IMG/VR virus record: IMGVR_UViG_2595698683_000001 | Coordinates: 6,237-70,236 of that record | DNA from: a virus | Lineage: Duplodnaviria; Caudoviricetes | DNA: 64,000 nucleotides | Direction: 5' to 3' (one strand) | In this document: positions 1 to 64,000 of the stretch, one piece after another | Layout: the number at the start of each line of letters is the position of its first letter | How positions within the stretch are numbered: position 1 is the first letter of the stretch | Made by a program: the position numbers and the translations under genes | Notes under the pieces: generated by a model | Told to the model about the DNA's origin: nothing | What the model saw: the letters and a program-made list of their open reading frames with translations, nothing else | The model's database searches: none

Positions 1-1
1 G

Positions 2-850
2 GGCAGCAACAGCAACCACTGGAGCGCCTGGCAGATCGGTGACGAGGATGTGCAGCTGCACATCAAGCCCGTGATGGAAGTGCTGTGCGCGGCCATCTAC
101 CGCGAGGTACTGGTGGCCACGCTCAAGGCCGAAGGCATCGACCCCGACAGGTACGTGTTGTGGTACGACGCCAGTGGGCTGACCGTTGACCCCGACAAGA
201 CCGACGAGGCCACCGCCGCCAAGGAGCAGGGTGCCATCACCCATGAGGCGTACCGCCGCTACCTGGGGCTGGCCGACGACGACGGCTACGACCTGGAAAC
301 GCTGGAAGGTGCCCAGGCATGGGCGCGCGATGCCATCGTGGCCGACCCCAGCCTGATCAAGGTGCTTGCCCCGCTGCTCACCGACGAGCTGGCCGAAATC
401 GACTGGCCCGAACCCCCGGCCGCGCTGCCGCCGGGCGAGGAGGACCAGGCCGACGAGGACGAGCAGGACAGCACCGGCAGCGAGCCCAACACCGAGAACG
501 ACGCCGAGGCGGCAGCGCGCATCAGCAGCACGGCCGACATGGTGCTGGCCGAGCGTCTGCTGACCGTGCGCGCCCTGGGCCTGGCGGGCAAGCGGCGCGT
601 GAAGGTGAACGATCGCGCGCAGAAGGCACGGCTGGCGGGCATCGCGCCGCACGACTACCACCGCGTGATGGGACCGGTGGCCGACGCCGATATCCCACGG
701 CTGATCAGCGGCTGGGACGAGGGCCTGGAAGAGGAGGCGCTGGCGCTGCTCGGGGTGGACCACCGCCGCACCGAGGCACTGCGCGCCGCCGTGCGGGCGC
801 AGGTGCGCCGTGAGCTGACCATGCCCGTTGTCGACGCGGAGGTGTGCTGA
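2..850 (+). CDS. Portal protein, C-terminal part (5' truncated by window)
   Basis: Frame open from base 2 (GSNSNHWSAWQIGDEDVQLHIKP...); the NHWSAW motif and position before the MuF/protease and capsid genes fit Cluster B-type portals. Confidence 0.8.
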   Translation, partial: GSNSNHWSAWQIGDEDVQLHIKPVMEVLCAAIYREVLVATLKAEGIDPDRYVLWYDASGLTVDPDKTDEATAAKEQGAITHEAYRRYLGLADDDGYDLETLEGAQAWARDAIVADPSLIKVLAPLLTDELAEIDWPEPPAALPPGEEDQADEDEQDSTGSEPNTENDAEAAARISSTADMVLAERLLTVRALGLAGKRRVKVNDRAQKARLAGIAPHDYHRVMGPVADADIPRLISGWDEGLEEEALALLGVDHRRTEALRAAVRAQVRRELTMPVVDAEVC

Positions 851-947
851 TGAAGAACACGACCCCGAACTGTGCCTACATCGGAGGCCACCGACCAGGG
901 TATGACCCTGAGTGTGCGTGGTGTGCGCGAGCGGTGGTGACCAACTG

Positions 948-3473
948 ATGTGGCCCCTGCCTGGTGAGGCCCTGAACCGGACCATCGAGGTGGAGGCCGG
1001 TATCGCTGACCTGTACGCCGACGTGCTGAACACCTGGTGCGACCAGGCCCGCGCTGCTGTCCTCCCGACCCTCACCACCAGTGAAAACAACGCGCTCACT
1101 GCGGATGGAAGTTTGCCACCGGAGCCGGGAGGGATAGATGAAACTGCCGGGTTCTGGGATCAACACTCGACTGAGTTGATCCTAGCAGGTATGTCAAATT
1201 TGTACGCATTGTCGCTGGTAGAGGGAATGGAAGGTATGGATATTCCCTTGCCAGACATCAATTTGTCCGGACGGGAACGGCCGGTCATCCCGGCGTCCGT
1301 CGTTCGGTCGATTACTTCGACTAGCTCGGTAGCTGAGGCCGACATCCAGCGGGCTGCCGACATCGTGGAAAGCGTGCCCGAGCTGCGCCAGGCCCGCGAC
1401 GACTTCGTGGCGGCGCAGCGGCCGGACGTGGCAGCGGTGCCCAAGGTGGTGCAGGCCAAGGTCCAGGCAGCGGTGGCGGCGGTGAAGTTCGATCAGGCCC
1501 AGTACGACCCCATGCACACCGACAACGACGTGCCCGTGATCGAGGTGTACGTCACCCGCCAGCGGGAAGCAGCGGCGGCGGTGCTCACGCCCGGCAGCCC
1601 CGAGCTGCGCGACGTGGCCCGTAACGAGGGCTACCAGGCGGCGGGCATCCAGAACGCGGCGGTGGTGGTCGCGGCGGCGCAGTCCGAGGACGAGCTGGAG
1701 AAGGTGTGGATCGCCACCATCGACGGCAAGACGCGGCATACGCACTTCGCCGCCGACGGCCAGCGCGCACCCCTCGCCGGTAAGTTCACGGTCGGTGCCG
1801 CCTTGCTGGACTTCCCAGCAGACCCCGCAGGCCCGGCGGCAGAGGTGAAGAACTGCCGCTGCCGGGTCGGCATCCTGGCACCGGACGAGGAGCTGCCTGA
1901 TGAGGTCGACCGGCACACCGAACGGCTTAATGGCCGGGACAGTGTGCAAGTCAACCGGCAGGGCAGCCAGGCCGACGAAATCAACCGCCGCGCCAAGCAG
2001 GGCACGATCCGCGCCCGAGACGACGAGGACGGGGTAGGCCGCACGGCCAGCGCCGCACCGAGCGAACAGGAGTACGACATGCCCGCAGGTAAGTCCAACA
2101 AGTTCCAGCACGACGGCACCGCCGAGGCGGCGACCACGACACTGGCAACCGAGGACGACGGCGACGGCAGCGCTGAGACGTTCCGCACCTTCACCGACCA
2201 GCCCATTGCCTTCGTCGGCATCGAGACCAGCGACGGTCGGATGCTGGCAACCGACATCGAGTTCAGCGTGCGGACCCCGCCGCTGCCGATGATGTGGACC
2301 AAGCAGACCGGCTACGGCCATGAGGACGCCTTCACCGTCGGCGTGCTGGAAAGCGCCCGTGTCGACGGCGACAAGGTGCTGGGGTCCGGCTACTGGCTGA
2401 ACACCACCGAGGCCGACGAGGCGTTCGGTGAGGCCAGCCATAAGGTGAGCCGCCCCAGCGTTGACCTGGCCAAGACCGAATGGATGTTGACCGACGAGGA
2501 TGGCAACGAAATCACCGAGGAGCAGTGGTGGGACATGCCCATCGACGCCAAGGTGATTCAGACGATTACCGCCGCCGAGCTGATCGGCACGACCATGGTG
2601 GCCACGCCTGCGTTCGGCGACACCATGATCGAGTTCAACAGCGAGCGCGAAACCCGCGACGTTGCCCTGGTGGCCAGCGCCGCCGAGGCGTTCCGGCCGC
2701 GCGTGTACTCCGCTGCGCACTTCGCCGACCCCAAGCTGACCGGCCCCACGCTGCCCACCATGACCGACGACGGGCACATCTTCGGTCACCTGGCGTGCTT
2801 CGGTGCGTGCCACCGCAGCATCCAGGCTGAGTGCGTGGTGGCACCGCGCAGCCGCACCGGCTACAGCATGTTCCACACCAGCCCGGCCGTGCGCCTGGAC
2901 GACGGCACCAGCCTGCCGGTGGGACGCCTCACCGTGGGCAGTGGCCACGCGCCCGACCACGTGAGCGGCCAGGTGGCGGCGGCGCACTACGACACCGCCG
3001 GTACCTGCTTCGCGCTGGTGCGCGTGGGTGAGGACGCACACGGCATCTGGTTCTCCGGCGTGGCCGCGCCCTGGGCCACCGCCGAACAGATCGAAATGGG
3101 CCTGGCCGCACCGCTCAGCGGTGACTGGCGTGACTTCGGCCAGGGCCTGGAGCTGGTGGCGGCGCTGGCCGTGAACACGCCCGGCTTCGCTGTGCGTGGC
3201 CGCGAGGGCGACCAGGGCCAGCCGCTGGCGCTGGTGGCCAGCCTGGGGCCGAACCCGCGCGGTGCGGCAACCAAGGGCGGCAGCGCGCTGAGCGCCAACG
3301 CCATTGCCGACATCGTGAAGAACGCGGTGTCCACGGCGCTGGCCCAGCGCGATACCGACGCCGAGCTGGCAACCCTGCTGGCCAAGGCCGACGAGAAGCT
3401 GGGGCCGATGCCCACGCCGAACGACGAGGTGGCCGAGCTGCTGGCCGAGGCCGACGCGAAGGCGGGTGCCTGA
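948..3473 (+). CDS. MuF-like/capsid maturation protease fusion
   Basis: MuF-type motifs KVWIATIDGKTRHTH and EVKNCRC, then a protease-like domain (ETSDGR...LSGDWR); lies between portal and capsid; ATG 948 preferred, GTG 912 possible. Confidence 0.8.
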   Translation: MWPLPGEALNRTIEVEAGIADLYADVLNTWCDQARAAVLPTLTTSENNALTADGSLPPEPGGIDETAGFWDQHSTELILAGMSNLYALSLVEGMEGMDIPLPDINLSGRERPVIPASVVRSITSTSSVAEADIQRAADIVESVPELRQARDDFVAAQRPDVAAVPKVVQAKVQAAVAAVKFDQAQYDPMHTDNDVPVIEVYVTRQREAAAAVLTPGSPELRDVARNEGYQAAGIQNAAVVVAAAQSEDELEKVWIATIDGKTRHTHFAADGQRAPLAGKFTVGAALLDFPADPAGPAAEVKNCRCRVGILAPDEELPDEVDRHTERLNGRDSVQVNRQGSQADEINRRAKQGTIRARDDEDGVGRTASAAPSEQEYDMPAGKSNKFQHDGTAEAATTTLATEDDGDGSAETFRTFTDQPIAFVGIETSDGRMLATDIEFSVRTPPLPMMWTKQTGYGHEDAFTVGVLESARVDGDKVLGSGYWLNTTEADEAFGEASHKVSRPSVDLAKTEWMLTDEDGNEITEEQWWDMPIDAKVIQTITAAELIGTTMVATPAFGDTMIEFNSERETRDVALVASAAEAFRPRVYSAAHFADPKLTGPTLPTMTDDGHIFGHLACFGACHRSIQAECVVAPRSRTGYSMFHTSPAVRLDDGTSLPVGRLTVGSGHAPDHVSGQVAAAHYDTAGTCFALVRVGEDAHGIWFSGVAAPWATAEQIEMGLAAPLSGDWRDFGQGLELVAALAVNTPGFAVRGREGDQGQPLALVASLGPNPRGAATKGGSALSANAIADIVKNAVSTALAQRDTDAELATLLAKADEKLGPMPTPNDEVAELLAEADAKAGA

Positions 3474-3697
3474 TGGGCTGCGGATGCGGTGGTGGTGCTG
3501 GCAGCAACCGCAGCGACACCATCGGTTACTACGTGGTGCTGCCCAACGGGGGCGGCACCTTGCCCGACGGCGTGAACCCGGCCGACCCCGACGCCGGAAC
3601 GCCGCCGTACGCCTTCTACCAGGAGGCGCACAACCAGGTCGTGCTGAACGGTGGCGGCACCGTGCGGCGGCTGCGTAAGCAGCCTGTCACCACGTGA
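3473..3697 (+). CDS. Small head-region protein (MGCGCGG N-terminus)
   Basis: 74 aa, TGATG-coupled to upstream gene. Confidence 0.65.
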   Translation: MGCGCGGGAGSNRSDTIGYYVVLPNGGGTLPDGVNPADPDAGTPPYAFYQEAHNQVVLNGGGTVRRLRKQPVTT

Positions 3698-3807
3698 TTG
3701 CACGCCCGTCGTCTACGTTTGGCCAGCAGAGAGTTCCCGCCCGAGTTATGTACCGGGGGACGATCACCGAGAACCATATTGGCGCTGCTTGAGACAAGGA
3801 GTTCGCA

Positions 3808-5607
3808 GTGTTCGTCTCCCCTGCTCCGCACTACGGCGTGAGCACCCGCAAGGTCGGCCAGTTTGCGCATCAGATGCCGCAGACGCTGCCCACGGCAGCG
3901 GCCGAACTGGCTGCGCTGCTGGAAAGCGCGCAGGCCGACATCAACGACATCCGCACCCGCCACGCGGCCGGTGAAACGCTGACGGGCGCTGACGCGACCC
4001 GGTTGCGTTCGCTGCTCGGTGACGTGGACACGCTCACCGCTGCGCACGCCGCTGCCGTGCTGGCCGAGCCCGCCGACGCCGACGAGGTGGCCGGTTTGCT
4101 TGCCCAGGCCGACGGCGCGCCGGAAGCCCCCGAGGCCCCTGCCGACGAGGCACCGGCTGACGAGGCCCCCGAGGGCGGTGCCGGTGGCGCTGCACCCGAG
4201 GCCCCCGCCGACGCCCCGCAGGTGCCGGTCGCTGCCAGCGCAGCGCCTGCCGCCACCAACGGCAACCGCCCAGTGTCGTTCGGCGCTGCGGTCACCGGTG
4301 CCCCGCCCGTGCCCACCGAGGGCGACGAGCCCACGCCGGGCTGGGTCATGCAGCCGGGCGTCCCCGGCTTCAAGGTCGGCATGGAGAAGGTCGGGTTCGC
4401 CGAGATTGCCAAGGCGCTTGACAGCATCCGGCCGGGCAGCCGGGCAGCCGCACGCGGCAACCGCCCCGACAAGCACATGGACGGCAAGTCGTTCAGTGCC
4501 CAGGTCGTGTCGGCCCTGACCCGCGACGTGGAGGTGGTGGACGACCCGCACGCGCTGGTCGCGGCCATCAACAAGGCCACCAGCCTGGTGAAGGGTGAGC
4601 GCGTCACCGCGACCAGCCTCACCGCTGCCGGTGGCTGGTGCGCCCCGTCGGAGCAGCTGTACGACTTCTGCGACGTGCCGGATGCCACCGACCTGCTCTC
4701 GCTGCCGGAAATCACCATCAACCGTGGTGGTATCCGCTGGCCGCGCGAGCCTGATCTGTCCGGCATCTTCGAGGACTTCGAGTGGTTCTTCACCGAGCCC
4801 GAGCTGGAGGCCACCGACCCGGTGACCGGCGCTCCCACTGCCATCAAGCAGTGCGTCGAAATCCCGTGCCCCGAGGACTTTGACGAAATCCGGCTCAACG
4901 CTGTTGGCTGGTGCGTCGAGGCGGGCATTCTCCAGGAGCAGGGCTGGCCGGAGCTGATCGAGTGGTTCATGCGCTCGCTCACTCAGGAGCACCTGCGGGC
5001 ATTGTCCCGCCGGTCCATCCTGAACATCGTGGCGGGCTCCGGTGCCGCCAAGGTGATCCCGCCGACCAGCGTCATGGGCAGCGTGGCGTCGGTGCTCAAC
5101 AGCGTTGCGCTGATGGCCACCAACATCCGGCTCAAGCGGGGCCTGTCGCGTACCGCCACCATCGAGGGCATCGCCCCGAGCTGGTTCTTCGAGGTGCTGC
5201 GCGCCGACCTGGCGTTCCGCGAGGGCACGGACACCTTCGCGGTGACCGACGCCCAGATCCTCGGATGGCTGACGGCGCGCAACATCGCGCTCCAGTTCGT
5301 CGGTGACTGGCAGACCCGTGCTGCTGGCCTGCCCGGCAACCTGGACACGCTGGTGTGGCCGTCGACCGTGCAGCTGGTGCTGTACCCGGCCGGTACCTGG
5401 TTCCGCTCGATGAGCAACGTCATCGAGCTGGGTGTCATGTACCCCAAGGAACAGCTCCAGGTGAACCGCTTCACCCGCATGTTCACCGAGGACGCCATTG
5501 CCGTCGGTAAGCGCTGCGGCGAGTCGGTTCTGGTGACCATTCCGCTCGACGTGACCGGTGCCATCGGTCAGCGCGAGTACCTGGCCGCGAACCAGCCCGC
5601 ACCGTAG
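3808..5607 (+). CDS. Major capsid (hexamer) protein with N-terminal scaffold-like extension
   Basis: AGGAG RBS, strongly biased codons, Ala/Pro/Glu-rich N-terminus then GGWCAPSE...RGGIRWP capsid core; synteny. Confidence 0.85.
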   Translation: MFVSPAPHYGVSTRKVGQFAHQMPQTLPTAAAELAALLESAQADINDIRTRHAAGETLTGADATRLRSLLGDVDTLTAAHAAAVLAEPADADEVAGLLAQADGAPEAPEAPADEAPADEAPEGGAGGAAPEAPADAPQVPVAASAAPAATNGNRPVSFGAAVTGAPPVPTEGDEPTPGWVMQPGVPGFKVGMEKVGFAEIAKALDSIRPGSRAAARGNRPDKHMDGKSFSAQVVSALTRDVEVVDDPHALVAAINKATSLVKGERVTATSLTAAGGWCAPSEQLYDFCDVPDATDLLSLPEITINRGGIRWPREPDLSGIFEDFEWFFTEPELEATDPVTGAPTAIKQCVEIPCPEDFDEIRLNAVGWCVEAGILQEQGWPELIEWFMRSLTQEHLRALSRRSILNIVAGSGAAKVIPPTSVMGSVASVLNSVALMATNIRLKRGLSRTATIEGIAPSWFFEVLRADLAFREGTDTFAVTDAQILGWLTARNIALQFVGDWQTRAAGLPGNLDTLVWPSTVQLVLYPAGTWFRSMSNVIELGVMYPKEQLQVNRFTRMFTEDAIAVGKRCGESVLVTIPLDVTGAIGQREYLAANQPAP

Positions 5608-5630
5608 GGCTGGGCAGCTACGTCAAGACT

Positions 5631-5679
5631 GAAGGCGGGCGATGTGAGCAACCCGAGGCCGCTCGCATTGCCCGCCTTC
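5631..5679 (+). terminator. 19-bp stem-loop between the two capsid genes
   Basis: GAAGGCGGGCGATGTGAGC-N11-GCTCGCATTGCCCGCCTTC, two G-U pairs in the + strand RNA. Confidence 0.7.
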
Positions 5680-5702
5680 TCTCGTCTCACCAGGAGGATT
5701 AG

Positions 5703-6494
5703 ATGACCGCCCCCGTGATCGACGTGGTGCACTTCACGCCGCCGCCGCTCAACCCGACCACCTATGGCCTGTACGGCGCGGTGGGCACTTGGCAGTCCGA
5801 CCCCGACAACCGGTGGCACCACGGCGTGGAGTTCCGCAGCGGCGGTAACTACGGCGGCGAGGGCAGCTTCGGCGTCTGGAACGCGCCCTGGTGCGGTGCC
5901 CCCGTGCCCGCCGACCAGCTCAAGACGGGCGACCGGCCGGACAACCTGGACCCGTTCGAGCCGGTGGTGGTCTGGGCGTACGACGAATGCGACCTGACCG
6001 CGCCCAGCCGGGCCGAGGTACAGGCCCGCGCCGCCCAGGTGCTGCGCCTGGAGGAGCAGGTGGCCGTGGAGCGCGAGTTCGCCGCGCGCCTGCTGCTGGA
6101 CGCCGCCGACCTGGAGACGCCCATCCCCACCGCCGCCAGCCTGCACCAGGCGGTCGGTGCCCTGGAGGGCGCAGCTGCGCTCACGAACACGCAGGTGTAT
6201 TTCCACATCGGCGCGCAGTGGGTCAGCCAGGATCCCACCGGGGCGCTGTTCAAGAAGTCCGGCACCACCTGGACCAGCCCACTGGGCAATATCTGGGTGG
6301 TCGGCGGCGGCTACGTGGACGGGCTGGAGGACACCATCGTGGCCACCAGCCAGCCCTACGGCTGGCGCGACGAGCCCACCGTGCGCACCGCCATTGACCA
6401 GAAGCACAACCTGTTCGCTGCCGTCGCGGAGCGTAGCGTCCTGGTTGGATACGAGGCGGTCATCGCCGCTGTGACCATCACCCCGGCCCCGTAA
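5703..6494 (+). CDS. Probable second (pentamer) capsid protein
   Basis: 263 aa directly after the major capsid with AGGAGG RBS; matches Cluster B hexamer/pentamer order (recall). Confidence 0.65.
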   Translation: MTAPVIDVVHFTPPPLNPTTYGLYGAVGTWQSDPDNRWHHGVEFRSGGNYGGEGSFGVWNAPWCGAPVPADQLKTGDRPDNLDPFEPVVVWAYDECDLTAPSRAEVQARAAQVLRLEEQVAVEREFAARLLLDAADLETPIPTAASLHQAVGALEGAAALTNTQVYFHIGAQWVSQDPTGALFKKSGTTWTSPLGNIWVVGGGYVDGLEDTIVATSQPYGWRDEPTVRTAIDQKHNLFAAVAERSVLVGYEAVIAAVTITPAP

Positions 6495-6505
6495 GGAGAC
6501 CCGAC

Positions 6506-7363
6506 ATGCCTGCCGGAATCATCGCCACCGTCGACAACGGCTATGCCACCATCGACTTCCTGGACAAGAGCCTGCGCGGTCCCGCGCTGGCCGAGCTGGT
6601 CGAAATCGGCGGGCCTGCCAGCATCGAGACCATCACCCGCGATGGCCCGCGCCGCAAGTACCGCGTGCTGGTCGGCAATGCCCAGGCGGCTGGGCTGCTC
6701 GATGGCGACGAGGTGGGCGACGTGTGGTCTGCCGGGCGCGACACCGGGGCGGCGGCTGCCACCAAGGCCAGCGACCCGAACGTCAACCCTGGCGCGGATA
6801 ACGCCAACTGGCACACCCCGGTGGACCAGCACACCAGCGCCAACGCATACGTCGGCAAGGTGCCGAACGCCACGGTGCTGCACAACCGGGGCCAGGTGTA
6901 CACCGGCAGCGCCGACAGCGTGGGCGGCGACCTGGCGCACCCGCCGACGCACGCCGAGGTCATCCAGAACGTCAAGGACGCCAAGACGCCGCCGACCGAG
7001 GGCTTCGCAGTCCAGACCATGCGCGCGGCAGCGGTGGCGGGCAGCCTGGCCGAGCAGGACAGCGCCCTGGGCAGCGACCCCGGCGGCTGGGGTCCGCAGC
7101 CCGGCGACACCGGTACCGAGCCGGTGGACGCGCCCGCAGAGGCCGACGCAGAGGCCCCCAGCGAGCCCCAGGGCAGCGAAACGCCGACCGCCGAGGTAAC
7201 CACCCCGGCCGAGGCCCCCGCATACCCTGACGGCGAGCCCACGATTGACTGGACCCGCAAGCAGCTGGACGCCTACGCGGCGGCTGTGAAGGGCCTGGAC
7301 ACCACCAAGCTCGAAAGCAAGGCGGCTGCGCTGGCCGCGATCAACGAGGCACCCAAGGAGTAG
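6506..7363 (+). CDS. Head-region protein with C-terminal HeH/LEM-like motif
   Basis: AAGGAG RBS; C-terminus DWTRKQLDAYAA...KAAALAAI. Confidence 0.6.
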   Translation: MPAGIIATVDNGYATIDFLDKSLRGPALAELVEIGGPASIETITRDGPRRKYRVLVGNAQAAGLLDGDEVGDVWSAGRDTGAAAATKASDPNVNPGADNANWHTPVDQHTSANAYVGKVPNATVLHNRGQVYTGSADSVGGDLAHPPTHAEVIQNVKDAKTPPTEGFAVQTMRAAAVAGSLAEQDSALGSDPGGWGPQPGDTGTEPVDAPAEADAEAPSEPQGSETPTAEVTTPAEAPAYPDGEPTIDWTRKQLDAYAAAVKGLDTTKLESKAAALAAINEAPKE

Positions 7364-7366
7364 CTG

Positions 7367-7768
7367 ATGACCGGTCATCAGACCGCACTCAGCGTTCGCG
7401 CATGGCTCCAGGCACGCATCCCGGCCAGCTGGCGGGAAGGCTGGTATCGGCTGGCGTCGGGCCTGGTCATGTTCCTGTTCGCCTTCGGGCTGCTGACGGC
7501 CGACGCGGTAACGCTCTGGCTCCAGCTGGCCGTGGCCACCGTGACGCTGCTGTTCGCGTTGCTGTACGCCACCAGCCCCTGGCGCGTGGCGCTGTACGCC
7601 ATCGTGGCCCCGGTGGGCGCGGTGCTGCTGTACTACGGCGTGGTGGACGACGTGCGCTGGGCACTGATCAGCGCAGCCGTGGCCCAGGTATTCGGCATCA
7701 CCACGGCGGCGGCAAAGACCATCACCGTCGACTCCGACGGGCGCGTGGTTGGCCCGACAGTACGGTGA
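7367..7768 (+). CDS. Holin-like multi-pass membrane protein
   Basis: 133 aa with about 4 hydrophobic segments. Confidence 0.6.
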   Translation: MTGHQTALSVRAWLQARIPASWREGWYRLASGLVMFLFAFGLLTADAVTLWLQLAVATVTLLFALLYATSPWRVALYAIVAPVGAVLLYYGVVDDVRWALISAAVAQVFGITTAAAKTITVDSDGRVVGPTVR

Positions 7769-8136
7769 CGAACCCGTGGGACGGCCCCCGTCACCGTTCG
7801 TGGGCATCGAACACGATGCTCACGTTTGTGTTGCTGGTCGTGCTCATCATCGCCACGGTAGCCAGTGACTACTGGGGCGAGCCACCGAACTACCTTGTCG
7901 GCCTACTGGGCACTGCGGCCGGTGCGTTCTTTGCGGCCATCGGCAGCGACAAGCAGAAGAAGGACGCCGAGGTCCGCGAGACTGCCGAGCGCGCCGAGGC
8001 TAAGGCCGACGCCGTGGGGCGCGTTACCGCCGCCGAACACCCTGAGAAGGTCATTGAGATCACGCCGCCGTTCGATCCCGAGGACGTTGGCGGAAGTAAG
8101 GGGGACGAGGTTGGTGGGGGCGGTGGGCCACGGTGA
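7765..8136 (+). CDS. Membrane protein (2 TM)
   Basis: GTGA overlap with upstream stop; two hydrophobic helices then a charged tail. Confidence 0.6.
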   Translation: MTNPWDGPRHRSWASNTMLTFVLLVVLIIATVASDYWGEPPNYLVGLLGTAAGAFFAAIGSDKQKKDAEVRETAERAEAKADAVGRVTAAEHPEKVIEITPPFDPEDVGGSKGDEVGGGGGPR

Positions 8137-8741
8137 CGGCTGTACTTGAGCTGATCTACAGCTTCCCGTTTGTGTCGGGGCTGCTGGTGGGCATTGCAGC
8201 TCAGCGGGTGTACGCCCATGCCATGTGTCGATACGAGAACGTGCATCATCCATTGCCGGGCGGGCGGCGACATCACGTGGTGGGTATCAATCGCATGTGG
8301 CTGGCCGGGCTGGTGCTGGTGGCCACCCTGGGCTACGTGCTGCTCCAGACCGGCCAGACCGAGGCCAAGTACCGGGGGCTGGCCCGCGACGTGGCCCAGT
8401 GCCAGACCGAGTTCAACGCGGCGCTCAAGGCCCGCAGTCAGATCACCGCCGATAACGACCGTCTCAGCGTCAAGCAGCGCGATCTGCTCACCGAAATGGG
8501 TGACGCCGCCAGCACGCTGGTGGACCGGCAGCTGAACCCGCCGGATGCCATCGCGGGGCTGGAAATCAACGATCCCCGGCGGCTGGCCTGGAACGAGGAC
8601 GTGACGCGGGTGTACTTCCAGCGCGTGACCAAGCTGCGCGCCGAAATCGCCCAGGTCCACGACGAGCAGGTCAAGCTCCAGGAGGACCGGGCTAAGCACC
8701 CGCTGCCCGAACCGACGTGCGGCGTGCTGTCGTCCAAGTAG
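8133..8741 (+). CDS. Membrane protein with coiled-coil C-terminus
   Basis: GTGA overlap; two TM segments. Confidence 0.6.
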   Translation: MTAVLELIYSFPFVSGLLVGIAAQRVYAHAMCRYENVHHPLPGGRRHHVVGINRMWLAGLVLVATLGYVLLQTGQTEAKYRGLARDVAQCQTEFNAALKARSQITADNDRLSVKQRDLLTEMGDAASTLVDRQLNPPDAIAGLEINDPRRLAWNEDVTRVYFQRVTKLRAEIAQVHDEQVKLQEDRAKHPLPEPTCGVLSSK

Positions 8742-8825
8742 GCTGCACCGTCGCCGCCTAGTGTTTGAGCCAGCCTCGGAGACCGACCTGGCGCGCTGCG
8801 CCTGACACCAGGAGGAATACCAGAC

Positions 8826-9632
8826 ATGCCTGGCATCCAGCCCGTCAAGGGCACGCGGCTCCGCGCCACGAAGATCAACGGCTGCGGTATGCCGATTGCC
8901 GGTCCCCGCAACCGCCTCGTCACGTCCGGCTATGTCAGCCTGACCCTCACCGCAGTGATGCGCGAGGCCCAGGACTTGACGCAGGACAACGCCGAGGGCA
9001 AGGAATGCTTCTCGGACCGCACGCCGCCCGAGCGCCGCTGGTACACCCCGGCCCTGGAGCTGTGCAACGTGAACACCGGTCTGCTGACCATGTTCACCGG
9101 CTGGGAGTCGGTGCTTGACGCCAACGACCTGCCCGTGGGCTACCGCGACCAGAAGGAAATCGAAACCGACTACGGCATCGCGCTGGAGCTGTGGACAGCC
9201 GGTAAGTCCGACGAGGACTGCGCCGACATTCCCACCAGTGACGCGGTGTTCGCCGCTGCTGGGTCGGGCCGGAGCTACGGCTACTTTCTGTTCGGTGGCA
9301 CCGAGTGGACCCCTGGTGACATCACCATCGGTGCCACGGTGTCGACCTTCACCCTGACCGGCCGCACCATCGCGCTGCCGTACTGGGGCAAGGGTCCGTA
9401 CAACGTCCAGGAGGACGAGACCGGCGACCCCGGCCGTCTGGTGACGCCCACCAGCAAGAAGGAGCACCTGACCGTGTTCCGCACCATGGTGCCGCCGCCG
9501 GAGCCGACGCCGGGCACCGAGCCCGTGGCGCTGGCCACCAGCTCGATCTTCGTTGCGCCGGATTACTACTACGGTGGCCCGGCCAGCGAGCCTGCCGCCG
9601 CCACCGCACCGGACCAGCCCGCGATCCCGTAA
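8826..9632 (+). CDS. Major tail (tube) protein
   Basis: AGGAGG RBS, biased codons, G..LRATKINGCG N-terminus, followed by a terminator. Confidence 0.8.
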   Translation: MPGIQPVKGTRLRATKINGCGMPIAGPRNRLVTSGYVSLTLTAVMREAQDLTQDNAEGKECFSDRTPPERRWYTPALELCNVNTGLLTMFTGWESVLDANDLPVGYRDQKEIETDYGIALELWTAGKSDEDCADIPTSDAVFAAAGSGRSYGYFLFGGTEWTPGDITIGATVSTFTLTGRTIALPYWGKGPYNVQEDETGDPGRLVTPTSKKEHLTVFRTMVPPPEPTPGTEPVALATSSIFVAPDYYYGGPASEPAAATAPDQPAIP

Positions 9633-9652
9633 GCTGGCCCGCATCAGCGAAG

Positions 9653-9692
9653 CAACAAACCGCCCCGACCTTGTGGCCGGGGCGGTTTGTTG
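9653..9692. terminator. Probable bidirectional intrinsic terminator
   Basis: CAACAAACCGCCCCG-N10-CGGGGCGGTTTGTTG between convergent genes. Confidence 0.8.
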
Positions 9693-9700
9693 TCTGGGGC

Positions 9701-9988
9701 TTAGGCGGCTGCGGCCACCGCCTCGTTCACCAGGTCGTAGGTGAGCTGGCCGTTGCCGTAGAGGCGGCGCACCTGGCTGGGCTGGAGGGTGAGGCGGGCA
9801 GCGGCACCGAGGGCGACGGTGACGGCGGCGGTGATGTCGCGGTGGTAGGTGCTGGTGACCTCCACGGCGTGGACATCGAACAGGGCGCGGGCCAGGCGAA
9901 CCTCGTCAGCGGTGGTGGCACCGTGGGCGATGGCCGAGCGGAACTCGCGGTCGATGGCCTGGGCGGTGAACGGGCTGATGGTGGACAT
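9701..9988 (-). CDS. Hypothetical protein, lone leftward gene in the structural operon
   Basis: AAGGGAG RBS before ATG 9988; own promoter cassette upstream. Confidence 0.75.
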   Translation of the reverse strand: MSTISPFTAQAIDREFRSAIAHGATTADEVRLARALFDVHAVEVTSTYHRDITAAVTVALGAAARLTLQPSQVRRLYGNGQLTYDLVNEAVAAAA

Positions 9989-10009
9989 TTTGACTCCCTT
10001 ACCTGCGGC

Positions 10010-10070
10010 GGCGGGGCGGTCCCGCCTTGCTGATGTGAACACACTAGCCCGCCTTAGTCGGGTAAGTCAA
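10010..10070 (-). promoter_or_regulatory. Promoter/operator/leader-hairpin cassette, copy 1
   Basis: On - strand: TTGACT (10070-10065), 18-bp spacer, TAGTGT (10046-10041), hairpin 10010-10026; core reads CCTTAGT on +. Confidence 0.85.
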
Positions 10071-10109
10071 GATGACCGATACCGCACCGCCACCGGATAC
10101 CCTGGCGTC

Positions 10110-10850
10110 GTGGCTTTCACGTGGCCGGTCGACCGGTCTGAGTTCCCGGCGCTGCCGGACGAGGCCGACCCTGGCTATGCCCAGGCGGTGCTGGAGCAGC
10201 GTGCAGCGGCTGACCTGGCGGTGGCGGTGCTGTGGGCACTGACCGGGCGGCAGTTCGGATTGATGGACCTGATCGCCCGGCCGTGCCCCGAGTACCCCAC
10301 ATCTCGATACCGCATCACTGGCCAGGTCACCAGCTACGTCGTCAGCTGGGAAGGCGACAGGTGGATCAACCTGGGCTGTGGATGCAGTGGCGGCTGTCGG
10401 TACGGTGGCCCACGCGCTGTGCACCTGCCCGGCCCGGTCTACGCCGTGACCGAGGTCAAGCTGGCCGGGGCGGTGCTGGCCCCGGCCGGGTACCAGCTGG
10501 AGAACAACGTGCTGTACCGCGTCGGCGGCAACTGGCTGCATCAAGACCTTGGTCGGCCCCTGGGTGAGGCCCGCACCTGGAGCGTGACCTACCAGCGCGG
10601 CATCCCGGTGCCGGAGGCATTCGCGGCGCTGACCGGCCTGCTGGCCAAGGAGTTCTTGGACGCGCTCGACAACGAGGGCCGGTGCCGCCTGCCGCGCACC
10701 GTGACCACCGCCAGCCGCCAGGGCGTGACGTACAGGGCCTACGACCCGCAGGCCATCTATGCCAACGGCAAGACCGGCCTCCCCGAAATCGACCTGGTAC
10801 TGGCAGCGGTGAATCCTCACGCGCTGATGGCAGCGCCTACGGTGCTCTGA
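10110..10850 (+). CDS. Head-to-tail adaptor
   Basis: LWALTGRQFG and CRLPR..TTASRQGVT motifs; synteny. Confidence 0.7.
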   Translation: MAFTWPVDRSEFPALPDEADPGYAQAVLEQRAAADLAVAVLWALTGRQFGLMDLIARPCPEYPTSRYRITGQVTSYVVSWEGDRWINLGCGCSGGCRYGGPRAVHLPGPVYAVTEVKLAGAVLAPAGYQLENNVLYRVGGNWLHQDLGRPLGEARTWSVTYQRGIPVPEAFAALTGLLAKEFLDALDNEGRCRLPRTVTTASRQGVTYRAYDPQAIYANGKTGLPEIDLVLAAVNPHALMAAPTVL

Positions 10851-11380
10851 TGACGCAGCCCTGCCGCACCGACCCCGCCATGGAAGTCATCGGTGCCGTC
10901 ACCACCACGCTGACTGAGTTCTTCCGGCCAGACCAGGTGTGCCCGCCCATGGTCGGCAGCACCACCAACGTCCGCTTCTTCGCAGGAGACGGCGCGCCGC
11001 TGGCCGCGTGGGACAGCCACGTCAGCCAGGGCTGTGACGAGCCGTTCGTCTGGGTCCGCGCCCAGCGCCGCTACCGCAGCAAGACGTTTCCGAACCCCAC
11101 GGTGGAGGTCGGCAGCTGCTCGCTGCTCAAGGTGCTGCCGGTGGAGGTCGGCGTGGCCTGGTGCGCGGTGGTCGACCAGACGCCCCGGTGGTCCGACTAC
11201 GCCAAGGAGGCGGCGGTCAGCATGGACACCGCCTGGCGCATGGAAGAGGCCATGTGCGCCGCCGCGCGCCAGCTGTTGCGCGACGACAGCGAGCGCCTGG
11301 TGGGCAGTGACATCCTCAACCCGTATGGTCCAGAGGGCGGTGTCATTGCGTGGATCGGCACCCTGTACGCCAGCTACTGA
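10850..11380 (+). CDS. Probable tail terminator/connector protein
   Basis: TGATG coupling; C-terminal PYGPEGGVIAW; synteny. Confidence 0.55.
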   Translation: MTQPCRTDPAMEVIGAVTTTLTEFFRPDQVCPPMVGSTTNVRFFAGDGAPLAAWDSHVSQGCDEPFVWVRAQRRYRSKTFPNPTVEVGSCSLLKVLPVEVGVAWCAVVDQTPRWSDYAKEAAVSMDTAWRMEEAMCAAARQLLRDDSERLVGSDILNPYGPEGGVIAWIGTLYASY

Positions 11381-11406
11381 AATACTGATCTACGGAGGAG
11401 AACACC

Positions 11407-11766
11407 ATGGCCGGAGTGACAATCGAGGGCAGCCGCCTTTCGCCCAGCTCGTTCCTGGCGGCGGGTGAGCGCGTCACCGTGCAGCGCACCCCGCGTATCG
11501 ACCGGCTGATCGCTGCCGGGTTCGTTGTCGTGGTGGACGAACGCACCGACACCGAGCGCGAGGCCGACGAGCAGGCGGCGCAGTCGCGCGCCGACCTGAC
11601 CCCGTACACCCTGGACAACCCGCCCAAGCGCAACGCCAGCCGCGAGGACTGGTCCGAGTTCCTGGCCGCGCACAGCGAACTTGGCATCGTCACCGAGGGC
11701 AAGGACCGCGACGAGCTGATCGCCGCCTGGGACGCCTACCTGGCCGGGCGCGTCACGCAGGAGTAG
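11407..11766 (+). CDS. Hypothetical connector-region protein
   Basis: GGAGGAG RBS; C-terminal HeH-like motif ASREDW...RDELIAAW. Confidence 0.6.
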   Translation: MAGVTIEGSRLSPSSFLAAGERVTVQRTPRIDRLIAAGFVVVVDERTDTEREADEQAAQSRADLTPYTLDNPPKRNASREDWSEFLAAHSELGIVTEGKDRDELIAAWDAYLAGRVTQE

Positions 11767-11769
11767 CCC

Positions 11770-12183
11770 GTGCCGGTAACCGCGCGCATCCACATCAACG
11801 AGCCGGAACTGGAGCGCCAGACCGGCGCGATATTCCGTGGCAAGCACCGCAGCATCACGCGGCGCATTGCCAACCAGGCCCGCGCTGATGTGCCCGTGCG
11901 CACCGGCAACCTGGGGCGCGGCATCCAGGAAATGCCCCAGACGTACCGGCCGTATCACGTGGGCGGCGGCGTGGAGGACAACGTGGACTACGCCGCCCCA
12001 GTGCATGAGGGCAGCCGCCCGCACCGCATCACCGCCCGGCACGCCAACGCGCTGCACTTCTACTGGCACGGGCGCGAGGTGTTCCGCAAGAGCGTCTGGC
12101 ACCCCGGCGTCCGGCCCCGGCCGTTCCTGCGCAACGCGGCGCGGCGCGTGGTAGCTGCGGACCCCGACATCCACATGACGTGA
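11770..12183 (+). CDS. HK97 gp10-like tail completion protein
   Basis: PVRTGNL..GI, YA..VHEG and HPG..PRPFL motifs. Confidence 0.7.
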   Translation: MPVTARIHINEPELERQTGAIFRGKHRSITRRIANQARADVPVRTGNLGRGIQEMPQTYRPYHVGGGVEDNVDYAAPVHEGSRPHRITARHANALHFYWHGREVFRKSVWHPGVRPRPFLRNAARRVVAADPDIHMT

Positions 12184-12239
12184 CTATCCCGACATCGGTG
12201 GTAGTCTCGCGGCCGAACACCCAAGCCTCGGGAGGGCCA

Positions 12240-12809
12240 ATGACCACGTTCGGACAGCAGGGCAAGATCACCGCGCGGACCGACGCCGCACCGCCTACCG
12301 AACAGCTGGTGCCACCGGCCGACTATTGCGTGGATGACGAGCTGACGGCCGACGCCGCCCCCGACGTGGACGCGGTGCTGGCCGAGGTCGACGCTGCCAA
12401 CGAGCCGGAGGTGCAGGTGCTCGACGCACCGGCTGGCCTGGCCAACGTGGAGCCCGCGCCGGAGGAGACAGGCAACGCGGTGGCCCTGGTGGAACGCTTC
12501 GACGTGACCACCACCGACGAGGTGTGGAAGTTCGACTATCTGGAGTTCGAGGGCGACAAGTTGGGCATCCGGCTGCCGTCGCGCCAGGCGCTGGCGGCGT
12601 TCTCGCTGGCCTCCAGCAAGTACGTGTCCATGGGCGTGAAGAACGACCTCACCGGCCTGTTCATCGCAAGGCACCTGAGCCCCGAGAGCTACGGGCGCGT
12701 GTTCTCCCGCCTGATGGACCCCGACGACGCCGCCTACGACGTGGACACCGTGGGCGAACTGTTCAACGCGATCGTTACCGCCAGCATCGAGGCAGACGAG
12801 CAGGAATAG
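12240..12809 (+). CDS. Tail assembly chaperone
   Basis: GGAGG RBS; acidic protein immediately before the tape measure. Confidence 0.65.
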   Translation: MTTFGQQGKITARTDAAPPTEQLVPPADYCVDDELTADAAPDVDAVLAEVDAANEPEVQVLDAPAGLANVEPAPEETGNAVALVERFDVTTTDEVWKFDYLEFEGDKLGIRLPSRQALAAFSLASSKYVSMGVKNDLTGLFIARHLSPESYGRVFSRLMDPDDAAYDVDTVGELFNAIVTASIEADEQE

Positions 12810-12834
12810 CCACCTGCTGGGATAGCCTGACCGG

Positions 12835-15800
12835 GTGACCGATGTCGGCAAGATCAGCCTTGGCGTAGAGCTATCCGCCGACGACCTGGCAAACCGGCTC
12901 GGTGAAGCTGTCCGGCGGGCTGTCCTGCCCACGCTCGATAAGCTGAACCGCAAGCTAAACGAGGTCCAGCGAGAGTACCGGAACACCGGCAACGCGGCCG
13001 AGCGCAGCGCCGACAAGCAGGTGCGCCAGATGCGCCGCGTGGCTGCCGAGGCAGCAACCACCACCGCCGCGCTCAACGCCATGAACGCCGCCTACGGGCG
13101 CAGCGGTGCCGGTCCTCGCCTGCCCCGCCCGGCCGACACCGAGCGCGCCCGCCGGTCGACGGACGGGCTGGCCAACAGCACCCGCAGCGTGTCCGAGGCG
13201 CAGCGCGAGCTGAACGAGGCCATCAACATCTTCGGGCGGCGCAGCCCCGTGGTGGAAGCTGCCCAGCGCCGCCTGGCCCGCGCCGAGGCGGCGCATACCG
13301 CCGAGCTGGTGCGTGCCGCTGCCCGCAGTCGCGCCAGCACCGACAGCCAGGTCAACGACTACGAGCGCTTGGCGCGTGAGGCCGAACGGTCGGCTGCCCG
13401 GCAGGCTGCGGCGGCGCGTGCTGCCGGTGGCGGCGGTGGCCGGGGCGGTGGAGGCGGCGGGCGGCGCGGCGTACTTGGATTCCTTACCGGCCCGGTCGGG
13501 CTGAACTCCATCGCCCTGGGCGCGTCGGCACTGCCAGCGGTGGCAACGGGCGTTGTCAATATCGTCGGCGCGGTGCAGCAGTTGGCCCAAGCGGGCGCAG
13601 TGCTGCCAGGCGTGTTCGCGGGCGCGGCGTCGTCCATCGGCATCGCGGTGGTGGGCTTCAAGGGCATGGGCGATGCGGTCAAGGCGCTCATGGACGCCGC
13701 CGACGACCCGGCCAAGCTGGAAGAGGCGAACAAGCAGCTGGAGAAGATGGCCCCGGCTGCCGCTGCGGTGGCGCGCGAGGTGGCCAAGCTGGCTGCCCCG
13801 AACGGGCCGCTGCGCCAGTTCCAGAAGGACATCGCTCAGCCGATGTTCGAGGGCATCGACAAGCAGCTGGACGACTTCGCCAACAAGGCCCTCCCGCGCG
13901 TTAAGCCCGGCGCTCAGAAGATCGCCGGGGCCTGGAACAACACCATGGCCGAGGCGCTGCGCGTTGGCGGCAGCGACAAGACGCTGGGCTTTATCGACCG
14001 CATTTTCGGCAACACCGCCGAGGGCCAGAACCGTGCGAACAAGGCCATCGCGCCGCTGACCAGTGCGCTGGGCCAGCTGGCCGCGACCGGCAGCGACTTC
14101 CTGCCCCGGCTGGGCGATGCCATCACCAGCGTGAGCGAGCGCTTGGATCGCTTCATCAGCAAGAACGCCGCGAACGGCAACCTGTTCCGGTGGATTGACG
14201 AGGGCCTGAACGGTATGCGGGCCTTCGGGAACGCGGTGCTCAACGTATTCAAGATCATCACCAACCTGACCAAGGCGGCGGGCGCGCTCGACGGCAGCCT
14301 GAGCGGCGACGGCGGGTTCCTGGGCTGGCTGGAACGCGCCACCGGGTCACTGGAGAAGCTGACCGGCAGCGCCGCCGGGCAGGCCAAGCTCACCGCGTTC
14401 TTCAAGGACGGCCGGGAGGACTTGGCCCGCTGGGGAGACCTGCTGCGCGACATCTGGCCTGCCATCCGCGAGGTGATCAAGGGCTTCCAGGCATGGGGCG
14501 ACATCATGTTCCCCATCATCAAGGCTGTCGGCAGCCTGGCCGGTTCTCTGGGCGAGGTGCCGGGCCTGCTCCAGGCGGTGCTGGTCGGGTTCCTGGCGTG
14601 GCGCACCATCGGCGGCATCGTCGGCGGCATCACCGGCAAGATCAAGGCCATGAACACCGCCGCAGCGGCGGGCGGTGGCGCGGCCGGTGGATTCGGCAAG
14701 GGGCAGAGCGCCCTGCTGGGCGGCAGTCTGCTGCTGTCCGGCACCACGATGCAGCAGAACGCGGGCACCAGCACCACCAGCGGCGTGCTCGGGGCCTTGC
14801 AGACCATCGGCGGCGGTGCGGTGCTGGGCGGCACCATTGGCAGCGTGATCCCCGGCGTCGGTACCGGCATCGGGGCGCTGGTGGGCGGTGGCCTGGGCGC
14901 GGCGCTGGCCGGGTACAACGCGCTGGTCAACCAGAACAAGATGGCCACCGAGCAGGCGGCAGCCGCAGCCGAGAAGTGGGCAGCCACCAACGAGCGCAGC
15001 CATCAGGCCATGCTGCTGAACAGCCAGGCCATCAAGTCGATGAACGATGCCCTGGCCGAGAGCGGCGGGGCTATCGACGCTGCCACGCTGGCGGCGGTGG
15101 GCGAGCAGGTCAGCGCCATTCCAGAGAAGCTGGCCGGGGCCTACGACGAAAACACGCTCAAGGGCATTGCCACCGCGCTGGGCGACGTAGGCATGACCAC
15201 CGAGCAGATGGCTGCCACCATCACCGGTAACCAGGGCCAGTTCGACGCGCTGATCGCACGGCTCCAGGGCATGGGTCCGGCCGGGCAGATCGCCGCGCAG
15301 CAGCTGGCCTCCATTCGGGACAACACACTGGGCGCTGCCCAGAACGCCACCGTAGCCGCACCGCTGCTCCAGCAGCTGGCCGACAACTTCGGCGGCGTGG
15401 CTGCGGCCGGTGTCGCGGTGGAGAACGCTTTCAGCGCGGTGCCCAAGGACGTGCCGATCAACATCAACATGCCCGGCGGGCAGGCGGTGTTCGACATCCT
15501 CAAGGACATCGGCGCGCAGATTCAGACGAACAAGGACGGGACGATCAACGTCACCGCCCCGCTGGCCCCGGCCGTGCTGGACCAGCTGCGTGCCCTGGGC
15601 ATCCAGGTGCAGCAGAACAAGGACGGCACCATCAACGTCCAGGTCGACCCGGCCAAGTACGCCGACACCCTGGCCAAGCTGGGAACGCTGGGCTCGATGC
15701 TGCGCGATCTGCATGGCCAGTCCCTGGGCCTGCCTCCGGTGCCCGGCCCGGCGAACCCGAACACGCAGGCGGCGAACCCGTTCGAGCTGCCACGCCCCGG

Positions 15801-18800
15801 CGGTGCCGACGGCATGGTGGTGCCCGGCTATGCGCCCGGCCACGACATCGTGAACGCGGTGCTGGCCCCCGGCGAGGGCGTGCTGATCCCCGAGGCGGTG
15901 CGTGGGCTCGGTGGCCCGGCCGGGGTGTACGCGCTCAACAGCCGGTTCCGCAGCGGGCTGAGCAAGCGCTTCTACGCCGACGGCGGCGTGCACCTCGGTA
16001 CCGGTGCGCTGCCCGGCCCGCCGCCGGGTGCCGAGACCGAGCTGGGCGTGCTCATCCAGATTCGTGACCTGCTGGCGGGCAAGGGCGGCGTCGGCGCGGT
16101 GGCAGCCACCGCCAGCGCCACCGACACCATCGCCAAGGCCAGCGCGGGCACCGGCCAGACCATGGGACCGTTCGGTACGCCGATCAAGGCCCGCAACCGT
16201 GGCTACGAGATGGCCGCTGCTGCCATCCAGGCGCTCGGTGGCGACCCTGAGAAGTGGATCGGTGCTGATCCCACCACCTACGTCGCCCCGACCGCCAGCG
16301 GCGCGTACAGCGGCACTATGGGGCTGCCTGGCATGGCGGGCACCATCGACATTGCCGCGCTCCAGAAGTTCGCCATGACCGGCAACACTGCCGACCTGCC
16401 GCCGGGCATCGGACTGAACGACCCGGTGGTCACGGTCATCACGGGGGCGCGGAACAAGAAGAAGGGCCTGGGCGACCAGGCCATCAGCGACCTGATCGGC
16501 CAGGCGCTGGCTCCCGGCGGGTTCACCGGCACGCTCGACAGCGATAACACCAGCCTGGTGAAGGCGCTGGAGCGGCTGCGCACCAAGGGCGTGAAGGTGC
16601 CCGCTGGCGGCACGGCAGCGGTGGCCGGATCCACTGGCGTGCCCATGTACGGCATCCCCGGCGGGATGCTGGACCCGATCAGCGCCTATGCCCAGGCGCA
16701 CAGCGGCGGTCAGTACAGCTGGGGAAGCAGCGACCTGGCGGCGGGCCTGTCCGACTGCTCCGGCGCGGTGAGCGACCTGGTGGAAATCATCACGCAGGGC
16801 CAGGCCACCAGCAAGCGCCTGTTCTCCACTGCCGACGCGGGCAGTGTGCTGTCCAGCCTGGGGGCAGTGTCCGGCGCGGTGCCGGGCGCGCTCCAGATCG
16901 GCTGGTCGGCCGAACACATGCGGGCCACGCTGCCCAACGGCGTGGCTTTCGAGAGCGGCGGCGGTACCGGCCAGGGCGCGACCTACGGCGGCAACGCCAA
17001 GGGTGCCGAAGGTATGCCGAACATCATGTCGCTGCCGGTCAACGGCGTGCCGCTGGGCGCGGGCATGTCCGGCGCACTGCCGGGCGGCGCAACCGCAGGC
17101 AGCGGCACCCCGGTGTTCGTCACCAACTGGCCGGGCGGGGGCCAGGGCCTGCCGCCGGGCGTGAACCAGATCCTCGGTGGTCTGACACAAGGCGGTGGCC
17201 AGGCGGCGCAGAACGTGCTCGGTGACGTGATGGGCGCGGTGGCCGGTGTTGGACAAGAAGGCTGGGCCACCAAGGGCGCGACCTACGCGCAGCTGAACCA
17301 GCTGGTGCAGGAGGGTAACCCGCTGGCGCTGGCCAAGGCGTTCGGCCTGAACGTGGAGGACTTCACGCGCCAGGGCGGTGCGGGCACCGACGTGGAGAAG
17401 AACGACCAGGCGTACGACGCCAGCGGGCGGCTGTTCTCGGATACGTCGGCCCTGTTCGACCGCACCCTTACCAGCCTGAACGCGCAGCTCCAGGCTATGC
17501 GCGAGCAGATGGTAGGCGTTATCGAGCAGGTCAGCCAGAAGCTGAACGACAGCGCCCTGGAGCCGGTCGTGAAGGCCGGTGTGCAGTCGGCGCTGGAGGG
17601 CTTGAAGGACAGCGTGTCCAACGCCATTGGCACCGCAATGGGCAACGCAGCCGCGCCGCCCATTGCCGACGCGGTGAGCAGTGCGGTATCCAGCCTGCCC
17701 ATCGACAACAGCGGCAGCGGCAACGTCGGCGGCAACCTGGCCGGGGCGGCTACCGGCGTCATCGGCATGGCAGGCGGCGGGCCGGTGAGCGGCGGCATCG
17801 CCGGTAAGGACAGCGTGCCCGCGCTGCTGATGCCCGGCGAGTTCGTGCTGAACACGATGGATGTGGCCCGCATGGGCGGCACCCATGGGGTGGAGGCTGC
17901 CCGGCGCAAGGGCTTCCGGCATTACGCCACGGGCGGCGGCGTCATCGGTAACGACACCGTGGGCGCTGACTTCTTCGGTGTGTCCGAGGTGCCCATTATC
18001 GGGGCCATTGTGAACCTGCTGGTGCGGGTATTGCTCCAGGTCATCGGCGTGGAAATTGAAGTGCGCGACACGATGAACGAAATGTCGAGCGACTTCCGGC
18101 AATTCCGTGGTGACGCATTTAAGGCATTCGACGCCCAGGGGCGGCTGCTGAATGACACCAGCGGGCTTATCGAGCGCACGCAGTCGAGCGAGGAAACCGC
18201 AGCTGAGGAGCGCATTCGCATCCTCAAGATCGTTATCCAGGCGCTTATCAAGTACATCATCGAGAAGGTGATTGTTCCGATTACCAAGGCGGTGGCGAAC
18301 GCGGCTATCCAGGCCGGTGCCAGCGCGGCGGGCGCGGCGGTGAATACGCAGGCACCGGGTGCCGGTGGAATTGTCAGCTCGCTTATTTCGAGCGCGGGCC
18401 AGGCCGGTGTCGATATTGCGGCCGAGGTCGGAACGGACTTTGCGCTGGCCATCAGTGAAACGCTGATCGACATGGTGGGCGACCAGCTCCAGTCGTCGTT
18501 CCCTGACCTGATGGCCGGGGTGTTCGGTGGCGGCGCGCTGGCTGGCATCTTCGACCCGGCGGGCGGCATCCTGGGCACGATCATCGGCGGCTTGCTGGGC
18601 AGCCTGACGGCGGTGTTCGGCGGGCTGTTTGGCGGGGCAAGCACACTGATCCCAGGCCAGTCGTTTGACCAGGGCGGGCTGGCCATTGGTGAGGGCTACC
18701 TGCCCAAGGCCACCGCCGAGCCGGAGCTGGTGCTGAGCCCCACCGAGACCAGCCTGTTCTCCAGGTTCGTCGCGGCGCTGGAGCGCGGCGGGTTCGGCGG

Positions 18801-18900
18801 TGGTGGCAGCCGAACTGTCCATGCTCCCATTACTGTGATCGGTGGCGGCACCGAGACCGCAGACGTGATTGAGCAGCGCCTGCTCAAGCTGATGCCGTAG
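12835..18900 (+). CDS. Tape measure protein
   Basis: 2021 aa, Ala/Gly-rich, longest sense ORF; internal NlpC/P60-like motif. Confidence 0.92.
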   Translation: MTDVGKISLGVELSADDLANRLGEAVRRAVLPTLDKLNRKLNEVQREYRNTGNAAERSADKQVRQMRRVAAEAATTTAALNAMNAAYGRSGAGPRLPRPADTERARRSTDGLANSTRSVSEAQRELNEAINIFGRRSPVVEAAQRRLARAEAAHTAELVRAAARSRASTDSQVNDYERLAREAERSAARQAAAARAAGGGGGRGGGGGGRRGVLGFLTGPVGLNSIALGASALPAVATGVVNIVGAVQQLAQAGAVLPGVFAGAASSIGIAVVGFKGMGDAVKALMDAADDPAKLEEANKQLEKMAPAAAAVAREVAKLAAPNGPLRQFQKDIAQPMFEGIDKQLDDFANKALPRVKPGAQKIAGAWNNTMAEALRVGGSDKTLGFIDRIFGNTAEGQNRANKAIAPLTSALGQLAATGSDFLPRLGDAITSVSERLDRFISKNAANGNLFRWIDEGLNGMRAFGNAVLNVFKIITNLTKAAGALDGSLSGDGGFLGWLERATGSLEKLTGSAAGQAKLTAFFKDGREDLARWGDLLRDIWPAIREVIKGFQAWGDIMFPIIKAVGSLAGSLGEVPGLLQAVLVGFLAWRTIGGIVGGITGKIKAMNTAAAAGGGAAGGFGKGQSALLGGSLLLSGTTMQQNAGTSTTSGVLGALQTIGGGAVLGGTIGSVIPGVGTGIGALVGGGLGAALAGYNALVNQNKMATEQAAAAAEKWAATNERSHQAMLLNSQAIKSMNDALAESGGAIDAATLAAVGEQVSAIPEKLAGAYDENTLKGIATALGDVGMTTEQMAATITGNQGQFDALIARLQGMGPAGQIAAQQLASIRDNTLGAAQNATVAAPLLQQLADNFGGVAAAGVAVENAFSAVPKDVPININMPGGQAVFDILKDIGAQIQTNKDGTINVTAPLAPAVLDQLRALGIQVQQNKDGTINVQVDPAKYADTLAKLGTLGSMLRDLHGQSLGLPPVPGPANPNTQAANPFELPRPGGADGMVVPGYAPGHDIVNAVLAPGEGVLIPEAVRGLGGPAGVYALNSRFRSGLSKRFYADGGVHLGTGALPGPPPGAETELGVLIQIRDLLAGKGGVGAVAATASATDTIAKASAGTGQTMGPFGTPIKARNRGYEMAAAAIQALGGDPEKWIGADPTTYVAPTASGAYSGTMGLPGMAGTIDIAALQKFAMTGNTADLPPGIGLNDPVVTVITGARNKKKGLGDQAISDLIGQALAPGGFTGTLDSDNTSLVKALERLRTKGVKVPAGGTAAVAGSTGVPMYGIPGGMLDPISAYAQAHSGGQYSWGSSDLAAGLSDCSGAVSDLVEIITQGQATSKRLFSTADAGSVLSSLGAVSGAVPGALQIGWSAEHMRATLPNGVAFESGGGTGQGATYGGNAKGAEGMPNIMSLPVNGVPLGAGMSGALPGGATAGSGTPVFVTNWPGGGQGLPPGVNQILGGLTQGGGQAAQNVLGDVMGAVAGVGQEGWATKGATYAQLNQLVQEGNPLALAKAFGLNVEDFTRQGGAGTDVEKNDQAYDASGRLFSDTSALFDRTLTSLNAQLQAMREQMVGVIEQVSQKLNDSALEPVVKAGVQSALEGLKDSVSNAIGTAMGNAAAPPIADAVSSAVSSLPIDNSGSGNVGGNLAGAATGVIGMAGGGPVSGGIAGKDSVPALLMPGEFVLNTMDVARMGGTHGVEAARRKGFRHYATGGGVIGNDTVGADFFGVSEVPIIGAIVNLLVRVLLQVIGVEIEVRDTMNEMSSDFRQFRGDAFKAFDAQGRLLNDTSGLIERTQSSEETAAEERIRILKIVIQALIKYIIEKVIVPITKAVANAAIQAGASAAGAAVNTQAPGAGGIVSSLISSAGQAGVDIAAEVGTDFALAISETLIDMVGDQLQSSFPDLMAGVFGGGALAGIFDPAGGILGTIIGGLLGSLTAVFGGLFGGASTLIPGQSFDQGGLAIGEGYLPKATAEPELVLSPTETSLFSRFVAALERGGFGGGGSRTVHAPITVIGGGTETADVIEQRLLKLMP

Positions 18901-18908
18901 GAGGACAC

Positions 18909-20342
18909 GTGGCGTTCCGTGGCTACTTCGCTCTGGACGGGGTGGAGTTTGCCAACAGCAGCCGCGTGGTGGCCCATATCGGGGCCAACATTCCCACCAT
19001 GGACCTGGGCCTGCTGGGCGACCCCGGCGACTGCTCGCTGACGCCCGTGGCCGGTAGCCCGCTGCTGGCCGAACTGCCCGCCAGCACAGTGCCCATCGGG
19101 CCGGGGCGGCTGCTCGGTACCGTGCCCGACGGCACCCGGCTGTACGGGCCAGGGCTGGGCCTGGTGGGCGACTGCTGGACACCGGACACGCTGTGCTTCG
19201 GCTGCCGGGACAGCATCGGATACGACGACAGCTGGCCGGGCCTGGCCGACCTGATGGACCACAGCCTCTACCGGCCCGAGCTGGCACCCTGGTACACCAC
19301 GCGCATCCCCGAGAGCGCCGAGTTCGGCGGTGTGTGGGTGCTCGACGTGAAGGGCCTGGACACCACGCCCGTGCAGCGCGACGTGACCGAGGTGGCCGGT
19401 GCCGGTGGCGCGCCCGGCCCCGTACGCAACCCCAGCCGCCAGGTCACGTTCGACACGCTGCTGATCGCCTGCACCAACGCGGGCCTCACCTACGGGCTCC
19501 AGTGGCTGACCTGTTTGCTGCGGGCCACCGACGCCGACGACGGCAGCACGCTGCGGTACCTGGCCGCGCACCCCGGCGGCAGCACCGCTGACCCCGTGAC
19601 GCTCATCCGTGAGGTGCACGGCGTGGTGCTCAGCCAGGAGCCCCAGGTGCAGGACGCGCAGAATCTATCGCGGCACTCGAATAGCCAGGCCACGGTATAT
19701 CGCGTGCAGTGGACAATGACCGTGACCCGGCCGTATGCCTACAGCCCGCCGGTCGACGTGGCCGTGGATTGGGACGAGACCACGCTGGACCCCATCAGTT
19801 GGATTCACGGCGCGGACTGCAAGACCCCGGCCAGCTGCGCCGACATGCCGGTGTTCTTTGCCGAGGGCTGCGATGTGGAGCGCATCGAGGTCGTGAGCAC
19901 GCCGCCGCCCACCTGCGGCGGGTGTATGCCCGTCTGCGCGGTGCAGACCCGCGTGTTCGAGCTGCCGGTATTCGACAGCCCCCGGCGCTGCCACCAGACC
20001 GCCGTGACGCTGCGGGTGCGTAACAACAGCGAGGACACCCTGACCCTCCAGGCGTTCTACCGGCAGCGCAATACCCGCGAGCAGTGCGGTGACCAGCTGT
20101 GGCCAGTGCAGCTCACCGGGGTGCCCAGCCAGGGCGAGGTCGTGCTGGACGGCATCAGCGGACGGTTCTGGCTCCAGTGGGCCGGGCGCAAGCGCCGCCC
20201 GTTCAACATGGTCAGCACGCCCAGCGGCGTCCCCTGGCGTCCGGCCGTGATCGACCGCGACAAGGACTGGGAGCTGGTGGTCATCAGCGACGGGGCTGCC
20301 GCCTTCGACGTAAGCATGAGCCTGGCCGACCGGGAGGTGTGA
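18909..20342 (+). CDS. Minor tail protein (distal-tail position)
   Basis: Follows tape measure; AGGAGG RBS. Confidence 0.8.
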   Translation: MAFRGYFALDGVEFANSSRVVAHIGANIPTMDLGLLGDPGDCSLTPVAGSPLLAELPASTVPIGPGRLLGTVPDGTRLYGPGLGLVGDCWTPDTLCFGCRDSIGYDDSWPGLADLMDHSLYRPELAPWYTTRIPESAEFGGVWVLDVKGLDTTPVQRDVTEVAGAGGAPGPVRNPSRQVTFDTLLIACTNAGLTYGLQWLTCLLRATDADDGSTLRYLAAHPGGSTADPVTLIREVHGVVLSQEPQVQDAQNLSRHSNSQATVYRVQWTMTVTRPYAYSPPVDVAVDWDETTLDPISWIHGADCKTPASCADMPVFFAEGCDVERIEVVSTPPPTCGGCMPVCAVQTRVFELPVFDSPRRCHQTAVTLRVRNNSEDTLTLQAFYRQRNTREQCGDQLWPVQLTGVPSQGEVVLDGISGRFWLQWAGRKRRPFNMVSTPSGVPWRPAVIDRDKDWELVVISDGAAAFDVSMSLADREV

Positions 20343-20343
20343 C

Positions 20344-21417
20344 GTGCCGGTCGTGACCGACGATCTGCTGGTAAGCCTCCACACCGCACGCGGGTCCACT
20401 CTGTTCCAGTTCACACCCGACGACTACACCGACCTCACCTGGGGCCGGGCCACGCGCGACGGCAGCCAGTGCAACCTGACGGTCCCACCGCTGCCCGGTG
20501 TCGACCGCTTCGCCGACATCGTGTACTGGCACCACTGGCTCACCGTGTGGGACGGCACCCGCCAGGGCGCGGAGGCAGTGCTGTGGACCGGCCCTATCAA
20601 GAAAATCCGCGACAACCGCGCCGGGCTCCAGCTCCAGGCGGTGGACCACAGCGCCTACCTGAGCCGCACCCGCAACCCGACCACCAAGCGGTGGGACGCC
20701 GCCGACCCGTCCACGGTGGCCGGTGAGCTGTGGTCGTCCATGATCGAGGCCCAGGGCCTGGGCACACGGGCCATCGTGCGGCCGGACCCCGAGGGCGACC
20801 GGTACGACTTCCAGGTCATCACCGATGAGCAGATGCTGGACCAGACCCTGGGCCAGCTGGTGGACTACGGGCTGCGGTGGACCGTGGTGGCGGGTACGCC
20901 CATCCTGGGGCCGCTGCCGCTGGAGCCCATCGCCACCCTTGGCGAGGAACACTTTCTGGGCGACGGCATCGACTTCGTGCGCGACGGCACCGCCGCCGTG
21001 AACGACGTGCTGGTGCGCGGCCAGGACAACCTGGCCCGCGAGCGCGTCGACTTCTACGGCCAGAACCTGCAATCCATCGTCAACCTGGACAGCATGTCCG
21101 GCGTCAGCAACGTGACGCGGGCGGCGCAGAAGTACGTACGCACCACCGGCAACCTGCGCACCACGCTGGAGCTGCCCAGCGGCACCGTGCTGCACCCCGA
21201 CGCGCCGGTCACCATCGACCAGCTGATGCCGAGCGCCCGGTTCGTGATTGAGGCGCGCGGTGTGCGTCAGCTGATGCTGCTCACCGGCTGTGAGGTCAAT
21301 CGGCGGGCGGGAGCAGCTACCGTGACGGTCACCATGGAAAGCGTGGAGGAGAAGCTGGAGCTGACCAGCAATAAGACCGGGCCGACGCTGAGCCTGGGCG
21401 GGGCGGCGGGCCGGTGA
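20344..21417 (+). CDS. Minor tail protein (hub-like position)
   Basis: Synteny; GGAGG RBS. Confidence 0.75.
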   Translation: MPVVTDDLLVSLHTARGSTLFQFTPDDYTDLTWGRATRDGSQCNLTVPPLPGVDRFADIVYWHHWLTVWDGTRQGAEAVLWTGPIKKIRDNRAGLQLQAVDHSAYLSRTRNPTTKRWDAADPSTVAGELWSSMIEAQGLGTRAIVRPDPEGDRYDFQVITDEQMLDQTLGQLVDYGLRWTVVAGTPILGPLPLEPIATLGEEHFLGDGIDFVRDGTAAVNDVLVRGQDNLARERVDFYGQNLQSIVNLDSMSGVSNVTRAAQKYVRTTGNLRTTLELPSGTVLHPDAPVTIDQLMPSARFVIEARGVRQLMLLTGCEVNRRAGAATVTVTMESVEEKLELTSNKTGPTLSLGGAAGR

Positions 21418-23702
21418 CCGCGCTGCTTGCACCGGGGCGCACCCCGCAGAACGACGCCGAGCTGGCCCGCCAGTTCCACGACCGGCTGCGCAAGCTGGAA
21501 ACCGCCAGCACCGTGCGCGTCGGCCCGTGGGTGCTGTCCAACGACCCGGCCACCGGCAACCTGCGAGCGACCCGGCCGGGGCAGACCGTCGTCATTGACG
21601 ACCAGGGCGCGATCGAGACGCTGGACCCCGCCAGCCTGAACCTGTCCGGCTACGTCACGGACAAAGAGCTGGTCGACGCACTCAGCCAGATCGACACGGG
21701 CGGATCGCTGGAGTCGATGTGGTCGGACCTGTACACCGCGCTCACGGGGCTGCTGAACCCGGTCAACGCGCTGTCGGCGCTGGCGAACTTCTTCAAGGTG
21801 GAGCTGGGCAGCCCCATCACCAGCAACCGCCTGCCGCTCATCCCGCTGTCGCACATCCGGCCGGTGAACCCGAACCTGCTGCTCGACGGCAGTTTCGATG
21901 ACGAGGCTACGCTGTCGGGCTTCCCAGATTGGGACTACGACGAGGCCGACGGCCGCAGCCGCCCCGGCAGCGCCTACACCATGGCCGACGGGCTCACGCA
22001 CACCATCCGCAGCAACGCGGTGGAGGTGGAGGCCGACGACGAGCTGGACGCCGAGGTCTATGCCAAGTGGGTCGGCCTGGTGGTCAGCGCCGCCACGCCT
22101 ATCCAGCTGGCGATGGCCAGCTACGACGAGGACGACGTACTGATCGGCGGCGCGCCTGCCGTGGTGGCCAGCGCCGGGGCTGCGGGCAACAGCGGTGGGA
22201 CCAACGGCTGGGGCACCAAGCTGAGCGTGACGGGCTGGTCACCGCCTGCGAACGCCAAGTACGTCGTTGTCGAGCTAACCGTGACCACGGGCGCAACCGG
22301 CGGCACCGTCAAGTACGACGACGCCGCGCTGCGCAAGACGGGCACCCTGCCGCAGAGCTACATCAGCGGGCTGGTCGACGCGCTCCAGGGGCTGTGGAGC
22401 GGCGTGCAGGCCCGCATTGACGACTTCATGGACCTGCTCGACGCATTCGGCGGGTTCGTCATCGGCAGCGGCCAGGGCCAGCTCACCGACGTGATTACCC
22501 GGCTCCAGGCGCTCAACCCGCTGACCGGTGTATTCGACGCCAGCAAGCTGGGCAACCTGGCCAACATCCCGGCCATCGGCCAGGACAAGATCATCGGCCT
22601 GGTGGATGACCTGGCCGACGCCGTGGCCAATGGCGGACAGACCGTCCGCGATGCGATCGTGCAGGCGCTCACGGGGGCGGTGCCGCCGGGCGGCGCAACC
22701 GACGCCAACGTGATCAGCGCGCTGACCAACATTCCGGCCACCCTGGTGCAGAGCGCCGTGGAGGGCGCGAGCAGCATTGACGACGCCATCCAGCAAGCGC
22801 TGAACGCGGTGGTGCAAGGCGCGAGCGGCGTGCTCTCCGCGCCGGGCACGTTCGTGGACATCATCAACCAGCTGGCCGGTATGCGTAACAGCACCGCAGG
22901 CGCGAACGCGGCGGTGGTCAACCTCCAGGCCCAGGTGGCAGGGCTGGACCCGGCGGCGTCGTCGGAGGTCATCAACTTCGGCGAGTACGTGGACGCCAGC
23001 ACGCCGCCCAGCATGTTCACCAAGTTCTCCGACAACGGCAGCGGGTCGCTGATCACCAGCGGCGGCGAGCTGGCCTGGGACAGCAACAATGCTGGCCGCG
23101 AGCTGTACCTGTTCAACGGTGGCCCGCTCCAGACCGACCTGTTCGAGGTGTCGGTGGTGCTGCCGCAGGTGCCGACGCACGGCTGGTTCGGCGCGGACAG
23201 CTCGAACTACATCTGGCTCATTGGACGGGCCAACGCGGGGGCCACCGCCCTGGTGGCAGCGCGCGTGACATGGGACGAAATTCGGCTGTACAACCTGGCC
23301 GGAGGCAGCTTCACGCAGTTCGGCCCCACCATCAGCGAGAGCGACCTGCTGACCGCTGGCTGCACGGTGTCGTTCAAGGGCGGCACCGTGGCCGAGCCCC
23401 GGTACTTCCACGTGTCGGTCAACGGCACCAAGAAGCTGATCCACACCGAGACCAGCCCCATCACGGTCATCGGGTCGGATTACCGGAACTGCGGCATGGG
23501 CGTGGAGAAGGGCAGCAGCTACCTCACCGGCACGATCAGCACGTGGTCGATGTTCGACGGCGGCAGCAGCGCCGGGTCCGGCGTGGTGGCCGGTTACACC
23601 GCCGCTGGCCTGACCAACCTGAACCTCTGGAAGGGCACCGCTGCCCAGTACGCGGCCATCACCACCAAGAACGCGAACACCATCTACGTGGTGAAGAACT
23701 GA
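21414..23702 (+). CDS. Minor tail protein
   Basis: 762 aa; NLLLDGSFD carbohydrate-binding-like domain start; C-terminal WKGTAAQYAAITTKNANTIYVV. Confidence 0.8.
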   Translation: MTALLAPGRTPQNDAELARQFHDRLRKLETASTVRVGPWVLSNDPATGNLRATRPGQTVVIDDQGAIETLDPASLNLSGYVTDKELVDALSQIDTGGSLESMWSDLYTALTGLLNPVNALSALANFFKVELGSPITSNRLPLIPLSHIRPVNPNLLLDGSFDDEATLSGFPDWDYDEADGRSRPGSAYTMADGLTHTIRSNAVEVEADDELDAEVYAKWVGLVVSAATPIQLAMASYDEDDVLIGGAPAVVASAGAAGNSGGTNGWGTKLSVTGWSPPANAKYVVVELTVTTGATGGTVKYDDAALRKTGTLPQSYISGLVDALQGLWSGVQARIDDFMDLLDAFGGFVIGSGQGQLTDVITRLQALNPLTGVFDASKLGNLANIPAIGQDKIIGLVDDLADAVANGGQTVRDAIVQALTGAVPPGGATDANVISALTNIPATLVQSAVEGASSIDDAIQQALNAVVQGASGVLSAPGTFVDIINQLAGMRNSTAGANAAVVNLQAQVAGLDPAASSEVINFGEYVDASTPPSMFTKFSDNGSGSLITSGGELAWDSNNAGRELYLFNGGPLQTDLFEVSVVLPQVPTHGWFGADSSNYIWLIGRANAGATALVAARVTWDEIRLYNLAGGSFTQFGPTISESDLLTAGCTVSFKGGTVAEPRYFHVSVNGTKKLIHTETSPITVIGSDYRNCGMGVEKGSSYLTGTISTWSMFDGGSSAGSGVVAGYTAAGLTNLNLWKGTAAQYAAITTKNANTIYVVKN

Positions 23703-25045
23703 TGCCGGTTTTCATCGGTGACGAGACCATCGACGTTCTGCTGGACCACCTGGGCGACGACTACGACAGCGTGTATATCGGCAGCGACAAGGTGTGGCCG
23801 GACATCACGTTCCCGTACACGCTGGTCAACACCAACGTCACGGGCGCGGCCATCCCCGCCGGGGCTACGGGTGTCTGGGTCCACCTCTGGGGCAAGGGCA
23901 CCAATGGCGGCAACGGCGGTCACGAGGACAGCACCACCGCCACCGGCTCGGGACCGGGCGGCAGCGGTGGCGGCGGCGGCGGGCACGTGTTCAAAATCTT
24001 CATCTACGTGGAGGACTTGCCGGGCACGGACTGGTCGCTGTTCTACAGCACCGCAGCGGGCGGGCTCAATCGCTTCATCTGCGGTGGGGTGGACCTGATC
24101 GCCCGGTGCGCCAACGGCGTGAACGGCGGCACCGCATCCATCGCCGGGCTGACGGCCGACTACTACAGCCCTCGCGCCGCCAACGGCGGCAACCGGGGTC
24201 AGGATTCCGACGGCGCGGGCGCAGGCGGTGCCGACGGCGGCGATGCCAGCTGGACAGGCGACAACGCACCGAACACCAGCCCGCCAGGTACGCGCGGCGT
24301 CGGCACCAACGGCGGCACCAACGGCGGCACGGGCGGCGTGGCCCACGGCTCCGGCAACGCGCACCACTACGCCTCGGGCGGCGGTGGCGGCGGTGGCGGC
24401 GGGTACACCGCCGGGCAGAACGGCAGCGCTGGTACACAGAACACGGGCGGCACGGGCGGGGCCGGTGGCGCGGCGCGCGCCGAGGTCATCTGGACCAACG
24501 AAATCGTTCCCAAGGACAAGACCTGGGAGTACACGCCAGGGGCCTGGAGCTGGACCATGCCCGCCTGGGCTCAGACCGGCTGGGCTGTCGACCTGATCGA
24601 GTTCGGCGGCGGCAAGGGCGGCAACAACGGCGGCAGCACCAGCGCGGGCAACGGCGGTCTGGGCAGTGTGGCAGTCGCCCAGACGCTCATCATCGGTACC
24701 GACATCGCCCTGGGCGCGACCCTGAGCGGCAACGTGGGCGCGGCTGGTGCCTCCAATGGCGGCAACGGCGGGAACACCACCTGCACGCAGACCGGCCTCA
24801 CGTCCAACGGCGCGACCGGCACCAACAGCGCCCAGGCGGGCACCAATGCCACGGGCGTCACCATCGGCGGTAAGACGTACGGCGGTGGCCTGGGCGGTAC
24901 CACCGGCAGCACCACCAGCGCGGGGCAGGCCGGTGGCACGCCCGGCGGCGGCGGCCAGGGCGGCGGGTCCATCTTCTTCATCGGCCAGGCGGGCGGCGTC
25001 GGCGGCGAGGGCCGGGTGTACGTGCGGCTGCGGCAGGTCATCTGA
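23702..25045 (+). CDS. Glycine-rich minor tail protein
   Basis: TGATG coupling; two Gly-rich domains. Confidence 0.75.
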   Translation: MPVFIGDETIDVLLDHLGDDYDSVYIGSDKVWPDITFPYTLVNTNVTGAAIPAGATGVWVHLWGKGTNGGNGGHEDSTTATGSGPGGSGGGGGGHVFKIFIYVEDLPGTDWSLFYSTAAGGLNRFICGGVDLIARCANGVNGGTASIAGLTADYYSPRAANGGNRGQDSDGAGAGGADGGDASWTGDNAPNTSPPGTRGVGTNGGTNGGTGGVAHGSGNAHHYASGGGGGGGGGYTAGQNGSAGTQNTGGTGGAGGAARAEVIWTNEIVPKDKTWEYTPGAWSWTMPAWAQTGWAVDLIEFGGGKGGNNGGSTSAGNGGLGSVAVAQTLIIGTDIALGATLSGNVGAAGASNGGNGGNTTCTQTGLTSNGATGTNSAQAGTNATGVTIGGKTYGGGLGGTTGSTTSAGQAGGTPGGGGQGGGSIFFIGQAGGVGGEGRVYVRLRQVI

Positions 25046-26205
25046 TGACCGGCTGGTTCCAGGCTCCGGCCCCGCCAGCCTTGCCGCCGCCCGGCTGGTT
25101 CGACAGCGAGGCCACACCGCAGCCGCCGGAGCCCGACATCGCGTGGTGGGCGGTGCTCACCGTCGACATGGCGCACACGGTGGCGGCGGTCAACACCATG
25201 GAGCTGGGCGCGTTCAAGGCCATGGGCATCGTCCACAGCGTGCACGCCACGCAGCAGCTGGCCCTCCAGGCGCTGCTCCAGCTGAACATCTCCCACGGCG
25301 TCACCGCGCAGAACACCCTGGCCTTCCAGGGCCTGTACATGCTGGATATGGCCCTGGCACTGAGCGTGCAGCACAGCCTGACCCTGGCCCGCGTGAAGGA
25401 CATCGCGGTGCCAATGCCGGTGGTAGCAGGCATCAGCGGCATGACGTTGGCCCGCGTGCTGGACCTGGGGCTGGAGCACGCACTGGCCAGCAGCCAGGTG
25501 CTGACCCTTCAGAAGTACCGCACCCTGGCCGTGACGCAGAACGTGGCGGTGGGCCAGTCGCTGGACCTGGCCAAGATTCGCACCCTGGCCCTGGCGCACA
25601 GCCTGGGCGTCACGCACCAGATGACCGTGGGCTTCCCAACCACGGGCCTCCCCGCCACGGCCAACTTCACCACCGCCGGGCCATACGCCTACACGTTCCC
25701 GCGTAACTGCGACTTCATGGACGCGGTGATGCTCGGGGCCGGGGGCGGCGGGGCCAGCTCGGGCACGTTCTACACGCTCAAGGGCTACCCCGGCGAGGCG
25801 GGCGTCTGGGCCACCGGCACGCTCCAGCGCGGGCTCACCATCGCGTGGACGGTCACGCAGATCACCGGCAACGTGGGTACTGGCGGCGCTCGCGGCAGCG
25901 GTGGTTTCACCGGCACCGCCGGGCAGGCCGGTACCGCCACCACGGCCAACGCGACCGGCTGGGGCGGGCTCAGCGGGGCGGGCGGGGCCGGTGGTATCGC
26001 CAACGCCACGGGCACCAGCGACAACGTGGGCCGGTCACCGGGCAACATCACCTACAACGGCCAGCCTTACACGGGCGGCGGCACGCAAAGCACCAATGGC
26101 GCGGCCGGTAACCCGCCTGGCGGCGGCGGTGCGGGCGGGTCCAACTTCGGCGGCGCAGGCGGTGTCGGCGCTGCGGGAGCAGCCCGTTACAGGGCATACC
26201 AGTAG
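25045..26205 (+). CDS. Minor tail protein (20-aa repeats plus Gly-rich domain)
   Basis: TGATG coupling; GAGGGG-type domain. Confidence 0.75.
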   Translation: MTGWFQAPAPPALPPPGWFDSEATPQPPEPDIAWWAVLTVDMAHTVAAVNTMELGAFKAMGIVHSVHATQQLALQALLQLNISHGVTAQNTLAFQGLYMLDMALALSVQHSLTLARVKDIAVPMPVVAGISGMTLARVLDLGLEHALASSQVLTLQKYRTLAVTQNVAVGQSLDLAKIRTLALAHSLGVTHQMTVGFPTTGLPATANFTTAGPYAYTFPRNCDFMDAVMLGAGGGGASSGTFYTLKGYPGEAGVWATGTLQRGLTIAWTVTQITGNVGTGGARGSGGFTGTAGQAGTATTANATGWGGLSGAGGAGGIANATGTSDNVGRSPGNITYNGQPYTGGGTQSTNGAAGNPPGGGGAGGSNFGGAGGVGAAGAARYRAYQ

Positions 26206-26215
26206 GATCACGACC

Positions 26216-26608
26216 GTGGCTGTGGGAATGACCGCCTACCTGGCGAACAAGTTGCTGGACCATACGTTCCGCAACGTGGTCTATTCCCCGCCAGCGGTGG
26301 TGTACTTCCGGCCGCACGTGGGTGACCCCGGTGCCAACGGCACGGCCAACGGGTCGGCGAACGCCACGCGCTACGCAATGAGCTTCGGGGTGGCCGGGGC
26401 CAGCACTGCCGGGCAGATCGCCCTGACGAACTTTCCCGAGCACACCCTGAACGCCACCGAGACCATCACCCACGGTTCGATCTGGGACCACCCGACGGCA
26501 GGCAACTGCCTGATCACCGGCCAGGCCACCGTCAGCAAGGGTGGCGTCAGCGGTGACATCATCCGGCTCGCGTCCGACATCGTGGGCATCACGCCCATTG
26601 CCGCATAG
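26216..26608 (+). CDS. Small tail-associated protein
   Basis: YLANKLLDH...H.GDPG..GTAN motif of tail-fibre-associated proteins. Confidence 0.7.
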   Translation: MAVGMTAYLANKLLDHTFRNVVYSPPAVVYFRPHVGDPGANGTANGSANATRYAMSFGVAGASTAGQIALTNFPEHTLNATETITHGSIWDHPTAGNCLITGQATVSKGGVSGDIIRLASDIVGITPIAA

Positions 26609-26616
26609 GAGAGACC

Positions 26617-26967
26617 GTGCCCGCACTTACCTGGTCGGTGGCCTGGGAGGTCGCCACCCCGCCCGTGGATCTGCTGCCCACACAGCCGATCCCGCCGACG
26701 CCGCCCACCGACGACAGCGAAGAGGCGGCGCAGCAGTACAGCGACGACTACGCGGCGTATCAGGTGGCCCTGGACGAGGCGTACCACCAGACCGAGACCG
26801 TGCTGGCCGACGAGCAGTGGTGGAGCACCACACGGCTGGAGTTCGCCGACGAGGCCGAGGCCCGCGCCACGCTGCCCGCCATGGTCCGCGCCAACGCCAG
26901 CAGCCCCTACGCGCGCAACTTCCGGCTGGAGACATCCCCGCCTCGGGTGTGGTCGACCGTAAGCTGA
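26617..26967 (+). CDS. Hypothetical protein
   Basis: AGGAG RBS, typical codon usage. Confidence 0.65.
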   Translation: MPALTWSVAWEVATPPVDLLPTQPIPPTPPTDDSEEAAQQYSDDYAAYQVALDEAYHQTETVLADEQWWSTTRLEFADEAEARATLPAMVRANASSPYARNFRLETSPPRVWSTVS

Positions 26968-26971
26968 GCGC

Positions 26972-27619
26972 GTGACCAACGCCAGCGTCTGCGTATCTGA
27001 GCACCTGGTCGTCGGTGACGACGGCAAGCTTCGACTCGCGCCGTGGTCGGTGCCGCGCCTGGTGGCCGACGAGATTGCCCACAGCGGTGCCGACACCACC
27101 AAGCTGCTGGAGACCAGCACGCTGCCCGGCCGCTTGCTGATTGATAAGCCCGGCGTCCTCTGGACCAACCTGACCCCGGTGGACCACATGGTGCGCGTGA
27201 TGGTCACCCGGCGCTGGAAGCGGTGGATCACCAGCAACCCGAACGCGGTGCAGTTCCGTGACCGGTGGTCGTCGGCCATCACGCCCAAGGGCAGTGCCGA
27301 CGTGATCCCTGCCGAGCCGGTGGTCAGCGGCATCTTCAACAGCCAGTGCGGCAGCGCGGGCGACCTGGGCAGCAACACGGTGGCCGAGCCGGTGCCCGGC
27401 AAGTTCTGGGCCTGGTGGGGCACCAACACCAGCGAGGAATGGCTGGGGCCGGTGGCCCCCGGCGAAACGCTGCGGGTGTGGTACCGGTGTTATGTGTGGA
27501 CGCCGCCGCCCTTCTCGGACAACGCGAACAAGAACGCGCCCGCCCATGAGGCCGAGGCCGGATACGCGCGCATCCAGCTGATGGCCTTTCCGCAGCAGGG
27601 CAAGGTCGTGACCGGATGA
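26972..27619 (+). CDS. Structural-region protein, paralog 1 of 3
   Basis: Shares motifs with the next two ORFs. Confidence 0.7.
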   Translation: MTNASVCVSEHLVVGDDGKLRLAPWSVPRLVADEIAHSGADTTKLLETSTLPGRLLIDKPGVLWTNLTPVDHMVRVMVTRRWKRWITSNPNAVQFRDRWSSAITPKGSADVIPAEPVVSGIFNSQCGSAGDLGSNTVAEPVPGKFWAWWGTNTSEEWLGPVAPGETLRVWYRCYVWTPPPFSDNANKNAPAHEAEAGYARIQLMAFPQQGKVVTG

Positions 27620-28221
27620 GCACCAGCCTGAAAATCTGCACCGCTGAGTACATGATCAGCGACGTTCGTGGCATTGGTGTGCGCCAGACCTGGCTGCCGC
27701 ACGTGGTGGCCGAGCAGTTCCTGGAGTCCACCAAGGACGGCGAAATCAAGCTGGCACCCGACCCGGTGACCATGATCGACGGCGACCTGACCTGGTTCAA
27801 CAACAGCCCCGATCCCGTGAAGGTGATGGTGCTGGTGCACCGGGCACCGCGCAGCATCGTGGCGCAGAACCCGGCCACCGTGGTCATTCACGACGCCTGG
27901 AGCCACCAGGTCGGCAAGAGCCCCAGCGCCGACTACCCCAGCGTCATCCAGGACACGTTCGGCGGGCGGCTCCAGGTGGACCGCGCCAGCGTGGCCAAAG
28001 ACCTGCTCCAGTTCGGCCGGTATTTCCTCGACGGCGACGACAGCCAGACCTACGTCGACCTCGGGGAGGTACCGGCGAAGCAGTCGTTCCACTTCCGCTA
28101 CCTGGCCGCTGTCCAGACACCGGGCGTCTGGACGCAGCCCAGCGAGTTCGAGCCGCGCTGGGAGGCGTATGCGCGGTGGACCCGGCTGGTGGCCATCGGC
28201 AGCCCGGTGGGGGCGATGTGA
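27616..28221 (+). CDS. Structural-region protein, paralog 2 of 3
   Basis: ATGA overlap; shared motifs. Confidence 0.7.
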   Translation: MSTSLKICTAEYMISDVRGIGVRQTWLPHVVAEQFLESTKDGEIKLAPDPVTMIDGDLTWFNNSPDPVKVMVLVHRAPRSIVAQNPATVVIHDAWSHQVGKSPSADYPSVIQDTFGGRLQVDRASVAKDLLQFGRYFLDGDDSQTYVDLGEVPAKQSFHFRYLAAVQTPGVWTQPSEFEPRWEAYARWTRLVAIGSPVGAM

Positions 28222-28970
28222 GCGACTGCGTAGACGAAAACCACCTCCAGGAACTGGACGGCGTGATCAGCCCCCAGCCGTGGATGCAGTGGCGGCACAT
28301 CGGCGGCGTGGAGGCCCCCAGCAAGACGGGCAACTACGGCGTCACTCTCACCAGTGGGGGCCTGGGCACGGTCGACGTGTTCGGCACCCTGGGCAGCCTG
28401 TTCGGCAGCCTGTTCGGGTCCATCCCGCTGCTGTTTGGCAAGTCGAGCCCGCTGGCCGGACTGCTGGCCAGCGCCAGCGCGGGCGGCAATAAGAACGACC
28501 TGCTGCACCGCCTCCAGTACAGCTGGACAAACGGCAGCCCCGTGGCTCAGGACGTGTACGGGCTCATCACCCGTGGCGGCTGCCGGGTAAGCCTCCAGCC
28601 GCGCAGCCGTGGCGGGCTGGTGCTGCGCAGCGGCTACGCCAAGCACGCCAGCGACCCCGGCCCGCTGGCCGACAGCTCCATGTTCGGCGTCGGCGCTGAC
28701 CTGGGGCGCGGTGGGACGCTGAGCCTGGGCACCACGTACGGCATCGCGGAGCAGCGGATGAACAGCTGCACCATCCCGCTCGCGCCGGAGCGCACCGGCT
28801 GGCTGCGCCTGGCCCCCGGCGAGGCCATCACCGCCGCGCTGGAGCTGCGCTTCATCAGCGAGTTCTGGGAGAACACCACCATCGACGGCGGCGACACCGG
28901 CAGCGAAAGCAGCTACACCACGGGCGCGACCCGCCTCGATCTGTTCGCGGTGCCGGTAATCTCGGGCTGA
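28218..28970 (+). CDS. Structural-region protein, paralog 3 of 3
   Basis: GTGA overlap; shared motifs. Confidence 0.7.
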   Translation: MSDCVDENHLQELDGVISPQPWMQWRHIGGVEAPSKTGNYGVTLTSGGLGTVDVFGTLGSLFGSLFGSIPLLFGKSSPLAGLLASASAGGNKNDLLHRLQYSWTNGSPVAQDVYGLITRGGCRVSLQPRSRGGLVLRSGYAKHASDPGPLADSSMFGVGADLGRGGTLSLGTTYGIAEQRMNSCTIPLAPERTGWLRLAPGEAITAALELRFISEFWENTTIDGGDTGSESSYTTGATRLDLFAVPVISG

Positions 28971-28998
28971 CAACCCCTCCGGCCTCGGGAGACTGCCC

Positions 28999-29367
28999 AT
29001 GTACGACCCGCCACCTGGCTACGACGATTGCGAGGCCGACGCCGACGCACACCCGACGCCCGCCAGCTGGCCGTACCGCGAGCTGGAGGTGGACGGGGTG
29101 GGTACGCTGCACGCCCGGCGTCCACTGCCCAATGCGATCCCGGCGCTGGCCGGGGCGGCGCGGTCGAAGATCAGTCCCGAGAGCCGTATCGACCACCTGG
29201 ACATCTTCGTGCAGAACCACCTGGCCGACGGCGAGTTCGAGCAGCTGCTGGCCCGGATGATGGATCCCGACCAGGACATGCCACCCGACACCATGCTGCG
29301 CGTGAGCCGCGCGATTGCCACGGCGGGCAGTGCGCGCCCTACACGGCGGTCATCAACCTGGCGTTGA
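28999..29367 (+). CDS. Tail assembly chaperone-like protein (paralog of 12240-12809)
   Basis: GGAG RBS; by-eye similarity F...HL..E.....RMMDPD. Confidence 0.55.
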   Translation: MYDPPPGYDDCEADADAHPTPASWPYRELEVDGVGTLHARRPLPNAIPALAGAARSKISPESRIDHLDIFVQNHLADGEFEQLLARMMDPDQDMPPDTMLRVSRAIATAGSARPTRRSSTWR

Positions 29368-29678
29368 TGGCCGCGCACAACTGGCGGGCGCTGCGCACCA
29401 AGGCCCTGGAGAACGGGCACAGCAACCTGATGGCCTGGCCGAACATGCACGTGGTGCTCGACGCCATGGAGCAGCTGGGCCTGGAGTCGGCCGTGGCCGG
29501 TGCCAAGACGCAGGTAGAGGCCAAAACCGAGATGACCCGCTACTACGACAAGCTCTATAAGCCCGACGTCACCGCCATGGTGATCAACGGCGACGGGTAC
29601 CTGCCGCCCCCGCCAGGGTTCAGCGACGAGGAGATGGAGGCGTCGTTCGATGCGTTCTTGTCGAGCGGCACGCGGTAA
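29367..29678 (+). CDS. Hypothetical protein, possible frameshift extension of the upstream ORF
   Basis: TGATG overlap; this -1 frame is open from 29028. Confidence 0.6.
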   Translation: MAAHNWRALRTKALENGHSNLMAWPNMHVVLDAMEQLGLESAVAGAKTQVEAKTEMTRYYDKLYKPDVTAMVINGDGYLPPPPGFSDEEMEASFDAFLSSGTR

Positions 29679-29696
29679 GCCAGCTATCCTGCACCC

Positions 29697-30116
29697 ATGG
29701 CAACTACGGCGGTGCTGTTCGATACAGCTGCACCCGCCGGTTCCAAGCTGGACCCCGCTGTCGCCGCCGAGGTCGCGGCAGTAGCGCCGGGCAACCTGGA
29801 GCCCGGCGAGGTCGACACCATCCACCTGGCCGACGAGTCGGTCACCACGCCCAAGATCGCACCCGGTGCCGTAGGCAGCCCCCAGATCGCCACTGGCGGC
29901 GTAGAAGCGGTAAACCTTGCCGGGGGCTCGGTGGGCACCGCCGCGCTCGCTGGCGGGGCTGTGACAGCCGAAAAAACGGGGACAGGTGTTGTCACCGCCT
30001 ACGACGCCGCCGGTAACCCGGTGCCGCGCCGCGAGGTCGAGCTGACGAACGCGCAGTACCAGGCGCTGGTCACGGCCGGAACCGTCGACCCGAACACGCG
30101 GTACTTCGTCAGCTGA
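29697..30116 (+). CDS. Tail-fibre-like protein with VT..KIA.GAV repeats
   Basis: 10-aa repeats; C-terminal LTNAQYQAL...DPNTRYFV. Confidence 0.65.
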   Translation: MATTAVLFDTAAPAGSKLDPAVAAEVAAVAPGNLEPGEVDTIHLADESVTTPKIAPGAVGSPQIATGGVEAVNLAGGSVGTAALAGGAVTAEKTGTGVVTAYDAAGNPVPRREVELTNAQYQALVTAGTVDPNTRYFVS

Positions 30117-31252
30117 TGCCGATCTACCAGGGTGCGGCCAACCATCCGGCGTTCAGCAAGTGCTACGTCGGCACGCAGCGGTACCGCAAAATCTACGACG
30201 GCACCAGCCTGGTCTGGTCGGACACCCTGATCCACGATGGGTTCGACTGGGACGGCTGGCTCCAGGGGTGGATCAACGAGCTGTGTGCGGCCGACGACCT
30301 GGGCGAACTGATCAGCGACGGCTACGGCATGATCGTGGACGGGCTGGGCAACGTGGTCGGTTCGACCGTGGCCTACATCCAGGACGGCGTGAACGAGACC
30401 GGCAAGCTGGTGGCCAACGCGGGCACCAGCCTGGTCGACGCCTACTGCGGGGCCTGGGGCGGCAGCGCCCCGCCGGACGGGCTCATCGGCCTGGTCAACG
30501 GCATTCCCATCATCGGCGGCATCCTGGCCGACTGGCTGGCCGGTGACATCGACATCGAAAGCATCATCGGCAGCTTGCCGGTCATCGGCAATATCGCCAA
30601 GCAGATCGGCCTGCTGCCCGACAGCGCCGGGCACCTGCTGGACCCGCTGAACTACGTCATTGACGAGCTGGGCAATGTGGTCGGGACGATCACCTGCGGC
30701 AAGTACACCAACATCGGCGGCGGCATCGGGGAGAACATCTGCTACGTCATCGGCGTGGTGGAGCAGGCGGCGCGCATGTTGGTGCCCGACGGGCTGATGT
30801 CGCTGGACCGGCAGGTCAGCCAGGTGCGGCATCCCACGGTGCTGACCACCGACGACGGCTGGCTGGAAACGCAGATCGCCAACGTGGGCAGCCCCGGCTT
30901 CGCCACGCAGCTGTACCGGCGCTACGCCAACGACGGCAGCGGTGCGCGCGGCGTCGGCATGGACCTGCGCGACAGCATGGTGTCGATCGTGCGCAAGGTC
31001 GGCGGCGTGGAAACGATGGTCGCGCCCAACCTGGCGCGCTTCACCGAGGGCGACGTGCTGCACCTGGACCAGGCGGGCAACGTCCACACGCTGCTGCTCA
31101 ACGGCACCGACGTGGGCGAATGGCCCGATACCGGCGGCACGGCGGCGTCAGGCTCCGCGAACCGCTCGGTGGGGATGATCATGGAAGGTGCCAAGGAGTT
31201 CCTTGGCTCTCGACGGTTCAGCCCGGCGCTGAATTACCTTGACGCTGGCTAG
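30116..31252 (+). CDS. Minor tail/structural protein
   Basis: TGATG coupling; last gene of the + operon. Confidence 0.65.
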   Translation: MPIYQGAANHPAFSKCYVGTQRYRKIYDGTSLVWSDTLIHDGFDWDGWLQGWINELCAADDLGELISDGYGMIVDGLGNVVGSTVAYIQDGVNETGKLVANAGTSLVDAYCGAWGGSAPPDGLIGLVNGIPIIGGILADWLAGDIDIESIIGSLPVIGNIAKQIGLLPDSAGHLLDPLNYVIDELGNVVGTITCGKYTNIGGGIGENICYVIGVVEQAARMLVPDGLMSLDRQVSQVRHPTVLTTDDGWLETQIANVGSPGFATQLYRRYANDGSGARGVGMDLRDSMVSIVRKVGGVETMVAPNLARFTEGDVLHLDQAGNVHTLLLNGTDVGEWPDTGGTAASGSANRSVGMIMEGAKEFLGSRRFSPALNYLDAG

Positions 31253-31432
31253 TTCTCGGTTGTCGCGGTAGCGCAGCCACGACCAGCCCCCGACCAGCGC
31301 CGCGCCTGCGGCGGCGCTGATGCCGGGGTGCGGGTTCGCAGCGAAGAACGACGCGGCAAGCAACAGCACACCTGTTCCACCCATGAGGGCGACAGTAACG
31401 GGTCGGCTGCACCGACGCGCGTGGCGCGTCAT
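31148..31432 (-). CDS. Small membrane protein
   Basis: TAATG-coupled to the HTH gene; 2 TM; 3' end overlaps the convergent gene by about 105 bp. Confidence 0.55.
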   Translation of the reverse strand: MTRHARRCSRPVTVALMGGTGVLLLAASFFAANPHPGISAAAGAALVGGWSWLRYRDNRELASVKVIQRRAEPSRAKELLGTFHDHPHRAVRGA

Positions 31433-31638
31433 TACCGACCGCCCCACCAGCCACGGCCGGGGCGCTCGGCGTGCCAAGCGTCGATGGTCTCCGGCAGCCA
31501 GCCCTTGTGACGGCCCACCTCCACATCATGCGGCGGCAGGTCGATACCGGACAAGCTGCGGACGGACTTCATGCCCAGGCGCTTGGCCACGTCCTGGCGG
31601 CTGAGGTACTTCTGCACCTTGCGTTCGGTGGTGGTCAC
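31432..31638 (-). CDS. HTH DNA-binding protein (AlpA/Xis-like)
   Basis: YLSRQDVAKRLGM...LP..D..VGR.KGWLPETIDAW. Confidence 0.8.
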   Translation of the reverse strand: MTTTERKVQKYLSRQDVAKRLGMKSVRSLSGIDLPPHDVEVGRHKGWLPETIDAWHAERPGRGWWGGR

Positions 31639-32081
31639 CTGACGCTCCTTTCACGGGCTGTGGAGTTCCCCGACATCGTAAGGTCAATACGCGGCAGCTT
31701 GGGGTCACCGGCAACGATGACGGCGGCGCGTCCGGCCACCAGACGCTCCCATTCCCACTGACCGCCCGCCTCCACAGCAATGTTCACGTGGCGGTCGGGG
31801 TCGGCCTCGGCAGCCTCGATCACGCGGGCAACGTGGTCATCGAACTCGTCAACCAGGTTCTCCACGGCGGTGAGCATTCCCGGCGGGCACTTGTCCGCGC
31901 CGCTCTCGATGCGCTGGTAATCGCGCCGGGGCTTGCCCAGCTTGAGCGCCATGCTGCGCTGGTCCAGGCCGATGTAGAGGCGGAAGTTCCTGATCAGCTC
32001 GCCCAGCCCGTAGGTGTGCTCCGTGGGCTGCGGCATGGCCATATCGGCGTCGGTGGTGATCGACGCTACTGACTGATGCAC
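31635..32081 (-). CDS. XRE-family HTH DNA-binding protein
   Basis: IRNFRLYIGLDQRSMALKLG..RRDYQRIESG; GAAAGGA RBS before GTG 32081. Confidence 0.75.
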   Translation of the reverse strand: MHQSVASITTDADMAMPQPTEHTYGLGELIRNFRLYIGLDQRSMALKLGKPRRDYQRIESGADKCPPGMLTAVENLVDEFDDHVARVIEAAEADPDRHVNIAVEAGGQWEWERLVAGRAAVIVAGDPKLPRIDLTMSGNSTARERSVR

Positions 32082-32104
32082 TGGTGTGTCCTTTCGTGGG
32101 GCCA

Positions 32105-32133
32105 GCCCCGGCACCGAGGGGCGGTGCCGGGGC
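32105..32133. terminator. 12-bp intergenic stem-loop
   Basis: GCCCCGGCACCG-N5-CGGTGCCGGGGC. Confidence 0.55.
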
Positions 32134-32151
32134 CGGGTAGGTGGGCGGTGG

Positions 32152-32886
32152 TCACCATCCGGCCTTGGCGGCGCAGACGGGGCCGATGCCGCGTGCGCGG
32201 CTTTCGTCGTTGGTGAGCTGGCGACCGCAGATACCGCACTCGCCAATCTCGTGGCCGTAGCGGGCGCTGGCTGCCTCGGCACCGACGGCGGCGATGCGGA
32301 CCAGGATCGCCCGGCCCTGCTTCATGCTCAGCTTCTGCTCGTCGCTGCCGATGATCTGCTTGACGAACACGTAGCCCGCCCAGCGGCCTGTCTCGGGGCG
32401 GTCGACCTTGTAGAACGCGGTGCCGTTGACGGCGTGCACCTGCGTGTCGATGGCGTAGCGCCCGGCGGGCACCTCGACCGTGGCGTCCTCGTAGCGACGG
32501 TCGTCAATGCGCACGTTGACCTTGGTGGGCAGGCCCTTGAGCCAGCTGATCAGGTTGGTTGCGCCGTGCTTGTAGAGCGGTGCCCAGGCGTAGGCGTGCT
32601 CCCGGCCGATGCCGTCGGCACCGTGGCCCAGAACCTGGTTCAGGCGCTCGCCCAGGGTGGCGGCGGTGGCCACGTCCTCCAGGTTGGCGGCGAAGAACCG
32701 CGCCTCGTCGGTGAGGATGTCAAGCATGGTGGCCAGGGTGGCTACGCGGCTGACGAACTTGTCCTGGCCCTGCACGCTGGACCAGTCGCGGGCGCGGATC
32801 AGGTCTTGGATGAACGACAGCTGGTTCTCGGTGGCCGGGGCGGTGATGGTGCTGGCCGGGGCGGTGGTGGCGAACGGTGAACCCAT
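32152..32886 (-). CDS. DUF6011-type zinc-ribbon protein
   Basis: C-terminal CGICGRQLTNDESRARGIGPVC; AAGGAG RBS. Confidence 0.7.
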   Translation of the reverse strand: MGSPFATTAPASTITAPATENQLSFIQDLIRARDWSSVQGQDKFVSRVATLATMLDILTDEARFFAANLEDVATAATLGERLNQVLGHGADGIGREHAYAWAPLYKHGATNLISWLKGLPTKVNVRIDDRRYEDATVEVPAGRYAIDTQVHAVNGTAFYKVDRPETGRWAGYVFVKQIIGSDEQKLSMKQGRAILVRIAAVGAEAASARYGHEIGECGICGRQLTNDESRARGIGPVCAAKAGW

Positions 32887-32907
32887 GATGTACTCCTTGG
32901 TCGCGGC

Positions 32908-32968
32908 GGCGGGGCTGTCCCGCCTGGCTGATAGGTACACACTAACCCGCCTTAGTCGGGTAAGTCAA
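32908..32968 (-). promoter_or_regulatory. Promoter cassette copy 2, with an adjacent second operator at 32970-32984
   Basis: TTGACT-N18-TAGTGT, core CCTTAGT, hairpin 32908-32924. Confidence 0.85.
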
Positions 32969-33014
32969 CCCCGACATTAACGGGCATGTCACGCGGACGG
33001 TCTACCATCGCCCC

Positions 33015-34736
33015 GTGAGCTTCATTCGGTCGAAATTCGCACCCCGCGCCCTGCTGACCGTCGACCAGTGGATCGCCATTTTCGTCGCGGTGGCCGACGA
33101 ACTCGACATGCCCGACAAGCGCGGCGCGGTGGTCTGCGCGGCGATGTGCGCCTTCCAGGAGGCCGGTGCCGATCTGAACGACGGCAACGGGCGGCAAATT
33201 TGGATCCCCGGCAACATGGCCGACCCCTGCTATGCGGACGATCCTGACGCCTACCCACACGACAGCGAAGGCAATGACGGCCGCAGCACCGGCCCGTTCC
33301 AGCAGCAGATGGGCACGGATTGGGGCTGGGGCGGCGTGCTCGGTGACTGCGCCGGTACCCGCAAGCGCATGGACCCCTGGGACAGCACGCGCATGTTCTT
33401 CGGCTGGCCGGGCAGCGGGCTGCGGGACAAGGGCTACAACGCCAGCAATGCCATGGCCGCTGGTGACAGCATTCAGCGCGTGCAGGGCAGTTCGTTTCCG
33501 CGTGCATACGACCAGTGGTGGGGCCTGGCGAACGCCGCCTATGACCGGTACCTGGGCAACCCGATCCCGGCACCGCCCAGCCCCGGCGGCGGCGGCGGTG
33601 GCCCAGCCCCGGCGCTGGTGCCGAACCCGGCCTGGCGCGGCGACCCGCTGTTTCTGCCGCAGCTGCTGCGGGCCTTCGGCGTCAGCGTGAGCACCTACAC
33701 CGACGCCGACGGCATCCGATGGGACCAGCGTGGGCATGGCGACTTCGGGAAAATCTCGTGGGTGCTGTGGCACCACACCGGCAGCGTCAACGAGACCGAC
33801 GAGGGCATCGCGCATCACCCGGCGCTCGGGCTGGCCGCGAACATGCTCATCCACCCTGACGGGCACGTGGTCCTCACCGGCAGCGGTATTGCCTGGCACG
33901 GCGGCGTCGGCATCTATCCCGGCATCCCAGAGGATGGAATTAACCAGGTCAGCATCGGTATCGAGTGCAGCTACGGGCCAGACCGCGACGGCAACTACAC
34001 GATTCCCTGGCCCACCGCGCAGATGAACGCCATGATCGCCGTGGGCGCGGCCATCAGCTGGTTCCTGGGCGACACGCTGCCCGTCGACCACCAGATCAGT
34101 CACAAGGCGTGGGCCGGTGCGGACAACCCACTCGGCATCAATAAGCAGGGCAAGCCGGACCCCGGCAACCTGGACATGAACTGGTTCCGTGCGCAGATCG
34201 CCGCGCGCATGGCCCTTGGCCCCACAACCGGAGGAGATGACTGGATGGCCGACCCCACCGCGCTGGAACTGCTGCGCGACATTCACCGCGAGACCGTGAC
34301 GCAGAAGTCCCCGAGCCGGTCGTTCATGGCCGAGGACGGCAAGCTCATCGACAGCCCGCTGGGCATCGAGTGGAACACCGACGGCAATGCCTGGACCCTG
34401 GTGTTGACCGAGGCGTACTGGAACGACACCCCGCTGGCCATCACCGTGGTGGAGGACATCGCCGCCAACGGCGTGCGGCAAACCAGCTGGGCGGGCAGCG
34501 CCGACAAGGACAGCGAGGTCAAGTTCAACCAGTGGTTGCGTGACTTCGGGCAGGCGTATTGCCAGGGCCTGGTTCGCCGTAAGGCGCAATGGAACGCGCT
34601 GGTGGATGCCGTGGCTGCCTTGAGCGCTGCGCAGGCGGCAGGGGCCACTACAGCCGTGAAAGCGGCACCACGCAAGCGCGCGCCGCGCAAGAAGGCCCCC
34701 GCCAAGACCGCCGACACATCAGCCGAGGACGCCTGA
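33015..34736 (+). CDS. lysA: Lysin A (endolysin)
   Basis: N-terminal lysozyme-like domain (QE...S.GPFQQ), central amidase-2 (WHHT...AWHGG...SHK...KPDPG), C-terminal domain. Confidence 0.88.
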   Translation: MSFIRSKFAPRALLTVDQWIAIFVAVADELDMPDKRGAVVCAAMCAFQEAGADLNDGNGRQIWIPGNMADPCYADDPDAYPHDSEGNDGRSTGPFQQQMGTDWGWGGVLGDCAGTRKRMDPWDSTRMFFGWPGSGLRDKGYNASNAMAAGDSIQRVQGSSFPRAYDQWWGLANAAYDRYLGNPIPAPPSPGGGGGGPAPALVPNPAWRGDPLFLPQLLRAFGVSVSTYTDADGIRWDQRGHGDFGKISWVLWHHTGSVNETDEGIAHHPALGLAANMLIHPDGHVVLTGSGIAWHGGVGIYPGIPEDGINQVSIGIECSYGPDRDGNYTIPWPTAQMNAMIAVGAAISWFLGDTLPVDHQISHKAWAGADNPLGINKQGKPDPGNLDMNWFRAQIAARMALGPTTGGDDWMADPTALELLRDIHRETVTQKSPSRSFMAEDGKLIDSPLGIEWNTDGNAWTLVLTEAYWNDTPLAITVVEDIAANGVRQTSWAGSADKDSEVKFNQWLRDFGQAYCQGLVRRKAQWNALVDAVAALSAAQAAGATTAVKAAPRKRAPRKKAPAKTADTSAEDA

Positions 34737-36031
34737 TGGCCTGGGCACCGCCGAGTAAGCCCGGCGACACCGACCCGCTGATCGTTCCGGCGAAGGCGTA
34801 CCTGCGCCGGTTCAGCTACGGCAAGGGCCTGGACGACACCCCGATCTACACCGCCGAGTTCGGCCAGGCGCTGATGACGTTCGCGCCCAAGCGCAACGCC
34901 GAAATCGACGCGGGCACCAAGGCGAAGCCCTACGTGAACGTCGGCGGCGTGTTCGACTGGGCGATGAAGAAGCAGCTGGGCCTCCTGGAGCCAGCACCGC
35001 CACCGCCGCCCGGCCCGCGCCACGCCGCGCTGGTGTTCCGTGGTACCGGCGGCGTGATCGGTCTCGACTACGTGAGCCAGGTGTGCCAGGGCGCGGCCGA
35101 CCTGGTGGAGGAGTTCAATCCTGAGTTTCCGGCCAGCATGGGCGGGCTGCCGCCAGGCGCACCGGGCACGCCCAGCGCCCGCGATGCCATCAACATTGGC
35201 TACCGGTCGGGCGTAAACTGGATCCGGCAGAACCCCGACCGCACCATCGTGCTGGGCGGTTACAGCCTGGGCGAAATCGTCGCCGCCATGCTGACAGAAG
35301 CGCTGCTCAAGCCCGGCGGTGAGCTGTACGAACACCGCGACAGGTTCGTCTGCTCGTTCCACATCGGCCCGCCTGCCCGGCCGGAAGGCGCGTCGTTCTA
35401 CGGCGGCACCGCCGCGCCCGGCGTCGGTATCAGCAGCTGGCGCATGGACCCGACCCTGGCCCGTGACCCGCGCAATCTGTGGCTGTGCGACCCCGAGGAC
35501 ATGTACGGGGCCATTCCCGTGCCCGTTCCCGGCGGCACTGGCGACATCATGGAGACCGTGTTCGACCTGGTTACCGAGTCGGCGCTGAACGATCCCCTGG
35601 GCACGCTCCAGGCGATGATTCCGCACCTGCTGGAAATCGCCCAGGACGCGGGCATTTTCGGTCTGATCGGCCTGGGCAACGCAGGCCCGGCCACCTCCGG
35701 CGGGCTGCTCGGTGGCCTGCTGGGCGGTGCCGGTGGGCTGCTGGGGGCGGGCACGGCGCTGCTCAACCCGTTGGCCGTGGTGCCCATGCTGCTGCCGCTG
35801 TTCGTCGGCGTGCTGCCCGGCCTGATCGCCGGTATCGGTGGCGGCGTCGGTGGCAATCTCACCGGCCCGGCAGCGGCGGCGCAGGCGGCGGTCCTGGGGA
35901 TGAAGTTCCTTGTGGCGGGCACCCGGCCGCATATCGAGTACCACCTTCGTGAGGTCTGGCCTGGGCAGACGTATCTGGGCCTGGGCATTCAGCACGTGCG
36001 TGACTGGTCGGCTCGGACGCCAGTCGGGTAA
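34736..36031 (+). CDS. lysB: Lysin B (serine esterase)
   Basis: TGATG-coupled to lysA; GYSLG nucleophile motif, D.Y and C-terminal H..Y. Confidence 0.85.
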   Translation: MAWAPPSKPGDTDPLIVPAKAYLRRFSYGKGLDDTPIYTAEFGQALMTFAPKRNAEIDAGTKAKPYVNVGGVFDWAMKKQLGLLEPAPPPPPGPRHAALVFRGTGGVIGLDYVSQVCQGAADLVEEFNPEFPASMGGLPPGAPGTPSARDAINIGYRSGVNWIRQNPDRTIVLGGYSLGEIVAAMLTEALLKPGGELYEHRDRFVCSFHIGPPARPEGASFYGGTAAPGVGISSWRMDPTLARDPRNLWLCDPEDMYGAIPVPVPGGTGDIMETVFDLVTESALNDPLGTLQAMIPHLLEIAQDAGIFGLIGLGNAGPATSGGLLGGLLGGAGGLLGAGTALLNPLAVVPMLLPLFVGVLPGLIAGIGGGVGGNLTGPAAAAQAAVLGMKFLVAGTRPHIEYHLREVWPGQTYLGLGIQHVRDWSARTPVG

Positions 36032-36070
36032 CCTGCGCACAGCGGCTCTCGTGGTTGTGGGTCCAGCGGG

Positions 36071-36110
36071 CAAGGCCCCGACACCTGGGGAAGGTGCCGG
36101 GGCCTTGTTT
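36071..36110. terminator. Intrinsic terminator between convergent operons
   Basis: CAAGGCCCCG...CGGGGCCTTG followed by TTT. Confidence 0.7.
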
Positions 36111-36121
36111 CGTACGCGGGG

Positions 36122-36736
36122 CTAGCTGGAGATGGACTTGCGCCATTCCTGGTAGAGCGCCTTGTCCTCGTCGGACCCGGCAGCCAGGATGTACGGCGCG
36201 GACTGGTTGGGCTTCTTGTTGCCCTTCACGATCCGGCCCAGCAGCCAGGCGGTGCCCTTGTCCAGCGCCCGCTTACCCTCGCGGACCAGCGCCTTGTTGA
36301 AGATCATCACGTCATCCAGCCGCTCGCCCACCTCGTAGGGCTCGCAGGTCTCGACCTCGCCGTCACGGTTGAGGAAGGCGTACCCCTCGTCCGTGGCCAC
36401 GGTGGTGTTCGCGTTCGGCGTGCCCGGCTCGGGCAGCGTCAGCGGGATGATGTCGGCGCGGATGAACTCCTGCTCCTCGTCCTTCTTGGACACGCTGGTG
36501 CTCATGCTGCCGTGCTCGGTCGGGTGCATGAGGATCAGCTGGCCCAGGAAGAACGCGGGCTTATAGCCGCTGATGCCGGTGGGGTCACTGGCAGCGAACG
36601 GGTCGCCCTTGCCCAGCGTGGTGGTCTCGCCGACGTTGGCCACGTCGTCGGGGCCGGGCAGCGGTGCCTTCTCGGCGGCTGCGGCGGGCTTGGCGGCGGT
36701 GGCGGTGCCACCCTTCTTGTCAAACGGGCTGGGCAT
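36122..36736 (-). CDS. Hypothetical replication-region protein (possibly ssDNA-binding)
   Basis: AAGGAG RBS, biased codons, downstream of the exonuclease; function inferred from position only. Confidence 0.6.
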   Translation of the reverse strand: MPSPFDKKGGTATAAKPAAAAEKAPLPGPDDVANVGETTTLGKGDPFAASDPTGISGYKPAFFLGQLILMHPTEHGSMSTSVSKKDEEQEFIRADIIPLTLPEPGTPNANTTVATDEGYAFLNRDGEVETCEPYEVGERLDDVMIFNKALVREGKRALDKGTAWLLGRIVKGNKKPNQSAPYILAAGSDEDKALYQEWRKSISS

Positions 36737-36768
36737 TTGGTGCTCCTTGGTGTTGGTGTAGTGATGGG

Positions 36769-38118
36769 TTACAGCAGTCCGGCGATGGTCTCGGCGAACT
36801 CCCCCAGGTCGTCATCCCAAACGTCCTGGTAGGTCTCATAGACAGCCTGGCCTTCTTCCAGGCTGGTGATCTCGCTCAGCGCCAGGCGCGCGGTGGCGTA
36901 GCGCACCGCCTCCTTGCTGGGCACGGGTACGGCGTGCTGGGGTACCAGCTTCTCGGCCTCCTTGCGGCGGCGGCGGGTGTCCAGGCTGGCAATCATGGTT
37001 TCCGCACCCCAGGTGAGGTCGATCGTGATGGCGGCGGCGCGCTCGGGCTGGTTGGACGGCACGTGCAGCAGGATGGCGAAGTCGTCGCGGATGGTGGGCA
37101 TGGGCTCCCAGCTCTTGCCGTCGACCGCGAGGATCTTGGTGGCCCAGCCGTACACGCCGCCCACCTGCACGCCGAACGGCAGCCAGCTGTACTCCAGGCT
37201 CTTGCTGGTTTTCACGTCGCCCAGCACCAGCTCCCCGGTGGTGACCAGCTTGAAAATCCGGTCGATCTTGCCAGCCACCGGCTCCTCGCCCCGGTCGTTG
37301 AGCACGGTGCGCTCGACATACTCCGGCAGCGCCACGATGCCCCGGTGGGCCATCACCTTGCGGGCATAGTGCACGTGCGGCCGGACCACCTCGGGCACCT
37401 GGTGCAGCAGCACCAGCCCGCAGTCCAGGGCCTCCAGCCAGGCGTGGGCGCATTCGCCCAGCTCGCGGGCGTCGGCCCCGCCCATGCAATTGTCGATGAT
37501 CTCCAGCACGGCGTCCACGCGGGTGACCTTGGGCTGGTTCATGGCCTCGTCCAGCAGGCCGATGAGGTCGCGGGCGGTGACCTTCTCGGGGCTGCCGTCG
37601 TCGTAGACCACGGTGGCCGGGTCCATGCGCAGCAGCGCCACGATGCGCTTGACCGTCTCGCGGGTGCCCCACTTGTTCAGCCCATAGGTGTCGTCCAGCG
37701 TCTTGGCAACGGTGGTGGCGCGCGGGTAGCCCGTGGGCCTGCCGGTGCTGGGGCTCGGAAGCTGGTACCAGCCCCAGCCGTTGAACTTGCTCTCGGCGCG
37801 CGGCGGGGCAGGCGGGAGCGGGTAGTGCATCCACTGCGTCACGCGCTCCGGCACGATCACCTCACCGTCGGCGTCAATCTCTGTCGGGGCTGTACGGGCC
37901 ATAGCGGGCTTCTCCTTGGTTGGCGGGGTGGTTGTGTCGGCCGGGGCCTGTTCGTGCGTCTGTGCGGCAGCCAGCGGGGCGGGCGCGTCGGCTGCGCGGT
38001 AGTCGGGATGGGCCTGGGCTAGGTCGCTTGTCCACCCGTCCCCGGTCTCGCCCCGGTACCAGGTGGTGCCGTTGGTGTCGGTGCGGGCGGGGTACTGCCG
38101 GGCCATGCTCTGGGTCAT
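36769..38118 (-). CDS. PD-(D/E)xK (RecB/Cas4-like) exonuclease
   Basis: G...H, VE..V, AGKIDR and GDVKTS motifs; ATG 38118 (coupled) or 37902 (strong RBS). Confidence 0.75.
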   Translation of the reverse strand: MTQSMARQYPARTDTNGTTWYRGETGDGWTSDLAQAHPDYRAADAPAPLAAAQTHEQAPADTTTPPTKEKPAMARTAPTEIDADGEVIVPERVTQWMHYPLPPAPPRAESKFNGWGWYQLPSPSTGRPTGYPRATTVAKTLDDTYGLNKWGTRETVKRIVALLRMDPATVVYDDGSPEKVTARDLIGLLDEAMNQPKVTRVDAVLEIIDNCMGGADARELGECAHAWLEALDCGLVLLHQVPEVVRPHVHYARKVMAHRGIVALPEYVERTVLNDRGEEPVAGKIDRIFKLVTTGELVLGDVKTSKSLEYSWLPFGVQVGGVYGWATKILAVDGKSWEPMPTIRDDFAILLHVPSNQPERAAAITIDLTWGAETMIASLDTRRRRKEAEKLVPQHAVPVPSKEAVRYATARLALSEITSLEEGQAVYETYQDVWDDDLGEFAETIAGLL

Positions 38119-39827
38119 CAGGCCAGGCCCCGGTCCAGCACGCGGCTGGTGAGGCGAATGGAAATCTCGTCGGACAACCGCGCCTTGGTCATGTCCTCGC
38201 ACTGCACGATGCCCAGGCTCTTGGCGAACTTGAGCTGCGCTTCGCTGGGCGGCTGGTTGCGCCGCCAGGTGGCTTTCCGTGAGGGCAGCTGCTGGTCCGA
38301 TTCAACGATCCACACCTCCGCGTTCTCCAGCGCGGTGGCCAGGTCGGTGTAGTCGGGGTCGTCGGTGTGGATCGGGTACCGACCGCTGGCGGTGACCCAA
38401 CCGCCCCGCTTGGTACGGATGCCCATCTGGCCGATGGCCCAGCGCACGCTGTCGGCCTGGCCCTTGGGCGGCATCACCCCGTCCTCGGGCCAGACGAACA
38501 CCACCTGGTTGTCCTCCATGAGCGGCAGGAACGGCACGCCGCCCACGGTTTCCATCCACACCAGGTCGCTGCCCGCCAGCAGGTCGATGGACACCATGTC
38601 GACCGGCCCCTGGCGCACCTCCTTGACGGCGGGCTCGCCACCGTCGCCCGGCAGCAGCTCCTCCACCATGGGGTCCAGCTCGTCGCCGTTCTCGTCCACC
38701 TCGCGGGTCTCGGCCCCGGTGTCGAGCGCGGTCAGGCTGACCAGCTTCATGGCGCGCGTGCTGCCCGCCAGGTCGAGCACCAGCGCGTCGTCCTTGTTCG
38801 GGTACAGGCGCAGCGCCCGGCCGACCATCTGGCTGTAGAGATTGCGGCTGCGGGTCGGCCGCGCCAGCACCACCGTGTCGCACATGGGGAAGTCCGCTCC
38901 CTCGGTGAGCACCTGCACCGTGACCAGCGCGCGGGCGGTGCCGTTGCGGAAGTCCTCGTAGATGGGCAGGCGCTCGTCGTACTGCATGGCACCGGTCACG
39001 GCGACGGCCGGGTAGTCGGCGTCGGTGAGCGCGTCTGCGATGTGGTGGGCGGCGTCGACACTGGCCGCGAAGATGATCGGGCGGCGGTCTCCTGCGTGCA
39101 GCTTGATCGCGTCCACGACGTACTGCGTGCACGCCTCCATCACCTCGGCCAGCTCGCCCTGGTGAAAGTCACCGGCCACGCTGCGCACGTCATCGAGCGC
39201 GTCCAGGCCCTTGATGCGCACTGTGAGGCCACGGGGCTGCACCAGGAACCCCTTCTTGATGGCCCAGCGGATGTCCTTCTCGTAGCTGATCTTCTGGATA
39301 ACGTCGCCCAGGCCGATCACGCCGCGCTCATTGCGGTACATGGTGGCGGTGAACCCGGCCATCAGCGCGTCCTCGTAGCCGCCCAGCTCGCTGAACGTGG
39401 TGTGGAACCCCTCGGCTCCGGCGTGGTGCACCTCGTCCCAGAGGATCACGGCGCGCTTGCCCAGGGCCTGGCGGCGGTGGGCAGTGGCCAGCGTCTGGAG
39501 CGTGGCGAACACGATGGGGCAGTGGTGGTCGTCCACCTCGGCGCGCACGATGCCGATGTCCTCGGCGGGGATGGTGGGGTCCACGGCCATGAGGTCGCGG
39601 CGCATCTGGTCGAGCAGTTCGCCCCGATGGGCCAGGGCCACCACGGGCTGGCCTCGGTGGTAAGCGCGGCGGGCAATCTCACCGATGACGCTGGACTTGC
39701 CGGAACCCGTGGGGAGAACGACACCTACACGGTTCTTGCCGCTGGCCCAATCGCGCTCTACGGCGTCTGCTGCGGCGACCTGGTAATCGCGGAGCTGGCG
39801 CGGGGCCGGTGCTGCGGTGGTGGTCAT
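38118..39827 (-). CDS. Superfamily 2 DNA helicase
   Basis: LRDYQ, PTGSGKS, DEVHH, TAT, LTEGADFP, QMVGRALR. Confidence 0.92.
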   Translation of the reverse strand: MTTTAAPAPRQLRDYQVAAADAVERDWASGKNRVGVVLPTGSGKSSVIGEIARRAYHRGQPVVALAHRGELLDQMRRDLMAVDPTIPAEDIGIVRAEVDDHHCPIVFATLQTLATAHRRQALGKRAVILWDEVHHAGAEGFHTTFSELGGYEDALMAGFTATMYRNERGVIGLGDVIQKISYEKDIRWAIKKGFLVQPRGLTVRIKGLDALDDVRSVAGDFHQGELAEVMEACTQYVVDAIKLHAGDRRPIIFAASVDAAHHIADALTDADYPAVAVTGAMQYDERLPIYEDFRNGTARALVTVQVLTEGADFPMCDTVVLARPTRSRNLYSQMVGRALRLYPNKDDALVLDLAGSTRAMKLVSLTALDTGAETREVDENGDELDPMVEELLPGDGGEPAVKEVRQGPVDMVSIDLLAGSDLVWMETVGGVPFLPLMEDNQVVFVWPEDGVMPPKGQADSVRWAIGQMGIRTKRGGWVTASGRYPIHTDDPDYTDLATALENAEVWIVESDQQLPSRKATWRRNQPPSEAQLKFAKSLGIVQCEDMTKARLSDEISIRLTSRVLDRGLA

Positions 39828-39923
39828 GTGTTGGCTTTCGTGTGGTTGTGGTGCTGGTGAAGTGTGGTGTGGTGGTAGTCGCCCGGCCCCACGTGGCAGG
39901 CCATGGGGCCGCGCGACTCACCT

Positions 39924-39953
39924 AAACTAACCCGACTATTGCGGGTAAGTCAA
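39924..39953 (-). promoter_or_regulatory. Variant promoter cassette for the helicase operon (no leader hairpin)
   Basis: TTGACT-N18-TAGTTT; ACCCG-ACTATTG-CGGGT. Confidence 0.75.
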
Positions 39954-40124
39954 CTACCCGATGACTACCAGGTCACGCGGGTCTGCGCGGCGGGCACTCA
40001 TGGCCCAGCTCCAGATGACGGTAGCCATCTTGCGGGGCTGGCCAGGGTAGTGCTCGATGCGCAGCACCCTGCCGGACCAGCTGGGGTTCAGCCGGTGCGT
40101 GACCAGGGCGTTGTCGGGGATCAT
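39954..40124 (-). CDS. Hypothetical protein
   Basis: ATGA overlap with upstream gene. Confidence 0.5.
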   Translation of the reverse strand: MIPDNALVTHRLNPSWSGRVLRIEHYPGQPRKMATVIWSWAMSARRADPRDLVVIG

Positions 40125-40366
40125 TCGTACCGGCCGTCGTAGTCGATGGGGTACCGGCCGCTGTCGGTCTCGAACACGTCCACGTCGAGCAGCTGCTCCA
40201 CGTCGGACAGCTGGAGCTTGACTTCCACGGCGGTGCGGACGTTGCCCACGCTGGCCAGGGCCTGGCGCACCAGGTCGGTCAGCTTCTTCTCGGCCTCCTC
40301 CACCGTGGCGGCGTAGTTCGGAGGGATGTCGACGCCTGCGCTGATGCCAGCGCGGATGACGATCAC
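40121..40366 (-). CDS. Hypothetical protein
   Basis: GTGA overlap. Confidence 0.6.
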   Translation of the reverse strand: MIVIRAGISAGVDIPPNYAATVEEAEKKLTDLVRQALASVGNVRTAVEVKLQLSDVEQLLDVDVFETDSGRYPIDYDGRYE

Positions 40367-40767
40367 GGTGCAATCCAGCCGGGCTCGTCCCAGAGCGGCG
40401 TGTTCACCGCGCCCGGCGCATCACTGACCTCGTACTGCTCCACCCCATTGCTGCTGAACGGCACGAACCTGGCCGGGTAGAACGTGCAGCTGCTGTAGCC
40501 GTACCCGCCCCCGTAGCAGCTGCTGTAGGCGTTGATGGTGTGCGCCGGGGTGTAGAACTCCCGGTACCTGGTCCAGCTGCCGTCGGCCCGGCGCGGCGTG
40601 TCGCAGAGGTCGCGCTTGGTGCCCTTGCCCAGCCAGATGCCGCTGGTGGTGATGCAGTGCGTGCCCGGCGGCAGTACGTCAGCCTTGGCCTCCACCGTGA
40701 AGGCCCCGAACGCCACCACCAGCAGGGCGCTCAGGCTGACGACGGCCAGCGCTACCCGGCGCTTCAC
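40363..40767 (-). CDS. Secreted Cys-containing protein
   Basis: Signal peptide ending AKA-D; CD.P..ADGSWTR motif. Confidence 0.65.
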   Translation of the reverse strand: MKRRVALAVVSLSALLVVAFGAFTVEAKADVLPPGTHCITTSGIWLGKGTKRDLCDTPRRADGSWTRYREFYTPAHTINAYSSCYGGGYGYSSCTFYPARFVPFSSNGVEQYEVSDAPGAVNTPLWDEPGWIAP

Positions 40768-41225
40768 GATGCGACCTCGTTGGCCGCAGCCTGGAACACG
40801 TGGGCCAGCTTGGTGAGGCCCAGCAGCTTGAGCTCGTTGGCGCTCACCACGTCGCCCGTGGCGGCGTTCAGCACCTCCAGCAGGGCCTTCGTCTCGGTCA
40901 CCTGGGCCGGGGACAGCAGGTTGGCCGGGCGGGTGACCGCCTTGCGAATTTCGTAGTCCTGGGGTGCGGCGTAGAACACGTACTCCACGTCGCTGACGCC
41001 CAGGGCCTTGCGGGCGTCATGCGCGGTGGGCGCTGCCCCACCCTTGCGCAGCTGCTTGCTCAGCCAGTCACGCAGTGCGCCCAGCTGCTGCGGGCTCCAC
41101 TCGCCCCGGTGGTTGTCGCGGAAATCGCGAACCGCCTTGGCGTGCTCGACCTGCGCCTTCTCGTGGTTGGCCAGGGCGGTCTTTGCCGTCTTGACCAGGG
41201 CGGCGCGATTGAACGAAACGGCCAT
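40764..41225 (-). CDS. Hypothetical protein
   Basis: GAAGGAG RBS plus CACAACCAC motif. Confidence 0.7.
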   Translation of the reverse strand: MAVSFNRAALVKTAKTALANHEKAQVEHAKAVRDFRDNHRGEWSPQQLGALRDWLSKQLRKGGAAPTAHDARKALGVSDVEYVFYAAPQDYEIRKAVTRPANLLSPAQVTETKALLEVLNAATGDVVSANELKLLGLTKLAHVFQAAANEVAS

Positions 41226-41262
41226 GATGTTGGTTCTCCTTCGTGGTTGTGTGTACTGCGGG

Positions 41263-44043
41263 TTAGTCCTGGTCGTTGACTTCGGCAGCGGCCAGGTTGC
41301 GGGCCTGCTCGGCGGTGTTCACGCTCGGGATGTAGCGCGCCCCCGAAGGGGTGCCGGTCAGGGTCTCGATCAGCGAGTACCGAAGGCCCTTGTCGACGGC
41401 TTCGGCAATGCGCTGCTTCCAGTAGACGGGCGTGTCGGCCCGGCTCATGGCGTAGGCGTCCGGCCGCACGGCCAGGACAATCTCGGTGCGCGTAGCACCC
41501 TGCTGCGTGAGCCGGTCCACGAACTGGCGAATGCGGATCGCGGTCTCAACGATGGGCTCGGGCAGCGCGCGGGCCAGCACGACCTCGCCCTGCATCGGGT
41601 CGACGTTGCCGTTCGGGCCGGTGATCAGCGGTGCCGACACGTCCTGCGGCAACGGATGATTGATCATCAGCAGCGGGATGGGGTTCTCCAGCTGCTCGGC
41701 GTTCTTCTGCTTGCTGGTGGTGATCTCGATGCACTTGCCCGGCAGCCGTCCGTTCTCGTCGGCAATCTGGGTCACATCCCAGGTGGCCATGCGCACCAGC
41801 AGCTCACTGTCCAGCGCACCGTTCAGGGCACTGCTGCCGCGTGCGGTGTCGGGGCTGCCCTTGGCGGTGTGGTGCACCACGCAGACGCCCGCGTTGGTCA
41901 GCTCGCGCAACTTGTCGAACCGGCGCACCGCCTTGCCCACGTCGGTCGCGCTGTTCTCCTCCAGCCCGGCCGACATACGGGCGAACGTGTCGAACACCAC
42001 CAGGCCGATGCCCTGCCGCACGATGTAGGCGGCAATCTCGCCCCAGGCTTCGTTCTGGGCGCTCACCAGGATGATGCCGTTGCCCAGCAGCAGGTCGTCG
42101 GCCAGGTCCACGTCGTGGGCGTCCTCCCACGCCTTGAGGCGCTGCACGGCACCGCTCAGGCCCTCACCGGGCAGGTACAGCACGCGCGTCTTGCGGGTCG
42201 TGCGCCCCTGCCAGCTCTTGCCGGTGGCGATGTGGCAGAGCATGTCCAGCACAACGGTCGACTTGCCGACGCCGGGCGGGCCGATCACGCTGCTGAGCCC
42301 ACCGTGCTCGATCAGCCCGTCGATGATGTACTCCGGCGGCGGCATGTCCCGCCAGTGGCTGAACGGCGCGATGCGCGGCACCCCGCTGTGCGTGGAGTCG
42401 AACACGTCGGGGTCGGGGTCGTCCACCTCGTCGGCGTAGGGGCTGTCGTCGGCCTTGCCGAAATCGGCGGGCAGGTCGGACAGGTCGGCGGCGTAGTCCG
42501 ACCTGGGGCTTTCCTCGGTGGCGGCGCTGGCTGAGCTGGCGATGTCCTCGGGCGTGGCGGTGGCCAGGTGCGCGCCCACCACTTCGTCATGCAGGTGCCA
42601 CAGCTCGCCGTCCTCGTCGTGGGCGAACTGCCCCTCGGTGGTGTCGCAGGCCCGGCAATACGCCTTGACCACCTCGGGGTCGTAGCCCGCCTCGGCTTCG
42701 TCGGCCAGGGCGTCGGTGTCCGGCAGATCGAACTCCCCGTCGCCGTTCATCTTGTGCTCGCGGTCGATGCCCTTGGGGTCCAGGCCCGGCTCCACCGACA
42801 GGTCCGGCGTCACGTCCATGTCGTCCATGGCCTTGCCGACGTTGCCGCCGTAGTTGATCAGCGCCACCGCCTGGAGCTTGCTGATGGTGCTGGTGCCCTT
42901 CTCGGCAACCCACTGGTCGAACGGCTCGGCAGGGTTATCGGTCCAGATGTGCAGCGGCGCGTTCGTCTCGGTGTACCGGCCAGCGGTGCAGCCGGTGTCG
43001 TGCGCGGTGGCGCTCTTGGGGCTGGCGTGCACGCCCGGCGCGGTCCACACGGCGCAGCCGCAGCTGTCGGCGCGCGGGGCCGGGGTCCAGCCCAGCGGCT
43101 CCAGGATGCTGGCCCAGCTCACGGTCTCGGCCCAGCGGTCGATATGCGTTGCCAGTTCGGGGTTCTCGGCGGTGTCACCGGCGCTGGCTTCTGCGCGCTG
43201 TACGCGGCGCTCACCGGCCTTCAAAATCTCGCTGGCAAGCCACTCGGGCAGGTCGTACACGTGGCCCAGCTGTTCGTAGCTGCCCTCGGGCCGGGTGCTC
43301 GGCGGGATCAGCACGTAGCGGCGGTCCCACAACACGGCGAACCCATGGTCACCGCCCCAGGTCATCGCGCCCAGGTGCCGGGGCAGTACCGGCAAGTACT
43401 TGTCCGGCACGGTGAACCAGAAGTGCCCACCGTCGGAGTGCGCCCAGGTGTCGGGGTCGTTGGGGTCGGCGTTGGCACCGATCTGGCCAGGCGTGAGGAT
43501 GGTCGGGGCCGGGCGCTGGTCCTCGGGAATCTCCGCGACCTCGAACCACCTGTCCACCTGGGCGGTGGTGTCGCAGTCGATGACGACCACACCGGACCCG
43601 CCCACCTCCACCGCCAGGTTGACGGCGGCGGGCTTGGCCATGGCGATCTGGCCCGAGTCCTCGGCCTTCTTGGACCAGTCGGCCTCGTTGCCCCAGGTGC
43701 CGTCGGGCAGCACTTCCACCCACGTGCTGAACAGCTGGATGTACCGCTTGAGGTACCGCTCCAGCGTGGCCTTGTCATCGGTGGCCAGCGCCAGCCCGGC
43801 CGCGCTCTTGACGGTCTGCCAGTCGCGCCGCCCGGCAGCCTGGGCAGCCTCCTGGGCCAGCCGGTCGTCCTTCTTGCGGGCCTGCACGGTGCGCAGGTCA
43901 GCGGGCACCTTGCTGTCGGGGTAGATGAACAGCAGGTGCAGACCGAGGTCGGCAGCCTGCCGGATGAACGCGCGCACGGCTTCGTGGTCGGTGTTGTCGA
44001 CACCGGAGCCAAGCACTGCCTCCAGCGGTTTGGAACCAAGCAT
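41263..44043 (-). CDS. Primase-polymerase/AAA helicase fusion
   Basis: VVIDCD, GGHFWF and YVLIPPS (Prim-Pol); GPPGVGKS, LVVFDT and VHHT.K...RGSSAL (RepA/AAA_25-like). Confidence 0.88.
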   Translation of the reverse strand: MLGSKPLEAVLGSGVDNTDHEAVRAFIRQAADLGLHLLFIYPDSKVPADLRTVQARKKDDRLAQEAAQAAGRRDWQTVKSAAGLALATDDKATLERYLKRYIQLFSTWVEVLPDGTWGNEADWSKKAEDSGQIAMAKPAAVNLAVEVGGSGVVVIDCDTTAQVDRWFEVAEIPEDQRPAPTILTPGQIGANADPNDPDTWAHSDGGHFWFTVPDKYLPVLPRHLGAMTWGGDHGFAVLWDRRYVLIPPSTRPEGSYEQLGHVYDLPEWLASEILKAGERRVQRAEASAGDTAENPELATHIDRWAETVSWASILEPLGWTPAPRADSCGCAVWTAPGVHASPKSATAHDTGCTAGRYTETNAPLHIWTDNPAEPFDQWVAEKGTSTISKLQAVALINYGGNVGKAMDDMDVTPDLSVEPGLDPKGIDREHKMNGDGEFDLPDTDALADEAEAGYDPEVVKAYCRACDTTEGQFAHDEDGELWHLHDEVVGAHLATATPEDIASSASAATEESPRSDYAADLSDLPADFGKADDSPYADEVDDPDPDVFDSTHSGVPRIAPFSHWRDMPPPEYIIDGLIEHGGLSSVIGPPGVGKSTVVLDMLCHIATGKSWQGRTTRKTRVLYLPGEGLSGAVQRLKAWEDAHDVDLADDLLLGNGIILVSAQNEAWGEIAAYIVRQGIGLVVFDTFARMSAGLEENSATDVGKAVRRFDKLRELTNAGVCVVHHTAKGSPDTARGSSALNGALDSELLVRMATWDVTQIADENGRLPGKCIEITTSKQKNAEQLENPIPLLMINHPLPQDVSAPLITGPNGNVDPMQGEVVLARALPEPIVETAIRIRQFVDRLTQQGATRTEIVLAVRPDAYAMSRADTPVYWKQRIAEAVDKGLRYSLIETLTGTPSGARYIPSVNTAEQARNLAAAEVNDQD

Positions 44044-44075
44044 GAACAGGGCCTTTCGTGGTTGTGGTTGTGCGG

Positions 44076-44753
44076 TTAGACGTAGCGGCCGGGCTTGCTG
44101 GCGATGCCGCCACCAAGTGCCAGGTAGCCCACCCCGTCGGTCCAGCTGTCGGCGTGGTTGGGCGTCTTGATCAGGCGGGCCACCTTCACCAGCGCCATGC
44201 AGAGCGCCACCTGCTCGGCGGTGACTTCGTGCCCAAACACCACCGCCCAGAGCGCGCCGGTCTCGGTAAAGTTCTGCTCGGCATCGCCGTAGACGGCGTT
44301 CCGGTCGTTGTTCACCAGATCGGCGGCGTGCTCGCAGATGTCCCGCGCCCGCGTCCCGGTGGTGGACAACTTGCCCGCAATGTCGGCCATGGCCTGGTCG
44401 CGGGCCTTGAGGCGCTGGGCCTTGGTGTCGGGGTCCAGCTCGCCGCGCAAGTCCAGGTACTGCTCGCGGGCCGACAGGCCGGTGAGCGGTGGGACGTCCA
44501 CCTGGATGGCCTCGCCCTGGTGGCAGTGGCAGCCCAGCGAGTGGCTGTCGTTGGGGCAGGCGGCGGTCAGGGGCTTGCCGTCGGCGTCGGGCATGGTGGG
44601 CTCCTCGGTCGTGGTTGTGGTGGTTGCGGTGCGGGCCAGCTTAGCGGCGGCAACCTCGCGCTCGAATGAGCCGCAGGTGCAGGCGATGCCGTCTGGACGC
44701 AGGAACTCGCAGCCAGGGGAATGCAGGATGTCGCGCCTGCGGTAGCCGCTCAT
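44076..44753 (-). CDS. DUF6378-type protein
   Basis: DR...YGD...NF...LW...CM..VKVARL...H.DSW.D..GY; alternative start 44594. Confidence 0.65.
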   Translation of the reverse strand: MSGYRRRDILHSPGCEFLRPDGIACTCGSFEREVAAAKLARTATTTTTTEEPTMPDADGKPLTAACPNDSHSLGCHCHQGEAIQVDVPPLTGLSAREQYLDLRGELDPDTKAQRLKARDQAMADIAGKLSTTGTRARDICEHAADLVNNDRNAVYGDAEQNFTETGALWAVVFGHEVTAEQVALCMALVKVARLIKTPNHADSWTDGVGYLALGGGIASKPGRYV

Positions 44754-46603
44754 ACCTTGGCCCAGGCTGAGCCCATGTCGGCGCGGTCGGTGCGCAGCAC
44801 CGGCACCCGCTCGGCCCAGGTGATCAGGAACTCCGGTGGCGTCAGCATGATCTGCTGCACCTCCTCGGCCACCTCGGTGTCCACGATCAGCTCGTCGTGC
44901 ATGGCCAGCTGGAGGTGGTCGCTGATGCCGCGCCGGTCCATCTCCACGATGCTGTTGGCCAGCACGTCGTAGGCGCTGCCCTGGATGGCGTAGTTCACGG
45001 ACTTGTATTCATAGCCGGGGTCCACCGGCAAAATGCGCCCGCCAGCGGTGACGACCCGGCCGTAGGTCTCGGCGACGTTCTGCACCTTGCGCATCCACCG
45101 CTCGCAGCCCTTCATCGCCTCGAACATCTGCCGCCTGATCTGCGCGGCCGACTCCTCGGTGTGACCGATCTGGCGCGCAAGCTTGGCGATGCCCAGCCCG
45201 TACATGGTGCCCAGAAGCACCACCTTGGCCACCGGCCGCTCGATACCGGCGCTGCGCTGGATGGGCTCGTACAGATCCTCCCCCGCCTCGAACGGTGCCA
45301 GGAACTCGTGGTCCTTGGCCATCAGCGCCATGGTCACGGGTTCGATCTGGCTCCAGTCGATACTGGTCAGGCCCTGCCCGTCGTCGCTGATGATGGCCCG
45401 CGCGTCGGCGGGGAACTGCTGGAGTTCGGGGCTGCCGTAGGCCATGCGGCCGGTGGCGCTGGCTCCCAACACGCCGACCTGCGGATGGCACCGGCCGGTC
45501 ACGCTGGCCTGCCGGTCGACCTTCTCCAGGTAGCCCATCACCTTCTCGATGGTGGCCAGCTTGCGCTGGGCTGCGGCCAGCGGATGGTCCAGCCCGTCGA
45601 GGTCGGCCTTGGTGGCGCGCAGCTTGCGGGTCGGGGTACGCGGCCAGTTGGCGGGCAGCTCGCCGCGCTCATGCAGGTACTCGACCAGCTTCGCGCCCTT
45701 GCCGCTGCCGCCCTCCAGCCCGTGCGCGGCCAGTTCGGCGATGGCCAGGTTACGGTCGATGTCCACCTGCTCGGCGTAGCGGTCCAGGTAGGCGCGGTCC
45801 ACCGCCAGGCCCGCCGCCGACCGGCGCAGCATCACGCGGTGGACGGTTTCCTGCGTCCACAGCAGCTGCTCGGCCTCACCCTCGGTGGTGGCTCCGTAGG
45901 TCTGGAACGGATGGTCGGTGGCCCAGTGCAGTGCCTTGGCGCGCATCAGCGGCTCGATGCGCAGCGTGGCCACCGTGTCGGCCATCGCGCCGTAGCGGTA
46001 CACCGGGCTCTCGATGTCCATGCCCTCGAAACCGGCCTGCTGCGTCTTGTAGCCCGCCGCCTTGAACGCGCGCTCCAGCCCGCCCTTGTCGTCGTCCAGG
46101 CCCAGGTGCCGCACGCTGAGCGCGGTCAGGTTCTTGGGCACCATCACGTCGGGCACGGCGAACCGGGCGATAACCAGGGTGTCCACGATCTTGCGCACGT
46201 CGGGCAGGTCCAGCAGCTGCGCATGATGCAGGATCGGCGCGTCGAACGGCGCATTGTGAAACACCAGGTGCCGGGCGTGTTCCACCATGTCGCGGACGAT
46301 GCTGTGGTCGGCACCGTTGCGCGCCGGGTCCAGGATCACGGTGTGCACCTGGCCAGTACCGGGCACCTCCCACGCGAACGTGACGCAGTTGATCGTGAAC
46401 GAGTTCAGGCCCGGCGTTTCGATGTCCATTGCCACCAGGTGCTCGCCCGGCTCGGTGCCGTAGATGAACTCGCCGCAGGCCAGCCGGGCGTTCTGGCCGG
46501 TGTGCATGGTGGCGTCCAGCACGGGGTCATACCAGCTGCGGCTGGGCACGCGGGGGATGGCGGTGGTGCCCAGCGCAGCGGCGTCGGCGGGGGTCAGCTT
46601 CAC
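44750..46603 (-). CDS. DNA polymerase I (family A) with 3'-5' exonuclease
   Basis: DIET, HNAPFD, TGRM...PELQQ, DWSQIE, K...LG.MYG, IQGSA, HDE. Confidence 0.92.
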   Translation of the reverse strand: MKLTPADAAALGTTAIPRVPSRSWYDPVLDATMHTGQNARLACGEFIYGTEPGEHLVAMDIETPGLNSFTINCVTFAWEVPGTGQVHTVILDPARNGADHSIVRDMVEHARHLVFHNAPFDAPILHHAQLLDLPDVRKIVDTLVIARFAVPDVMVPKNLTALSVRHLGLDDDKGGLERAFKAAGYKTQQAGFEGMDIESPVYRYGAMADTVATLRIEPLMRAKALHWATDHPFQTYGATTEGEAEQLLWTQETVHRVMLRRSAAGLAVDRAYLDRYAEQVDIDRNLAIAELAAHGLEGGSGKGAKLVEYLHERGELPANWPRTPTRKLRATKADLDGLDHPLAAAQRKLATIEKVMGYLEKVDRQASVTGRCHPQVGVLGASATGRMAYGSPELQQFPADARAIISDDGQGLTSIDWSQIEPVTMALMAKDHEFLAPFEAGEDLYEPIQRSAGIERPVAKVVLLGTMYGLGIAKLARQIGHTEESAAQIRRQMFEAMKGCERWMRKVQNVAETYGRVVTAGGRILPVDPGYEYKSVNYAIQGSAYDVLANSIVEMDRRGISDHLQLAMHDELIVDTEVAEEVQQIMLTPPEFLITWAERVPVLRTDRADMGSAWAKV

Positions 46604-47202
46604 GGTGCCACCCTGTTCCACGCGGTGGCCAGGGCCTCGCGCAGCTCGTCGGCGGTGCAGTCGTCGGCCAGGGCCTGAACCGCCTCGCTGATGGACTCGT
46701 CCATTTCGGCGAACAGATCCTTCCGACCCTGCTCAATGGCGTCGTTGACCTTGGTTTCCACCTCGTCGTCGGGGGTCATCGTTTCGTTGTCGATGTCCTC
46801 CTGGTGGGCGCACCCGTCGGCATGGCCCTCGTCGTACTTGGCTGCCAGCTGGTCGTCGGTGACGGCAGGCCCCGCCATGCTGCCCGCGCTGCCCGGCGGG
46901 CAGGTGTACTGGCCGGTTTCGGTGTGGATCCATCCCCGGTCAGGCCCGTTGGTGGTGTGCACTGGATGGCTGCACTCGGGGCACGCGCCCCGGTCTGTCA
47001 GGTACTCGGTGGCAATGTCCAATGGGCTGGGCCAGTCGGGCGGCGGCGGGGCCTGGGCCTCCAGCATGTCGGCCGCGTTGCGCAGGCGCTTGAGCATGGC
47101 CTGGCTGACGTTGCCGGTGATGTCCACCCCGCCGGTCTCCAGCACCAGGATGGTGGTGCGCACCTGGGCGGCGGTCACGGCGGTCTCCAGTTCGATGGTC
47201 AC
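46600..47202 (-). CDS. Hypothetical protein
   Basis: Coupled overlaps; CPEC.H motif. Confidence 0.65.
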   Translation of the reverse strand: MTIELETAVTAAQVRTTILVLETGGVDITGNVSQAMLKRLRNAADMLEAQAPPPPDWPSPLDIATEYLTDRGACPECSHPVHTTNGPDRGWIHTETGQYTCPPGSAGSMAGPAVTDDQLAAKYDEGHADGCAHQEDIDNETMTPDDEVETKVNDAIEQGRKDLFAEMDESISEAVQALADDCTADELREALATAWNRVAP

Positions 47203-47804
47203 CAGGCCACCCTTTCGATTGCGTAGTTCAGGGCCTCACGGGTGACGCCCAGGTTTGACCAGCCGCGCAGCACGTCGGCCAGCTCGCCCAGCGACGGAGC
47301 CTGCTCCAGCTCGGGCTTATCGTCAGGATCAACGGCGTCGGGCTCGGGGTCCAGGTATGCCTCGAACGCGCGGGCAGTGTCGATGATGGCACCATCGCGG
47401 TCGCGAATGGCGCTCATGCCTGCCCAGGCGCGGCTGGCGCACTCCAGGGCCTTCTCGCGTGCCCAGGTGCCGCCATGGGTGCAGCTGGACAGCGTTTCGC
47501 TGAGCATGGGCAGCTCCGCGCCCAGGTACTGGTCGTGGTGGTATTCGCCGACGCGCACCACCTGGCAGGGGAACGTGACCCCGGCCTGGGCAATGGACAT
47601 GGGATCCCAGCCGCCGGGGCTGATCCACACATCCACCTGCGGCAGGCCCGACTCCGTGGTGACCTCGCGGCGCACGAACGCCACCGCCTCGCTGGTGCGG
47701 TCGCCCGCAATGCGCAGCCAGCTGATGATGCTGCCGTCGGGCAGGGTGCGCAGGTGGGGCTCGTCGCGGATGTAGGCGTCCTCGGCCCAGGGTGCGGAGG
47801 TCAT
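47199..47804 (-). CDS. Hypothetical protein
   Basis: Coupled overlaps at both ends. Confidence 0.65.
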   Translation of the reverse strand: MTSAPWAEDAYIRDEPHLRTLPDGSIISWLRIAGDRTSEAVAFVRREVTTESGLPQVDVWISPGGWDPMSIAQAGVTFPCQVVRVGEYHHDQYLGAELPMLSETLSSCTHGGTWAREKALECASRAWAGMSAIRDRDGAIIDTARAFEAYLDPEPDAVDPDDKPELEQAPSLGELADVLRGWSNLGVTREALNYAIERVAW

Positions 47805-48241
47805 TCGTGGTCACCGCCGTTGGCGGCGACACCGGCCACCGCGCGCTCGTAGGCGGTGAGGGCTGCGGCCACCGGGCCGGGGAGGTCGGCCTTGTCCACC
47901 GGGGAGCGGTACTCGCGCCACTCCCGTTTGCGCGTGATCTTGTCGCTGACGCCGCCGCTCTTGAGGCGCTGCGGGCCGGACAGCACCACACTGCGCAGCT
48001 CGCCGTCGTTCCACCGGGCGATCAGGAACTCCGGCTGGAACGACGTGGTGCGGCTGTACTCGGCCAGCATGTCGGTCACGCTGCCGGGCTTCACGCCGAA
48101 GTGGGCGATGTGCTCCACGGTGGTGTCGTCGTCCTTGGCCGGGTACCGGCGCACCTGCTTGGTCGTGACGCTGGACAGCCAGTCAATGTCGTCGGTGCCG
48201 GTTACCGGCCCTTCGATGAAGCCGATGGTGGCGTCGGGCAT
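47801..48241 (-). CDS. Hypothetical protein
   Basis: GAAGGAG RBS plus CACAACCAC motif. Confidence 0.65.
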   Translation of the reverse strand: MPDATIGFIEGPVTGTDDIDWLSSVTTKQVRRYPAKDDDTTVEHIAHFGVKPGSVTDMLAEYSRTTSFQPEFLIARWNDGELRSVVLSGPQRLKSGGVSDKITRKREWREYRSPVDKADLPGPVAAALTAYERAVAGVAANGGDHE

Positions 48242-48273
48242 GGTGATTCTCCTTCGTGGTTGTGGTGCGGTGG

Positions 48274-48582
48274 TCAAACCTGGCTGTCGTACAGCGCCAG
48301 GGTGGGAACGTCGTTGTACTGGTCGGTGGGGCGCAGCGTGACCGGCTGGTCGGGGAACAGCGTGGCCTCCACCTCGGCACCGTAGCCGTAGACCACGTGG
48401 GTCTCGCTGCCGTTGTGGCTGAGCTGGCGCAGCTCCCCGGTGATCACCGTGGAGGTCTCGCGCTGGCTGTCCCACTGGCGGAAGCGGATGGTCTGGCCGA
48501 TGTCCTGGCCGGACAGCTCGGCGGCGGTAATGATCGTGTTGCGCTTGAACCGGCTCTCCGGCTGCACCTCGTTGGTGCTCAC
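48274..48582 (-). CDS. Hypothetical protein
   Basis: GTGA overlap. Confidence 0.6.
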   Translation of the reverse strand: MSTNEVQPESRFKRNTIITAAELSGQDIGQTIRFRQWDSQRETSTVITGELRQLSHNGSETHVVYGYGAEVEATLFPDQPVTLRPTDQYNDVPTLALYDSQV

Positions 48583-48848
48583 CGCGCGGCCACCGTGACC
48601 GCGTACACCGGCAGGCCGAAGTCCATGGGCGGGGCCTGGCCGGGTCCGCAGATGCGGTTGCCCATGGTGGTGCAGTCCCAGCACGGCTCGTCCTCCTCGC
48701 ACTGCGCAGCAACCTTGGTCGACTGCACGGTGACGGGTGCGGCGTCCTTGGGCGCGGCCACGGCCATCCCCAGGGGCAGGCCCGCCGCCAGGCCGATGAA
48801 CACGCCTGCGGCGAAGCACACCGCACGGTCTGCGTTGGATGTGGGCAT
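48579..48848 (-). CDS. Small membrane/secreted protein
   Basis: TM segment then CEEDEPCWDCTTMGNRICG; GGAGG RBS. Confidence 0.7.
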   Translation of the reverse strand: MPTSNADRAVCFAAGVFIGLAAGLPLGMAVAAPKDAAPVTVQSTKVAAQCEEDEPCWDCTTMGNRICGPGQAPPMDFGLPVYAVTVAAR

Positions 48849-48874
48849 TGTGGTTGTCCTCCCAGGTAAACCGG

Positions 48875-48933
48875 GGCGGGGCGGTCCCGCCGTGGTAATG
48901 AAGGTTATAGCTTATTGATCACGCCGCTCGCAA
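48875..48933 (-). promoter_or_regulatory. Promoter with the shared leader hairpin but a different spacer
   Basis: TTGCGA-N18-TATAAC; hairpin 48875-48891 identical to cassette copies. Confidence 0.6.
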
Positions 48934-48965
48934 CCACTTGCCCGACATTGGCAGGGTATCTGCTG

Positions 48966-49253
48966 CTAACGAGGTCTGCGGCCGGTTTGCGACCACTGCT
49001 GGCCGCGCTGCATCTGGTACAGCAGCGACACCGCCCGGCCCACCTCCGGCGGCAGCGTGACCATCAGTTCGTCCCAGGCACCGCGCTTGCGCAGCTCGTC
49101 GCACAGCGCCACGAACGGGCCGAAGTGGTCGGCGTCCACGCGCTGGGTCACGACGTACCCGAGGGCGAAGCACAGCGCCGTGGTGGGGGTCATGTACAGC
49201 GGGGTGCCGTCGGCGTAACGGGGCACCTGGGGCACGGGGAGGTTGTGGGTCAC
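48966..49253 (-). CDS. Hypothetical protein (probably leaderless)
   Basis: TAGTCT 6 nt before GTG. Confidence 0.55.
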   Translation of the reverse strand: MTHNLPVPQVPRYADGTPLYMTPTTALCFALGYVVTQRVDADHFGPFVALCDELRKRGAWDELMVTLPPEVGRAVSLLYQMQRGQQWSQTGRRPR

Positions 49254-49259
49254 CGCCCC

Positions 49260-49288
49260 AGACTAGCCCGCCCTTGTCGGGTATCACA
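49260..49288 (-). promoter_or_regulatory. Degenerate promoter/operator copy
   Basis: GACTAGCCCG-CCCTTGT-CGGGTA on +; -10 TAGTCT on -. Confidence 0.6.
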
Positions 49289-49626
49289 GCCCCTCGCGTG
49301 CGCGCGCGTACACGCACGTGCGCGCGGGCGCGTCAGCGTACCGGATCGCACCCCATTTTGTCAAATTGGAGGGCAACTACTTGCCACGGACTTGACTACC
49401 CCGTTAGGCTGCGGCCGAGGGCAGCGCAGCACTACGGGGATAGTCCAGCCCCTACGGCCACGAAAATCAGATTCATCATCCTACTTCTGAGTAGGGTCAC
49501 GTCCGGCTCCGCGTCCAGGGCGCAGCCACGGGGCACACCCCGCCCTCACTCTGCTGGGCGGGCTGCCCCTGGCCTCGCCGGTGACCATCTAGCGCAGCAG
49601 GTCAATTTAGGGTTAGTGTGAAACCT

Positions 49627-50403
49627 ATGACCACAACCACACGACGTAAGACCACGAAGAAGGCGGCTGTTCCCAAGGGGGACGTGCGGGCGGAAACGCT
49701 GGCGCAGTTCAACCGCGAGCTGATCGAGTATTGCGGGCACGATCCAGGGTTCGACCAGCTGGTGCAGACGCTGTTCAGCACGCGGGCAGCCATCAAGCAG
49801 CTGGCCGATGCACGGAAGAACCTGTTCGAGCACGTCAAGGGCTACTACCGGGGCCAGGACGTGGCCGTACCGGGGACGGACTACGTGATTCGGGAGACCG
49901 CGCCGGGGGAGGCCACCACGTACCGGGCGGTGAGCAGTGCCGACGCCAAGAAGGCCGACCCGGCTGCCTGGCGGCGCGCGCAGGTGATGACAGGGTTTGT
50001 GCAGGTGAAGGCCCCGGCGGCGGTGGCTGCGGCCGTGCCGGAGGAAGCGGTGCCGGAGCTGTGCCGGTTGGACAAGGGCGTCGGGCTCACGGAAGCGGTG
50101 GCAGCGTACAAGGAGGCACCGGCCTGGACCAGGCTCAAGGAGCTGCGGGCGGTGGAGCAGGAAACCCTCGGTCGGCTGGAGAAGCTGGCTGCGGACTTCG
50201 GCTGGGACGGCGACCTCAAGGTGTTCGCGGATGGCTGGAGTGTGCAGCTCAAGCGCCAGCAGTACAGCAGTGACGTGCTGGCAGCGGTGGACCCCGAGCT
50301 GTTCGACCGGCTGGCCGTGGTGAAGCTGCGGCAGGCAGCGGCCAGGGTGTACGTCGGCAAGCCCGGCGATGCCGATGGTGCCGAGGATGAGTACGCGGAT
50401 TAG
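49627..50403 (+). CDS. Hypothetical protein
   Basis: 258 aa; TAGTGT 7 nt before ATG. Confidence 0.7.
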   Translation: MTTTTRRKTTKKAAVPKGDVRAETLAQFNRELIEYCGHDPGFDQLVQTLFSTRAAIKQLADARKNLFEHVKGYYRGQDVAVPGTDYVIRETAPGEATTYRAVSSADAKKADPAAWRRAQVMTGFVQVKAPAAVAAAVPEEAVPELCRLDKGVGLTEAVAAYKEAPAWTRLKELRAVEQETLGRLEKLAADFGWDGDLKVFADGWSVQLKRQQYSSDVLAAVDPELFDRLAVVKLRQAAARVYVGKPGDADGAEDEYAD

Positions 50404-50492
50404 CCCCGTCGATGGCGCGCCGATACCGCCGCTGAGCTGCGGTTTTGTGGTGGTACTGGCGCGCCAGCAAATTAGGGGTTATACATATAACC

Positions 50493-50762
50493 ATGGTACG
50501 CATAAAAGGGCGTGGACCCGGCCGTCCACCCGGCCCAGACAAGTTGCTGGTGCCCGTGAAAATGGTGCCTGAGCAGCGGCGACGCTTCAAGGCCATGTGT
50601 GCTGCGAAGGACATGAGTTACGAGCAGCTGATCATCCATTGGATGGATAAAGATGACGCAAATGAGCGTCGTAGAGCCGCACAGCAAAAACATCCGCTTC
50701 ACCAGCCAAAACAGGCCAGTTTCTATCCAGGAGGAGGGCAGCGTGTCCAGCCCCGACAGTGA
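50493..50762 (+). CDS. Ribbon-helix-helix-like DNA-binding protein
   Basis: GRPPGP, beta strand LLVPVKM, then helices EQRRRFKAMCAAKDMSYEQLI. Confidence 0.6.
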   Translation: MVRIKGRGPGRPPGPDKLLVPVKMVPEQRRRFKAMCAAKDMSYEQLIIHWMDKDDANERRRAAQQKHPLHQPKQASFYPGGGQRVQPRQ

Positions 50763-51039
50763 CGACGAGGCGGTGCTTGCCCCGGCCGAATGGACCGGCA
50801 AGCCCGTGGTGTGCACCACCTGCCAGAACGCGGGCAAGCCCGTGATGGGACAGGACGGCTGGCAGCTGCCCATCCACGGAATGCTGGAGCGCACGTTCCC
50901 GTTCCGCATTGTCACCTGCCCCGGCAGCATGAGCCCCGTGACCGCCATGCAGGTGCCTGCGTCCATGGAGCAGCGCATCGAGGACCGTGTGGTCGACGCC
51001 ATGCCCGACCGCGTAAACGACGATTGGGACACCCCGTGA
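50743..51039 (+). CDS. Hypothetical Zn-binding protein
   Basis: GGAGGAGG RBS; CTTC...H...CPGS. Confidence 0.55.
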   Translation: MSSPDSDDEAVLAPAEWTGKPVVCTTCQNAGKPVMGQDGWQLPIHGMLERTFPFRIVTCPGSMSPVTAMQVPASMEQRIEDRVVDAMPDRVNDDWDTP

Positions 51040-51197
51040 AGACCTACGACGTGGACATCAAGGCCAGCTACCGCGTGGAAGCCACCGACATCGACGCGGC
51101 GATGACCAAGGCGTACCGGCTGGCCGACGGCACCGACGAGCCCAGCGAGCAGGCCCGCGTGGTCGACACCGAATGCACGAAGGTGGCCCTGCTGTGA
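51036..51197 (+). CDS. Hypothetical protein
   Basis: GTGA overlap. Confidence 0.55.
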   Translation: MKTYDVDIKASYRVEATDIDAAMTKAYRLADGTDEPSEQARVVDTECTKVALL

Positions 51198-51299
51198 CGC
51201 CCTGGCACTGGGCGGTGCTGCGTGAGCTGCTGGCCCACCCCGAGCGGCGCGTGATCGTGACATGCGTGCCGCCCCAGCACCCGCAGACAGGGCAGCACC

Positions 51300-51737
51300 G
51301 TGGATGAGTGGCCCGAGCTGGAGCGCCTGGCCCAGGCGGTGGACGCCTGGGACGAATGGCCCCTGTCACCGATCTACGATCGCGCGGCGGCTGTCATTGA
51401 CGCAGCGCGTGACGTGGTGGCCAACTACCGCGAGAGCAAGGCGCTGATCGAGCACTACAAGAACATGCCGCCGATCACGCTGGACACGCTGCGCCGCGAG
51501 GGCCTGGTAACCGAGGCCCAGTATCGGCGTCAGGTGGGGCTGCCGCCTGCGCCCGAACAGGGCGTGAAGGCGTGCATCGAAATTCCGGTGCCCGAGGGCT
51601 ACGACGAGGGCGATGATCCCGTAGTGCGCCATGCCCGCAAGGTGTGGGACGACTTCGGCCAGGCCATGCAGCCCGGCCATCCCACCGTGCACGTGCCCAG
51701 GGAGGAGCCGGGAGGTGATCGACCGCGTGACCATTGA
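51300..51737 (+). CDS. Hypothetical protein
   Basis: ORF track; typical codon usage. Confidence 0.6.
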   Translation: MDEWPELERLAQAVDAWDEWPLSPIYDRAAAVIDAARDVVANYRESKALIEHYKNMPPITLDTLRREGLVTEAQYRRQVGLPPAPEQGVKACIEIPVPEGYDEGDDPVVRHARKVWDDFGQAMQPGHPTVHVPREEPGGDRPRDH

Positions 51738-51915
51738 GCACCAGCGCGGCACCCAGCCCGTGGTCCGCAGCCGCGTGGACCAGGCCACCGCCTGCTACTA
51801 CCCCGACAGCCAGCGCGTGGTCATCGTCGCGGACAAGGCCAACTTCACCGCCGCACTCGACGCGCTGACGGAGCTGACCCTGGAAATGCTGGCACCCAAG
51901 GAGGCCACGCCATGA
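51715..51915 (+). CDS. Hypothetical protein
   Basis: GGAGGAG upstream; stop overlaps next ATG. Confidence 0.55.
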   Translation: MIDRVTIEHQRGTQPVVRSRVDQATACYYPDSQRVVIVADKANFTAALDALTELTLEMLAPKEATP

Positions 51916-52136
51916 CGCTTACCGCGCCGGGCGGCTGGGCGCTGCCCACCGAATACATCTACGAGTTCAGCGACGTACCGTTCCCTGACCCGCTGGTGCT
52001 GCCCTACTTCACGATCACGCGCGGCGGTATCCGGTACCCGCTGGGGCCGGTGCGGCACTACCGTTGGCACGCCCGTAGCCCATGGGGCAGGCGCATCAAG
52101 CGCGTGCTGTTCGGCGTGCAGTGGATCGACGTATGA
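51912..52136 (+). CDS. Mini-protein homologous to a segment of the major capsid protein
   Basis: AAGGAGG RBS; 25 of 43 aligned positions identical by eye to capsid 4615-4743. Confidence 0.75.
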   Translation: MTLTAPGGWALPTEYIYEFSDVPFPDPLVLPYFTITRGGIRYPLGPVRHYRWHARSPWGRRIKRVLFGVQWIDV

Positions 52137-52360
52137 CCCGGCCCGCGCCCATCATGGAGCTGACCGCCGAGCACGCCGACGGCACCATCTACGCCGACGG
52201 CGAAGGCGACCTCTGGCATCCGTGCCCGTTCGGATGGGTGGTCACCCGGCGTCGGCCGTTCAGCATCGACCAGCAGCTGGCCGCACCACTGCCGATCTAT
52301 GGCCCGTACGTGCCGGTGCTCGGCCCGCCGCAGCCACGTGAGGGACAATCGCACCCATGA
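52133..52360 (+). CDS. Hypothetical protein
   Basis: ATGA overlaps; D.EGDLW and YGPY motifs. Confidence 0.6.
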   Translation: MTRPAPIMELTAEHADGTIYADGEGDLWHPCPFGWVVTRRRPFSIDQQLAAPLPIYGPYVPVLGPPQPREGQSHP

Positions 52361-52950
52361 CGGTCAGCGACGACGACATCGGCTCCATGCTGGACGAGGA
52401 GCTGCTGGCCCGCCGTACCAAGGTGATGTTCCTGCGCAACGCGGGGGCCACCTGGCAGGCCATCAGCAAAGAGGTCAGCGTCAGCATCGCCACGTGCCGC
52501 AAGGACTACCAGGTGGTCTGCCGCGACATCAACAACGAGCAGCCCGCTGACGTGGTGGCCCGGCACCGCGCGGTCATCTTCGACATCCAGCGGGCCAACT
52601 ACCCCGCCATGATGCGCGGCGACAAGGACGCAGCGGCTACCATCCTGCGGGCGCTCGACCGCGAGGCCAAGCTGCTCGGGCTCGACGCACCCACGCGCAT
52701 CCTGGCCGGTGTCAGCGACGTGGAATTCGCCAACGAGGCTGCCCGGCTCATCGAACGCATCACCACGCTGGACCCCACAACCATGAAGGAGCTGAGCCGT
52801 GCCACCAACAGCGCCCCGCACATCATCGACGCAGAACCCGCTGACGTTCCCGCTGACCAGGCGGGTACTGCGCAGGCTACGCCGTTGTCTGGGCCAGCGG
52901 GCGCTGGTGCCGGTGCCGACGATGACGACGACTGGAGCAACATCGCCTGA
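52357..52950 (+). CDS. HTH DNA-binding protein, candidate terminase small subunit
   Basis: LRNAGATWQAISKEVSVSIAT HTH; REAKLLGLDAP motif. Confidence 0.65.
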   Translation: MTVSDDDIGSMLDEELLARRTKVMFLRNAGATWQAISKEVSVSIATCRKDYQVVCRDINNEQPADVVARHRAVIFDIQRANYPAMMRGDKDAAATILRALDREAKLLGLDAPTRILAGVSDVEFANEAARLIERITTLDPTTMKELSRATNSAPHIIDAEPADVPADQAGTAQATPLSGPAGAGAGADDDDDWSNIA

Positions 52951-52966
52951 CCCGCACCACGGGCCG

Positions 52967-53518
52967 GTGACGCACCGCTGCCGCCTTGTCGAGCGGCACG
53001 AAATCACCACCGTTGCCGACGTGGACAGCGTCGATTACGCCGACCTGTACGCGGCGCTGTTCGACCAGGCGCGGGCCTGGCACACCGCCCACGGGCTGGA
53101 ACCCGTCGACCTGGCGCAGATCAATCCCAGGCCCACCACCGGCCCGCTGGCGGCGGTGCAGGCAGTGGTCGGCGTGGAGTGGACCGTCACGGTGGGGCGC
53201 GGCGACATCAGCGAGGACCAGCGCTTGCCGGGCGTCATGGACAGCTGGAAGTGGTCAGCGCGGTTCCACCACTGGCGCAAGGTGTTCAACCGAATGGACG
53301 GACGCCAGGGGCGGCTGCTGGCCTTGCGGGAGGACGGCCGAGCCACGGTCACCAAGCTGTTCCCCGAGGCGACCCTGGCACCCGACCAGCGCCCGCCCTG
53401 GATGCACCGCAGCACCGAGGTGGTCGGTGCCCGCACCGGGCCGGTGGACGGATGCACGTGCCATCTGCCCGGCCCGTTCAAGGACATCTGCCCTGTCCAC
53501 TTCGACGCCGACACGTAG
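52967..53518 (+). CDS. Hypothetical protein
   Basis: Open frame; C-terminal CTC...CPVH. Confidence 0.55.
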   Translation: MTHRCRLVERHEITTVADVDSVDYADLYAALFDQARAWHTAHGLEPVDLAQINPRPTTGPLAAVQAVVGVEWTVTVGRGDISEDQRLPGVMDSWKWSARFHHWRKVFNRMDGRQGRLLALREDGRATVTKLFPEATLAPDQRPPWMHRSTEVVGARTGPVDGCTCHLPGPFKDICPVHFDADT

Positions 53519-53540
53519 GCGGCGCGGTACCATCGCGCGC

Positions 53541-53777
53541 ATGGGCCTCGCTGACCACCGCCACCCCGGCACGCAGCACCTCGTCGCGCTGCTGGAGCCG
53601 AACCCCAATCTCCCCGATCCGTTGCACCACGTGGCCGACGTTGCCGCCTGTATGCGCGACAAGATGCTGGAGCTGCTGGGCGACGGCCCCGAGCTGACCG
53701 CCGGGCTGCGCAAGCTGCTGGAGGCCAAGGACTGCTTCGTGCGCCAGGCCCTGCTCGACCGGGTGGACGACCAGTGA
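53541..53777 (+). CDS. Small helical protein (GLRKLLEAKDCFVR motif)
   Basis: TACCAT 7 nt before ATG; motif recalled from many phages. Confidence 0.7.
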   Translation: MGLADHRHPGTQHLVALLEPNPNLPDPLHHVADVAACMRDKMLELLGDGPELTAGLRKLLEAKDCFVRQALLDRVDDQ

Positions 53778-53992
53778 CCGACGTGCACGTCATCGACAAG
53801 CGCGCCCAGCGTGCGATGGATGCGCAGCTGACCGAACACCTGCGCATCGCCCGGCGCAACCAAATCGCCGCCAACGTGCGCCAGCTGGCCGGGTCGCTGT
53901 GGTGGCAGGGTGCCGCCGGGGGCAACCCCGAGGCGTTCGACACCCGAGCCGACCTGCTGGCCCAGGCCCGCGCCGAGGGCTTGGACGTATGA
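53774..53992 (+). CDS. Hypothetical protein
   Basis: GTGA and ATGA overlaps. Confidence 0.6.
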   Translation: MTDVHVIDKRAQRAMDAQLTEHLRIARRNQIAANVRQLAGSLWWQGAAGGNPEAFDTRADLLAQARAEGLDV

Positions 53993-54588
53993 GCGCAGAC
54001 CCTGCCGACCCGTGCGAGCTTGACGCCGACGAGCCCGACGCCAAAGGCTGGCGACCGGACCACCTGCTGGTACCGGCCATCCTGGCGGGGTCACCGGTGA
54101 CGATGGCCGACCTGTCCCCGGCCGACCGTGCCTGGGCGGTGGCGGGGCTCATGCGTGCCGGGCACACCGCCGAACGCATCCGCGACCGCATGGGGTGCAG
54201 CCTGCGCACGGTGCGGATGGTCAGCGCCTGGGCGGCGACGACCGCCTGCATGTTGCTCCAGGAGGAGTCCGAGCACTTCGCCGACGAGTACCGGATGCAG
54301 TCGCTGGAGGTCGCGCGCCTGTCCCGTGACCTGGCCACCGCCGAGGCCACCGCCGCGCGCTACCAGGACCAGCTGGCCCGCATGATCGACCGGCTCCAGC
54401 TCGACGGGGGCATTCCCACGTTCCCCAAGTGCGGGCACCCGAAAACCAAGTACAACACCTACACCGCGCCCAAGACCGGCAAGACCAGTTGCCGCATGTG
54501 CCACTGTGACGCCCAGGCCCGATACGAGGCCCGCAAACAGCAAACCGCCCCAGCCGACGGGGCCGGGGCGGTCGACGCTGGCGTTTAG
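53989..54588 (+). CDS. HTH plus Zn-ribbon DNA-binding protein
   Basis: GHTAERIRDRMGCSLRTVR HTH, coiled coil, CGH...NTY...CRMC. Confidence 0.7.
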   Translation: MSADPADPCELDADEPDAKGWRPDHLLVPAILAGSPVTMADLSPADRAWAVAGLMRAGHTAERIRDRMGCSLRTVRMVSAWAATTACMLLQEESEHFADEYRMQSLEVARLSRDLATAEATAARYQDQLARMIDRLQLDGGIPTFPKCGHPKTKYNTYTAPKTGKTSCRMCHCDAQARYEARKQQTAPADGAGAVDAGV

Positions 54589-54746
54589 GCGTCGGCGTAG
54601 CCGTGCTGGCGGGCAACGCGGCGGTCGCGGCGGTGGGAGCGCACCTTGATGGCCTTCTTCGCGCCCGCGCGGTACTCCAGGGCGTGGCGGCTGTAACGGC
54701 CGAAGGCGTCACGCTCGTCTGCGGTGGTGGGGTGCTCAGCGCGCAT
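54585..54746 (-). CDS. 53-aa basic protein (absent from the ORF track)
   Basis: GAAAGG RBS; MRAEHPTT...KKAIKVRSHRRDRRVARQHGYADA; own promoter cassette. Confidence 0.7.
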   Translation of the reverse strand: MRAEHPTTADERDAFGRYSRHALEYRAGAKKAIKVRSHRRDRRVARQHGYADA

Positions 54747-54766
54747 GATGTTTACCTTTCAGTGGT

Positions 54767-54827
54767 GGCGGGGCTGTCCCGCCGGGCTGGTGTGAACACA
54801 CTAACCCGCCTTAGTCGGGTAAGTCAA
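54767..54827 (-). promoter_or_regulatory. Promoter cassette copy 3
   Basis: TTGACT-N18-TAGTGT, core CCTTAGT, hairpin 54767-54783. Confidence 0.85.
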
Positions 54828-54858
54828 GATGACCACCGCATGGGCGTAGGGTCGGGGC

Positions 54859-55167
54859 ATGGCCAAGGCACGCAAGGGCTCCAGGCGTGGCGGTGCACTG
54901 CGCGGGGGCCGGTCCAAAATCGCACGTAGCAGGGGTCGCGGCACGGTCGCACTGCACGCCCAGGCGGGCGGCATCGCCACGTTCGCCAAGGGCGGCGGGG
55001 GCGGTTATCGCGGCTTCAAGTCCAAGAAGCAATGGCGCTGGGCCTGGGCGAACCATAAGCCCTGGGCGCGCAAGAAGTCGCACGAAACGGCCGGTGGCCC
55101 CAAGGTGCGCTATCGCCGCCTCCCGGCCAGCAAGCACAGCGGGCACAAGGGTGCACGCACTGGCTAA
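54859..55167 (+). CDS. Highly basic K/R/G-rich protein
   Basis: 102 aa with a single acidic residue; FKSKKQWRWAWA motif. Confidence 0.7.
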   Translation: MAKARKGSRRGGALRGGRSKIARSRGRGTVALHAQAGGIATFAKGGGGGYRGFKSKKQWRWAWANHKPWARKKSHETAGGPKVRYRRLPASKHSGHKGARTG

Positions 55168-55202
55168 GTTCTGATAACCCGGTTATCAGGTGCCGCCAGC
55201 GG

Positions 55203-55703
55203 TTACCCCAGCGCCCCGAGCGCACTGGCCAGGAACACCAGCACCAGCACCGCAGTGAGGGCCACATAGCCCGCCTGCCGCCAGCTGGCCCACGGCCAGG
55301 CCACCACCTCGGGTTCGGCCGTTGCCCACGCTGGCGGGCACCACAGCGCCGCTGTGCCGACACCCTGGCCCAGGCACACCCGGCACCGGTACGTGTCAAC
55401 CAGCCAGCGCATGTCGTGCCGGTAGCGGCACTGGCCGCACCCCTGGCACCAGTCGGCGCTCCCGTCCAGGCACGTCTGGACGCCGGGCTCCACCACGGGC
55501 TTGCCGACCACGGTGCCGTCGTGGGCCAGGCGGGGCGCTGGCTGCGCCACCAGCGGCGTGAACGCAAACCCGTCGGGCACCTGGCGCACGGTGCCGCCAC
55601 CGTGGTCGTGCATGGCCTGCACCGCCGCGCCCAGGCGCTCGAACTGCCGGTCCTGGTCGCGGAAGCCCTTCGCGGCCACGCGGGGCACTCGTCCACCCAT
55701 CAC
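55203..55703 (-). CDS. Hypothetical protein with Cys motifs and C-terminal TM
   Basis: GGAGG RBS; C..C pairs. Confidence 0.5.
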   Translation of the reverse strand: MMGGRVPRVAAKGFRDQDRQFERLGAAVQAMHDHGGGTVRQVPDGFAFTPLVAQPAPRLAHDGTVVGKPVVEPGVQTCLDGSADWCQGCGQCRYRHDMRWLVDTYRCRVCLGQGVGTAALWCPPAWATAEPEVVAWPWASWRQAGYVALTAVLVLVFLASALGALG

Positions 55704-56086
55704 CACACCTCCAGGGGTACGTCGCAGTCGTCGGCGTGCTGGGCCAGGTAATGCGCGCCGCACGTCTTGCAATGGTCTGTGTCGTCGTAGGGGTCGGTGG
55801 CGGCGCGCAGCGCGGCGGTCATCCGCGCACCCTGGCGGCAGCTGCACCCTGGGCAGTGCGGACCCCGTATGTTGCTGCGCCGGTACGTGCCGCCCTCGCT
55901 GCCCGGCACCAGGCGGTCGGCAATCACCTCGTCCTCGGTGACCAACCGGCCGCACTCCCAGCAGGGCACTTTCACCCCGTCGCCGCCGAACCCGGCCTCG
56001 GGGCTCACCAGCCACTTGCGCCGGGCGCGCCGGTCATAGCTGCTGCCGCGCTCATTGCGGTTGCTGCGCCCGCAGATGCTGCTCAC
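55700..56086 (-). CDS. HNH endonuclease-like protein
   Basis: CWECG...ADRLVPGSEGG.Y...NIR..HCPGC; degenerate catalytic residues. Confidence 0.65.
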   Translation of the reverse strand: MSSICGRSNRNERGSSYDRRARRKWLVSPEAGFGGDGVKVPCWECGRLVTEDEVIADRLVPGSEGGTYRRSNIRGPHCPGCSCRQGARMTAALRAATDPYDDTDHCKTCGAHYLAQHADDCDVPLEVW

Positions 56087-56225
56087 TTGGTCACCACGCT
56101 GGGCGGATCGAACACCAGCCGCCACCGGTCACCGACCCAGAGCAGGATCCACCAGTGCCGCAGCTGATGTCGGTCACCGTCGAACAGGCGCTCCACGTCG
56201 GCGCGGCTGGGCACGCCGCTGCCGG

Positions 56226-56504
56226 TCACGTGATGCAGCCTGCATCACGCGCGGCAATCTCGGCCAGCGTCATATCCAGGTTGAACCTGGGGAAGCCTGG
56301 GCGGTGCTTGCCGGGGCCGGTCTGGTCCTTGATCATCAGCACCCACTGGTCACCGGTCGACCGCACGCGCATGGACAGTCGGGCATGGCGACCCTCCTGG
56401 GGCCGGGGCATCACCTCGGCGCGCGTGGGTAGACCGATGGCCACGCCGTGGCGCAGCTCCAGGGTGCGGATGGCGGCGTATTGCCGTTCACCGAGGCTGG
56501 GCAT
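56226..56504 (-). CDS. Hypothetical protein
   Basis: GAGGAGG RBS. Confidence 0.55.
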   Translation of the reverse strand: MPSLGERQYAAIRTLELRHGVAIGLPTRAEVMPRPQEGRHARLSMRVRSTGDQWVLMIKDQTGPGKHRPGFPRFNLDMTLAEIAARDAGCIT

Positions 56505-56652
56505 GGTCGGCCTCCTCACGCTCGCAGTCGTCCAGAATCGCGGTGATGCGGTTCAGCGGCACCACCAGGGCGCTGCCGTATTCGGCGCACAGTTCGCGGA
56601 TGCGCGCCATGGCCAGGCGCTCCGGCGTCAGCGCAAACGGGTCGGTGATCAT
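56488..56652 (-). CDS. Hypothetical protein
   Basis: AGGAG RBS, ATGA overlap. Confidence 0.5.
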   Translation of the reverse strand: MITDPFALTPERLAMARIRELCAEYGSALVVPLNRITAILDDCEREEADHAQPR

Positions 56653-56894
56653 GGGCACTCCTGGCCTGGTCGATGGACAAGATGGCATTGCGCGCAGATA
56701 ACCTCCCGCGCGCCCACGGTCAGCTCGGCCAGGTCCAGGGCGTCGGCGCTGCCGGGGCCACGCCCGTCGTCCCACGGGTCGGGGAAGTCGGCCTCCGGCC
56801 CGCAGCCCAGGCCGGGCAGGCAGCTGGAGCAGCCCAGGGCCTCGCTGTGCGCGTTGTGGCCGCACTTGCGACAGATCACCTTGGGCCGGGTCAT
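56649..56894 (-). CDS. Cys/His-rich small protein
   Basis: CRKCGH, CSSC, CAQCH. Confidence 0.6.
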   Translation of the reverse strand: MTRPKVICRKCGHNAHSEALGCSSCLPGLGCGPEADFPDPWDDGRGPGSADALDLAELTVGAREVICAQCHLVHRPGQECP

Positions 56895-57049
56895 GGCCGG
56901 TCATCCCATCCGTTGCGCTTGCCGCCGATCAGGCACGGTTCGCCCGCCGTATTGGTGTGCTCGGCGAAGCAGCGCTTGCCCTCGTCGTCGCGCACCACGT
57001 CAACCGTCTTGGTGCATACCGGGCACCAGTAGGTGCCGTCGGCGGTCAC
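56891..57049 (-). CDS. 52-aa Cys-containing protein
   Basis: GTGA and ATGA overlaps; CPVC...H...C. Confidence 0.5.
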   Translation of the reverse strand: MTADGTYWCPVCTKTVDVVRDDEGKRCFAEHTNTAGEPCLIGGKRNGWDDRP

Positions 57050-57537
57050 CGCGTCCTCACTACGGCCGTCACGGTGCTGCCGGGCTGGAAGTGCTCACGC
57101 CAGCCGTAGAACTCCAGCAGTGCCCCGATGTCGTCCAGCACCACGAAGCGGTCACTGGCCAGGCCGACGCGCACGTTGCCGACCAGCGGCCGGTCCAGCG
57201 TGGTCTCGGCCAGGGTCACGTGGTCGCGGTGGCAGGGCCTCCACGGTGCCCACCATGGGCGCGCACCCATGGCGGCGACCAGCGCCACCATGGTCTCGCC
57301 GGGGCTTACCTCGGTGGCCGGGTCCAGCAGGGCCGGGGCGGTGGCCATGGCCTGGGCGCGGTGCTGGGCCTGGCGGTGCAGCAGCCACACCCGCAGGATG
57401 AACCCCAGTGCCACGCCCAGCGCGGCGTCCCGCCAGCTGAACTGCCAGCCCAGTGCGGCGTCTGTCATCCAGGCCAGCAGCCCGGCAATGGGGACCACCA
57501 CCAGCCACCAGAACAGCCAGTCCTTCACGGATGCCAC
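57046..57537 (-). CDS. Membrane protein
   Basis: Two N-terminal TM segments. Confidence 0.6.
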   Translation of the reverse strand: MASVKDWLFWWLVVVPIAGLLAWMTDAALGWQFSWRDAALGVALGFILRVWLLHRQAQHRAQAMATAPALLDPATEVSPGETMVALVAAMGARPWWAPWRPCHRDHVTLAETTLDRPLVGNVRVGLASDRFVVLDDIGALLEFYGWREHFQPGSTVTAVVRTR

Positions 57538-57674
57538 GGCTCGGCCCCCGTTCCGGTGCTGACGTTGTGCGTGAAGCACCAGCCGTACCGCTGGCGGCAG
57601 TCCGGCCCGCACGGGTAGCCGCCCATCAGCTGCACCAGCCTGGCCAGCTCGCGGTTCGTCATGTCGGCGTCCAT
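57525..57674 (-). CDS. Hypothetical protein
   Basis: GGAGG RBS, TGATG coupling. Confidence 0.5.
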   Translation of the reverse strand: MDADMTNRELARLVQLMGGYPCGPDCRQRYGWCFTHNVSTGTGAEPWHP

Positions 57675-58003
57675 CAGTTGCCCTCCAGCTTGGCGCGCAG
57701 TGCGGCCAGGTCGGCGTCGTCCAGCGGCGGCACGATGGGCGGCAGGATCAGGGGCATTCCCGCGTCGTGCGTGTTGCACCAGACCGCGACCGGCTCATCG
57801 GCCCCGCTGTAGTCGAACATCAGGCGGCAGCCCAGCTGAGCGTGGACACCGACCTCGGGGTTCATGTTGGGCAGCCAGCCGTTCGGCGGTGCTGCCTCGG
57901 TCTCCCGGTGGGTGAGCAGCTGGGCGATGTCCTCCAGGGCCTGGACGGCGCGCTTGGCCAGCGTCATGGCGTCACGGGTCGGGCCGGGCAGCAGGTTAAC
58001 CAT
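57674..58003 (-). CDS. Hypothetical protein
   Basis: GAAAGGA RBS. Confidence 0.6.
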   Translation of the reverse strand: MVNLLPGPTRDAMTLAKRAVQALEDIAQLLTHRETEAAPPNGWLPNMNPEVGVHAQLGCRLMFDYSGADEPVAVWCNTHDAGMPLILPPIVPPLDDADLAALRAKLEGN

Positions 58004-58259
58004 GGTTGGGGCGTCCTTTCGACGTGAGGGGTAGGCCAGCCCGCCGGAGCGTGGCGATGGCGTTCTTGAGGCTGCGCACGTCGCTGGGCGTGCTGGGGAA
58101 CACGGTGGTCAGCACCCCGTCGATGTACACCTTGTGGTGCCCTCGGTGGGATTTGACCTCGCCGCCCACCGCGATGATGGAGCTGACGAGTGCGCGTACC
58201 TCGGGGTGCGTCCCGCCTGCGCGTTTGCGCCCGCAGCCGGGTATCGGTTGGTTGGCCAC
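57996..58259 (-). CDS. HicA-like toxin-fold protein
   Basis: GHHKV...V.PSTPSD.RSLKNAIATLRRAG; AAGGAGG RBS. Confidence 0.65.
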   Translation of the reverse strand: MANQPIPGCGRKRAGGTHPEVRALVSSIIAVGGEVKSHRGHHKVYIDGVLTTVFPSTPSDVRSLKNAIATLRRAGLPLTSKGRPNHG

Positions 58260-58276
58260 GCGGGCCTCCTTTCGGT

Positions 58277-58301
58277 GGTGGGCCGGGCCTTCCGGCCCAC
58301 C
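58277..58301. terminator. 10-bp intergenic stem-loop
   Basis: GGTGGGCCGG-N5-CCGGCCCACC. Confidence 0.5.
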
Positions 58302-58310
58302 GAGTAGGTC

Positions 58311-58595
58311 TTACTCGTTGACGGCGTTCATCCAGGTGATGGCCCGCATGGCGTCGGCGGCGCTGGCACCACCCTCACCCGTGCCCACGATCACGATGCG
58401 CTCGACGCGCCCGTTGTGGACGTAGGTACCGCGCAGCACCATGTCGAACTGGAGGTCATCCAGCGTGATGGTGCGGTGCAGCGCCTCGGCCACGCGCAGC
58501 ATGGAATCCATCGACTCGGCGGGGTCGGTGGACTCGATGTCCACCTGCGTGCCGCGTGAGGTGAGGATCGAGAAGGTGAGGGGCTTGCTGAGCAT
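58311..58595 (-). CDS. Hypothetical protein
   Basis: AAGGAG RBS directly after a cassette. Confidence 0.7.
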   Translation of the reverse strand: MLSKPLTFSILTSRGTQVDIESTDPAESMDSMLRVAEALHRTITLDDLQFDMVLRGTYVHNGRVERIVIVGTGEGGASAADAMRAITWMNAVNE

Positions 58596-58617
58596 TGCTG
58601 GCTCCTTGGGTCGCGGC

Positions 58618-58678
58618 GGCGGGGCTGTCCCGCCTGGCTGATGTATGAACACTAACCCGACTAAGGCGGGTAAGTCAA
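58618..58678 (-). promoter_or_regulatory. Promoter cassette copy 4 (inverted core)
   Basis: TTGACT-N18-TAGTGT, core ACTAAGG on +, hairpin 58618-58634. Confidence 0.85.
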
Positions 58679-58848
58679 GAGCTTCTACCAGCGAAAATAG
58701 ATGGATCAACGGCGTGACGGCGCACCATGCCGTCGGCACGCTCGGCCCAGTGCTTACCGCACACCGCGCAGTAAGCATGACCCCGAAAGGTGCGGGCCGG
58801 GGCCTTGCCAGACCCCGGACACCGCACCCGATCAGTTGCGCCCGGCAT
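58675..58848 (-). CDS. Small Cys-containing protein
   Basis: CPGSG...CAVCG...H. Confidence 0.5.
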   Translation of the reverse strand: MPGATDRVRCPGSGKAPARTFRGHAYCAVCGKHWAERADGMVRRHAVDPSIFAGRSS

Positions 58849-59020
58849 TCCATGCAGCAGGCAGAAACCCGCCACCGACGATCCACGTGTGCAGGCCCAT
58901 GAAGCGCTCGGCCAGCGCTGTCGCGTCCTGCCCCAGGTTGTCGGGGTAGGTGTCGGCCTCGTCGTTGAGCACGGCGTTCGCGTAGTCGATCAGCTCAGCC
59001 AGGGCGGCGTTCGGGTCCAT
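58832..59020 (-). CDS. Hypothetical protein
   Basis: GGAGG RBS; MDPNAAL...GGFLP.AW. Confidence 0.65.
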   Translation of the reverse strand: MDPNAALAELIDYANAVLNDEADTYPDNLGQDATALAERFMGLHTWIVGGGFLPAAWNAGRN

Positions 59021-59229
59021 CAGGACACCTCCACCCACTGCATGACGACCTGGAGAGCGGCGTCGTAGCTGTCGGCGTCGGTGACCTCGTTGACGAACTG
59101 CGTCACCTCGGCCACGTGCCCGGCCGCACGCAGCGCCTTGCTGACCTTGCCGATGATGAAGAACACGTTGCCGTCCTGGCCGGTGAGCTGCACGTGCACA
59201 TCGGGAAACTTGGGTGCGGTACCGGCCAT
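59020..59229 (-). CDS. Hypothetical protein
   Basis: LTGQDGNVF.IIG.V..AL motif; TGATG coupling. Confidence 0.7.
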   Translation of the reverse strand: MAGTAPKFPDVHVQLTGQDGNVFFIIGKVSKALRAAGHVAEVTQFVNEVTDADSYDAALQVVMQWVEVS

Positions 59230-59852
59230 CAGTAGCCGCCCTCGCGCTCGCGGCCAAACGGGCTACCGGGGCCGAAAACCACGCCACCGGCCGCAAACCC
59301 TCCGCGCCCGCCGCCACCGGCCCCACCGTGGGCCTGGGGCACCTCTGCGCGGACCAGCGGGTCGACCACGCTGCCGGGGCTGTAGCTGCCCAGCACCCGG
59401 CCGTAGGCACCCATGCGTTCGGCAACCGGGGCCTCGTCGTCGGGCATCGGCCCGAGCAGCTCGCTTTCGGTCATCAGGTGCAAGCTCGGCCAGTTGGCCT
59501 CACCGATGAACTGGAGCAGGCCAGCCCAGTTCATCCGGTCAGTGTTCTGGCCCGTGACGGTCCAGCGCACCGCGCCGCCGACGCGCCAACCAACAGCGGC
59601 GTAGGCGTACTCCCGACCAGCCTGGTACTTGGTGAACGCCACCACGGCACGGTCACCCGCACCGCCCAGCGCGGGCTGCTTGGGCTTGCGGGCCTCTCGG
59701 CGCGCCAGCTCGGCCTCGGCCACGGCACGGTCAACCTGGCTGGCCTGCTCCAGCAGCTGCGCCGCCTGGGAGCGCAGTGCTGCCGCCGACATCAGCTGGG
59801 ACGGCAGCGACGGCTCCACGGTGGCCTTCTCGCCTTCGTTGTCGTTGGACAT
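59229..59852 (-). CDS. Hypothetical protein
   Basis: AAGGAGG RBS plus CACAACCAC. Confidence 0.7.
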   Translation of the reverse strand: MSNDNEGEKATVEPSLPSQLMSAAALRSQAAQLLEQASQVDRAVAEAELARREARKPKQPALGGAGDRAVVAFTKYQAGREYAYAAVGWRVGGAVRWTVTGQNTDRMNWAGLLQFIGEANWPSLHLMTESELLGPMPDDEAPVAERMGAYGRVLGSYSPGSVVDPLVRAEVPQAHGGAGGGGRGGFAAGGVVFGPGSPFGREREGGY

Positions 59853-59881
59853 GGGTGTTCCTCCTTGGTGGTTGTGGTGGT

Positions 59882-60106
59882 TTACGGGGCCTCGTCAGCC
59901 GGGCCGGAGCCGTAGCTGCTGGGGTGCTTGGCGTCCTTGCAGCGGCTGTTCTTGCCCGCCATGCCGATGCCGTGCTTGGCGTTCACGAACGCGGGGTTCA
60001 TGCACGCTTGGTCGTAGACGGGGTACTGGCCGGTCTCGGCGCTGGCGGTCGCGGCACCGAACAGGGCCATGCCTGCGGTGAGTGCGGCGGCGATCAGGTA
60101 CTTCAT
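59882..60106 (-). CDS. Small secreted protein
   Basis: Signal peptide MKYLIAAAL...ASA-E; AAGGAGG RBS. Confidence 0.7.
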   Translation of the reverse strand: MKYLIAAALTAGMALFGAATASAETGQYPVYDQACMNPAFVNAKHGIGMAGKNSRCKDAKHPSSYGSGPADEAP

Positions 60107-60208
60107 GGTGGTTCCTCCTTGGTTGTGGTGGTTGGGTACTGCGTTGGTTGGGGGTGCCGGGCGGGCGCACGGTGGGAGCACCACCACCACCGCCCGGCAC
60201 CGGTCTAA

Positions 60209-61261
60209 CTACACCGGCAGCAAGGCGCTGAACGCCTTGGCCTTCATGTTGCCGATGTCGCTGCTCATCAGGGTGCGCTGGGCGCGGCGAATGGCTGCCT
60301 CCTCGCCCTCGGCACCGGTCACGGGGCGGTGGTGGTCCAGGTACTCGGTCACCGCGTTGTACACCCCGAACGCCGTGCCACGGAACGGGGCCACGGTGTC
60401 GGCGGTGCGGTACAGGTCGACCACCTCGGCGGCGCGCAGCTTGCGGCTCTCGGCCTGCTTCTCGGTGGTGGCACCGGGCACGTTCCAGATGTCCTCCAGC
60501 ACCTCCAGCACCTGCACCGGGTTCATCTCCCGCTTGATCAGCAGTTCGCACTGCTCCACGAACGTGTCGCGGTAAGCGAAGGTCAGGCCCAGCAGCTGGC
60601 GCACCTCGGCCAGGCGCTTGTCCGGCTCGCCCGTGTGGCGCAGGCTCACGCAGCTGCGGGCGGCGTGCTCGGCCATCCGCTGCGTGTTGGCGCACACGAT
60701 GCGCACCGGGCTGATGATGGCCCGCAGCGCGTCCTCGCCCGTGTGGTTGTTCAGGATGCTGATGTACAGGTCGGTGATGTCCAGCTCCCCGGTCACGGGG
60801 CTGCGGAACTCCATATGGGCGGGCATCTTCATCGTGACGAAGGTGTCCCGGCCACCGCGCAGCGCGCCGATGGTCTCGATGTGCGCGCCGCCCTCGTCCA
60901 CGATCTGGCTGAGCAGCGCGGTGGTCTGCTCGTTCTGGAACGGGGTCCAGCGGTTGCCGACCACGCCCAGGGCCTCGGTGCCGCCGTTGACCGGGTTCGT
61001 GCGGACCACCACGTGGCGGTCAGGCACCGGCAGGCTGATCGTTGCGCCCTCTTCGCCGGACTGGTCGGGCACCTCGGCCGTCAGCGGCACCTTGCGCACG
61101 TCCCAGCCGCGCATGTGGGCGGCGTCCAGGGCCTCGTCGGTGGTCATCAGATGGCCGACCGGGGTGCCAAGCTTATGCCAGGCGTCCACCAGCCCGTTGG
61201 CGTCGGTGCGGCTGTCGGCAAAGCTGGTGATGCCGTCGGTGGTATCGAGTTCGTGGGCCAT
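60209..61261 (-). CDS. DUF932/TIGR03299-family protein
   Basis: MAHEL...AWHKLG, QNE, G.LRGGR, PVRIVCANT, RHT, GTAFG.YNAVTEY.DH. Confidence 0.8.
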   Translation of the reverse strand: MAHELDTTDGITSFADSRTDANGLVDAWHKLGTPVGHLMTTDEALDAAHMRGWDVRKVPLTAEVPDQSGEEGATISLPVPDRHVVVRTNPVNGGTEALGVVGNRWTPFQNEQTTALLSQIVDEGGAHIETIGALRGGRDTFVTMKMPAHMEFRSPVTGELDITDLYISILNNHTGEDALRAIISPVRIVCANTQRMAEHAARSCVSLRHTGEPDKRLAEVRQLLGLTFAYRDTFVEQCELLIKREMNPVQVLEVLEDIWNVPGATTEKQAESRKLRAAEVVDLYRTADTVAPFRGTAFGVYNAVTEYLDHHRPVTGAEGEEAAIRRAQRTLMSSDIGNMKAKAFSALLPV

Positions 61262-61285
61262 GGTGTTGCTCCTTTGTTGGTGGGT

Positions 61286-61345
61286 GGCGGGGCGGTCCCG
61301 CCTGCTGATGTGAACACAGTAACCCGACTAAGGCGGGTAAGTCAA
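61286..61345 (-). promoter_or_regulatory. Promoter cassette copy 5 (inverted core)
   Basis: TTGACT-N18-TACTGT, core ACTAAGG, hairpin 61286-61302. Confidence 0.85.
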
Positions 61346-61367
61346 GCGCTTCTAGCAGGCAATTTAG

Positions 61368-61523
61368 TCAGAAACTGCCCATCAGGTAGCCCACCGGGAT
61401 GGCCAGCGCGCACGTCACCGTGAGCACCGCGCACACCAGCTCGGTCATGCTGTCCCGCCGGGAGAAGTGCAGGCCCACGCTGGCCAGCAGGCTGACCGCC
61501 ACCAGGACCAGCGGGCCGGTCAC
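61368..61523 (-). CDS. 51-aa membrane protein (absent from the ORF track)
   Basis: GTGA overlap, AGGAGG RBS, two hydrophobic segments. Confidence 0.55.
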   Translation of the reverse strand: MTGPLVLVAVSLLASVGLHFSRRDSMTELVCAVLTVTCALAIPVGYLMGSF

Positions 61524-61855
61524 CAGGGGCCTCCTGCCGCCAGGTTGAACCAGGTCTCCCGGCGCTGCTCGGGCGTCGGCTCGGGCTCCAGCACGGCAAT
61601 GGTGTTCTCCCCAATCAGCACGTACCAGGGCACCGGGTCCGGCCCGTTGTCGACCATGGCGGCGAACAGCCCGCCATCGGTGGCGCGGTACACCGCCTCG
61701 GCACGCTCACGGCGCGTATCAGCGGCCAGCTGCGCCGCCCAGGCGATGTGCGCGGCGTCCTGGGCCAGGGCCTCGGCCTTGCGCCGCTGGCGCGCCCTAC
61801 GGCCGAACAGCCCGCAGGCCGGGCACCATACGGCGTGTTCCACGTGAAACTTCAC
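61520..61855 (-). CDS. Hypothetical protein
   Basis: GTGA overlap; WCPACG. Confidence 0.55.
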   Translation of the reverse strand: MKFHVEHAVWCPACGLFGRRARQRRKAEALAQDAAHIAWAAQLAADTRRERAEAVYRATDGGLFAAMVDNGPDPVPWYVLIGENTIAVLEPEPTPEQRRETWFNLAAGGPW

Positions 61856-62208
61856 GGCATAACCACCTTGAACTCGTTGCGGAGCAGACACTGGCGCTTG
61901 CCCCTGGGCTTGACGAGGCAGTACAGCGGGGTGCCGTCTGCCGTGGTGGTGATCATGCTGACGCGGCACCGCAGGCCCGCGTACTCGGCAACATCGTTGA
62001 CCACCGGCACCACCGTGTACGCATCGCTGATGTCGATCAGCCGGGCGTGGGCGGCGCGCTGGCACGCCTGCTGGGCTTCGGCCTTGGTGCCGCATACGGC
62101 GGTGAAGTCCGGCCCGCTGGCTGTCCAGATCGGTCGGTGCGTGTCCAGGCTCAGGATGGCGTAGGGGCCTGCGGTGTAGTGCCCCGGCCGCACACGCGCC
62201 CACTTCAT
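61852..62208 (-). CDS. Hypothetical protein
   Basis: ATGA overlap. Confidence 0.6.
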   Translation of the reverse strand: MKWARVRPGHYTAGPYAILSLDTHRPIWTASGPDFTAVCGTKAEAQQACQRAAHARLIDISDAYTVVPVVNDVAEYAGLRCRVSMITTTADGTPLYCLVKPRGKRQCLLRNEFKVVMP

Positions 62209-62342
62209 GCGGGCACCTGCTTGGGGAACATCGCCAGGGTGGCCTGGTCACCGCCGACGCGGTAGATCATCCCCAGCGCGCAGTCCACGATCACCGTTTC
62301 CGGCGAGTACGGGCCTTCGTCTGCGAGGTAGTGCATGGTCAT
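62205..62342 (-). CDS. 45-aa hypothetical protein
   Basis: ATGA overlaps at both ends. Confidence 0.5.
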   Translation of the reverse strand: MTMHYLADEGPYSPETVIVDCALGMIYRVGGDQATLAMFPKQVPA

Positions 62343-62578
62343 GCTCCCTTCTGGGCGGCGCGGGCCACGCGGTGGATGTGCCACCAGGCGGCGTTCTCGT
62401 TCAGCTCAAAGTCGACAATGCGGCTGGCCAGTGCCCACTGGGCGTCCTCCCCATCCAGGTGGTTCTCCAGGGTGCTGGTGATGCCCTGGCCCACCGGGCA
62501 GGCAGGCTCGTGGTCGTTGACATACCCGGCGCAGCTGTCGCAGCTGGGAGGTTCGGTGATGTCGGCGGGGTCGTACAT
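62339..62578 (-). CDS. Hypothetical protein
   Basis: GAGGAGG RBS; CDSC...H...CP. Confidence 0.6.
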   Translation of the reverse strand: MYDPADITEPPSCDSCAGYVNDHEPACPVGQGITSTLENHLDGEDAQWALASRIVDFELNENAAWWHIHRVARAAQKGA

Positions 62579-62583
62579 GGCGG

Positions 62584-62913
62584 CTATGCCTCCTCGGACT
62601 GGATGCGGGCGATGGCTGCGGCGGCGTCCTTGGCGCTGGGCACCGACCGCACGTAGATGATGGAGCTGCCCGGCGACAAGTCGACCTGATAACCGATGGC
62701 GATCATGTCGTCGGCCAGCAGCTTGGCCTTGCGGACGTTGGCGCTGTCCAGGTCGCTGACGCTAACCCAGACGTTGGCCGGGATGCTGCGCCCGTTGCCC
62801 CGGTGCACGGAGTAACCGGCCCGGTGGATCGGTTGCGTGATGATGCCGAAGTCGCGGCGCAGCGCCCGGCTGACGACCGGTGCTGCGGGGAACGGGCTGG
62901 CGGGCTTGGACAT
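62584..62913 (-). CDS. Hypothetical protein
   Basis: AGGAGG RBS directly after a cassette. Confidence 0.7.
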   Translation of the reverse strand: MSKPASPFPAAPVVSRALRRDFGIITQPIHRAGYSVHRGNGRSIPANVWVSVSDLDSANVRKAKLLADDMIAIGYQVDLSPGSSIIYVRSVPSAKDAAAAIARIQSEEA

Positions 62914-62934
62914 TGCGGGCCTCCTGGTAGCGGT

Positions 62935-62995
62935 GGCGGGGCGGTCCCGCCTGGCTGATATGAGCACACTAACCCGACTAAGGCGGGTAAGTCAA
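62935..62995 (-). promoter_or_regulatory. Promoter cassette copy 6 (inverted core)
   Basis: TTGACT-N18-TAGTGT, core ACTAAGG, hairpin 62935-62951. Confidence 0.85.
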
Positions 62996-63047
62996 GACCT
63001 TGGCAGGGCCAGGACCAGGCAATTTGCCCGGCCCCGGCCCTGGAGGC

Positions 63048-63764
63048 TTACGCCTCGTCCTTGGCGGCAGCCTTGCGGACGGCGCGGCGCTCGCGGCGCT
63101 TGGCCAGCCGCTCGGCCTTGGCGTCGGCGGTCTCGTTGGCGCGCTTGGCTGCCCGGCGGGCGGCGCGGCGGGCCTTGCGGACAGCCACCTTGTCGGCGTC
63201 GGCAACCTCGGCCTCGACCTGCTCGATGGTGGCGTCGGCCTCGGGCTCGACCTCGGTGGTGTCCAGGTCAGCCAGGGCCTCCTCCAGCTCGCCCTCGGGG
63301 TCGGCAGCCTCGACCGGCTGGGGCTCAGGGTCGGCGGCAACCTCGGGGAACTCAGCCAGGATGTCGGCCACTGCGTCGGCTGCGTTGTCGTAGACCGTGA
63401 CGTTGGCCTTGACATGCTTGCCCTTCTTGGCTTTCGGCGCGTTCTTGGCCTCGATCAGCGCGTTGATGGCCTCCTCCTGCCAGCCGTCGTCAGCCGAGAA
63501 GTCACCGACCTCGACCACACCCTGAACGCTGGTGGGCACGGCCGGAACGACCTCGGCACGGTAGCCGTGCTCGGCGAAGTATGCGCCGGTCTTGCCGCTG
63601 CCCGCCTTCGCGGCGGCGGCTGCGCTCTTGTGCCAGCTGTACGGACCCCAGCTGGTGCCGTCCTCGTTGCCGGTCATCAGGACGTGGGTGTAGGCCATCG
63701 ACCCCGTGGTGCGGGTGAAGGTGTCGCCGTTGGGGGCGGTGGCGGTGAAGGTGACAGTGGCCAT
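63048..63764 (-). CDS. Hypothetical protein with acidic linker and basic C-terminal tail
   Basis: AAGGAG RBS after a cassette. Confidence 0.75.
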   Translation of the reverse strand: MATVTFTATAPNGDTFTRTTGSMAYTHVLMTGNEDGTSWGPYSWHKSAAAAAKAGSGKTGAYFAEHGYRAEVVPAVPTSVQGVVEVGDFSADDGWQEEAINALIEAKNAPKAKKGKHVKANVTVYDNAADAVADILAEFPEVAADPEPQPVEAADPEGELEEALADLDTTEVEPEADATIEQVEAEVADADKVAVRKARRAARRAAKRANETADAKAERLAKRRERRAVRKAAAKDEA

Positions 63765-63789
63765 TTTGGGGCTCCTTGCGGTTGTGCGT

Positions 63790-63850
63790 AGCGGGGCGGT
63801 CCCGCTGTGCTGATGTGAACACACTAACCCGCCTTAGTCGGGTAAGTCAA
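63790..63850 (-). promoter_or_regulatory. Promoter cassette copy 7
   Basis: TTGACT-N18-TAGTGT, core CCTTAGT, hairpin 63790-63806 with a compensatory A-T outer pair. Confidence 0.85.
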
Positions 63851-64000
63851 GACGACCACGGAAACCAGTTTTTGCAGGTCAGGGGCCATCTTTTACGTCC
63901 ACCCCTGGTACCGCCCCCGGTGCCCGGCTCCGAATTTAGACTAACCCGGTATCCTCCGGCCTCGCAACTCCTCCGGTAGTCCCTCCGATATGCTCCGGCC

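What the first reader, a model, noticed from the sequence alone, without database searches (positions are those of the whole stretch)
10010..63850. Dispersed ~60-bp promoter-operator-hairpin cassette defining a leftward regulon
Seen: seven near-identical copies, all on the - strand (10010-10070, 32908-32968, 54767-54827, 58618-58678, 61286-61345, 62935-62995, 63790-63850), with partial copies at 39924, 48875 and 49260. Each reads TTGACT, an 18-bp spacer holding CCCG-N7-CGGG, TAGTGT (TACTGT in one copy), a hairpin, then an RBS and the start of a non-structural gene. Known: TTGACN/TANNNT is the mycobacterial SigA consensus, and T4-type phages carry repeated early promoter-stem-loop (PeSL) cassettes implicated in gene shuffling. 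Inference: these are strong early promoters shut off by one phage repressor binding in the spacer. As direct repeats they could also let accessory modules be deleted, duplicated or exchanged. Copy 2 drives the operon holding two HTH genes (31432-32081), the obvious autoregulatory candidates.
Basis: partly seen in the sequence, partly recalled or inferred. Interest (0 to 1): 0.85.

Follow-up and report, generated by a model that had tools for sequence, protein, structure and literature searches.

The report
Repeated early promoter-leader cassettes in mycobacteriophage
A lytic mycobacteriophage starts each of its leftward gene blocks with the same ~85-base unit (a host-type promoter built inside a palindrome, then a small RNA hairpin and ribosome site), a design shared across its whole phage subfamily that looks like a common on/off switch but has not been tested.

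Summary
The window is bases 6237-70236 of a 70,236-bp Cooper-like (subcluster B4) mycobacteriophage.

It holds 8, not 7, copies of TTGACTTA-CCCG-N7-CGGG-TTAGTGT. All are on the minus strand and all face a gene. Seven carry the leader hairpin GGCGGG-N5-CCCGCC and place the start codon 81-86 nt from the -35.

Most likely these are host SigA-type (probably early) promoters fused to a standard 5' leader.

New points:
- The -35 and -10 lie inside a ~25-bp dyad.
- The 7-bp core is specific to each genome, yet occurs in both orientations within a genome and at orthologous promoters.
- A core-matched palindrome without a -35 or hairpin precedes the small-terminase gene in 5 of 5 genomes checked.
- The design runs through B1, B4, B5 and KayaCho-type phages. 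B2 and B3 use other dyads but the same hairpin, which also occurs in a Gordonia phage.

A trans-acting operator protein is plausible but unproven. The better candidate is the 68-aa winged-helix gene at 31432-31638, not the larger HTH gene.

Breakpoint enrichment at cassettes is weak (11 of 65 gaps against 7 of 73 junctions). I found no published description in the searched library. I rate it a new variant of a known kind, of moderate interest.

The parts
10010..10070 (-). Cassette 1: -35 TTGACT 10070-10065, dyad core ACTAAGG, -10 TAGTGT 10046-10041, leader hairpin 10026-10010
9701..9988 (-). Gene driven by cassette 1 (95 aa, DUF7185). It is a lone leftward gene inside the rightward structural operon (Cooper gp19 position).
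32908..32968 (-). Cassette 2 (core ACTAAGG, hairpin 32924-32908)
32152..32886 (-). First gene of the cassette-2 operon (244 aa, C-terminal DUF6011, phrog_636)
31635..32081 (-). 148-aa HTH protein (phrog_955; Pfam HTH_31 is below its cut-off): candidate regulator, the weaker of the two
31432..31638 (-). 68-aa DNA-binding protein (phrog_597; the model resembles MerR/excisionase-type winged helix at weak scores): best candidate for the dyad-binding factor
39924..39953 (-). Cassette 3, helicase type: TTGACTTACCCG-CAATAGT-CGGGTTAGTTT, same promoter and dyad but a different leader
39870..39923 (-). Long leader hairpin of the helicase promoter (-41.4 kcal/mol for the 99-nt leader, z -4.36), followed by a C/A-rich stretch up to the helicase start codon at 39827
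54767..54827 (-). Cassette 4 (core ACTAAGG)
54543..54746 (-). 53-aa gene (54585-54746, phrog_16066) plus a terminator-like hairpin (54573-54543, 13 pairs, T-rich tail). Together with cassette 4 this forms a moron-like module, 54536-54833, which is absent from Cooper.
58618..58678 (-). Cassette 5 (flipped core CCTTAGT); drives the 94-aa gene at 58311-58595
61286..61345 (-). Cassette 6 (flipped core CCTTAGT, -10 TACTGT); drives the 350-aa DUF932 gene at 60209-61261
62935..62995 (-). Cassette 7 (flipped core CCTTAGT); drives the 109-aa gene at 62584-62913
63790..63850 (-). Cassette 8, the rightmost (core ACTAAGG). Its hairpin AGCGGG..CCCGCT has a compensatory closing pair. It drives the 238-aa gene at 63048-63764.
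48875..48933 (-). Hairpin-only copy: the leader hairpin GGCGGGACCGCCCCGCC (48891-48875) sits behind a different promoter-like site (TTGCGA-18-TATAAC), before the gene at 48579-48848 and the replication genes
49260..49290 (-). Degenerate copy: palindrome CCCGACAAGGGCGGG with -10-like TAGTCT but no TTGAC -35, before the 95-aa DUF7423 gene at 48966-49253

Best explanation
The repeats are modular expression cassettes of a lytic, Cooper-like (subcluster B4, Bclasvirinae) mycobacteriophage. Each has four parts:
(i) a near-consensus promoter for the host's principal (SigA) RNA polymerase: TTGACT, an 18-bp spacer, TAGTGT;
(ii) a ~25-bp dyad, ACTTACCCG-N7-CGGGTTAGT, that overlaps the 3' half of the -35 and the 5' half of the -10;
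(iii) a ~40-nt leader whose 5' part folds into a 6-bp G+C hairpin, GGCGGG-N5-CCCGCC;
(iv) a Shine-Dalgarno site and a start codon at a fixed 81-86 nt from the -35.

They start each leftward, non-structural transcription unit and so define a co-regulated gene set, probably early. This part is inferred from anatomy and conservation, at about 0.85.

The dyad is most likely the operator of a phage-encoded DNA-binding protein that covers both hexamers and shuts the set off together (about 0.5). The best candidate is the 68-aa winged-helix protein at 31432-31638, made from the operon that copy 2 drives (about 0.25).

The same palindrome, without a -35 and without the hairpin, abuts a -10-like hexamer before the small-terminase gene. 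One factor could therefore act at both gene sets (speculative).

The hairpin most likely acts in the RNA, as a 5'-leader stability, processing or recognition element (about 0.65).

No step has been shown experimentally.
For: Promoter:
- The hexamers and 18-bp spacing are found only on the minus strand and 0 times in shuffles.
- 8 of 8 copies sit in front of, and point at, a gene. In the 7 canonical copies the start codon is 81-86 nt away.
- The cassettes are conserved at syntenic sites in Cooper (7), Zemanar (8), Vincenzo (10) and KayaCho (10), and in the 50-kb part of PG1 examined (9).
- Vincenzo's one plus-strand copy precedes a plus-strand gene.
- A review states that early lytic promoters of mycobacteriophages are often SigA-like (PMC9262239, passages seen).

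Operator:
- The arms form a dyad that extends into both hexamers. It is perfect (TTACCCG/CGGGTAA) in the 17-bp-spacer form of KayaCho, Vincenzo and PG1. B3 Phlyer has a different 8-bp dyad, ACAATACC/GGTATTGT, in the same place.
- The N7 core is constrained. Orientation-free distance is 0.94 within genomes, 2.33 between genomes, and 4.55 for shuffled 7-mers.
- Both orientations occur in each genome: ACTAAGG/CCTTAGT here, ACATAGG/CCTATGT in Vincenzo, ACTGACT/AGTCAGT in KayaCho.
- Orthologous promoters flip between close relatives: the rightmost promoter differs between this phage and Cooper; the gp19 and gp43 promoters differ between this phage and Zemanar.
- A stand-alone palindrome lies before the small-terminase gene in 5 of 5 genomes, and KayaCho's copy has the KayaCho-type core.

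Candidate protein:
- The 68-aa protein is 87% identical in B1 phage PG1, which has the same core family, but 63% in KayaCho, which has a different core. Helicase, primase-polymerase and Pol I rank the other way (65/62/65% against 72/70/76%).
- Over 15 loci, core distance correlates with its identity (rho -0.81), against -0.70 for the 148-aa HTH protein and -0.53 for the first gene of the operon.
- Its model (pLDDT 73) is closest to RacA, MerR-family and excisionase DNA-binding domains.

Hairpin:
- It forms in the minimum-energy fold of 8 of 8 leaders.
- Across 66 distinct copies from B1, B2, B4, KayaCho-type and metagenomic phages, 96.5% of cells pair. The closing pair is GC 47, AU 6, GU 5, other 8. 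The loop is mostly 5 nt, but 2 to 6 nt across the 66 copies.
- It is also present in B3, B5, Imvubu, Thonko and Gordonia phage Wooper.
Against: - There is no transcription-start, expression-timing or binding data. No RNA run holds this phage.
- The -10 TAGTGT matches TATAAT at only 3 of 6 positions, so the E. coli-type scanner reports 0 promoters in 48000-64000. The TANNNT rule for mycobacteria is recalled, not tested here.
- Whole cassettes, including loop and initial transcribed sequence, are homogeneous within genomes and differ between them. Gene conversion alone could therefore explain genome-specific cores and flips without any protein.
- The correlation with the 68-aa protein is not corrected for phylogeny, and the loci are related.
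- Foldseek E-values are 0.29 or worse, with none at or below 0.001. Pfam gives no hit above its cut-off.
- Hairpin covariation is thin. Four of the six pairs show no compensatory change and two never vary at all. The closing pair carries 6 of the 8 compensatory cells and the loop-proximal pair the other 2. Folding z-scores are ordinary, -0.3 to -2.3.
- Cluster B phages have no known repressor (recalled).
Confidence: 0.6

Rival explanations
1. These are plain strong promoter-leader cassettes with no dedicated trans factor. On this view the spacer palindrome and its genome-specific core are by-products of concerted evolution among direct repeats (gene conversion or repeated copying of one cassette). 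Small inversions between the inverted arms would produce the flips. Shut-off, if any, would work through a general anti-sigma or RNA-polymerase-directed mechanism.
For: Within a genome, all parts of the cassette are homogenised, not only the core: the initial transcribed sequence, the hairpin loop and the -10 type. The flip between this phage and Cooper at the rightmost promoter changes only the 3 asymmetric positions of an otherwise identical 30-mer. A short conversion tract or a hairpin-mediated inversion would give exactly that. B2 Rosebush keeps the hairpin and the gene order with a quite different spacer.
Against: It does not explain why dyads embracing -35 and -10 recur with different sequences in different subclusters. 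It does not explain why the core family ACWWAGG persists across B1, B4, B5 and Imvubu. It does not explain why a stand-alone, core-matched palindrome sits before the terminase gene in 5 of 5 genomes.
Confidence: 0.25
2. The cassettes are chiefly recombination modules, like T4 PeSL cassettes or moron borders. As dispersed direct repeats they would mediate deletion, duplication and exchange of the small accessory genes between them, with expression signals a secondary role.
For: The module 54536-54833 (cassette, 53-aa gene, terminator-like hairpin) is present here, while Cooper has only 12 bp at that place. The genes directly downstream of cassettes 5 and 7 are replaced in relatives. Vincenzo's homology ends at the -35 of cassette 8. 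5 of the 8 cassettes touch at least one homology break.
Against: Only 11 of 65 homology gaps have an edge within 30 bp of a cassette, against 7 of 73 crude gene junctions. The gaps are not independent between comparisons. A conserved island beside variable genes gives such edges trivially. Most breaks lie at ordinary gene boundaries. The fixed promoter-to-start distance points to expression as the selected function.
Confidence: 0.1
3. The leader hairpin is a regulatory site in its own right. It could be a nut/put-like antitermination or pause signal, or the target of a phage RNA-binding protein or nuclease that inactivates early messages. Or the palindromes act as RNA or DNA hairpins that insulate operons from read-through.
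For: The stem sequence GGCGGG/CCCGCC is almost invariant across subclusters whose promoters differ, and it is present in a Gordonia phage. That is more than base pairing alone requires. The mycobacteriophage Ms6 lysis operon is reported to depend on a termination signal in its leader RNA (Garcia 2002, seen only as a title in the reference list of PMC1475703).
Against: No U tract follows the hairpin. The spacer dyad folded as RNA is weak and unexceptional (z -0.3 to -2.7). No Rfam family matches. The 'RNase E' gene name in relatives has no Pfam support here.
Confidence: 0.15

Closest known systems
T4-type PeSL (promoter-early stem-loop) cassettes
   Same: Both are dispersed, near-identical early-promoter units with a stem-loop, next to small accessory genes, in direct orientation.
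   Different: Here the hairpin lies downstream of the promoter, in the 5' leader, and has no U tract. The promoter is embedded in a dyad. Evidence for shuffling is weak.
Cluster A mycobacteriophage repressor-operator/stoperator system
   Same: Both have many copies of a short site spread over a mycobacteriophage genome, with one class overlapping an early SigA-like promoter, and sequence specificity that differs between related phages (PMC9262239, passages seen).
   Different: Stoperators are asymmetric 13-14-bp sites in one orientation relative to transcription. Most are not at promoters, and they serve a lysogenic repressor. Here the site is a dyad whose core flips, it is found at promoters (plus the terminase site), and the phage has the gene content of a lytic phage.
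Cluster O mycobacteriophages: 8-9 predicted SigA promoters plus more than 30 copies of a 17-bp dyad repeat
   Same: Both have repeated SigA-like promoters that split the leftward right arm into operons, including a lone leftward gene inside the structural operon, and a dyad with a variable centre (PMC4351075, passages seen).
   Different: In Cluster O the dyad (TGTTCGG-N3-CCGAACA) is separate from the promoters. Here it is built into the spacer, and a conserved leader hairpin follows.
MerR-family promoters (dyad operator inside the -35/-10 spacer)
   Same: The dyad lies between and overlaps the two hexamers. The candidate 68-aa protein's model is closest to MerR-type, RacA and excisionase winged-helix domains (weak scores).
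   Different: The spacer here is 17-18 bp, not the overlong 19-20 bp (recalled). The candidate lacks a coiled-coil dimerisation and sensor part. No Pfam MerR hit.
Phage morons (promoter-gene-terminator inserts)
   Same: 54536-54833 is a cassette, a 53-aa gene and a terminator-like hairpin set against the flanking rightward genes. Cooper has only 12 bp at that place. The definition is given in PMC3029335 (passages seen).
   Different: Only some cassettes behave this way. Most head conserved multi-gene operons.

Membership tests
SigA/sigma-70-type promoter | -35 hexamer close to TTGACA | tested here: met
   TTGACT in 8 of 8 copies (5 of 6 positions match)
SigA/sigma-70-type promoter | -10 hexamer TANNNT (mycobacterial rule, recalled) or at least 4 of 6 matches to TATAAT (E. 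coli rule) | tested here: inconclusive
   TAGTGT, TACTGT and TAGTTT fit TANNNT in 8 of 8 copies. They match TATAAT at only 3 of 6 positions, and the E. coli-type scanner finds 0 promoters in 48000-64000.
SigA/sigma-70-type promoter | Spacer of 16-19 bp, and a position upstream of and facing a gene | tested here: met
   18 bp in 8 of 8 copies. All face a gene. The start codon is 81-86 nt from the -35 in 7 of 8.
SigA/sigma-70-type promoter | A mapped transcription start about 7 nt after the -10 | not testable with these tools
   No RNA run listed for this phage
T4 PeSL cassette | A terminator-like stem-loop upstream of the early promoter | tested here: not met
   The hairpin is 14 nt downstream of the -10, inside the leader, and has no U tract
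Cluster A stoperator | An asymmetric 13-14-bp site in one orientation relative to transcription, mostly away from promoters | tested here: not met
   The site is a dyad. The core occurs in both orientations (4 against 3 here). It occurs only in promoter spacers, plus one degenerate copy and the terminase site.
MerR-type operator/regulator | A dyad in the spacer, an overlong 19-20-bp spacer, and a MerR-family protein | tested here: inconclusive
   The dyad in the spacer is met. The spacer is 17-18 bp, so that feature is not met. For the candidate protein, fold likeness is weak (best E 0.29) and there is no Pfam hit.
Moron | A promoter, gene and terminator present in one genome and absent between the same neighbours in a relative | tested here: met
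   Met for 54536-54833 only: 297 bp here against 12 bp in Cooper, with a terminator-like hairpin at 54573-54543
Intrinsic terminator (for the leader hairpin) | A G+C stem followed by a U tract | tested here: not met
   The scan of 48000-64000 does not list the five leader hairpins in that range. The sequence after the stem is C/A/G-rich.
Any Rfam RNA family | A match at gathering score | tested here: not met
   0 matches in the whole window

The most novel reading that the evidence does not exclude
Bclasvirinae phages, which are lytic, may run their programme with one miniature MerR/excisionase-like protein (68 aa). It would recognise an asymmetric core that is free in orientation, inside a palindrome built around the -35 and -10 of every early promoter. 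The same palindrome, without a -35, abuts the -10 before the terminase gene. One protein would then turn early genes off and help late genes on, a phi29-p4-like switch. Protein and core would co-evolve into specificity groups across subclusters, much as immunity groups do in temperate phages.
Probability: 0.15. Interest if true: 0.75.

Novelty: new variant of a known kind. Interest (0 to 1): 0.55.

Why it matters
Cluster B is one of the largest mycobacteriophage groups (more than 350 isolates according to PMC9262239). I found no account of how its genes are controlled.

These cassettes give a concrete, testable map of its transcription units. They also give a ready-made set of natural variants for dissecting promoter, operator and leader functions in mycobacteria: flipped cores, two -10 types, hairpin-only copies and palindrome-only copies.

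If the dyad is an operator, this would be a global early-gene switch in a lytic actinophage. If not, the cassettes are still compact, portable expression units of likely use for mycobacterial genetics, and a clear case of concerted evolution of regulatory DNA inside a phage genome.

Tried and rejected
RNA evidence. The look-up of sequencing runs listed no RNA holder. It returned only wastewater-metagenome contigs holding at most 0.19 of the words. Nothing follows about expression.

Literature.
- No paper holds TTGACTTACCCG.
- Six further motif strings gave only unrelated hits.
- Searches on cluster B, B4, Rosebush, PG1 and the Bclasvirinae genus names found no description of these cassettes.
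- The closest is a B1 preprint (10.1101/2023.05.30.542743, passages seen). It notes at least ten top-scoring predicted SigA-like promoters among the right-end reverse-strand genes, with no mention of a palindrome or hairpin.
- The Vic9 paper has no occurrence of promoter, transcription, hairpin, RNA-seq or terminator.
- Two Hatfull papers that I recalled by PMC id were not held. They, subscription-journal reviews, and supplements (closed, not requested) might describe the motif.

Rejected readings.
- The leader hairpin as an intrinsic terminator: it has no U tract.
- The spacer dyad as a stable RNA hairpin: z -0.3 to -2.7.
- A known RNA family: 0 Rfam matches.

Other.
- The 'RNase E' name carried by a rightward gene in relatives has no Pfam support here.
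- I considered scanning bacterial genomes for the motif and dropped it, because 15-16 specified bases would give hundreds of chance hits in 596 Gb.
- The breakpoint test uses my own crude GC3-based gene list as its null and is only indicative.

Full report
**What the window is.** The window is bases 6237-70236 (plus strand) of a 70,236-bp virus record. It is 92.7% identical to Mycobacterium phage Cooper over 30000-34873, and its relatives are subcluster B4 / Coopervirus phages of M. smegmatis. Gene order follows Cooper:
- rightward packaging, structural and lysis genes;
- a leftward three- or four-gene operon between the tail and lysis genes;
- leftward replication genes;
- a rightward block of small genes;
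- a long leftward block at the right end.

**The observation.** All seven listed copies are real and lie at the stated coordinates. Chance does not produce them. The 30-mer has 6 matches at up to 3 mismatches, against 0 in 100 shuffles. A pattern with a free core finds 8 minus-strand and 0 plus-strand copies in the whole genome, and 0 for the backwards control. TTGAC-N(17-20)-TA...T occurs 9 times, always on the minus strand with an 18-bp spacer, and 8 of the 9 carry CCCG-N7-CGGG.

The eighth copy (39924-39953) has the full promoter and palindrome. Its leader is different: a long hairpin upstream of the helicase gene (-41.4 kcal/mol, z -4.36). There are two true partials:
- a hairpin-only copy behind TTGCGA-18-TATAAC, at 48875-48933;
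- a degenerate palindrome with TAGTCT but no TTGAC, at about 49267.

In the seven canonical copies the start codon is 81-86 nt from the -35. The copies are 82% identical on average over 66 nt.

**Anatomy.**
- The -35 is TTGACT and the -10 is TAGTGT (TACTGT once, TAGTTT once).
- The spacer is TA-CCCG-N7-CGGG-T.
- Read with its flanks, ACTTACCCG-N7-CGGGTTAGT is a 9-bp-arm dyad with one mismatch that reaches into both hexamers.
- The core is ACTAAGG in four copies and its exact reverse complement CCTTAGT in three.
- Fourteen nucleotides after the -10 comes GGCGGG-N5-CCCGCC, then an SD site and the start codon.
- The hairpin is in the minimum-energy fold of 8 of 8 leaders tested. The folding z-scores are unremarkable (-0.3 to -2.3), as expected for G+C-rich RNA.

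**Which genes the cassettes drive.**
- 10070: a lone 95-aa DUF7185 gene, set against the structural operon.
- 32968: a 244-aa DUF6011 protein, then a 148-aa HTH protein (phrog_955), a 68-aa DNA-binding protein (phrog_597) and a 95-aa protein.
- 39953: helicase and downstream genes.
- 54827: a lone 53-aa gene.
- 58678, 61345, 62995 and 63850: these divide the right-end leftward block into four units.

In this genome every leftward unit begins with a cassette or one of its derivatives, and no rightward unit in the window does.

**Relatives.** A profile of the seven copies finds full cassettes at syntenic places in Cooper, Zemanar and Vincenzo. A direct promoter scan shows 7, 8, 10 and 10 copies in Cooper, Zemanar, Vincenzo and KayaCho. 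It shows 9 in the 50-kb part of B1 phage PG1 that I examined. Vincenzo has one copy on the plus strand in front of a plus-strand gene, so the unit follows the gene, not the strand.

Two forms exist. This phage has CGGG-T-TAGTGT with an 18-bp spacer. The other form is CGGG-TAACTT/TAAGTT with a 17-bp spacer, in which TTACCCG/CGGGTAA is a perfect dyad. KayaCho and Vincenzo mix both forms.

Other subclusters:
- B5 Donny, Imvubu and Thonko keep a CCG-N7-CGG dyad.
- B3 Phlyer has another dyad in the same place, ACAATACC-N9-GGTATTGT.
- B2 Rosebush has GAGACAA-...-TAATGT promoters.

The leader hairpin is the most conserved part. It is present in all of these and in Gordonia phage Wooper, before the homologous operon.

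**The core.**
- Within genomes the orientation-free distance between cores is 0.94. Between genomes it is 2.33, and shuffled 7-mers give 4.55.
- Each genome has its own core, in both orientations: ACTAAGG/CCTTAGT here and in Cooper and Zemanar; ACATAGG/CCTATGT and ACTTAGG/CCTAAGT in Vincenzo; ACTGACT/AGTCAGT and ACTCACT/AGTGAGT in KayaCho.
- Orthologous promoters differ in orientation between close relatives. The rightmost promoter is ACTAAGG here and CCTTAGT in Cooper, in an otherwise identical 30-mer. The gp19 and gp43 promoters are flipped in Zemanar.
- A palindrome with a core of the same family (ACTAGGG, CCTATGT, or AGTCAGT in KayaCho), but without a consensus -35 and without the leader hairpin, lies just before the small-terminase gene on the plus strand in 5 of 5 genomes. 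It abuts a -10-like hexamer in 3 of them (this phage, Vincenzo, KayaCho); in Cooper and Zemanar the -10-like TATCCT lies 8 bp downstream. It is at genome 1759-1773, outside the window.

Two readings fit these facts. In the first, a sequence-specific duplex-binding factor tolerates either orientation and co-evolves with its site. In the second, concerted evolution of the repeats combines with small inversions between the arms. The fact that loops and initial transcribed sequences are also genome-specific favours the second. I put the operator reading at about 0.5.

**Candidate factor.** The 68-aa protein is unusually conserved, and its divergence follows the core:
- 97-99% identical in B4 phages, 92% in Vincenzo and 87% in PG1 (same core family);
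- 63% in KayaCho and 58% in Rosebush.

By helicase, primase-polymerase and Pol I, KayaCho is nearer than PG1.

Over 15 related loci, rho between core distance and identity is -0.81 for the 68-aa protein, -0.70 for the 148-aa protein and -0.53 for the first gene. Two loci that keep CCTTAGT exactly have 79-82% identity in the 68-aa protein but only 47-52% in the 148-aa protein. That is the same as in loci with different cores. These loci are not independent, and no phylogenetic correction was made.

The differences between the KayaCho type and the rest cluster at residues 31-45: the end of the second helix, the following loop and the two strands. The model (pLDDT 73.1) most resembles RacA, MerR-family, excisionase and BldC DNA-binding domains. 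The Foldseek E-values are 0.29 or worse. This is a lead, not a finding.

**The hairpin.** In 66 distinct copies, 96.5% of cells pair, and 0 of 500 shuffles reach the observed covariation score. However, four of the six pairs show no compensatory change and two of them never vary. The closing pair carries most of the variation (GC 47, AU 6, GU 5, other 8), and the loop-proximal pair has 2 double changes. Three things fit an RNA hairpin on the transcribed strand better than a duplex protein site: the G-U pairs, a single A-C case, and loops of varied length (mostly 5 nt; 2 to 6 overall). The near-invariant stem sequence suggests that something also reads its sequence. No U tract follows, and no Rfam family matches.

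**Shuffling.**
- The module 54536-54833 (cassette, 53-aa gene, 13-bp terminator-like hairpin) is present here, where Cooper has only 12 bp. That makes it a textbook moron.
- Genes just downstream of cassettes 5 and 7 are replaced in relatives.
- Overall, only 11 of 65 homology gaps have an edge within 30 bp of a cassette, against 7 of 73 crude gene junctions. The gaps repeat between comparisons, and a conserved island next to variable genes gives such edges anyway.

I count this part as weakly supported.

**Comparison and novelty.** The unit works like other phage early-promoter sets. It shares single features with T4 PeSL cassettes, Cluster A operators and stoperators, Cluster O promoters and dyads, MerR-type spacer operators, and morons. 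It fails a defining feature of each, except the moron definition for one module (see the membership table). I found no description in the searched library. Reviews outside that library, and supplements, could hold one. I rate it a new variant of a known kind, with interest 0.55.

Noticed in passing
own genome 1745-1795 (+), outside the window (about 4.4 kb to its left): A stand-alone palindrome, CCCGACTAGGGCGGG, abuts TATCTG just upstream of the small-terminase gene. It has no consensus -35 and no leader hairpin. It is conserved in Cooper, Zemanar (flipped core), Vincenzo and KayaCho (KayaCho-type core).
   Followed up: partly
window 39828-39923 (-): The helicase promoter has its own long leader hairpin (-41.4 kcal/mol, z -4.36), followed by a C/A-rich tract. 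KayaCho and Vincenzo have hairpins of different sequence at the same place, which suggests structural conservation.
   Followed up: partly
window 49290-49620 (divergent region between leftward and rightward blocks): A second conserved promoter-like site, TTGACAAAATGGGGTGCGATCCGGTACGCT (49364-49335, minus strand), is followed by runs of alternating CGCGCGCACG-type sequence. Similar sites occur in Cooper, Zemanar, Vincenzo, PG1 and Rosebush. It has no CCCG-N7-CGGG palindrome.
   Followed up: no
window 54536-54833: A moron-like insert (cassette, 53-aa gene, 13-bp-stem terminator-like hairpin) lies between two rightward genes. It is absent from Cooper. Zemanar and Vincenzo carry a cassette and a small leftward gene at the same place, though the gene itself aligns with neither.
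   Followed up: yes
window 52357-52950 (+): This gene matches phrog_645, which is named 'Rnase E', and relatives annotate it so. It has no Pfam match at E 0.01, so the name looks unsupported.
   Followed up: partly
L075 (Rosebush, B2) and L079 (Phlyer, B3): B2 promoters read GAGACAA-...-TAATGT/TATTGT, a non-consensus -35 repeated 9 times. B3 has a perfect 8-bp dyad, ACAATACC/GGTATTGT, spanning the -35 flank and the -10. Both keep the GGCGGG-N5-CCCGCC leader hairpin.
   Followed up: partly
L080 (Gordonia phage Wooper): The operon of first gene, HTH gene and 68-aa gene, between the tail and lysis genes, and its leader hairpin (AGCGGG-ATGGA-CCCGCT) are conserved outside the mycobacteriophages.
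   Followed up: no
own genome 740-1753 (+), outside the window: This is a queuine tRNA-ribosyltransferase (DpdA-like) gene. Bclasvirinae are reported to modify DNA with 7-deazaguanine, with about 28% of dG in Rosebush (PMC10484667, passages seen). If this phage does so too, its G-rich palindromes may be read by proteins in modified form.
   Followed up: no

Follow-up and report, generated by a model that had tools for sequence, protein, structure and literature searches.

Why should a phage carry, far from the gene for its major capsid protein (MCP), a small separate gene whose product looks like a piece of that same capsid protein? The question arises from a window of 64,000 nucleotides (the whole stretch of DNA analysed here), which corresponds to bases 6237-70236 of a source record of 70,236 bp that is estimated to be 99% complete. 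A 1,651-bp stretch around the small gene matched 55 phage records, all of them Mycobacterium or Mycolicibacterium phages, with Cooper as the best match (90.6% identity over 84%). According to their taxonomy lines, Cooper, AlanGrant, and Stinger belong to the genus Coopervirus, and the relatives BrownCNA, Mithril, and Hangman are given as subcluster B4 in the available text of PMC8248883. The small gene is encoded in a rightward operon of small genes that corresponds to Cooper gp62-74, with synteny to Cooper. There the small gene is next to the gene of a putative DNA-binding protein, with the replication genes on one side and, on the other, small genes that form a leftward block. This places it outside the structural (head) module, where the gene of a capsid decoration, cement, or minor virion protein would be expected. 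The features of the locus are as follows.

51727..51915, forward strand: upstream gene, 62 aa; GTG start at 51727 by analogy with Cooper gp66; matches phrog_5953 (E 3.3e-31).
51898..51904, forward strand: AAGGAGG, Shine-Dalgarno-like, 7 nt 5' of the ATG, from direct reading of the sequence.
51912..52136, forward strand: the small gene (P0001), 74 aa plus stop, from the ORF listing; member of PHROG 20604.
51915..52049, forward strand: capsid-derived part, codons 2-46, from BLASTP and hhalign to the capsid.
52050..52133, forward strand: basic Trp/Arg-rich tail, codons 47-74, from the family alignment and its charge.
52133..52360, forward strand: downstream gene, 75 aa, in frame with the ORF 52082..52360; DNA alignment to Cooper gp68 and Stinger gp66.

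The small gene starts with an ATG at 51912 and ends with a TGA at 52134-52136. The ribosome-binding site of its own that had been claimed for it is present in the form of the AAGGAGG, and a promoter scan of 49000-56000 returned no sigma-70-like sites. The ATG overlaps the TGA of the upstream gene, and the TGA overlaps the ATG of the downstream gene, both as ATGA. In its own frame the gene has a GC3 of 0.88, the same value as the capsid gene. The phrog_20604 profile matches the protein with an E value of 1.6e-47 (residues 1-73 aligned to positions 1-75 of the 76 in the profile), and Pfam has no family for either the small protein or the MCP.

We detected orthologues in Cooper (gp67, 85 aa), AlanGrant (gp69), and Vincenzo (gp68; the latter two 76 aa each), with 69-78% identity over the full length. 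All three have the same two-part build as the protein described here, and in Cooper the operon position is also the same. The orthologues of AlanGrant and Vincenzo, which are identical to each other, have a GTG start and different neighbours. Indels among the relatives map to the linker that separates the two capsid-like motifs, where Cooper gp67 has an 11-residue in-frame insertion. Selection at the protein level, as the preliminary description (made from the sequence of the window) had suggested, is supported by the dN/dS values among the three distinct orthologue sequences (Nei-Gojobori), which are 0.32-0.47 overall, rough ratios given the ~56-61 synonymous sites, with no frameshift and the one in-frame insertion of 11 codons. 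By the same rough measure, the region from RGGIR to the end has values of 0.17-0.44 compared with 0.49-0.93 for the part before RGGIR. We judged the gene to be real because of the AAGGAGG, the ATGA overlaps on both sides, the GC3 and the low dN/dS, and because it is intact in three distinct phages and 14 protein clusters, the Cooper insertion being in frame. Sequence evidence of these several kinds shows that purifying selection acts on the 74-aa ORF and that it is a genuine accessory gene of a mycobacteriophage of the Cooper type (Coopervirus).

The next question is how the protein relates to the capsid protein, for which two further features are needed.

3808..5607, forward strand: MCP gene, longest ORF, 599 aa; matches phrog_777 (E 9.8e-251) and NF033847 (654.9 bits against a cut-off of 75).
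4615..4752, forward strand: source segment, MCP codons 270-315; N-arm and first beta-strand, the most conserved stretch of the MCP family.

Residues of the MCP are numbered from the longest ORF (3808..5607); because the profile matches begin at residues 20-31, translation probably starts at a later position. Using BLASTP against the 599-aa ORF, residues 2-46 of the small protein aligned with MCP residues 270-315 with 26/46 identical and 31/46 positive positions and one gap (52.8 bits, E 4e-14). Profile-profile comparison (hhalign) of the small family with 42 capsids gave a probability of 99.4 and an E value of 3.4e-21, for residues 2-46 only. The small protein was also matched by the PHROG major-head-protein profile 777 (E 1.7e-10) and by NCBIfam NF033847 (MCP_Sipho; E 1.9e-9, profile positions 234-279 of 549), the latter with 37.3 bits against the cut-off of 75. 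In an all-against-all BLASTP of the 795 stop-to-stop frames of the window, the small protein and the capsid formed the top-scoring non-overlapping match (E 4.6e-11).

The preliminary description had regarded the gene as a diverged copy of a segment of the major capsid protein and had proposed BLASTP and profile comparisons with capsids as a check. These independent methods agree with it and place the similarity far beyond chance. Its count by eye of 25 identical residues in 43 is close to that of BLASTP, its distance of 47 kb from the capsid gene was measured as 47.3 kb between the small gene and the capsid segment, and the six codon pairs that it listed (CTT/CTC, GCG/GCT, GGC/GGT, CCC/CCG, GAA/GAG, and GTA/GTG) are all present. 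Over the 45 aligned codons, half of the 26 identical residues (13) use the same codon and the other 13 a different one, with a nucleotide identity of 87/135.

These alignments show that the N-arm and first beta-strand of a phage-type HK97-fold MCP are the source of the first 46 residues. Relative to such an MCP (NF033847/phrog_777), the small protein has in residues 2-46 a homolog of the N-arm and first strand, lacks the spine helix, the A domain, the P domain, and the E-loop, and is ~50-58% identical to any capsid. It is not itself a capsid protein, given that its NF033847 score is below the cut-off and that the hhalign match covers residues 2-46 only. The N-parts of the small family reach at best 52-59% identity to any capsid (medians 47-54%) and are about equally far from every capsid, whereas capsids compared among themselves have a median identity of 84% in the copied segment. 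Therefore, either the capture of the capsid segment is old or the copy is fast-evolving; 46 residues are too few to place the capture on a tree.

The available annotation needs to be read with this similarity in mind. PHROG 20604 is labelled "virion structural protein", a label also found in RefSeq (Cooper and Vincenzo), whereas the GenBank originals read "hypothetical protein". We found no proteomic basis for the label, which may simply reflect the similarity to the capsid, and because of this and the GenBank wording we did not count it as evidence. Neither expression data nor proteomics of a carrier phage were found; the virion proteins of Rosebush have reportedly been studied by mass spectrometry (PMC7150772). 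In the literature covered, which lies outside subscription journals, we found no paper on this gene or on a decoy made of a capsid fragment, and the papers searched describe no function for Cooper gp67, Vincenzo gp68, or AlanGrant gp69.

To which part of the capsid does the copied segment correspond? The AlphaFold2 model of MCP residues 255-599 has a mean pLDDT of 70.9 and was matched by Foldseek to HK97-fold capsids with a probability of 1.00; a PDB sequence search with the MCP gave no matches. Residues 1-35 of the model have a pLDDT below 50, and the strand at model residues 55-58 (GIRW) lies in a block with a mean pLDDT of 75 that adjoins one of 83. The long helix at model residues 127-156 is, in our reading, the spine helix. 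The copied segment is N-terminal of this helix in the model. The copy therefore spans the N-arm together with the first strand, which leads towards the E-loop, in keeping with the earlier proposal that the segment is near the start of the capsid fold. N-arms are described as making long-range contacts with neighbouring capsid proteins and as poorly predicted in monomers, and delta-like N-terminal extensions of up to 300 residues are reported for some actinophage capsid proteins (available text of bioRxiv 10.1101/2022.09.09.507160).

In an alignment of 42 capsids, which reaches down to 33% identity with the MCP of the window, we detected 18 invariant columns, 16 of which are within MCP residues 273-316. 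N-arms are usually variable, in contrast to the extreme conservation of this motif in the capsid. The small protein keeps 13 of these 16 invariant residues; of the other three, C278 and D316 are lost and S281 is replaced by T. Across 13 family members (P0006 being left out as truncated), the 31 capsid columns conserved in at least 95% of capsids were kept at a mean of 0.60, compared with 0.29 for the other 17 (one-sided Mann-Whitney p 0.002). By this test, retention of the motif in the small family is not random. The capsid columns E301, E314, and D316 are kept in none of the 13 members, and C278 almost never.

The capsid-derived part consists of the N-arm motif (A.GGW..P....Y.F..VP), a variable linker, and the strand motif (LP..TI.RGGIRYP). 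In the family alignment the capsid-like N-part is followed by RGGIR and then by the basic tail (RW.AR..WG.R.KR.L.GV.W). The tail had been described as basic, aromatic and unrelated, and the comparisons support each of these terms: hhalign found no significant match between the tail and the MCP, and residues 42-74 have a pI of 11.72, a charge of +5.9, and an aromaticity of 0.18, whereas the MCP stretch at the equivalent position (residues 316-345) has a charge of -8.2. Against the rest of the window, the best match of the tail had an E value of 0.006 over 11 residues, and a phmmer search detected no relatives of the tail among proteins outside the small family.

Two origins of the tail were tried and rejected. 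That it is a frameshifted continuation of the capsid gene was ruled out by reading the other two frames. An internal repeat of the N-arm segment is not supported either: the hhalign score of all tails (12.0) was reached by 41 of 150 column shuffles, and that of the five long-tail members on the N-arm segment (17.6) by 6 of 150.

In an alignment of 15 rows (14 members of the small family and the capsid segment), 13 of the 28 tail positions are invariant or nearly so (R51, W52, A54, R55, W58, G59, R61, K63, R64, L66, G68, V69, and W71). The tail is thus the best conserved part of the small family, and RGGIR, which is common to the capsid, is its invariant core. That the strongest conservation lies in the tail and not in the capsid-like part had been missed in the preliminary description. 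The AlphaFold2 model of the small protein alone has a mean pLDDT of 44.7, with a few short strands and no helix of four or more residues. A fold of its own is not predicted for the protein, and an ESM Atlas feature search gave a best score of 0.79, below lead level.

How widely is the gene distributed? Among 50,697 phage records, 535 matched the small protein at E 1e-3, nearly all via the capsid gene. With a coverage of at least 80%, six records matched at E 1e-3 and five at E 1e-9; the five records of the 50,697 that match at E 1e-9 represent three phages (Cooper, Vincenzo, and AlanGrant). Rosebush and ChrisnMich match only via their capsid genes. In Stinger the flanking genes align well and ~270 bp are missing, namely the small gene and the end of the upstream gene. 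In AlanGrant, the gene after the orthologue resembles, by eye, the gene preceding the small gene in the window. Among 5.8 billion clustered proteins, a sequence search returned six clusters and a profile search 14; these 14 form two subfamilies, one with a short tail as here and one with ~20 more C-terminal residues. An exhaustive phmmer search of 1.84 billion representatives recovered five small relatives, and capsids made up most of the other 10 matches (E up to 0.001). No copy of the small gene was found in 185,579 species genomes, and only Cooper and Vincenzo were recovered from IMG/VR. The MCPs of carriers and non-carriers are 97-99% identical, that of ChrisnMich being 99% identical over the mature region. 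The patchy distribution marks the small gene as a rare and dispensable accessory function and not as a core assembly factor.

Three further candidates were discarded during these searches. The sole match of a metagenome scan (L008) is spurious, as the ORF lies off frame within an AT-rich gene that is unrelated. A protein of 202 aa (P0018) at first seemed to have captured the motif independently, but it is probably a piece of a capsid protein, as its residues 50-147 align to capsid genes of Microbacterium phages. An apparent family member without the N-part (P0006) is of the P0142 type, and the call is truncated.

What could such a protein do? Our preferred reading, to which we give a probability of about 0.35 and which is accordingly tentative, is that the small protein mimics the N-arm of the MCP, folding on binding, and that it docks on capsid protein. 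The retained motif (A.GGW..P....Y.F..VP ... LP..TI.RGGIR) would occupy the site at which a capsid subunit normally docks with its N-arm and first strand. Capsid protein, most probably unassembled or assembling, would be the simplest partner, since a copy of the N-arm would bind the surface that N-arms bind. The tail, with its charge of about +6, would stand where the capsid protein has a strongly acidic stretch after the motif, and because of this reversal of charge it could lie against the acidic capsid stretch or against nucleic acid. The outcome might be a modulation of head assembly or the incorporation of a small basic protein into heads. We favour this reading because the copied part, which precedes the spine helix in the HK97-fold model, belongs to an interface of the capsid protein, and because the retention is concentrated on the columns conserved in capsids. 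The low pLDDT of the protein alone would be expected, as the segment would become ordered only on its partner. Several observations count against docking on capsid protein, namely the non-structural placement of the gene (47 kb away, in an operon of small genes, with a putative DNA-binding neighbour), the weaker constraint on the capsid-like part and its loss of C278, E301, E314, and D316, and the rarity of the gene, which Stinger lacks at the matching site. In addition, the near-identity of capsids in carriers and non-carriers gives no sign of a capsid adapted to the small protein.

The placement outside the head module, the weaker constraint on the capsid-like half, and the near-identical capsids also fit an accessory counter-defence gene. 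The small protein might be a decoy or competitor, the decoy being an idea of the preliminary description. Presented early in infection, the most conserved capsid motif would occupy, without triggering it, a host or prophage factor that recognises this motif on newly synthesised capsid protein. The factor would be an abortive-infection sensor, or else EF-Tu or another host factor of which such a sensor makes use. A constrained epitope on which a sensor could rely is at hand in the copied stretch, with its 16 of 18 invariant capsid columns, and there are precedents for defences that sense capsid protein: CapRel SJ46 (PMC9712102), Avs7 and Dsr1 together with EF-Tu (bioRxiv 10.64898/2026.01.04.697583), and the Gol-Lit system of T4, in which Gol, a 29-residue region in the first quarter of gp23 and the most conserved there, binds EF-Tu and activates Lit (PMC3014915), each as described in the available text of these sources. 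The gene also has the look of an accessory counter-defence gene, being patchy among near-identical phages, placed among small non-structural genes and in a different neighbourhood in AlanGrant, with its mimic part the faster-evolving one. However, no cognate sensor is known, such a decoy was not found described in any paper, and PADLOC, whose library holds defence and not counter-defence genes, gave no matches for the small protein and three neighbours. A pure decoy would also not account for the fact that conservation is highest in the unrelated basic tail. We consider this explanation quite unlikely. In a further form of it, the protein would be a stand-alone "Gol-like" module, in which an early copy of the most conserved capsid motif saturates or blocks a host or prophage sensor, or a host factor used by the sensor such as EF-Tu, before the bulk of the real capsid protein arrives, and the conserved basic tail locks the complex in an inactive state; this form likewise has the odds well against it. 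The preliminary description had also raised a regulator of capsid assembly or size and an inhibitor of competing related phages, roles the protein might conceivably have. Against the inhibitor, carriers and non-carriers have almost the same capsid and no difference between self and non-self is visible.

The strong conservation of the tail (13 of 28 positions in the 15 rows), its lower dN/dS, its high pI, and the putative DNA-binding neighbour in a non-structural operon would be accounted for if the tail were the active part, binding nucleic acid, a membrane, or a host protein, and the capsid-derived N-part only an inherited leader or spacer. We regard this as unlikely since the N-part is kept in 13 of 13 full-length members (P0006, the apparent exception, being truncated), the invariant core of the family is the RGGIR common to the capsid, and retention on the conserved positions of the capsid (p 0.002) is not expected of a mere spacer. 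It is very improbable that the gene is a functionless relic, a piece of the capsid gene that illegitimate recombination dragged into the right arm and that happens to stay open. Mycobacteriophage genomes are described as mosaic (available text of PMC1475703), and a relic would suit a gene that is rare, dispensable, and without a predicted fold of its own. Yet synonymous sites compared with the capsid are near saturation, with 13 of 26 identical residues using another codon, and the frame is intact in every member seen. The dN/dS below 0.5, the preserved signals of translational coupling, and the keeping of both motif and tail in two diverged subfamilies also argue against a relic.

Docking on capsid protein as an N-arm mimic, our preferred reading, would bring the small protein close to other motif mimics. 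CpmB of SaPI1 reportedly copies the capsid-binding end of the scaffolding protein of its helper, and internal proteins of T4 carry a capsid-targeting sequence. In these cases, as reported, a short assembly motif that is copied or shared directs a small protein to the procapsid. CpmB and Sid-like redirectors of capsid assembly are said to be encoded by satellites that parasitise a helper phage, and CpmB to copy a scaffold, whereas the small gene is in the genome of the phage itself, inside a nearly complete record syntenic with Cooper, and copies the capsid protein. Gol of T4 gp23 is like the source segment in that it is a short stretch in the first part of an MCP and the most conserved of its capsid family, and it is unlike the small gene in being a part of gp23 and not a separate gene; we claim no sequence relation between them. 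As described in the available text of the sources given above, T4 Gol and Avs7 indicate that a capsid motif of this kind can have partners outside the capsid. DSAD1 is an accessory protein with which a phage counters DSR2, a sensor of the tail tube (PMC11087589). Blocking the sensing of a structural protein in this way is the type of role considered for a decoy. The available text of that paper does not state a resemblance of DSAD1 to the tail tube, whereas resemblance to the capsid is the main feature of the small protein, for which no sensor is known. By analogy, the small protein would at most act like the motif mimics (CpmB and capsid-targeting sequences) or like a free-standing Gol, and it is a member of none of these.

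In the small protein, the most conserved motif of a large family of actinophage capsids is available in a form that nature has reduced to 46 residues and that is under selection outside the capsid gene. It is also a ready-made probe for what the motif binds. Capsid-sensing bacterial defences are a current topic, and capsid piracy is known to employ small mimics of assembly motifs. If the small protein only binds capsid protein, it would be a modest addition to assembly biology. If it were a decoy, it would represent a new principle of counter-defence, the first in which a phage uses a piece of the structural protein that is itself being sensed. The question is directly testable with carriers (Cooper, Vincenzo, and AlanGrant) and non-carriers (e.g., Stinger), given the 97-99% identity of their capsids where compared; carriers and non-carriers alike grow on M. 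smegmatis mc2155. Contigs of four wastewater runs gave two further, weak observations. A gene-less form like that of Stinger may be represented in run X1, where a contig joins 51846 to 52147 with 80% likeness and 37 letters on the shorter side. Two 151-nt contigs of run X5 are identical to 51949-52099 and 52086-52236, and may come from the source of the window itself.

Searches with the small capsid-like protein also retrieved a second subfamily, made up of five proteins that all come from metagenome assemblies (P0007, P0140, P0141, P0143 and P0144). Their capsid-like part is nearer to real capsids and retains the second cysteine. Some 20 extra residues lengthen the tail, which contains RWP and then a hydrophobic strand. 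This tail aligns weakly and non-significantly to the same capsid segment as the N-terminal part, hinting at a possible internal repeat in this subfamily.

The metagenomic protein P0018 (202 aa) carries the capsid motif within a different-looking protein. Residues 50-147 align to capsid genes of Microbacterium phages with 31.5% identity, and P0018 therefore probably derives from a capsid gene that is either incomplete or diverged. Given this alignment, it probably does not represent a second capture of the capsid motif.

In phage AlanGrant (L002, 974-1907), the neighbours of the small gene differ from those in the window and in Cooper, with a 173-aa gene upstream and a 62-aa gene downstream. 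Judged by eye from the DNA alignment, the 62-aa gene resembles the gene upstream of the small gene in the window; if this likeness holds, the module order in AlanGrant would be swapped relative to the window. The annotations of the 197-aa protein encoded at 52357-52950 in the window are in conflict: it matches phrog_645 ("Rnase E") with an E-value of 1.5e-67, whereas relatives are labelled in GenBank as DNA-binding or helix-turn-helix proteins and the sole Pfam match is a weak one to HTH_24 (E-value 0.012).

In the capsid ORF, approximately 255-265 residues precede the HK97 fold (window 3808-4570). Part of this region is rich in Ala, Pro and Glu, and the whole resembles a delta (scaffold-like) domain of large size. 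Because the profile matches begin at residues 20-31, the real start of the capsid protein is probably other than the GTG at 3808. Two ORFs flank the capsid gene:

3473-3697, Gly-rich ORF of 74 aa, between the 853-aa head-module ORF (912-3473) and the capsid gene
5703-6494, ORF of 263 aa, directly 3' of the capsid gene

The capsid genes of relatives are annotated as "major capsid hexamer protein", a label that implies a separate vertex protein. The 263-aa ORF, for which the NCBIfam search returned no match, is presumably the capsid neighbour that carries the pentamer-protein annotation.

The window contains at least six copies of a repeat about 65 bp long:

9985-10095, repeat copy
32880-32990, repeat copy
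54745-54855, repeat copy
58560-58680, repeat copy
62900-63010, repeat copy
63770-63880, repeat copy

In this repeat a GC-rich hairpin (GGCGGGGC..GTCCCGCC) precedes a conserved stretch with GGGTAAGTCAAGA at its end. The repeat may be a cassette that serves as promoter/operator or as terminator. A 15-bp core reads CCCGCCTTAGTCGGG in four copies and is present as the exact reverse complement in two.
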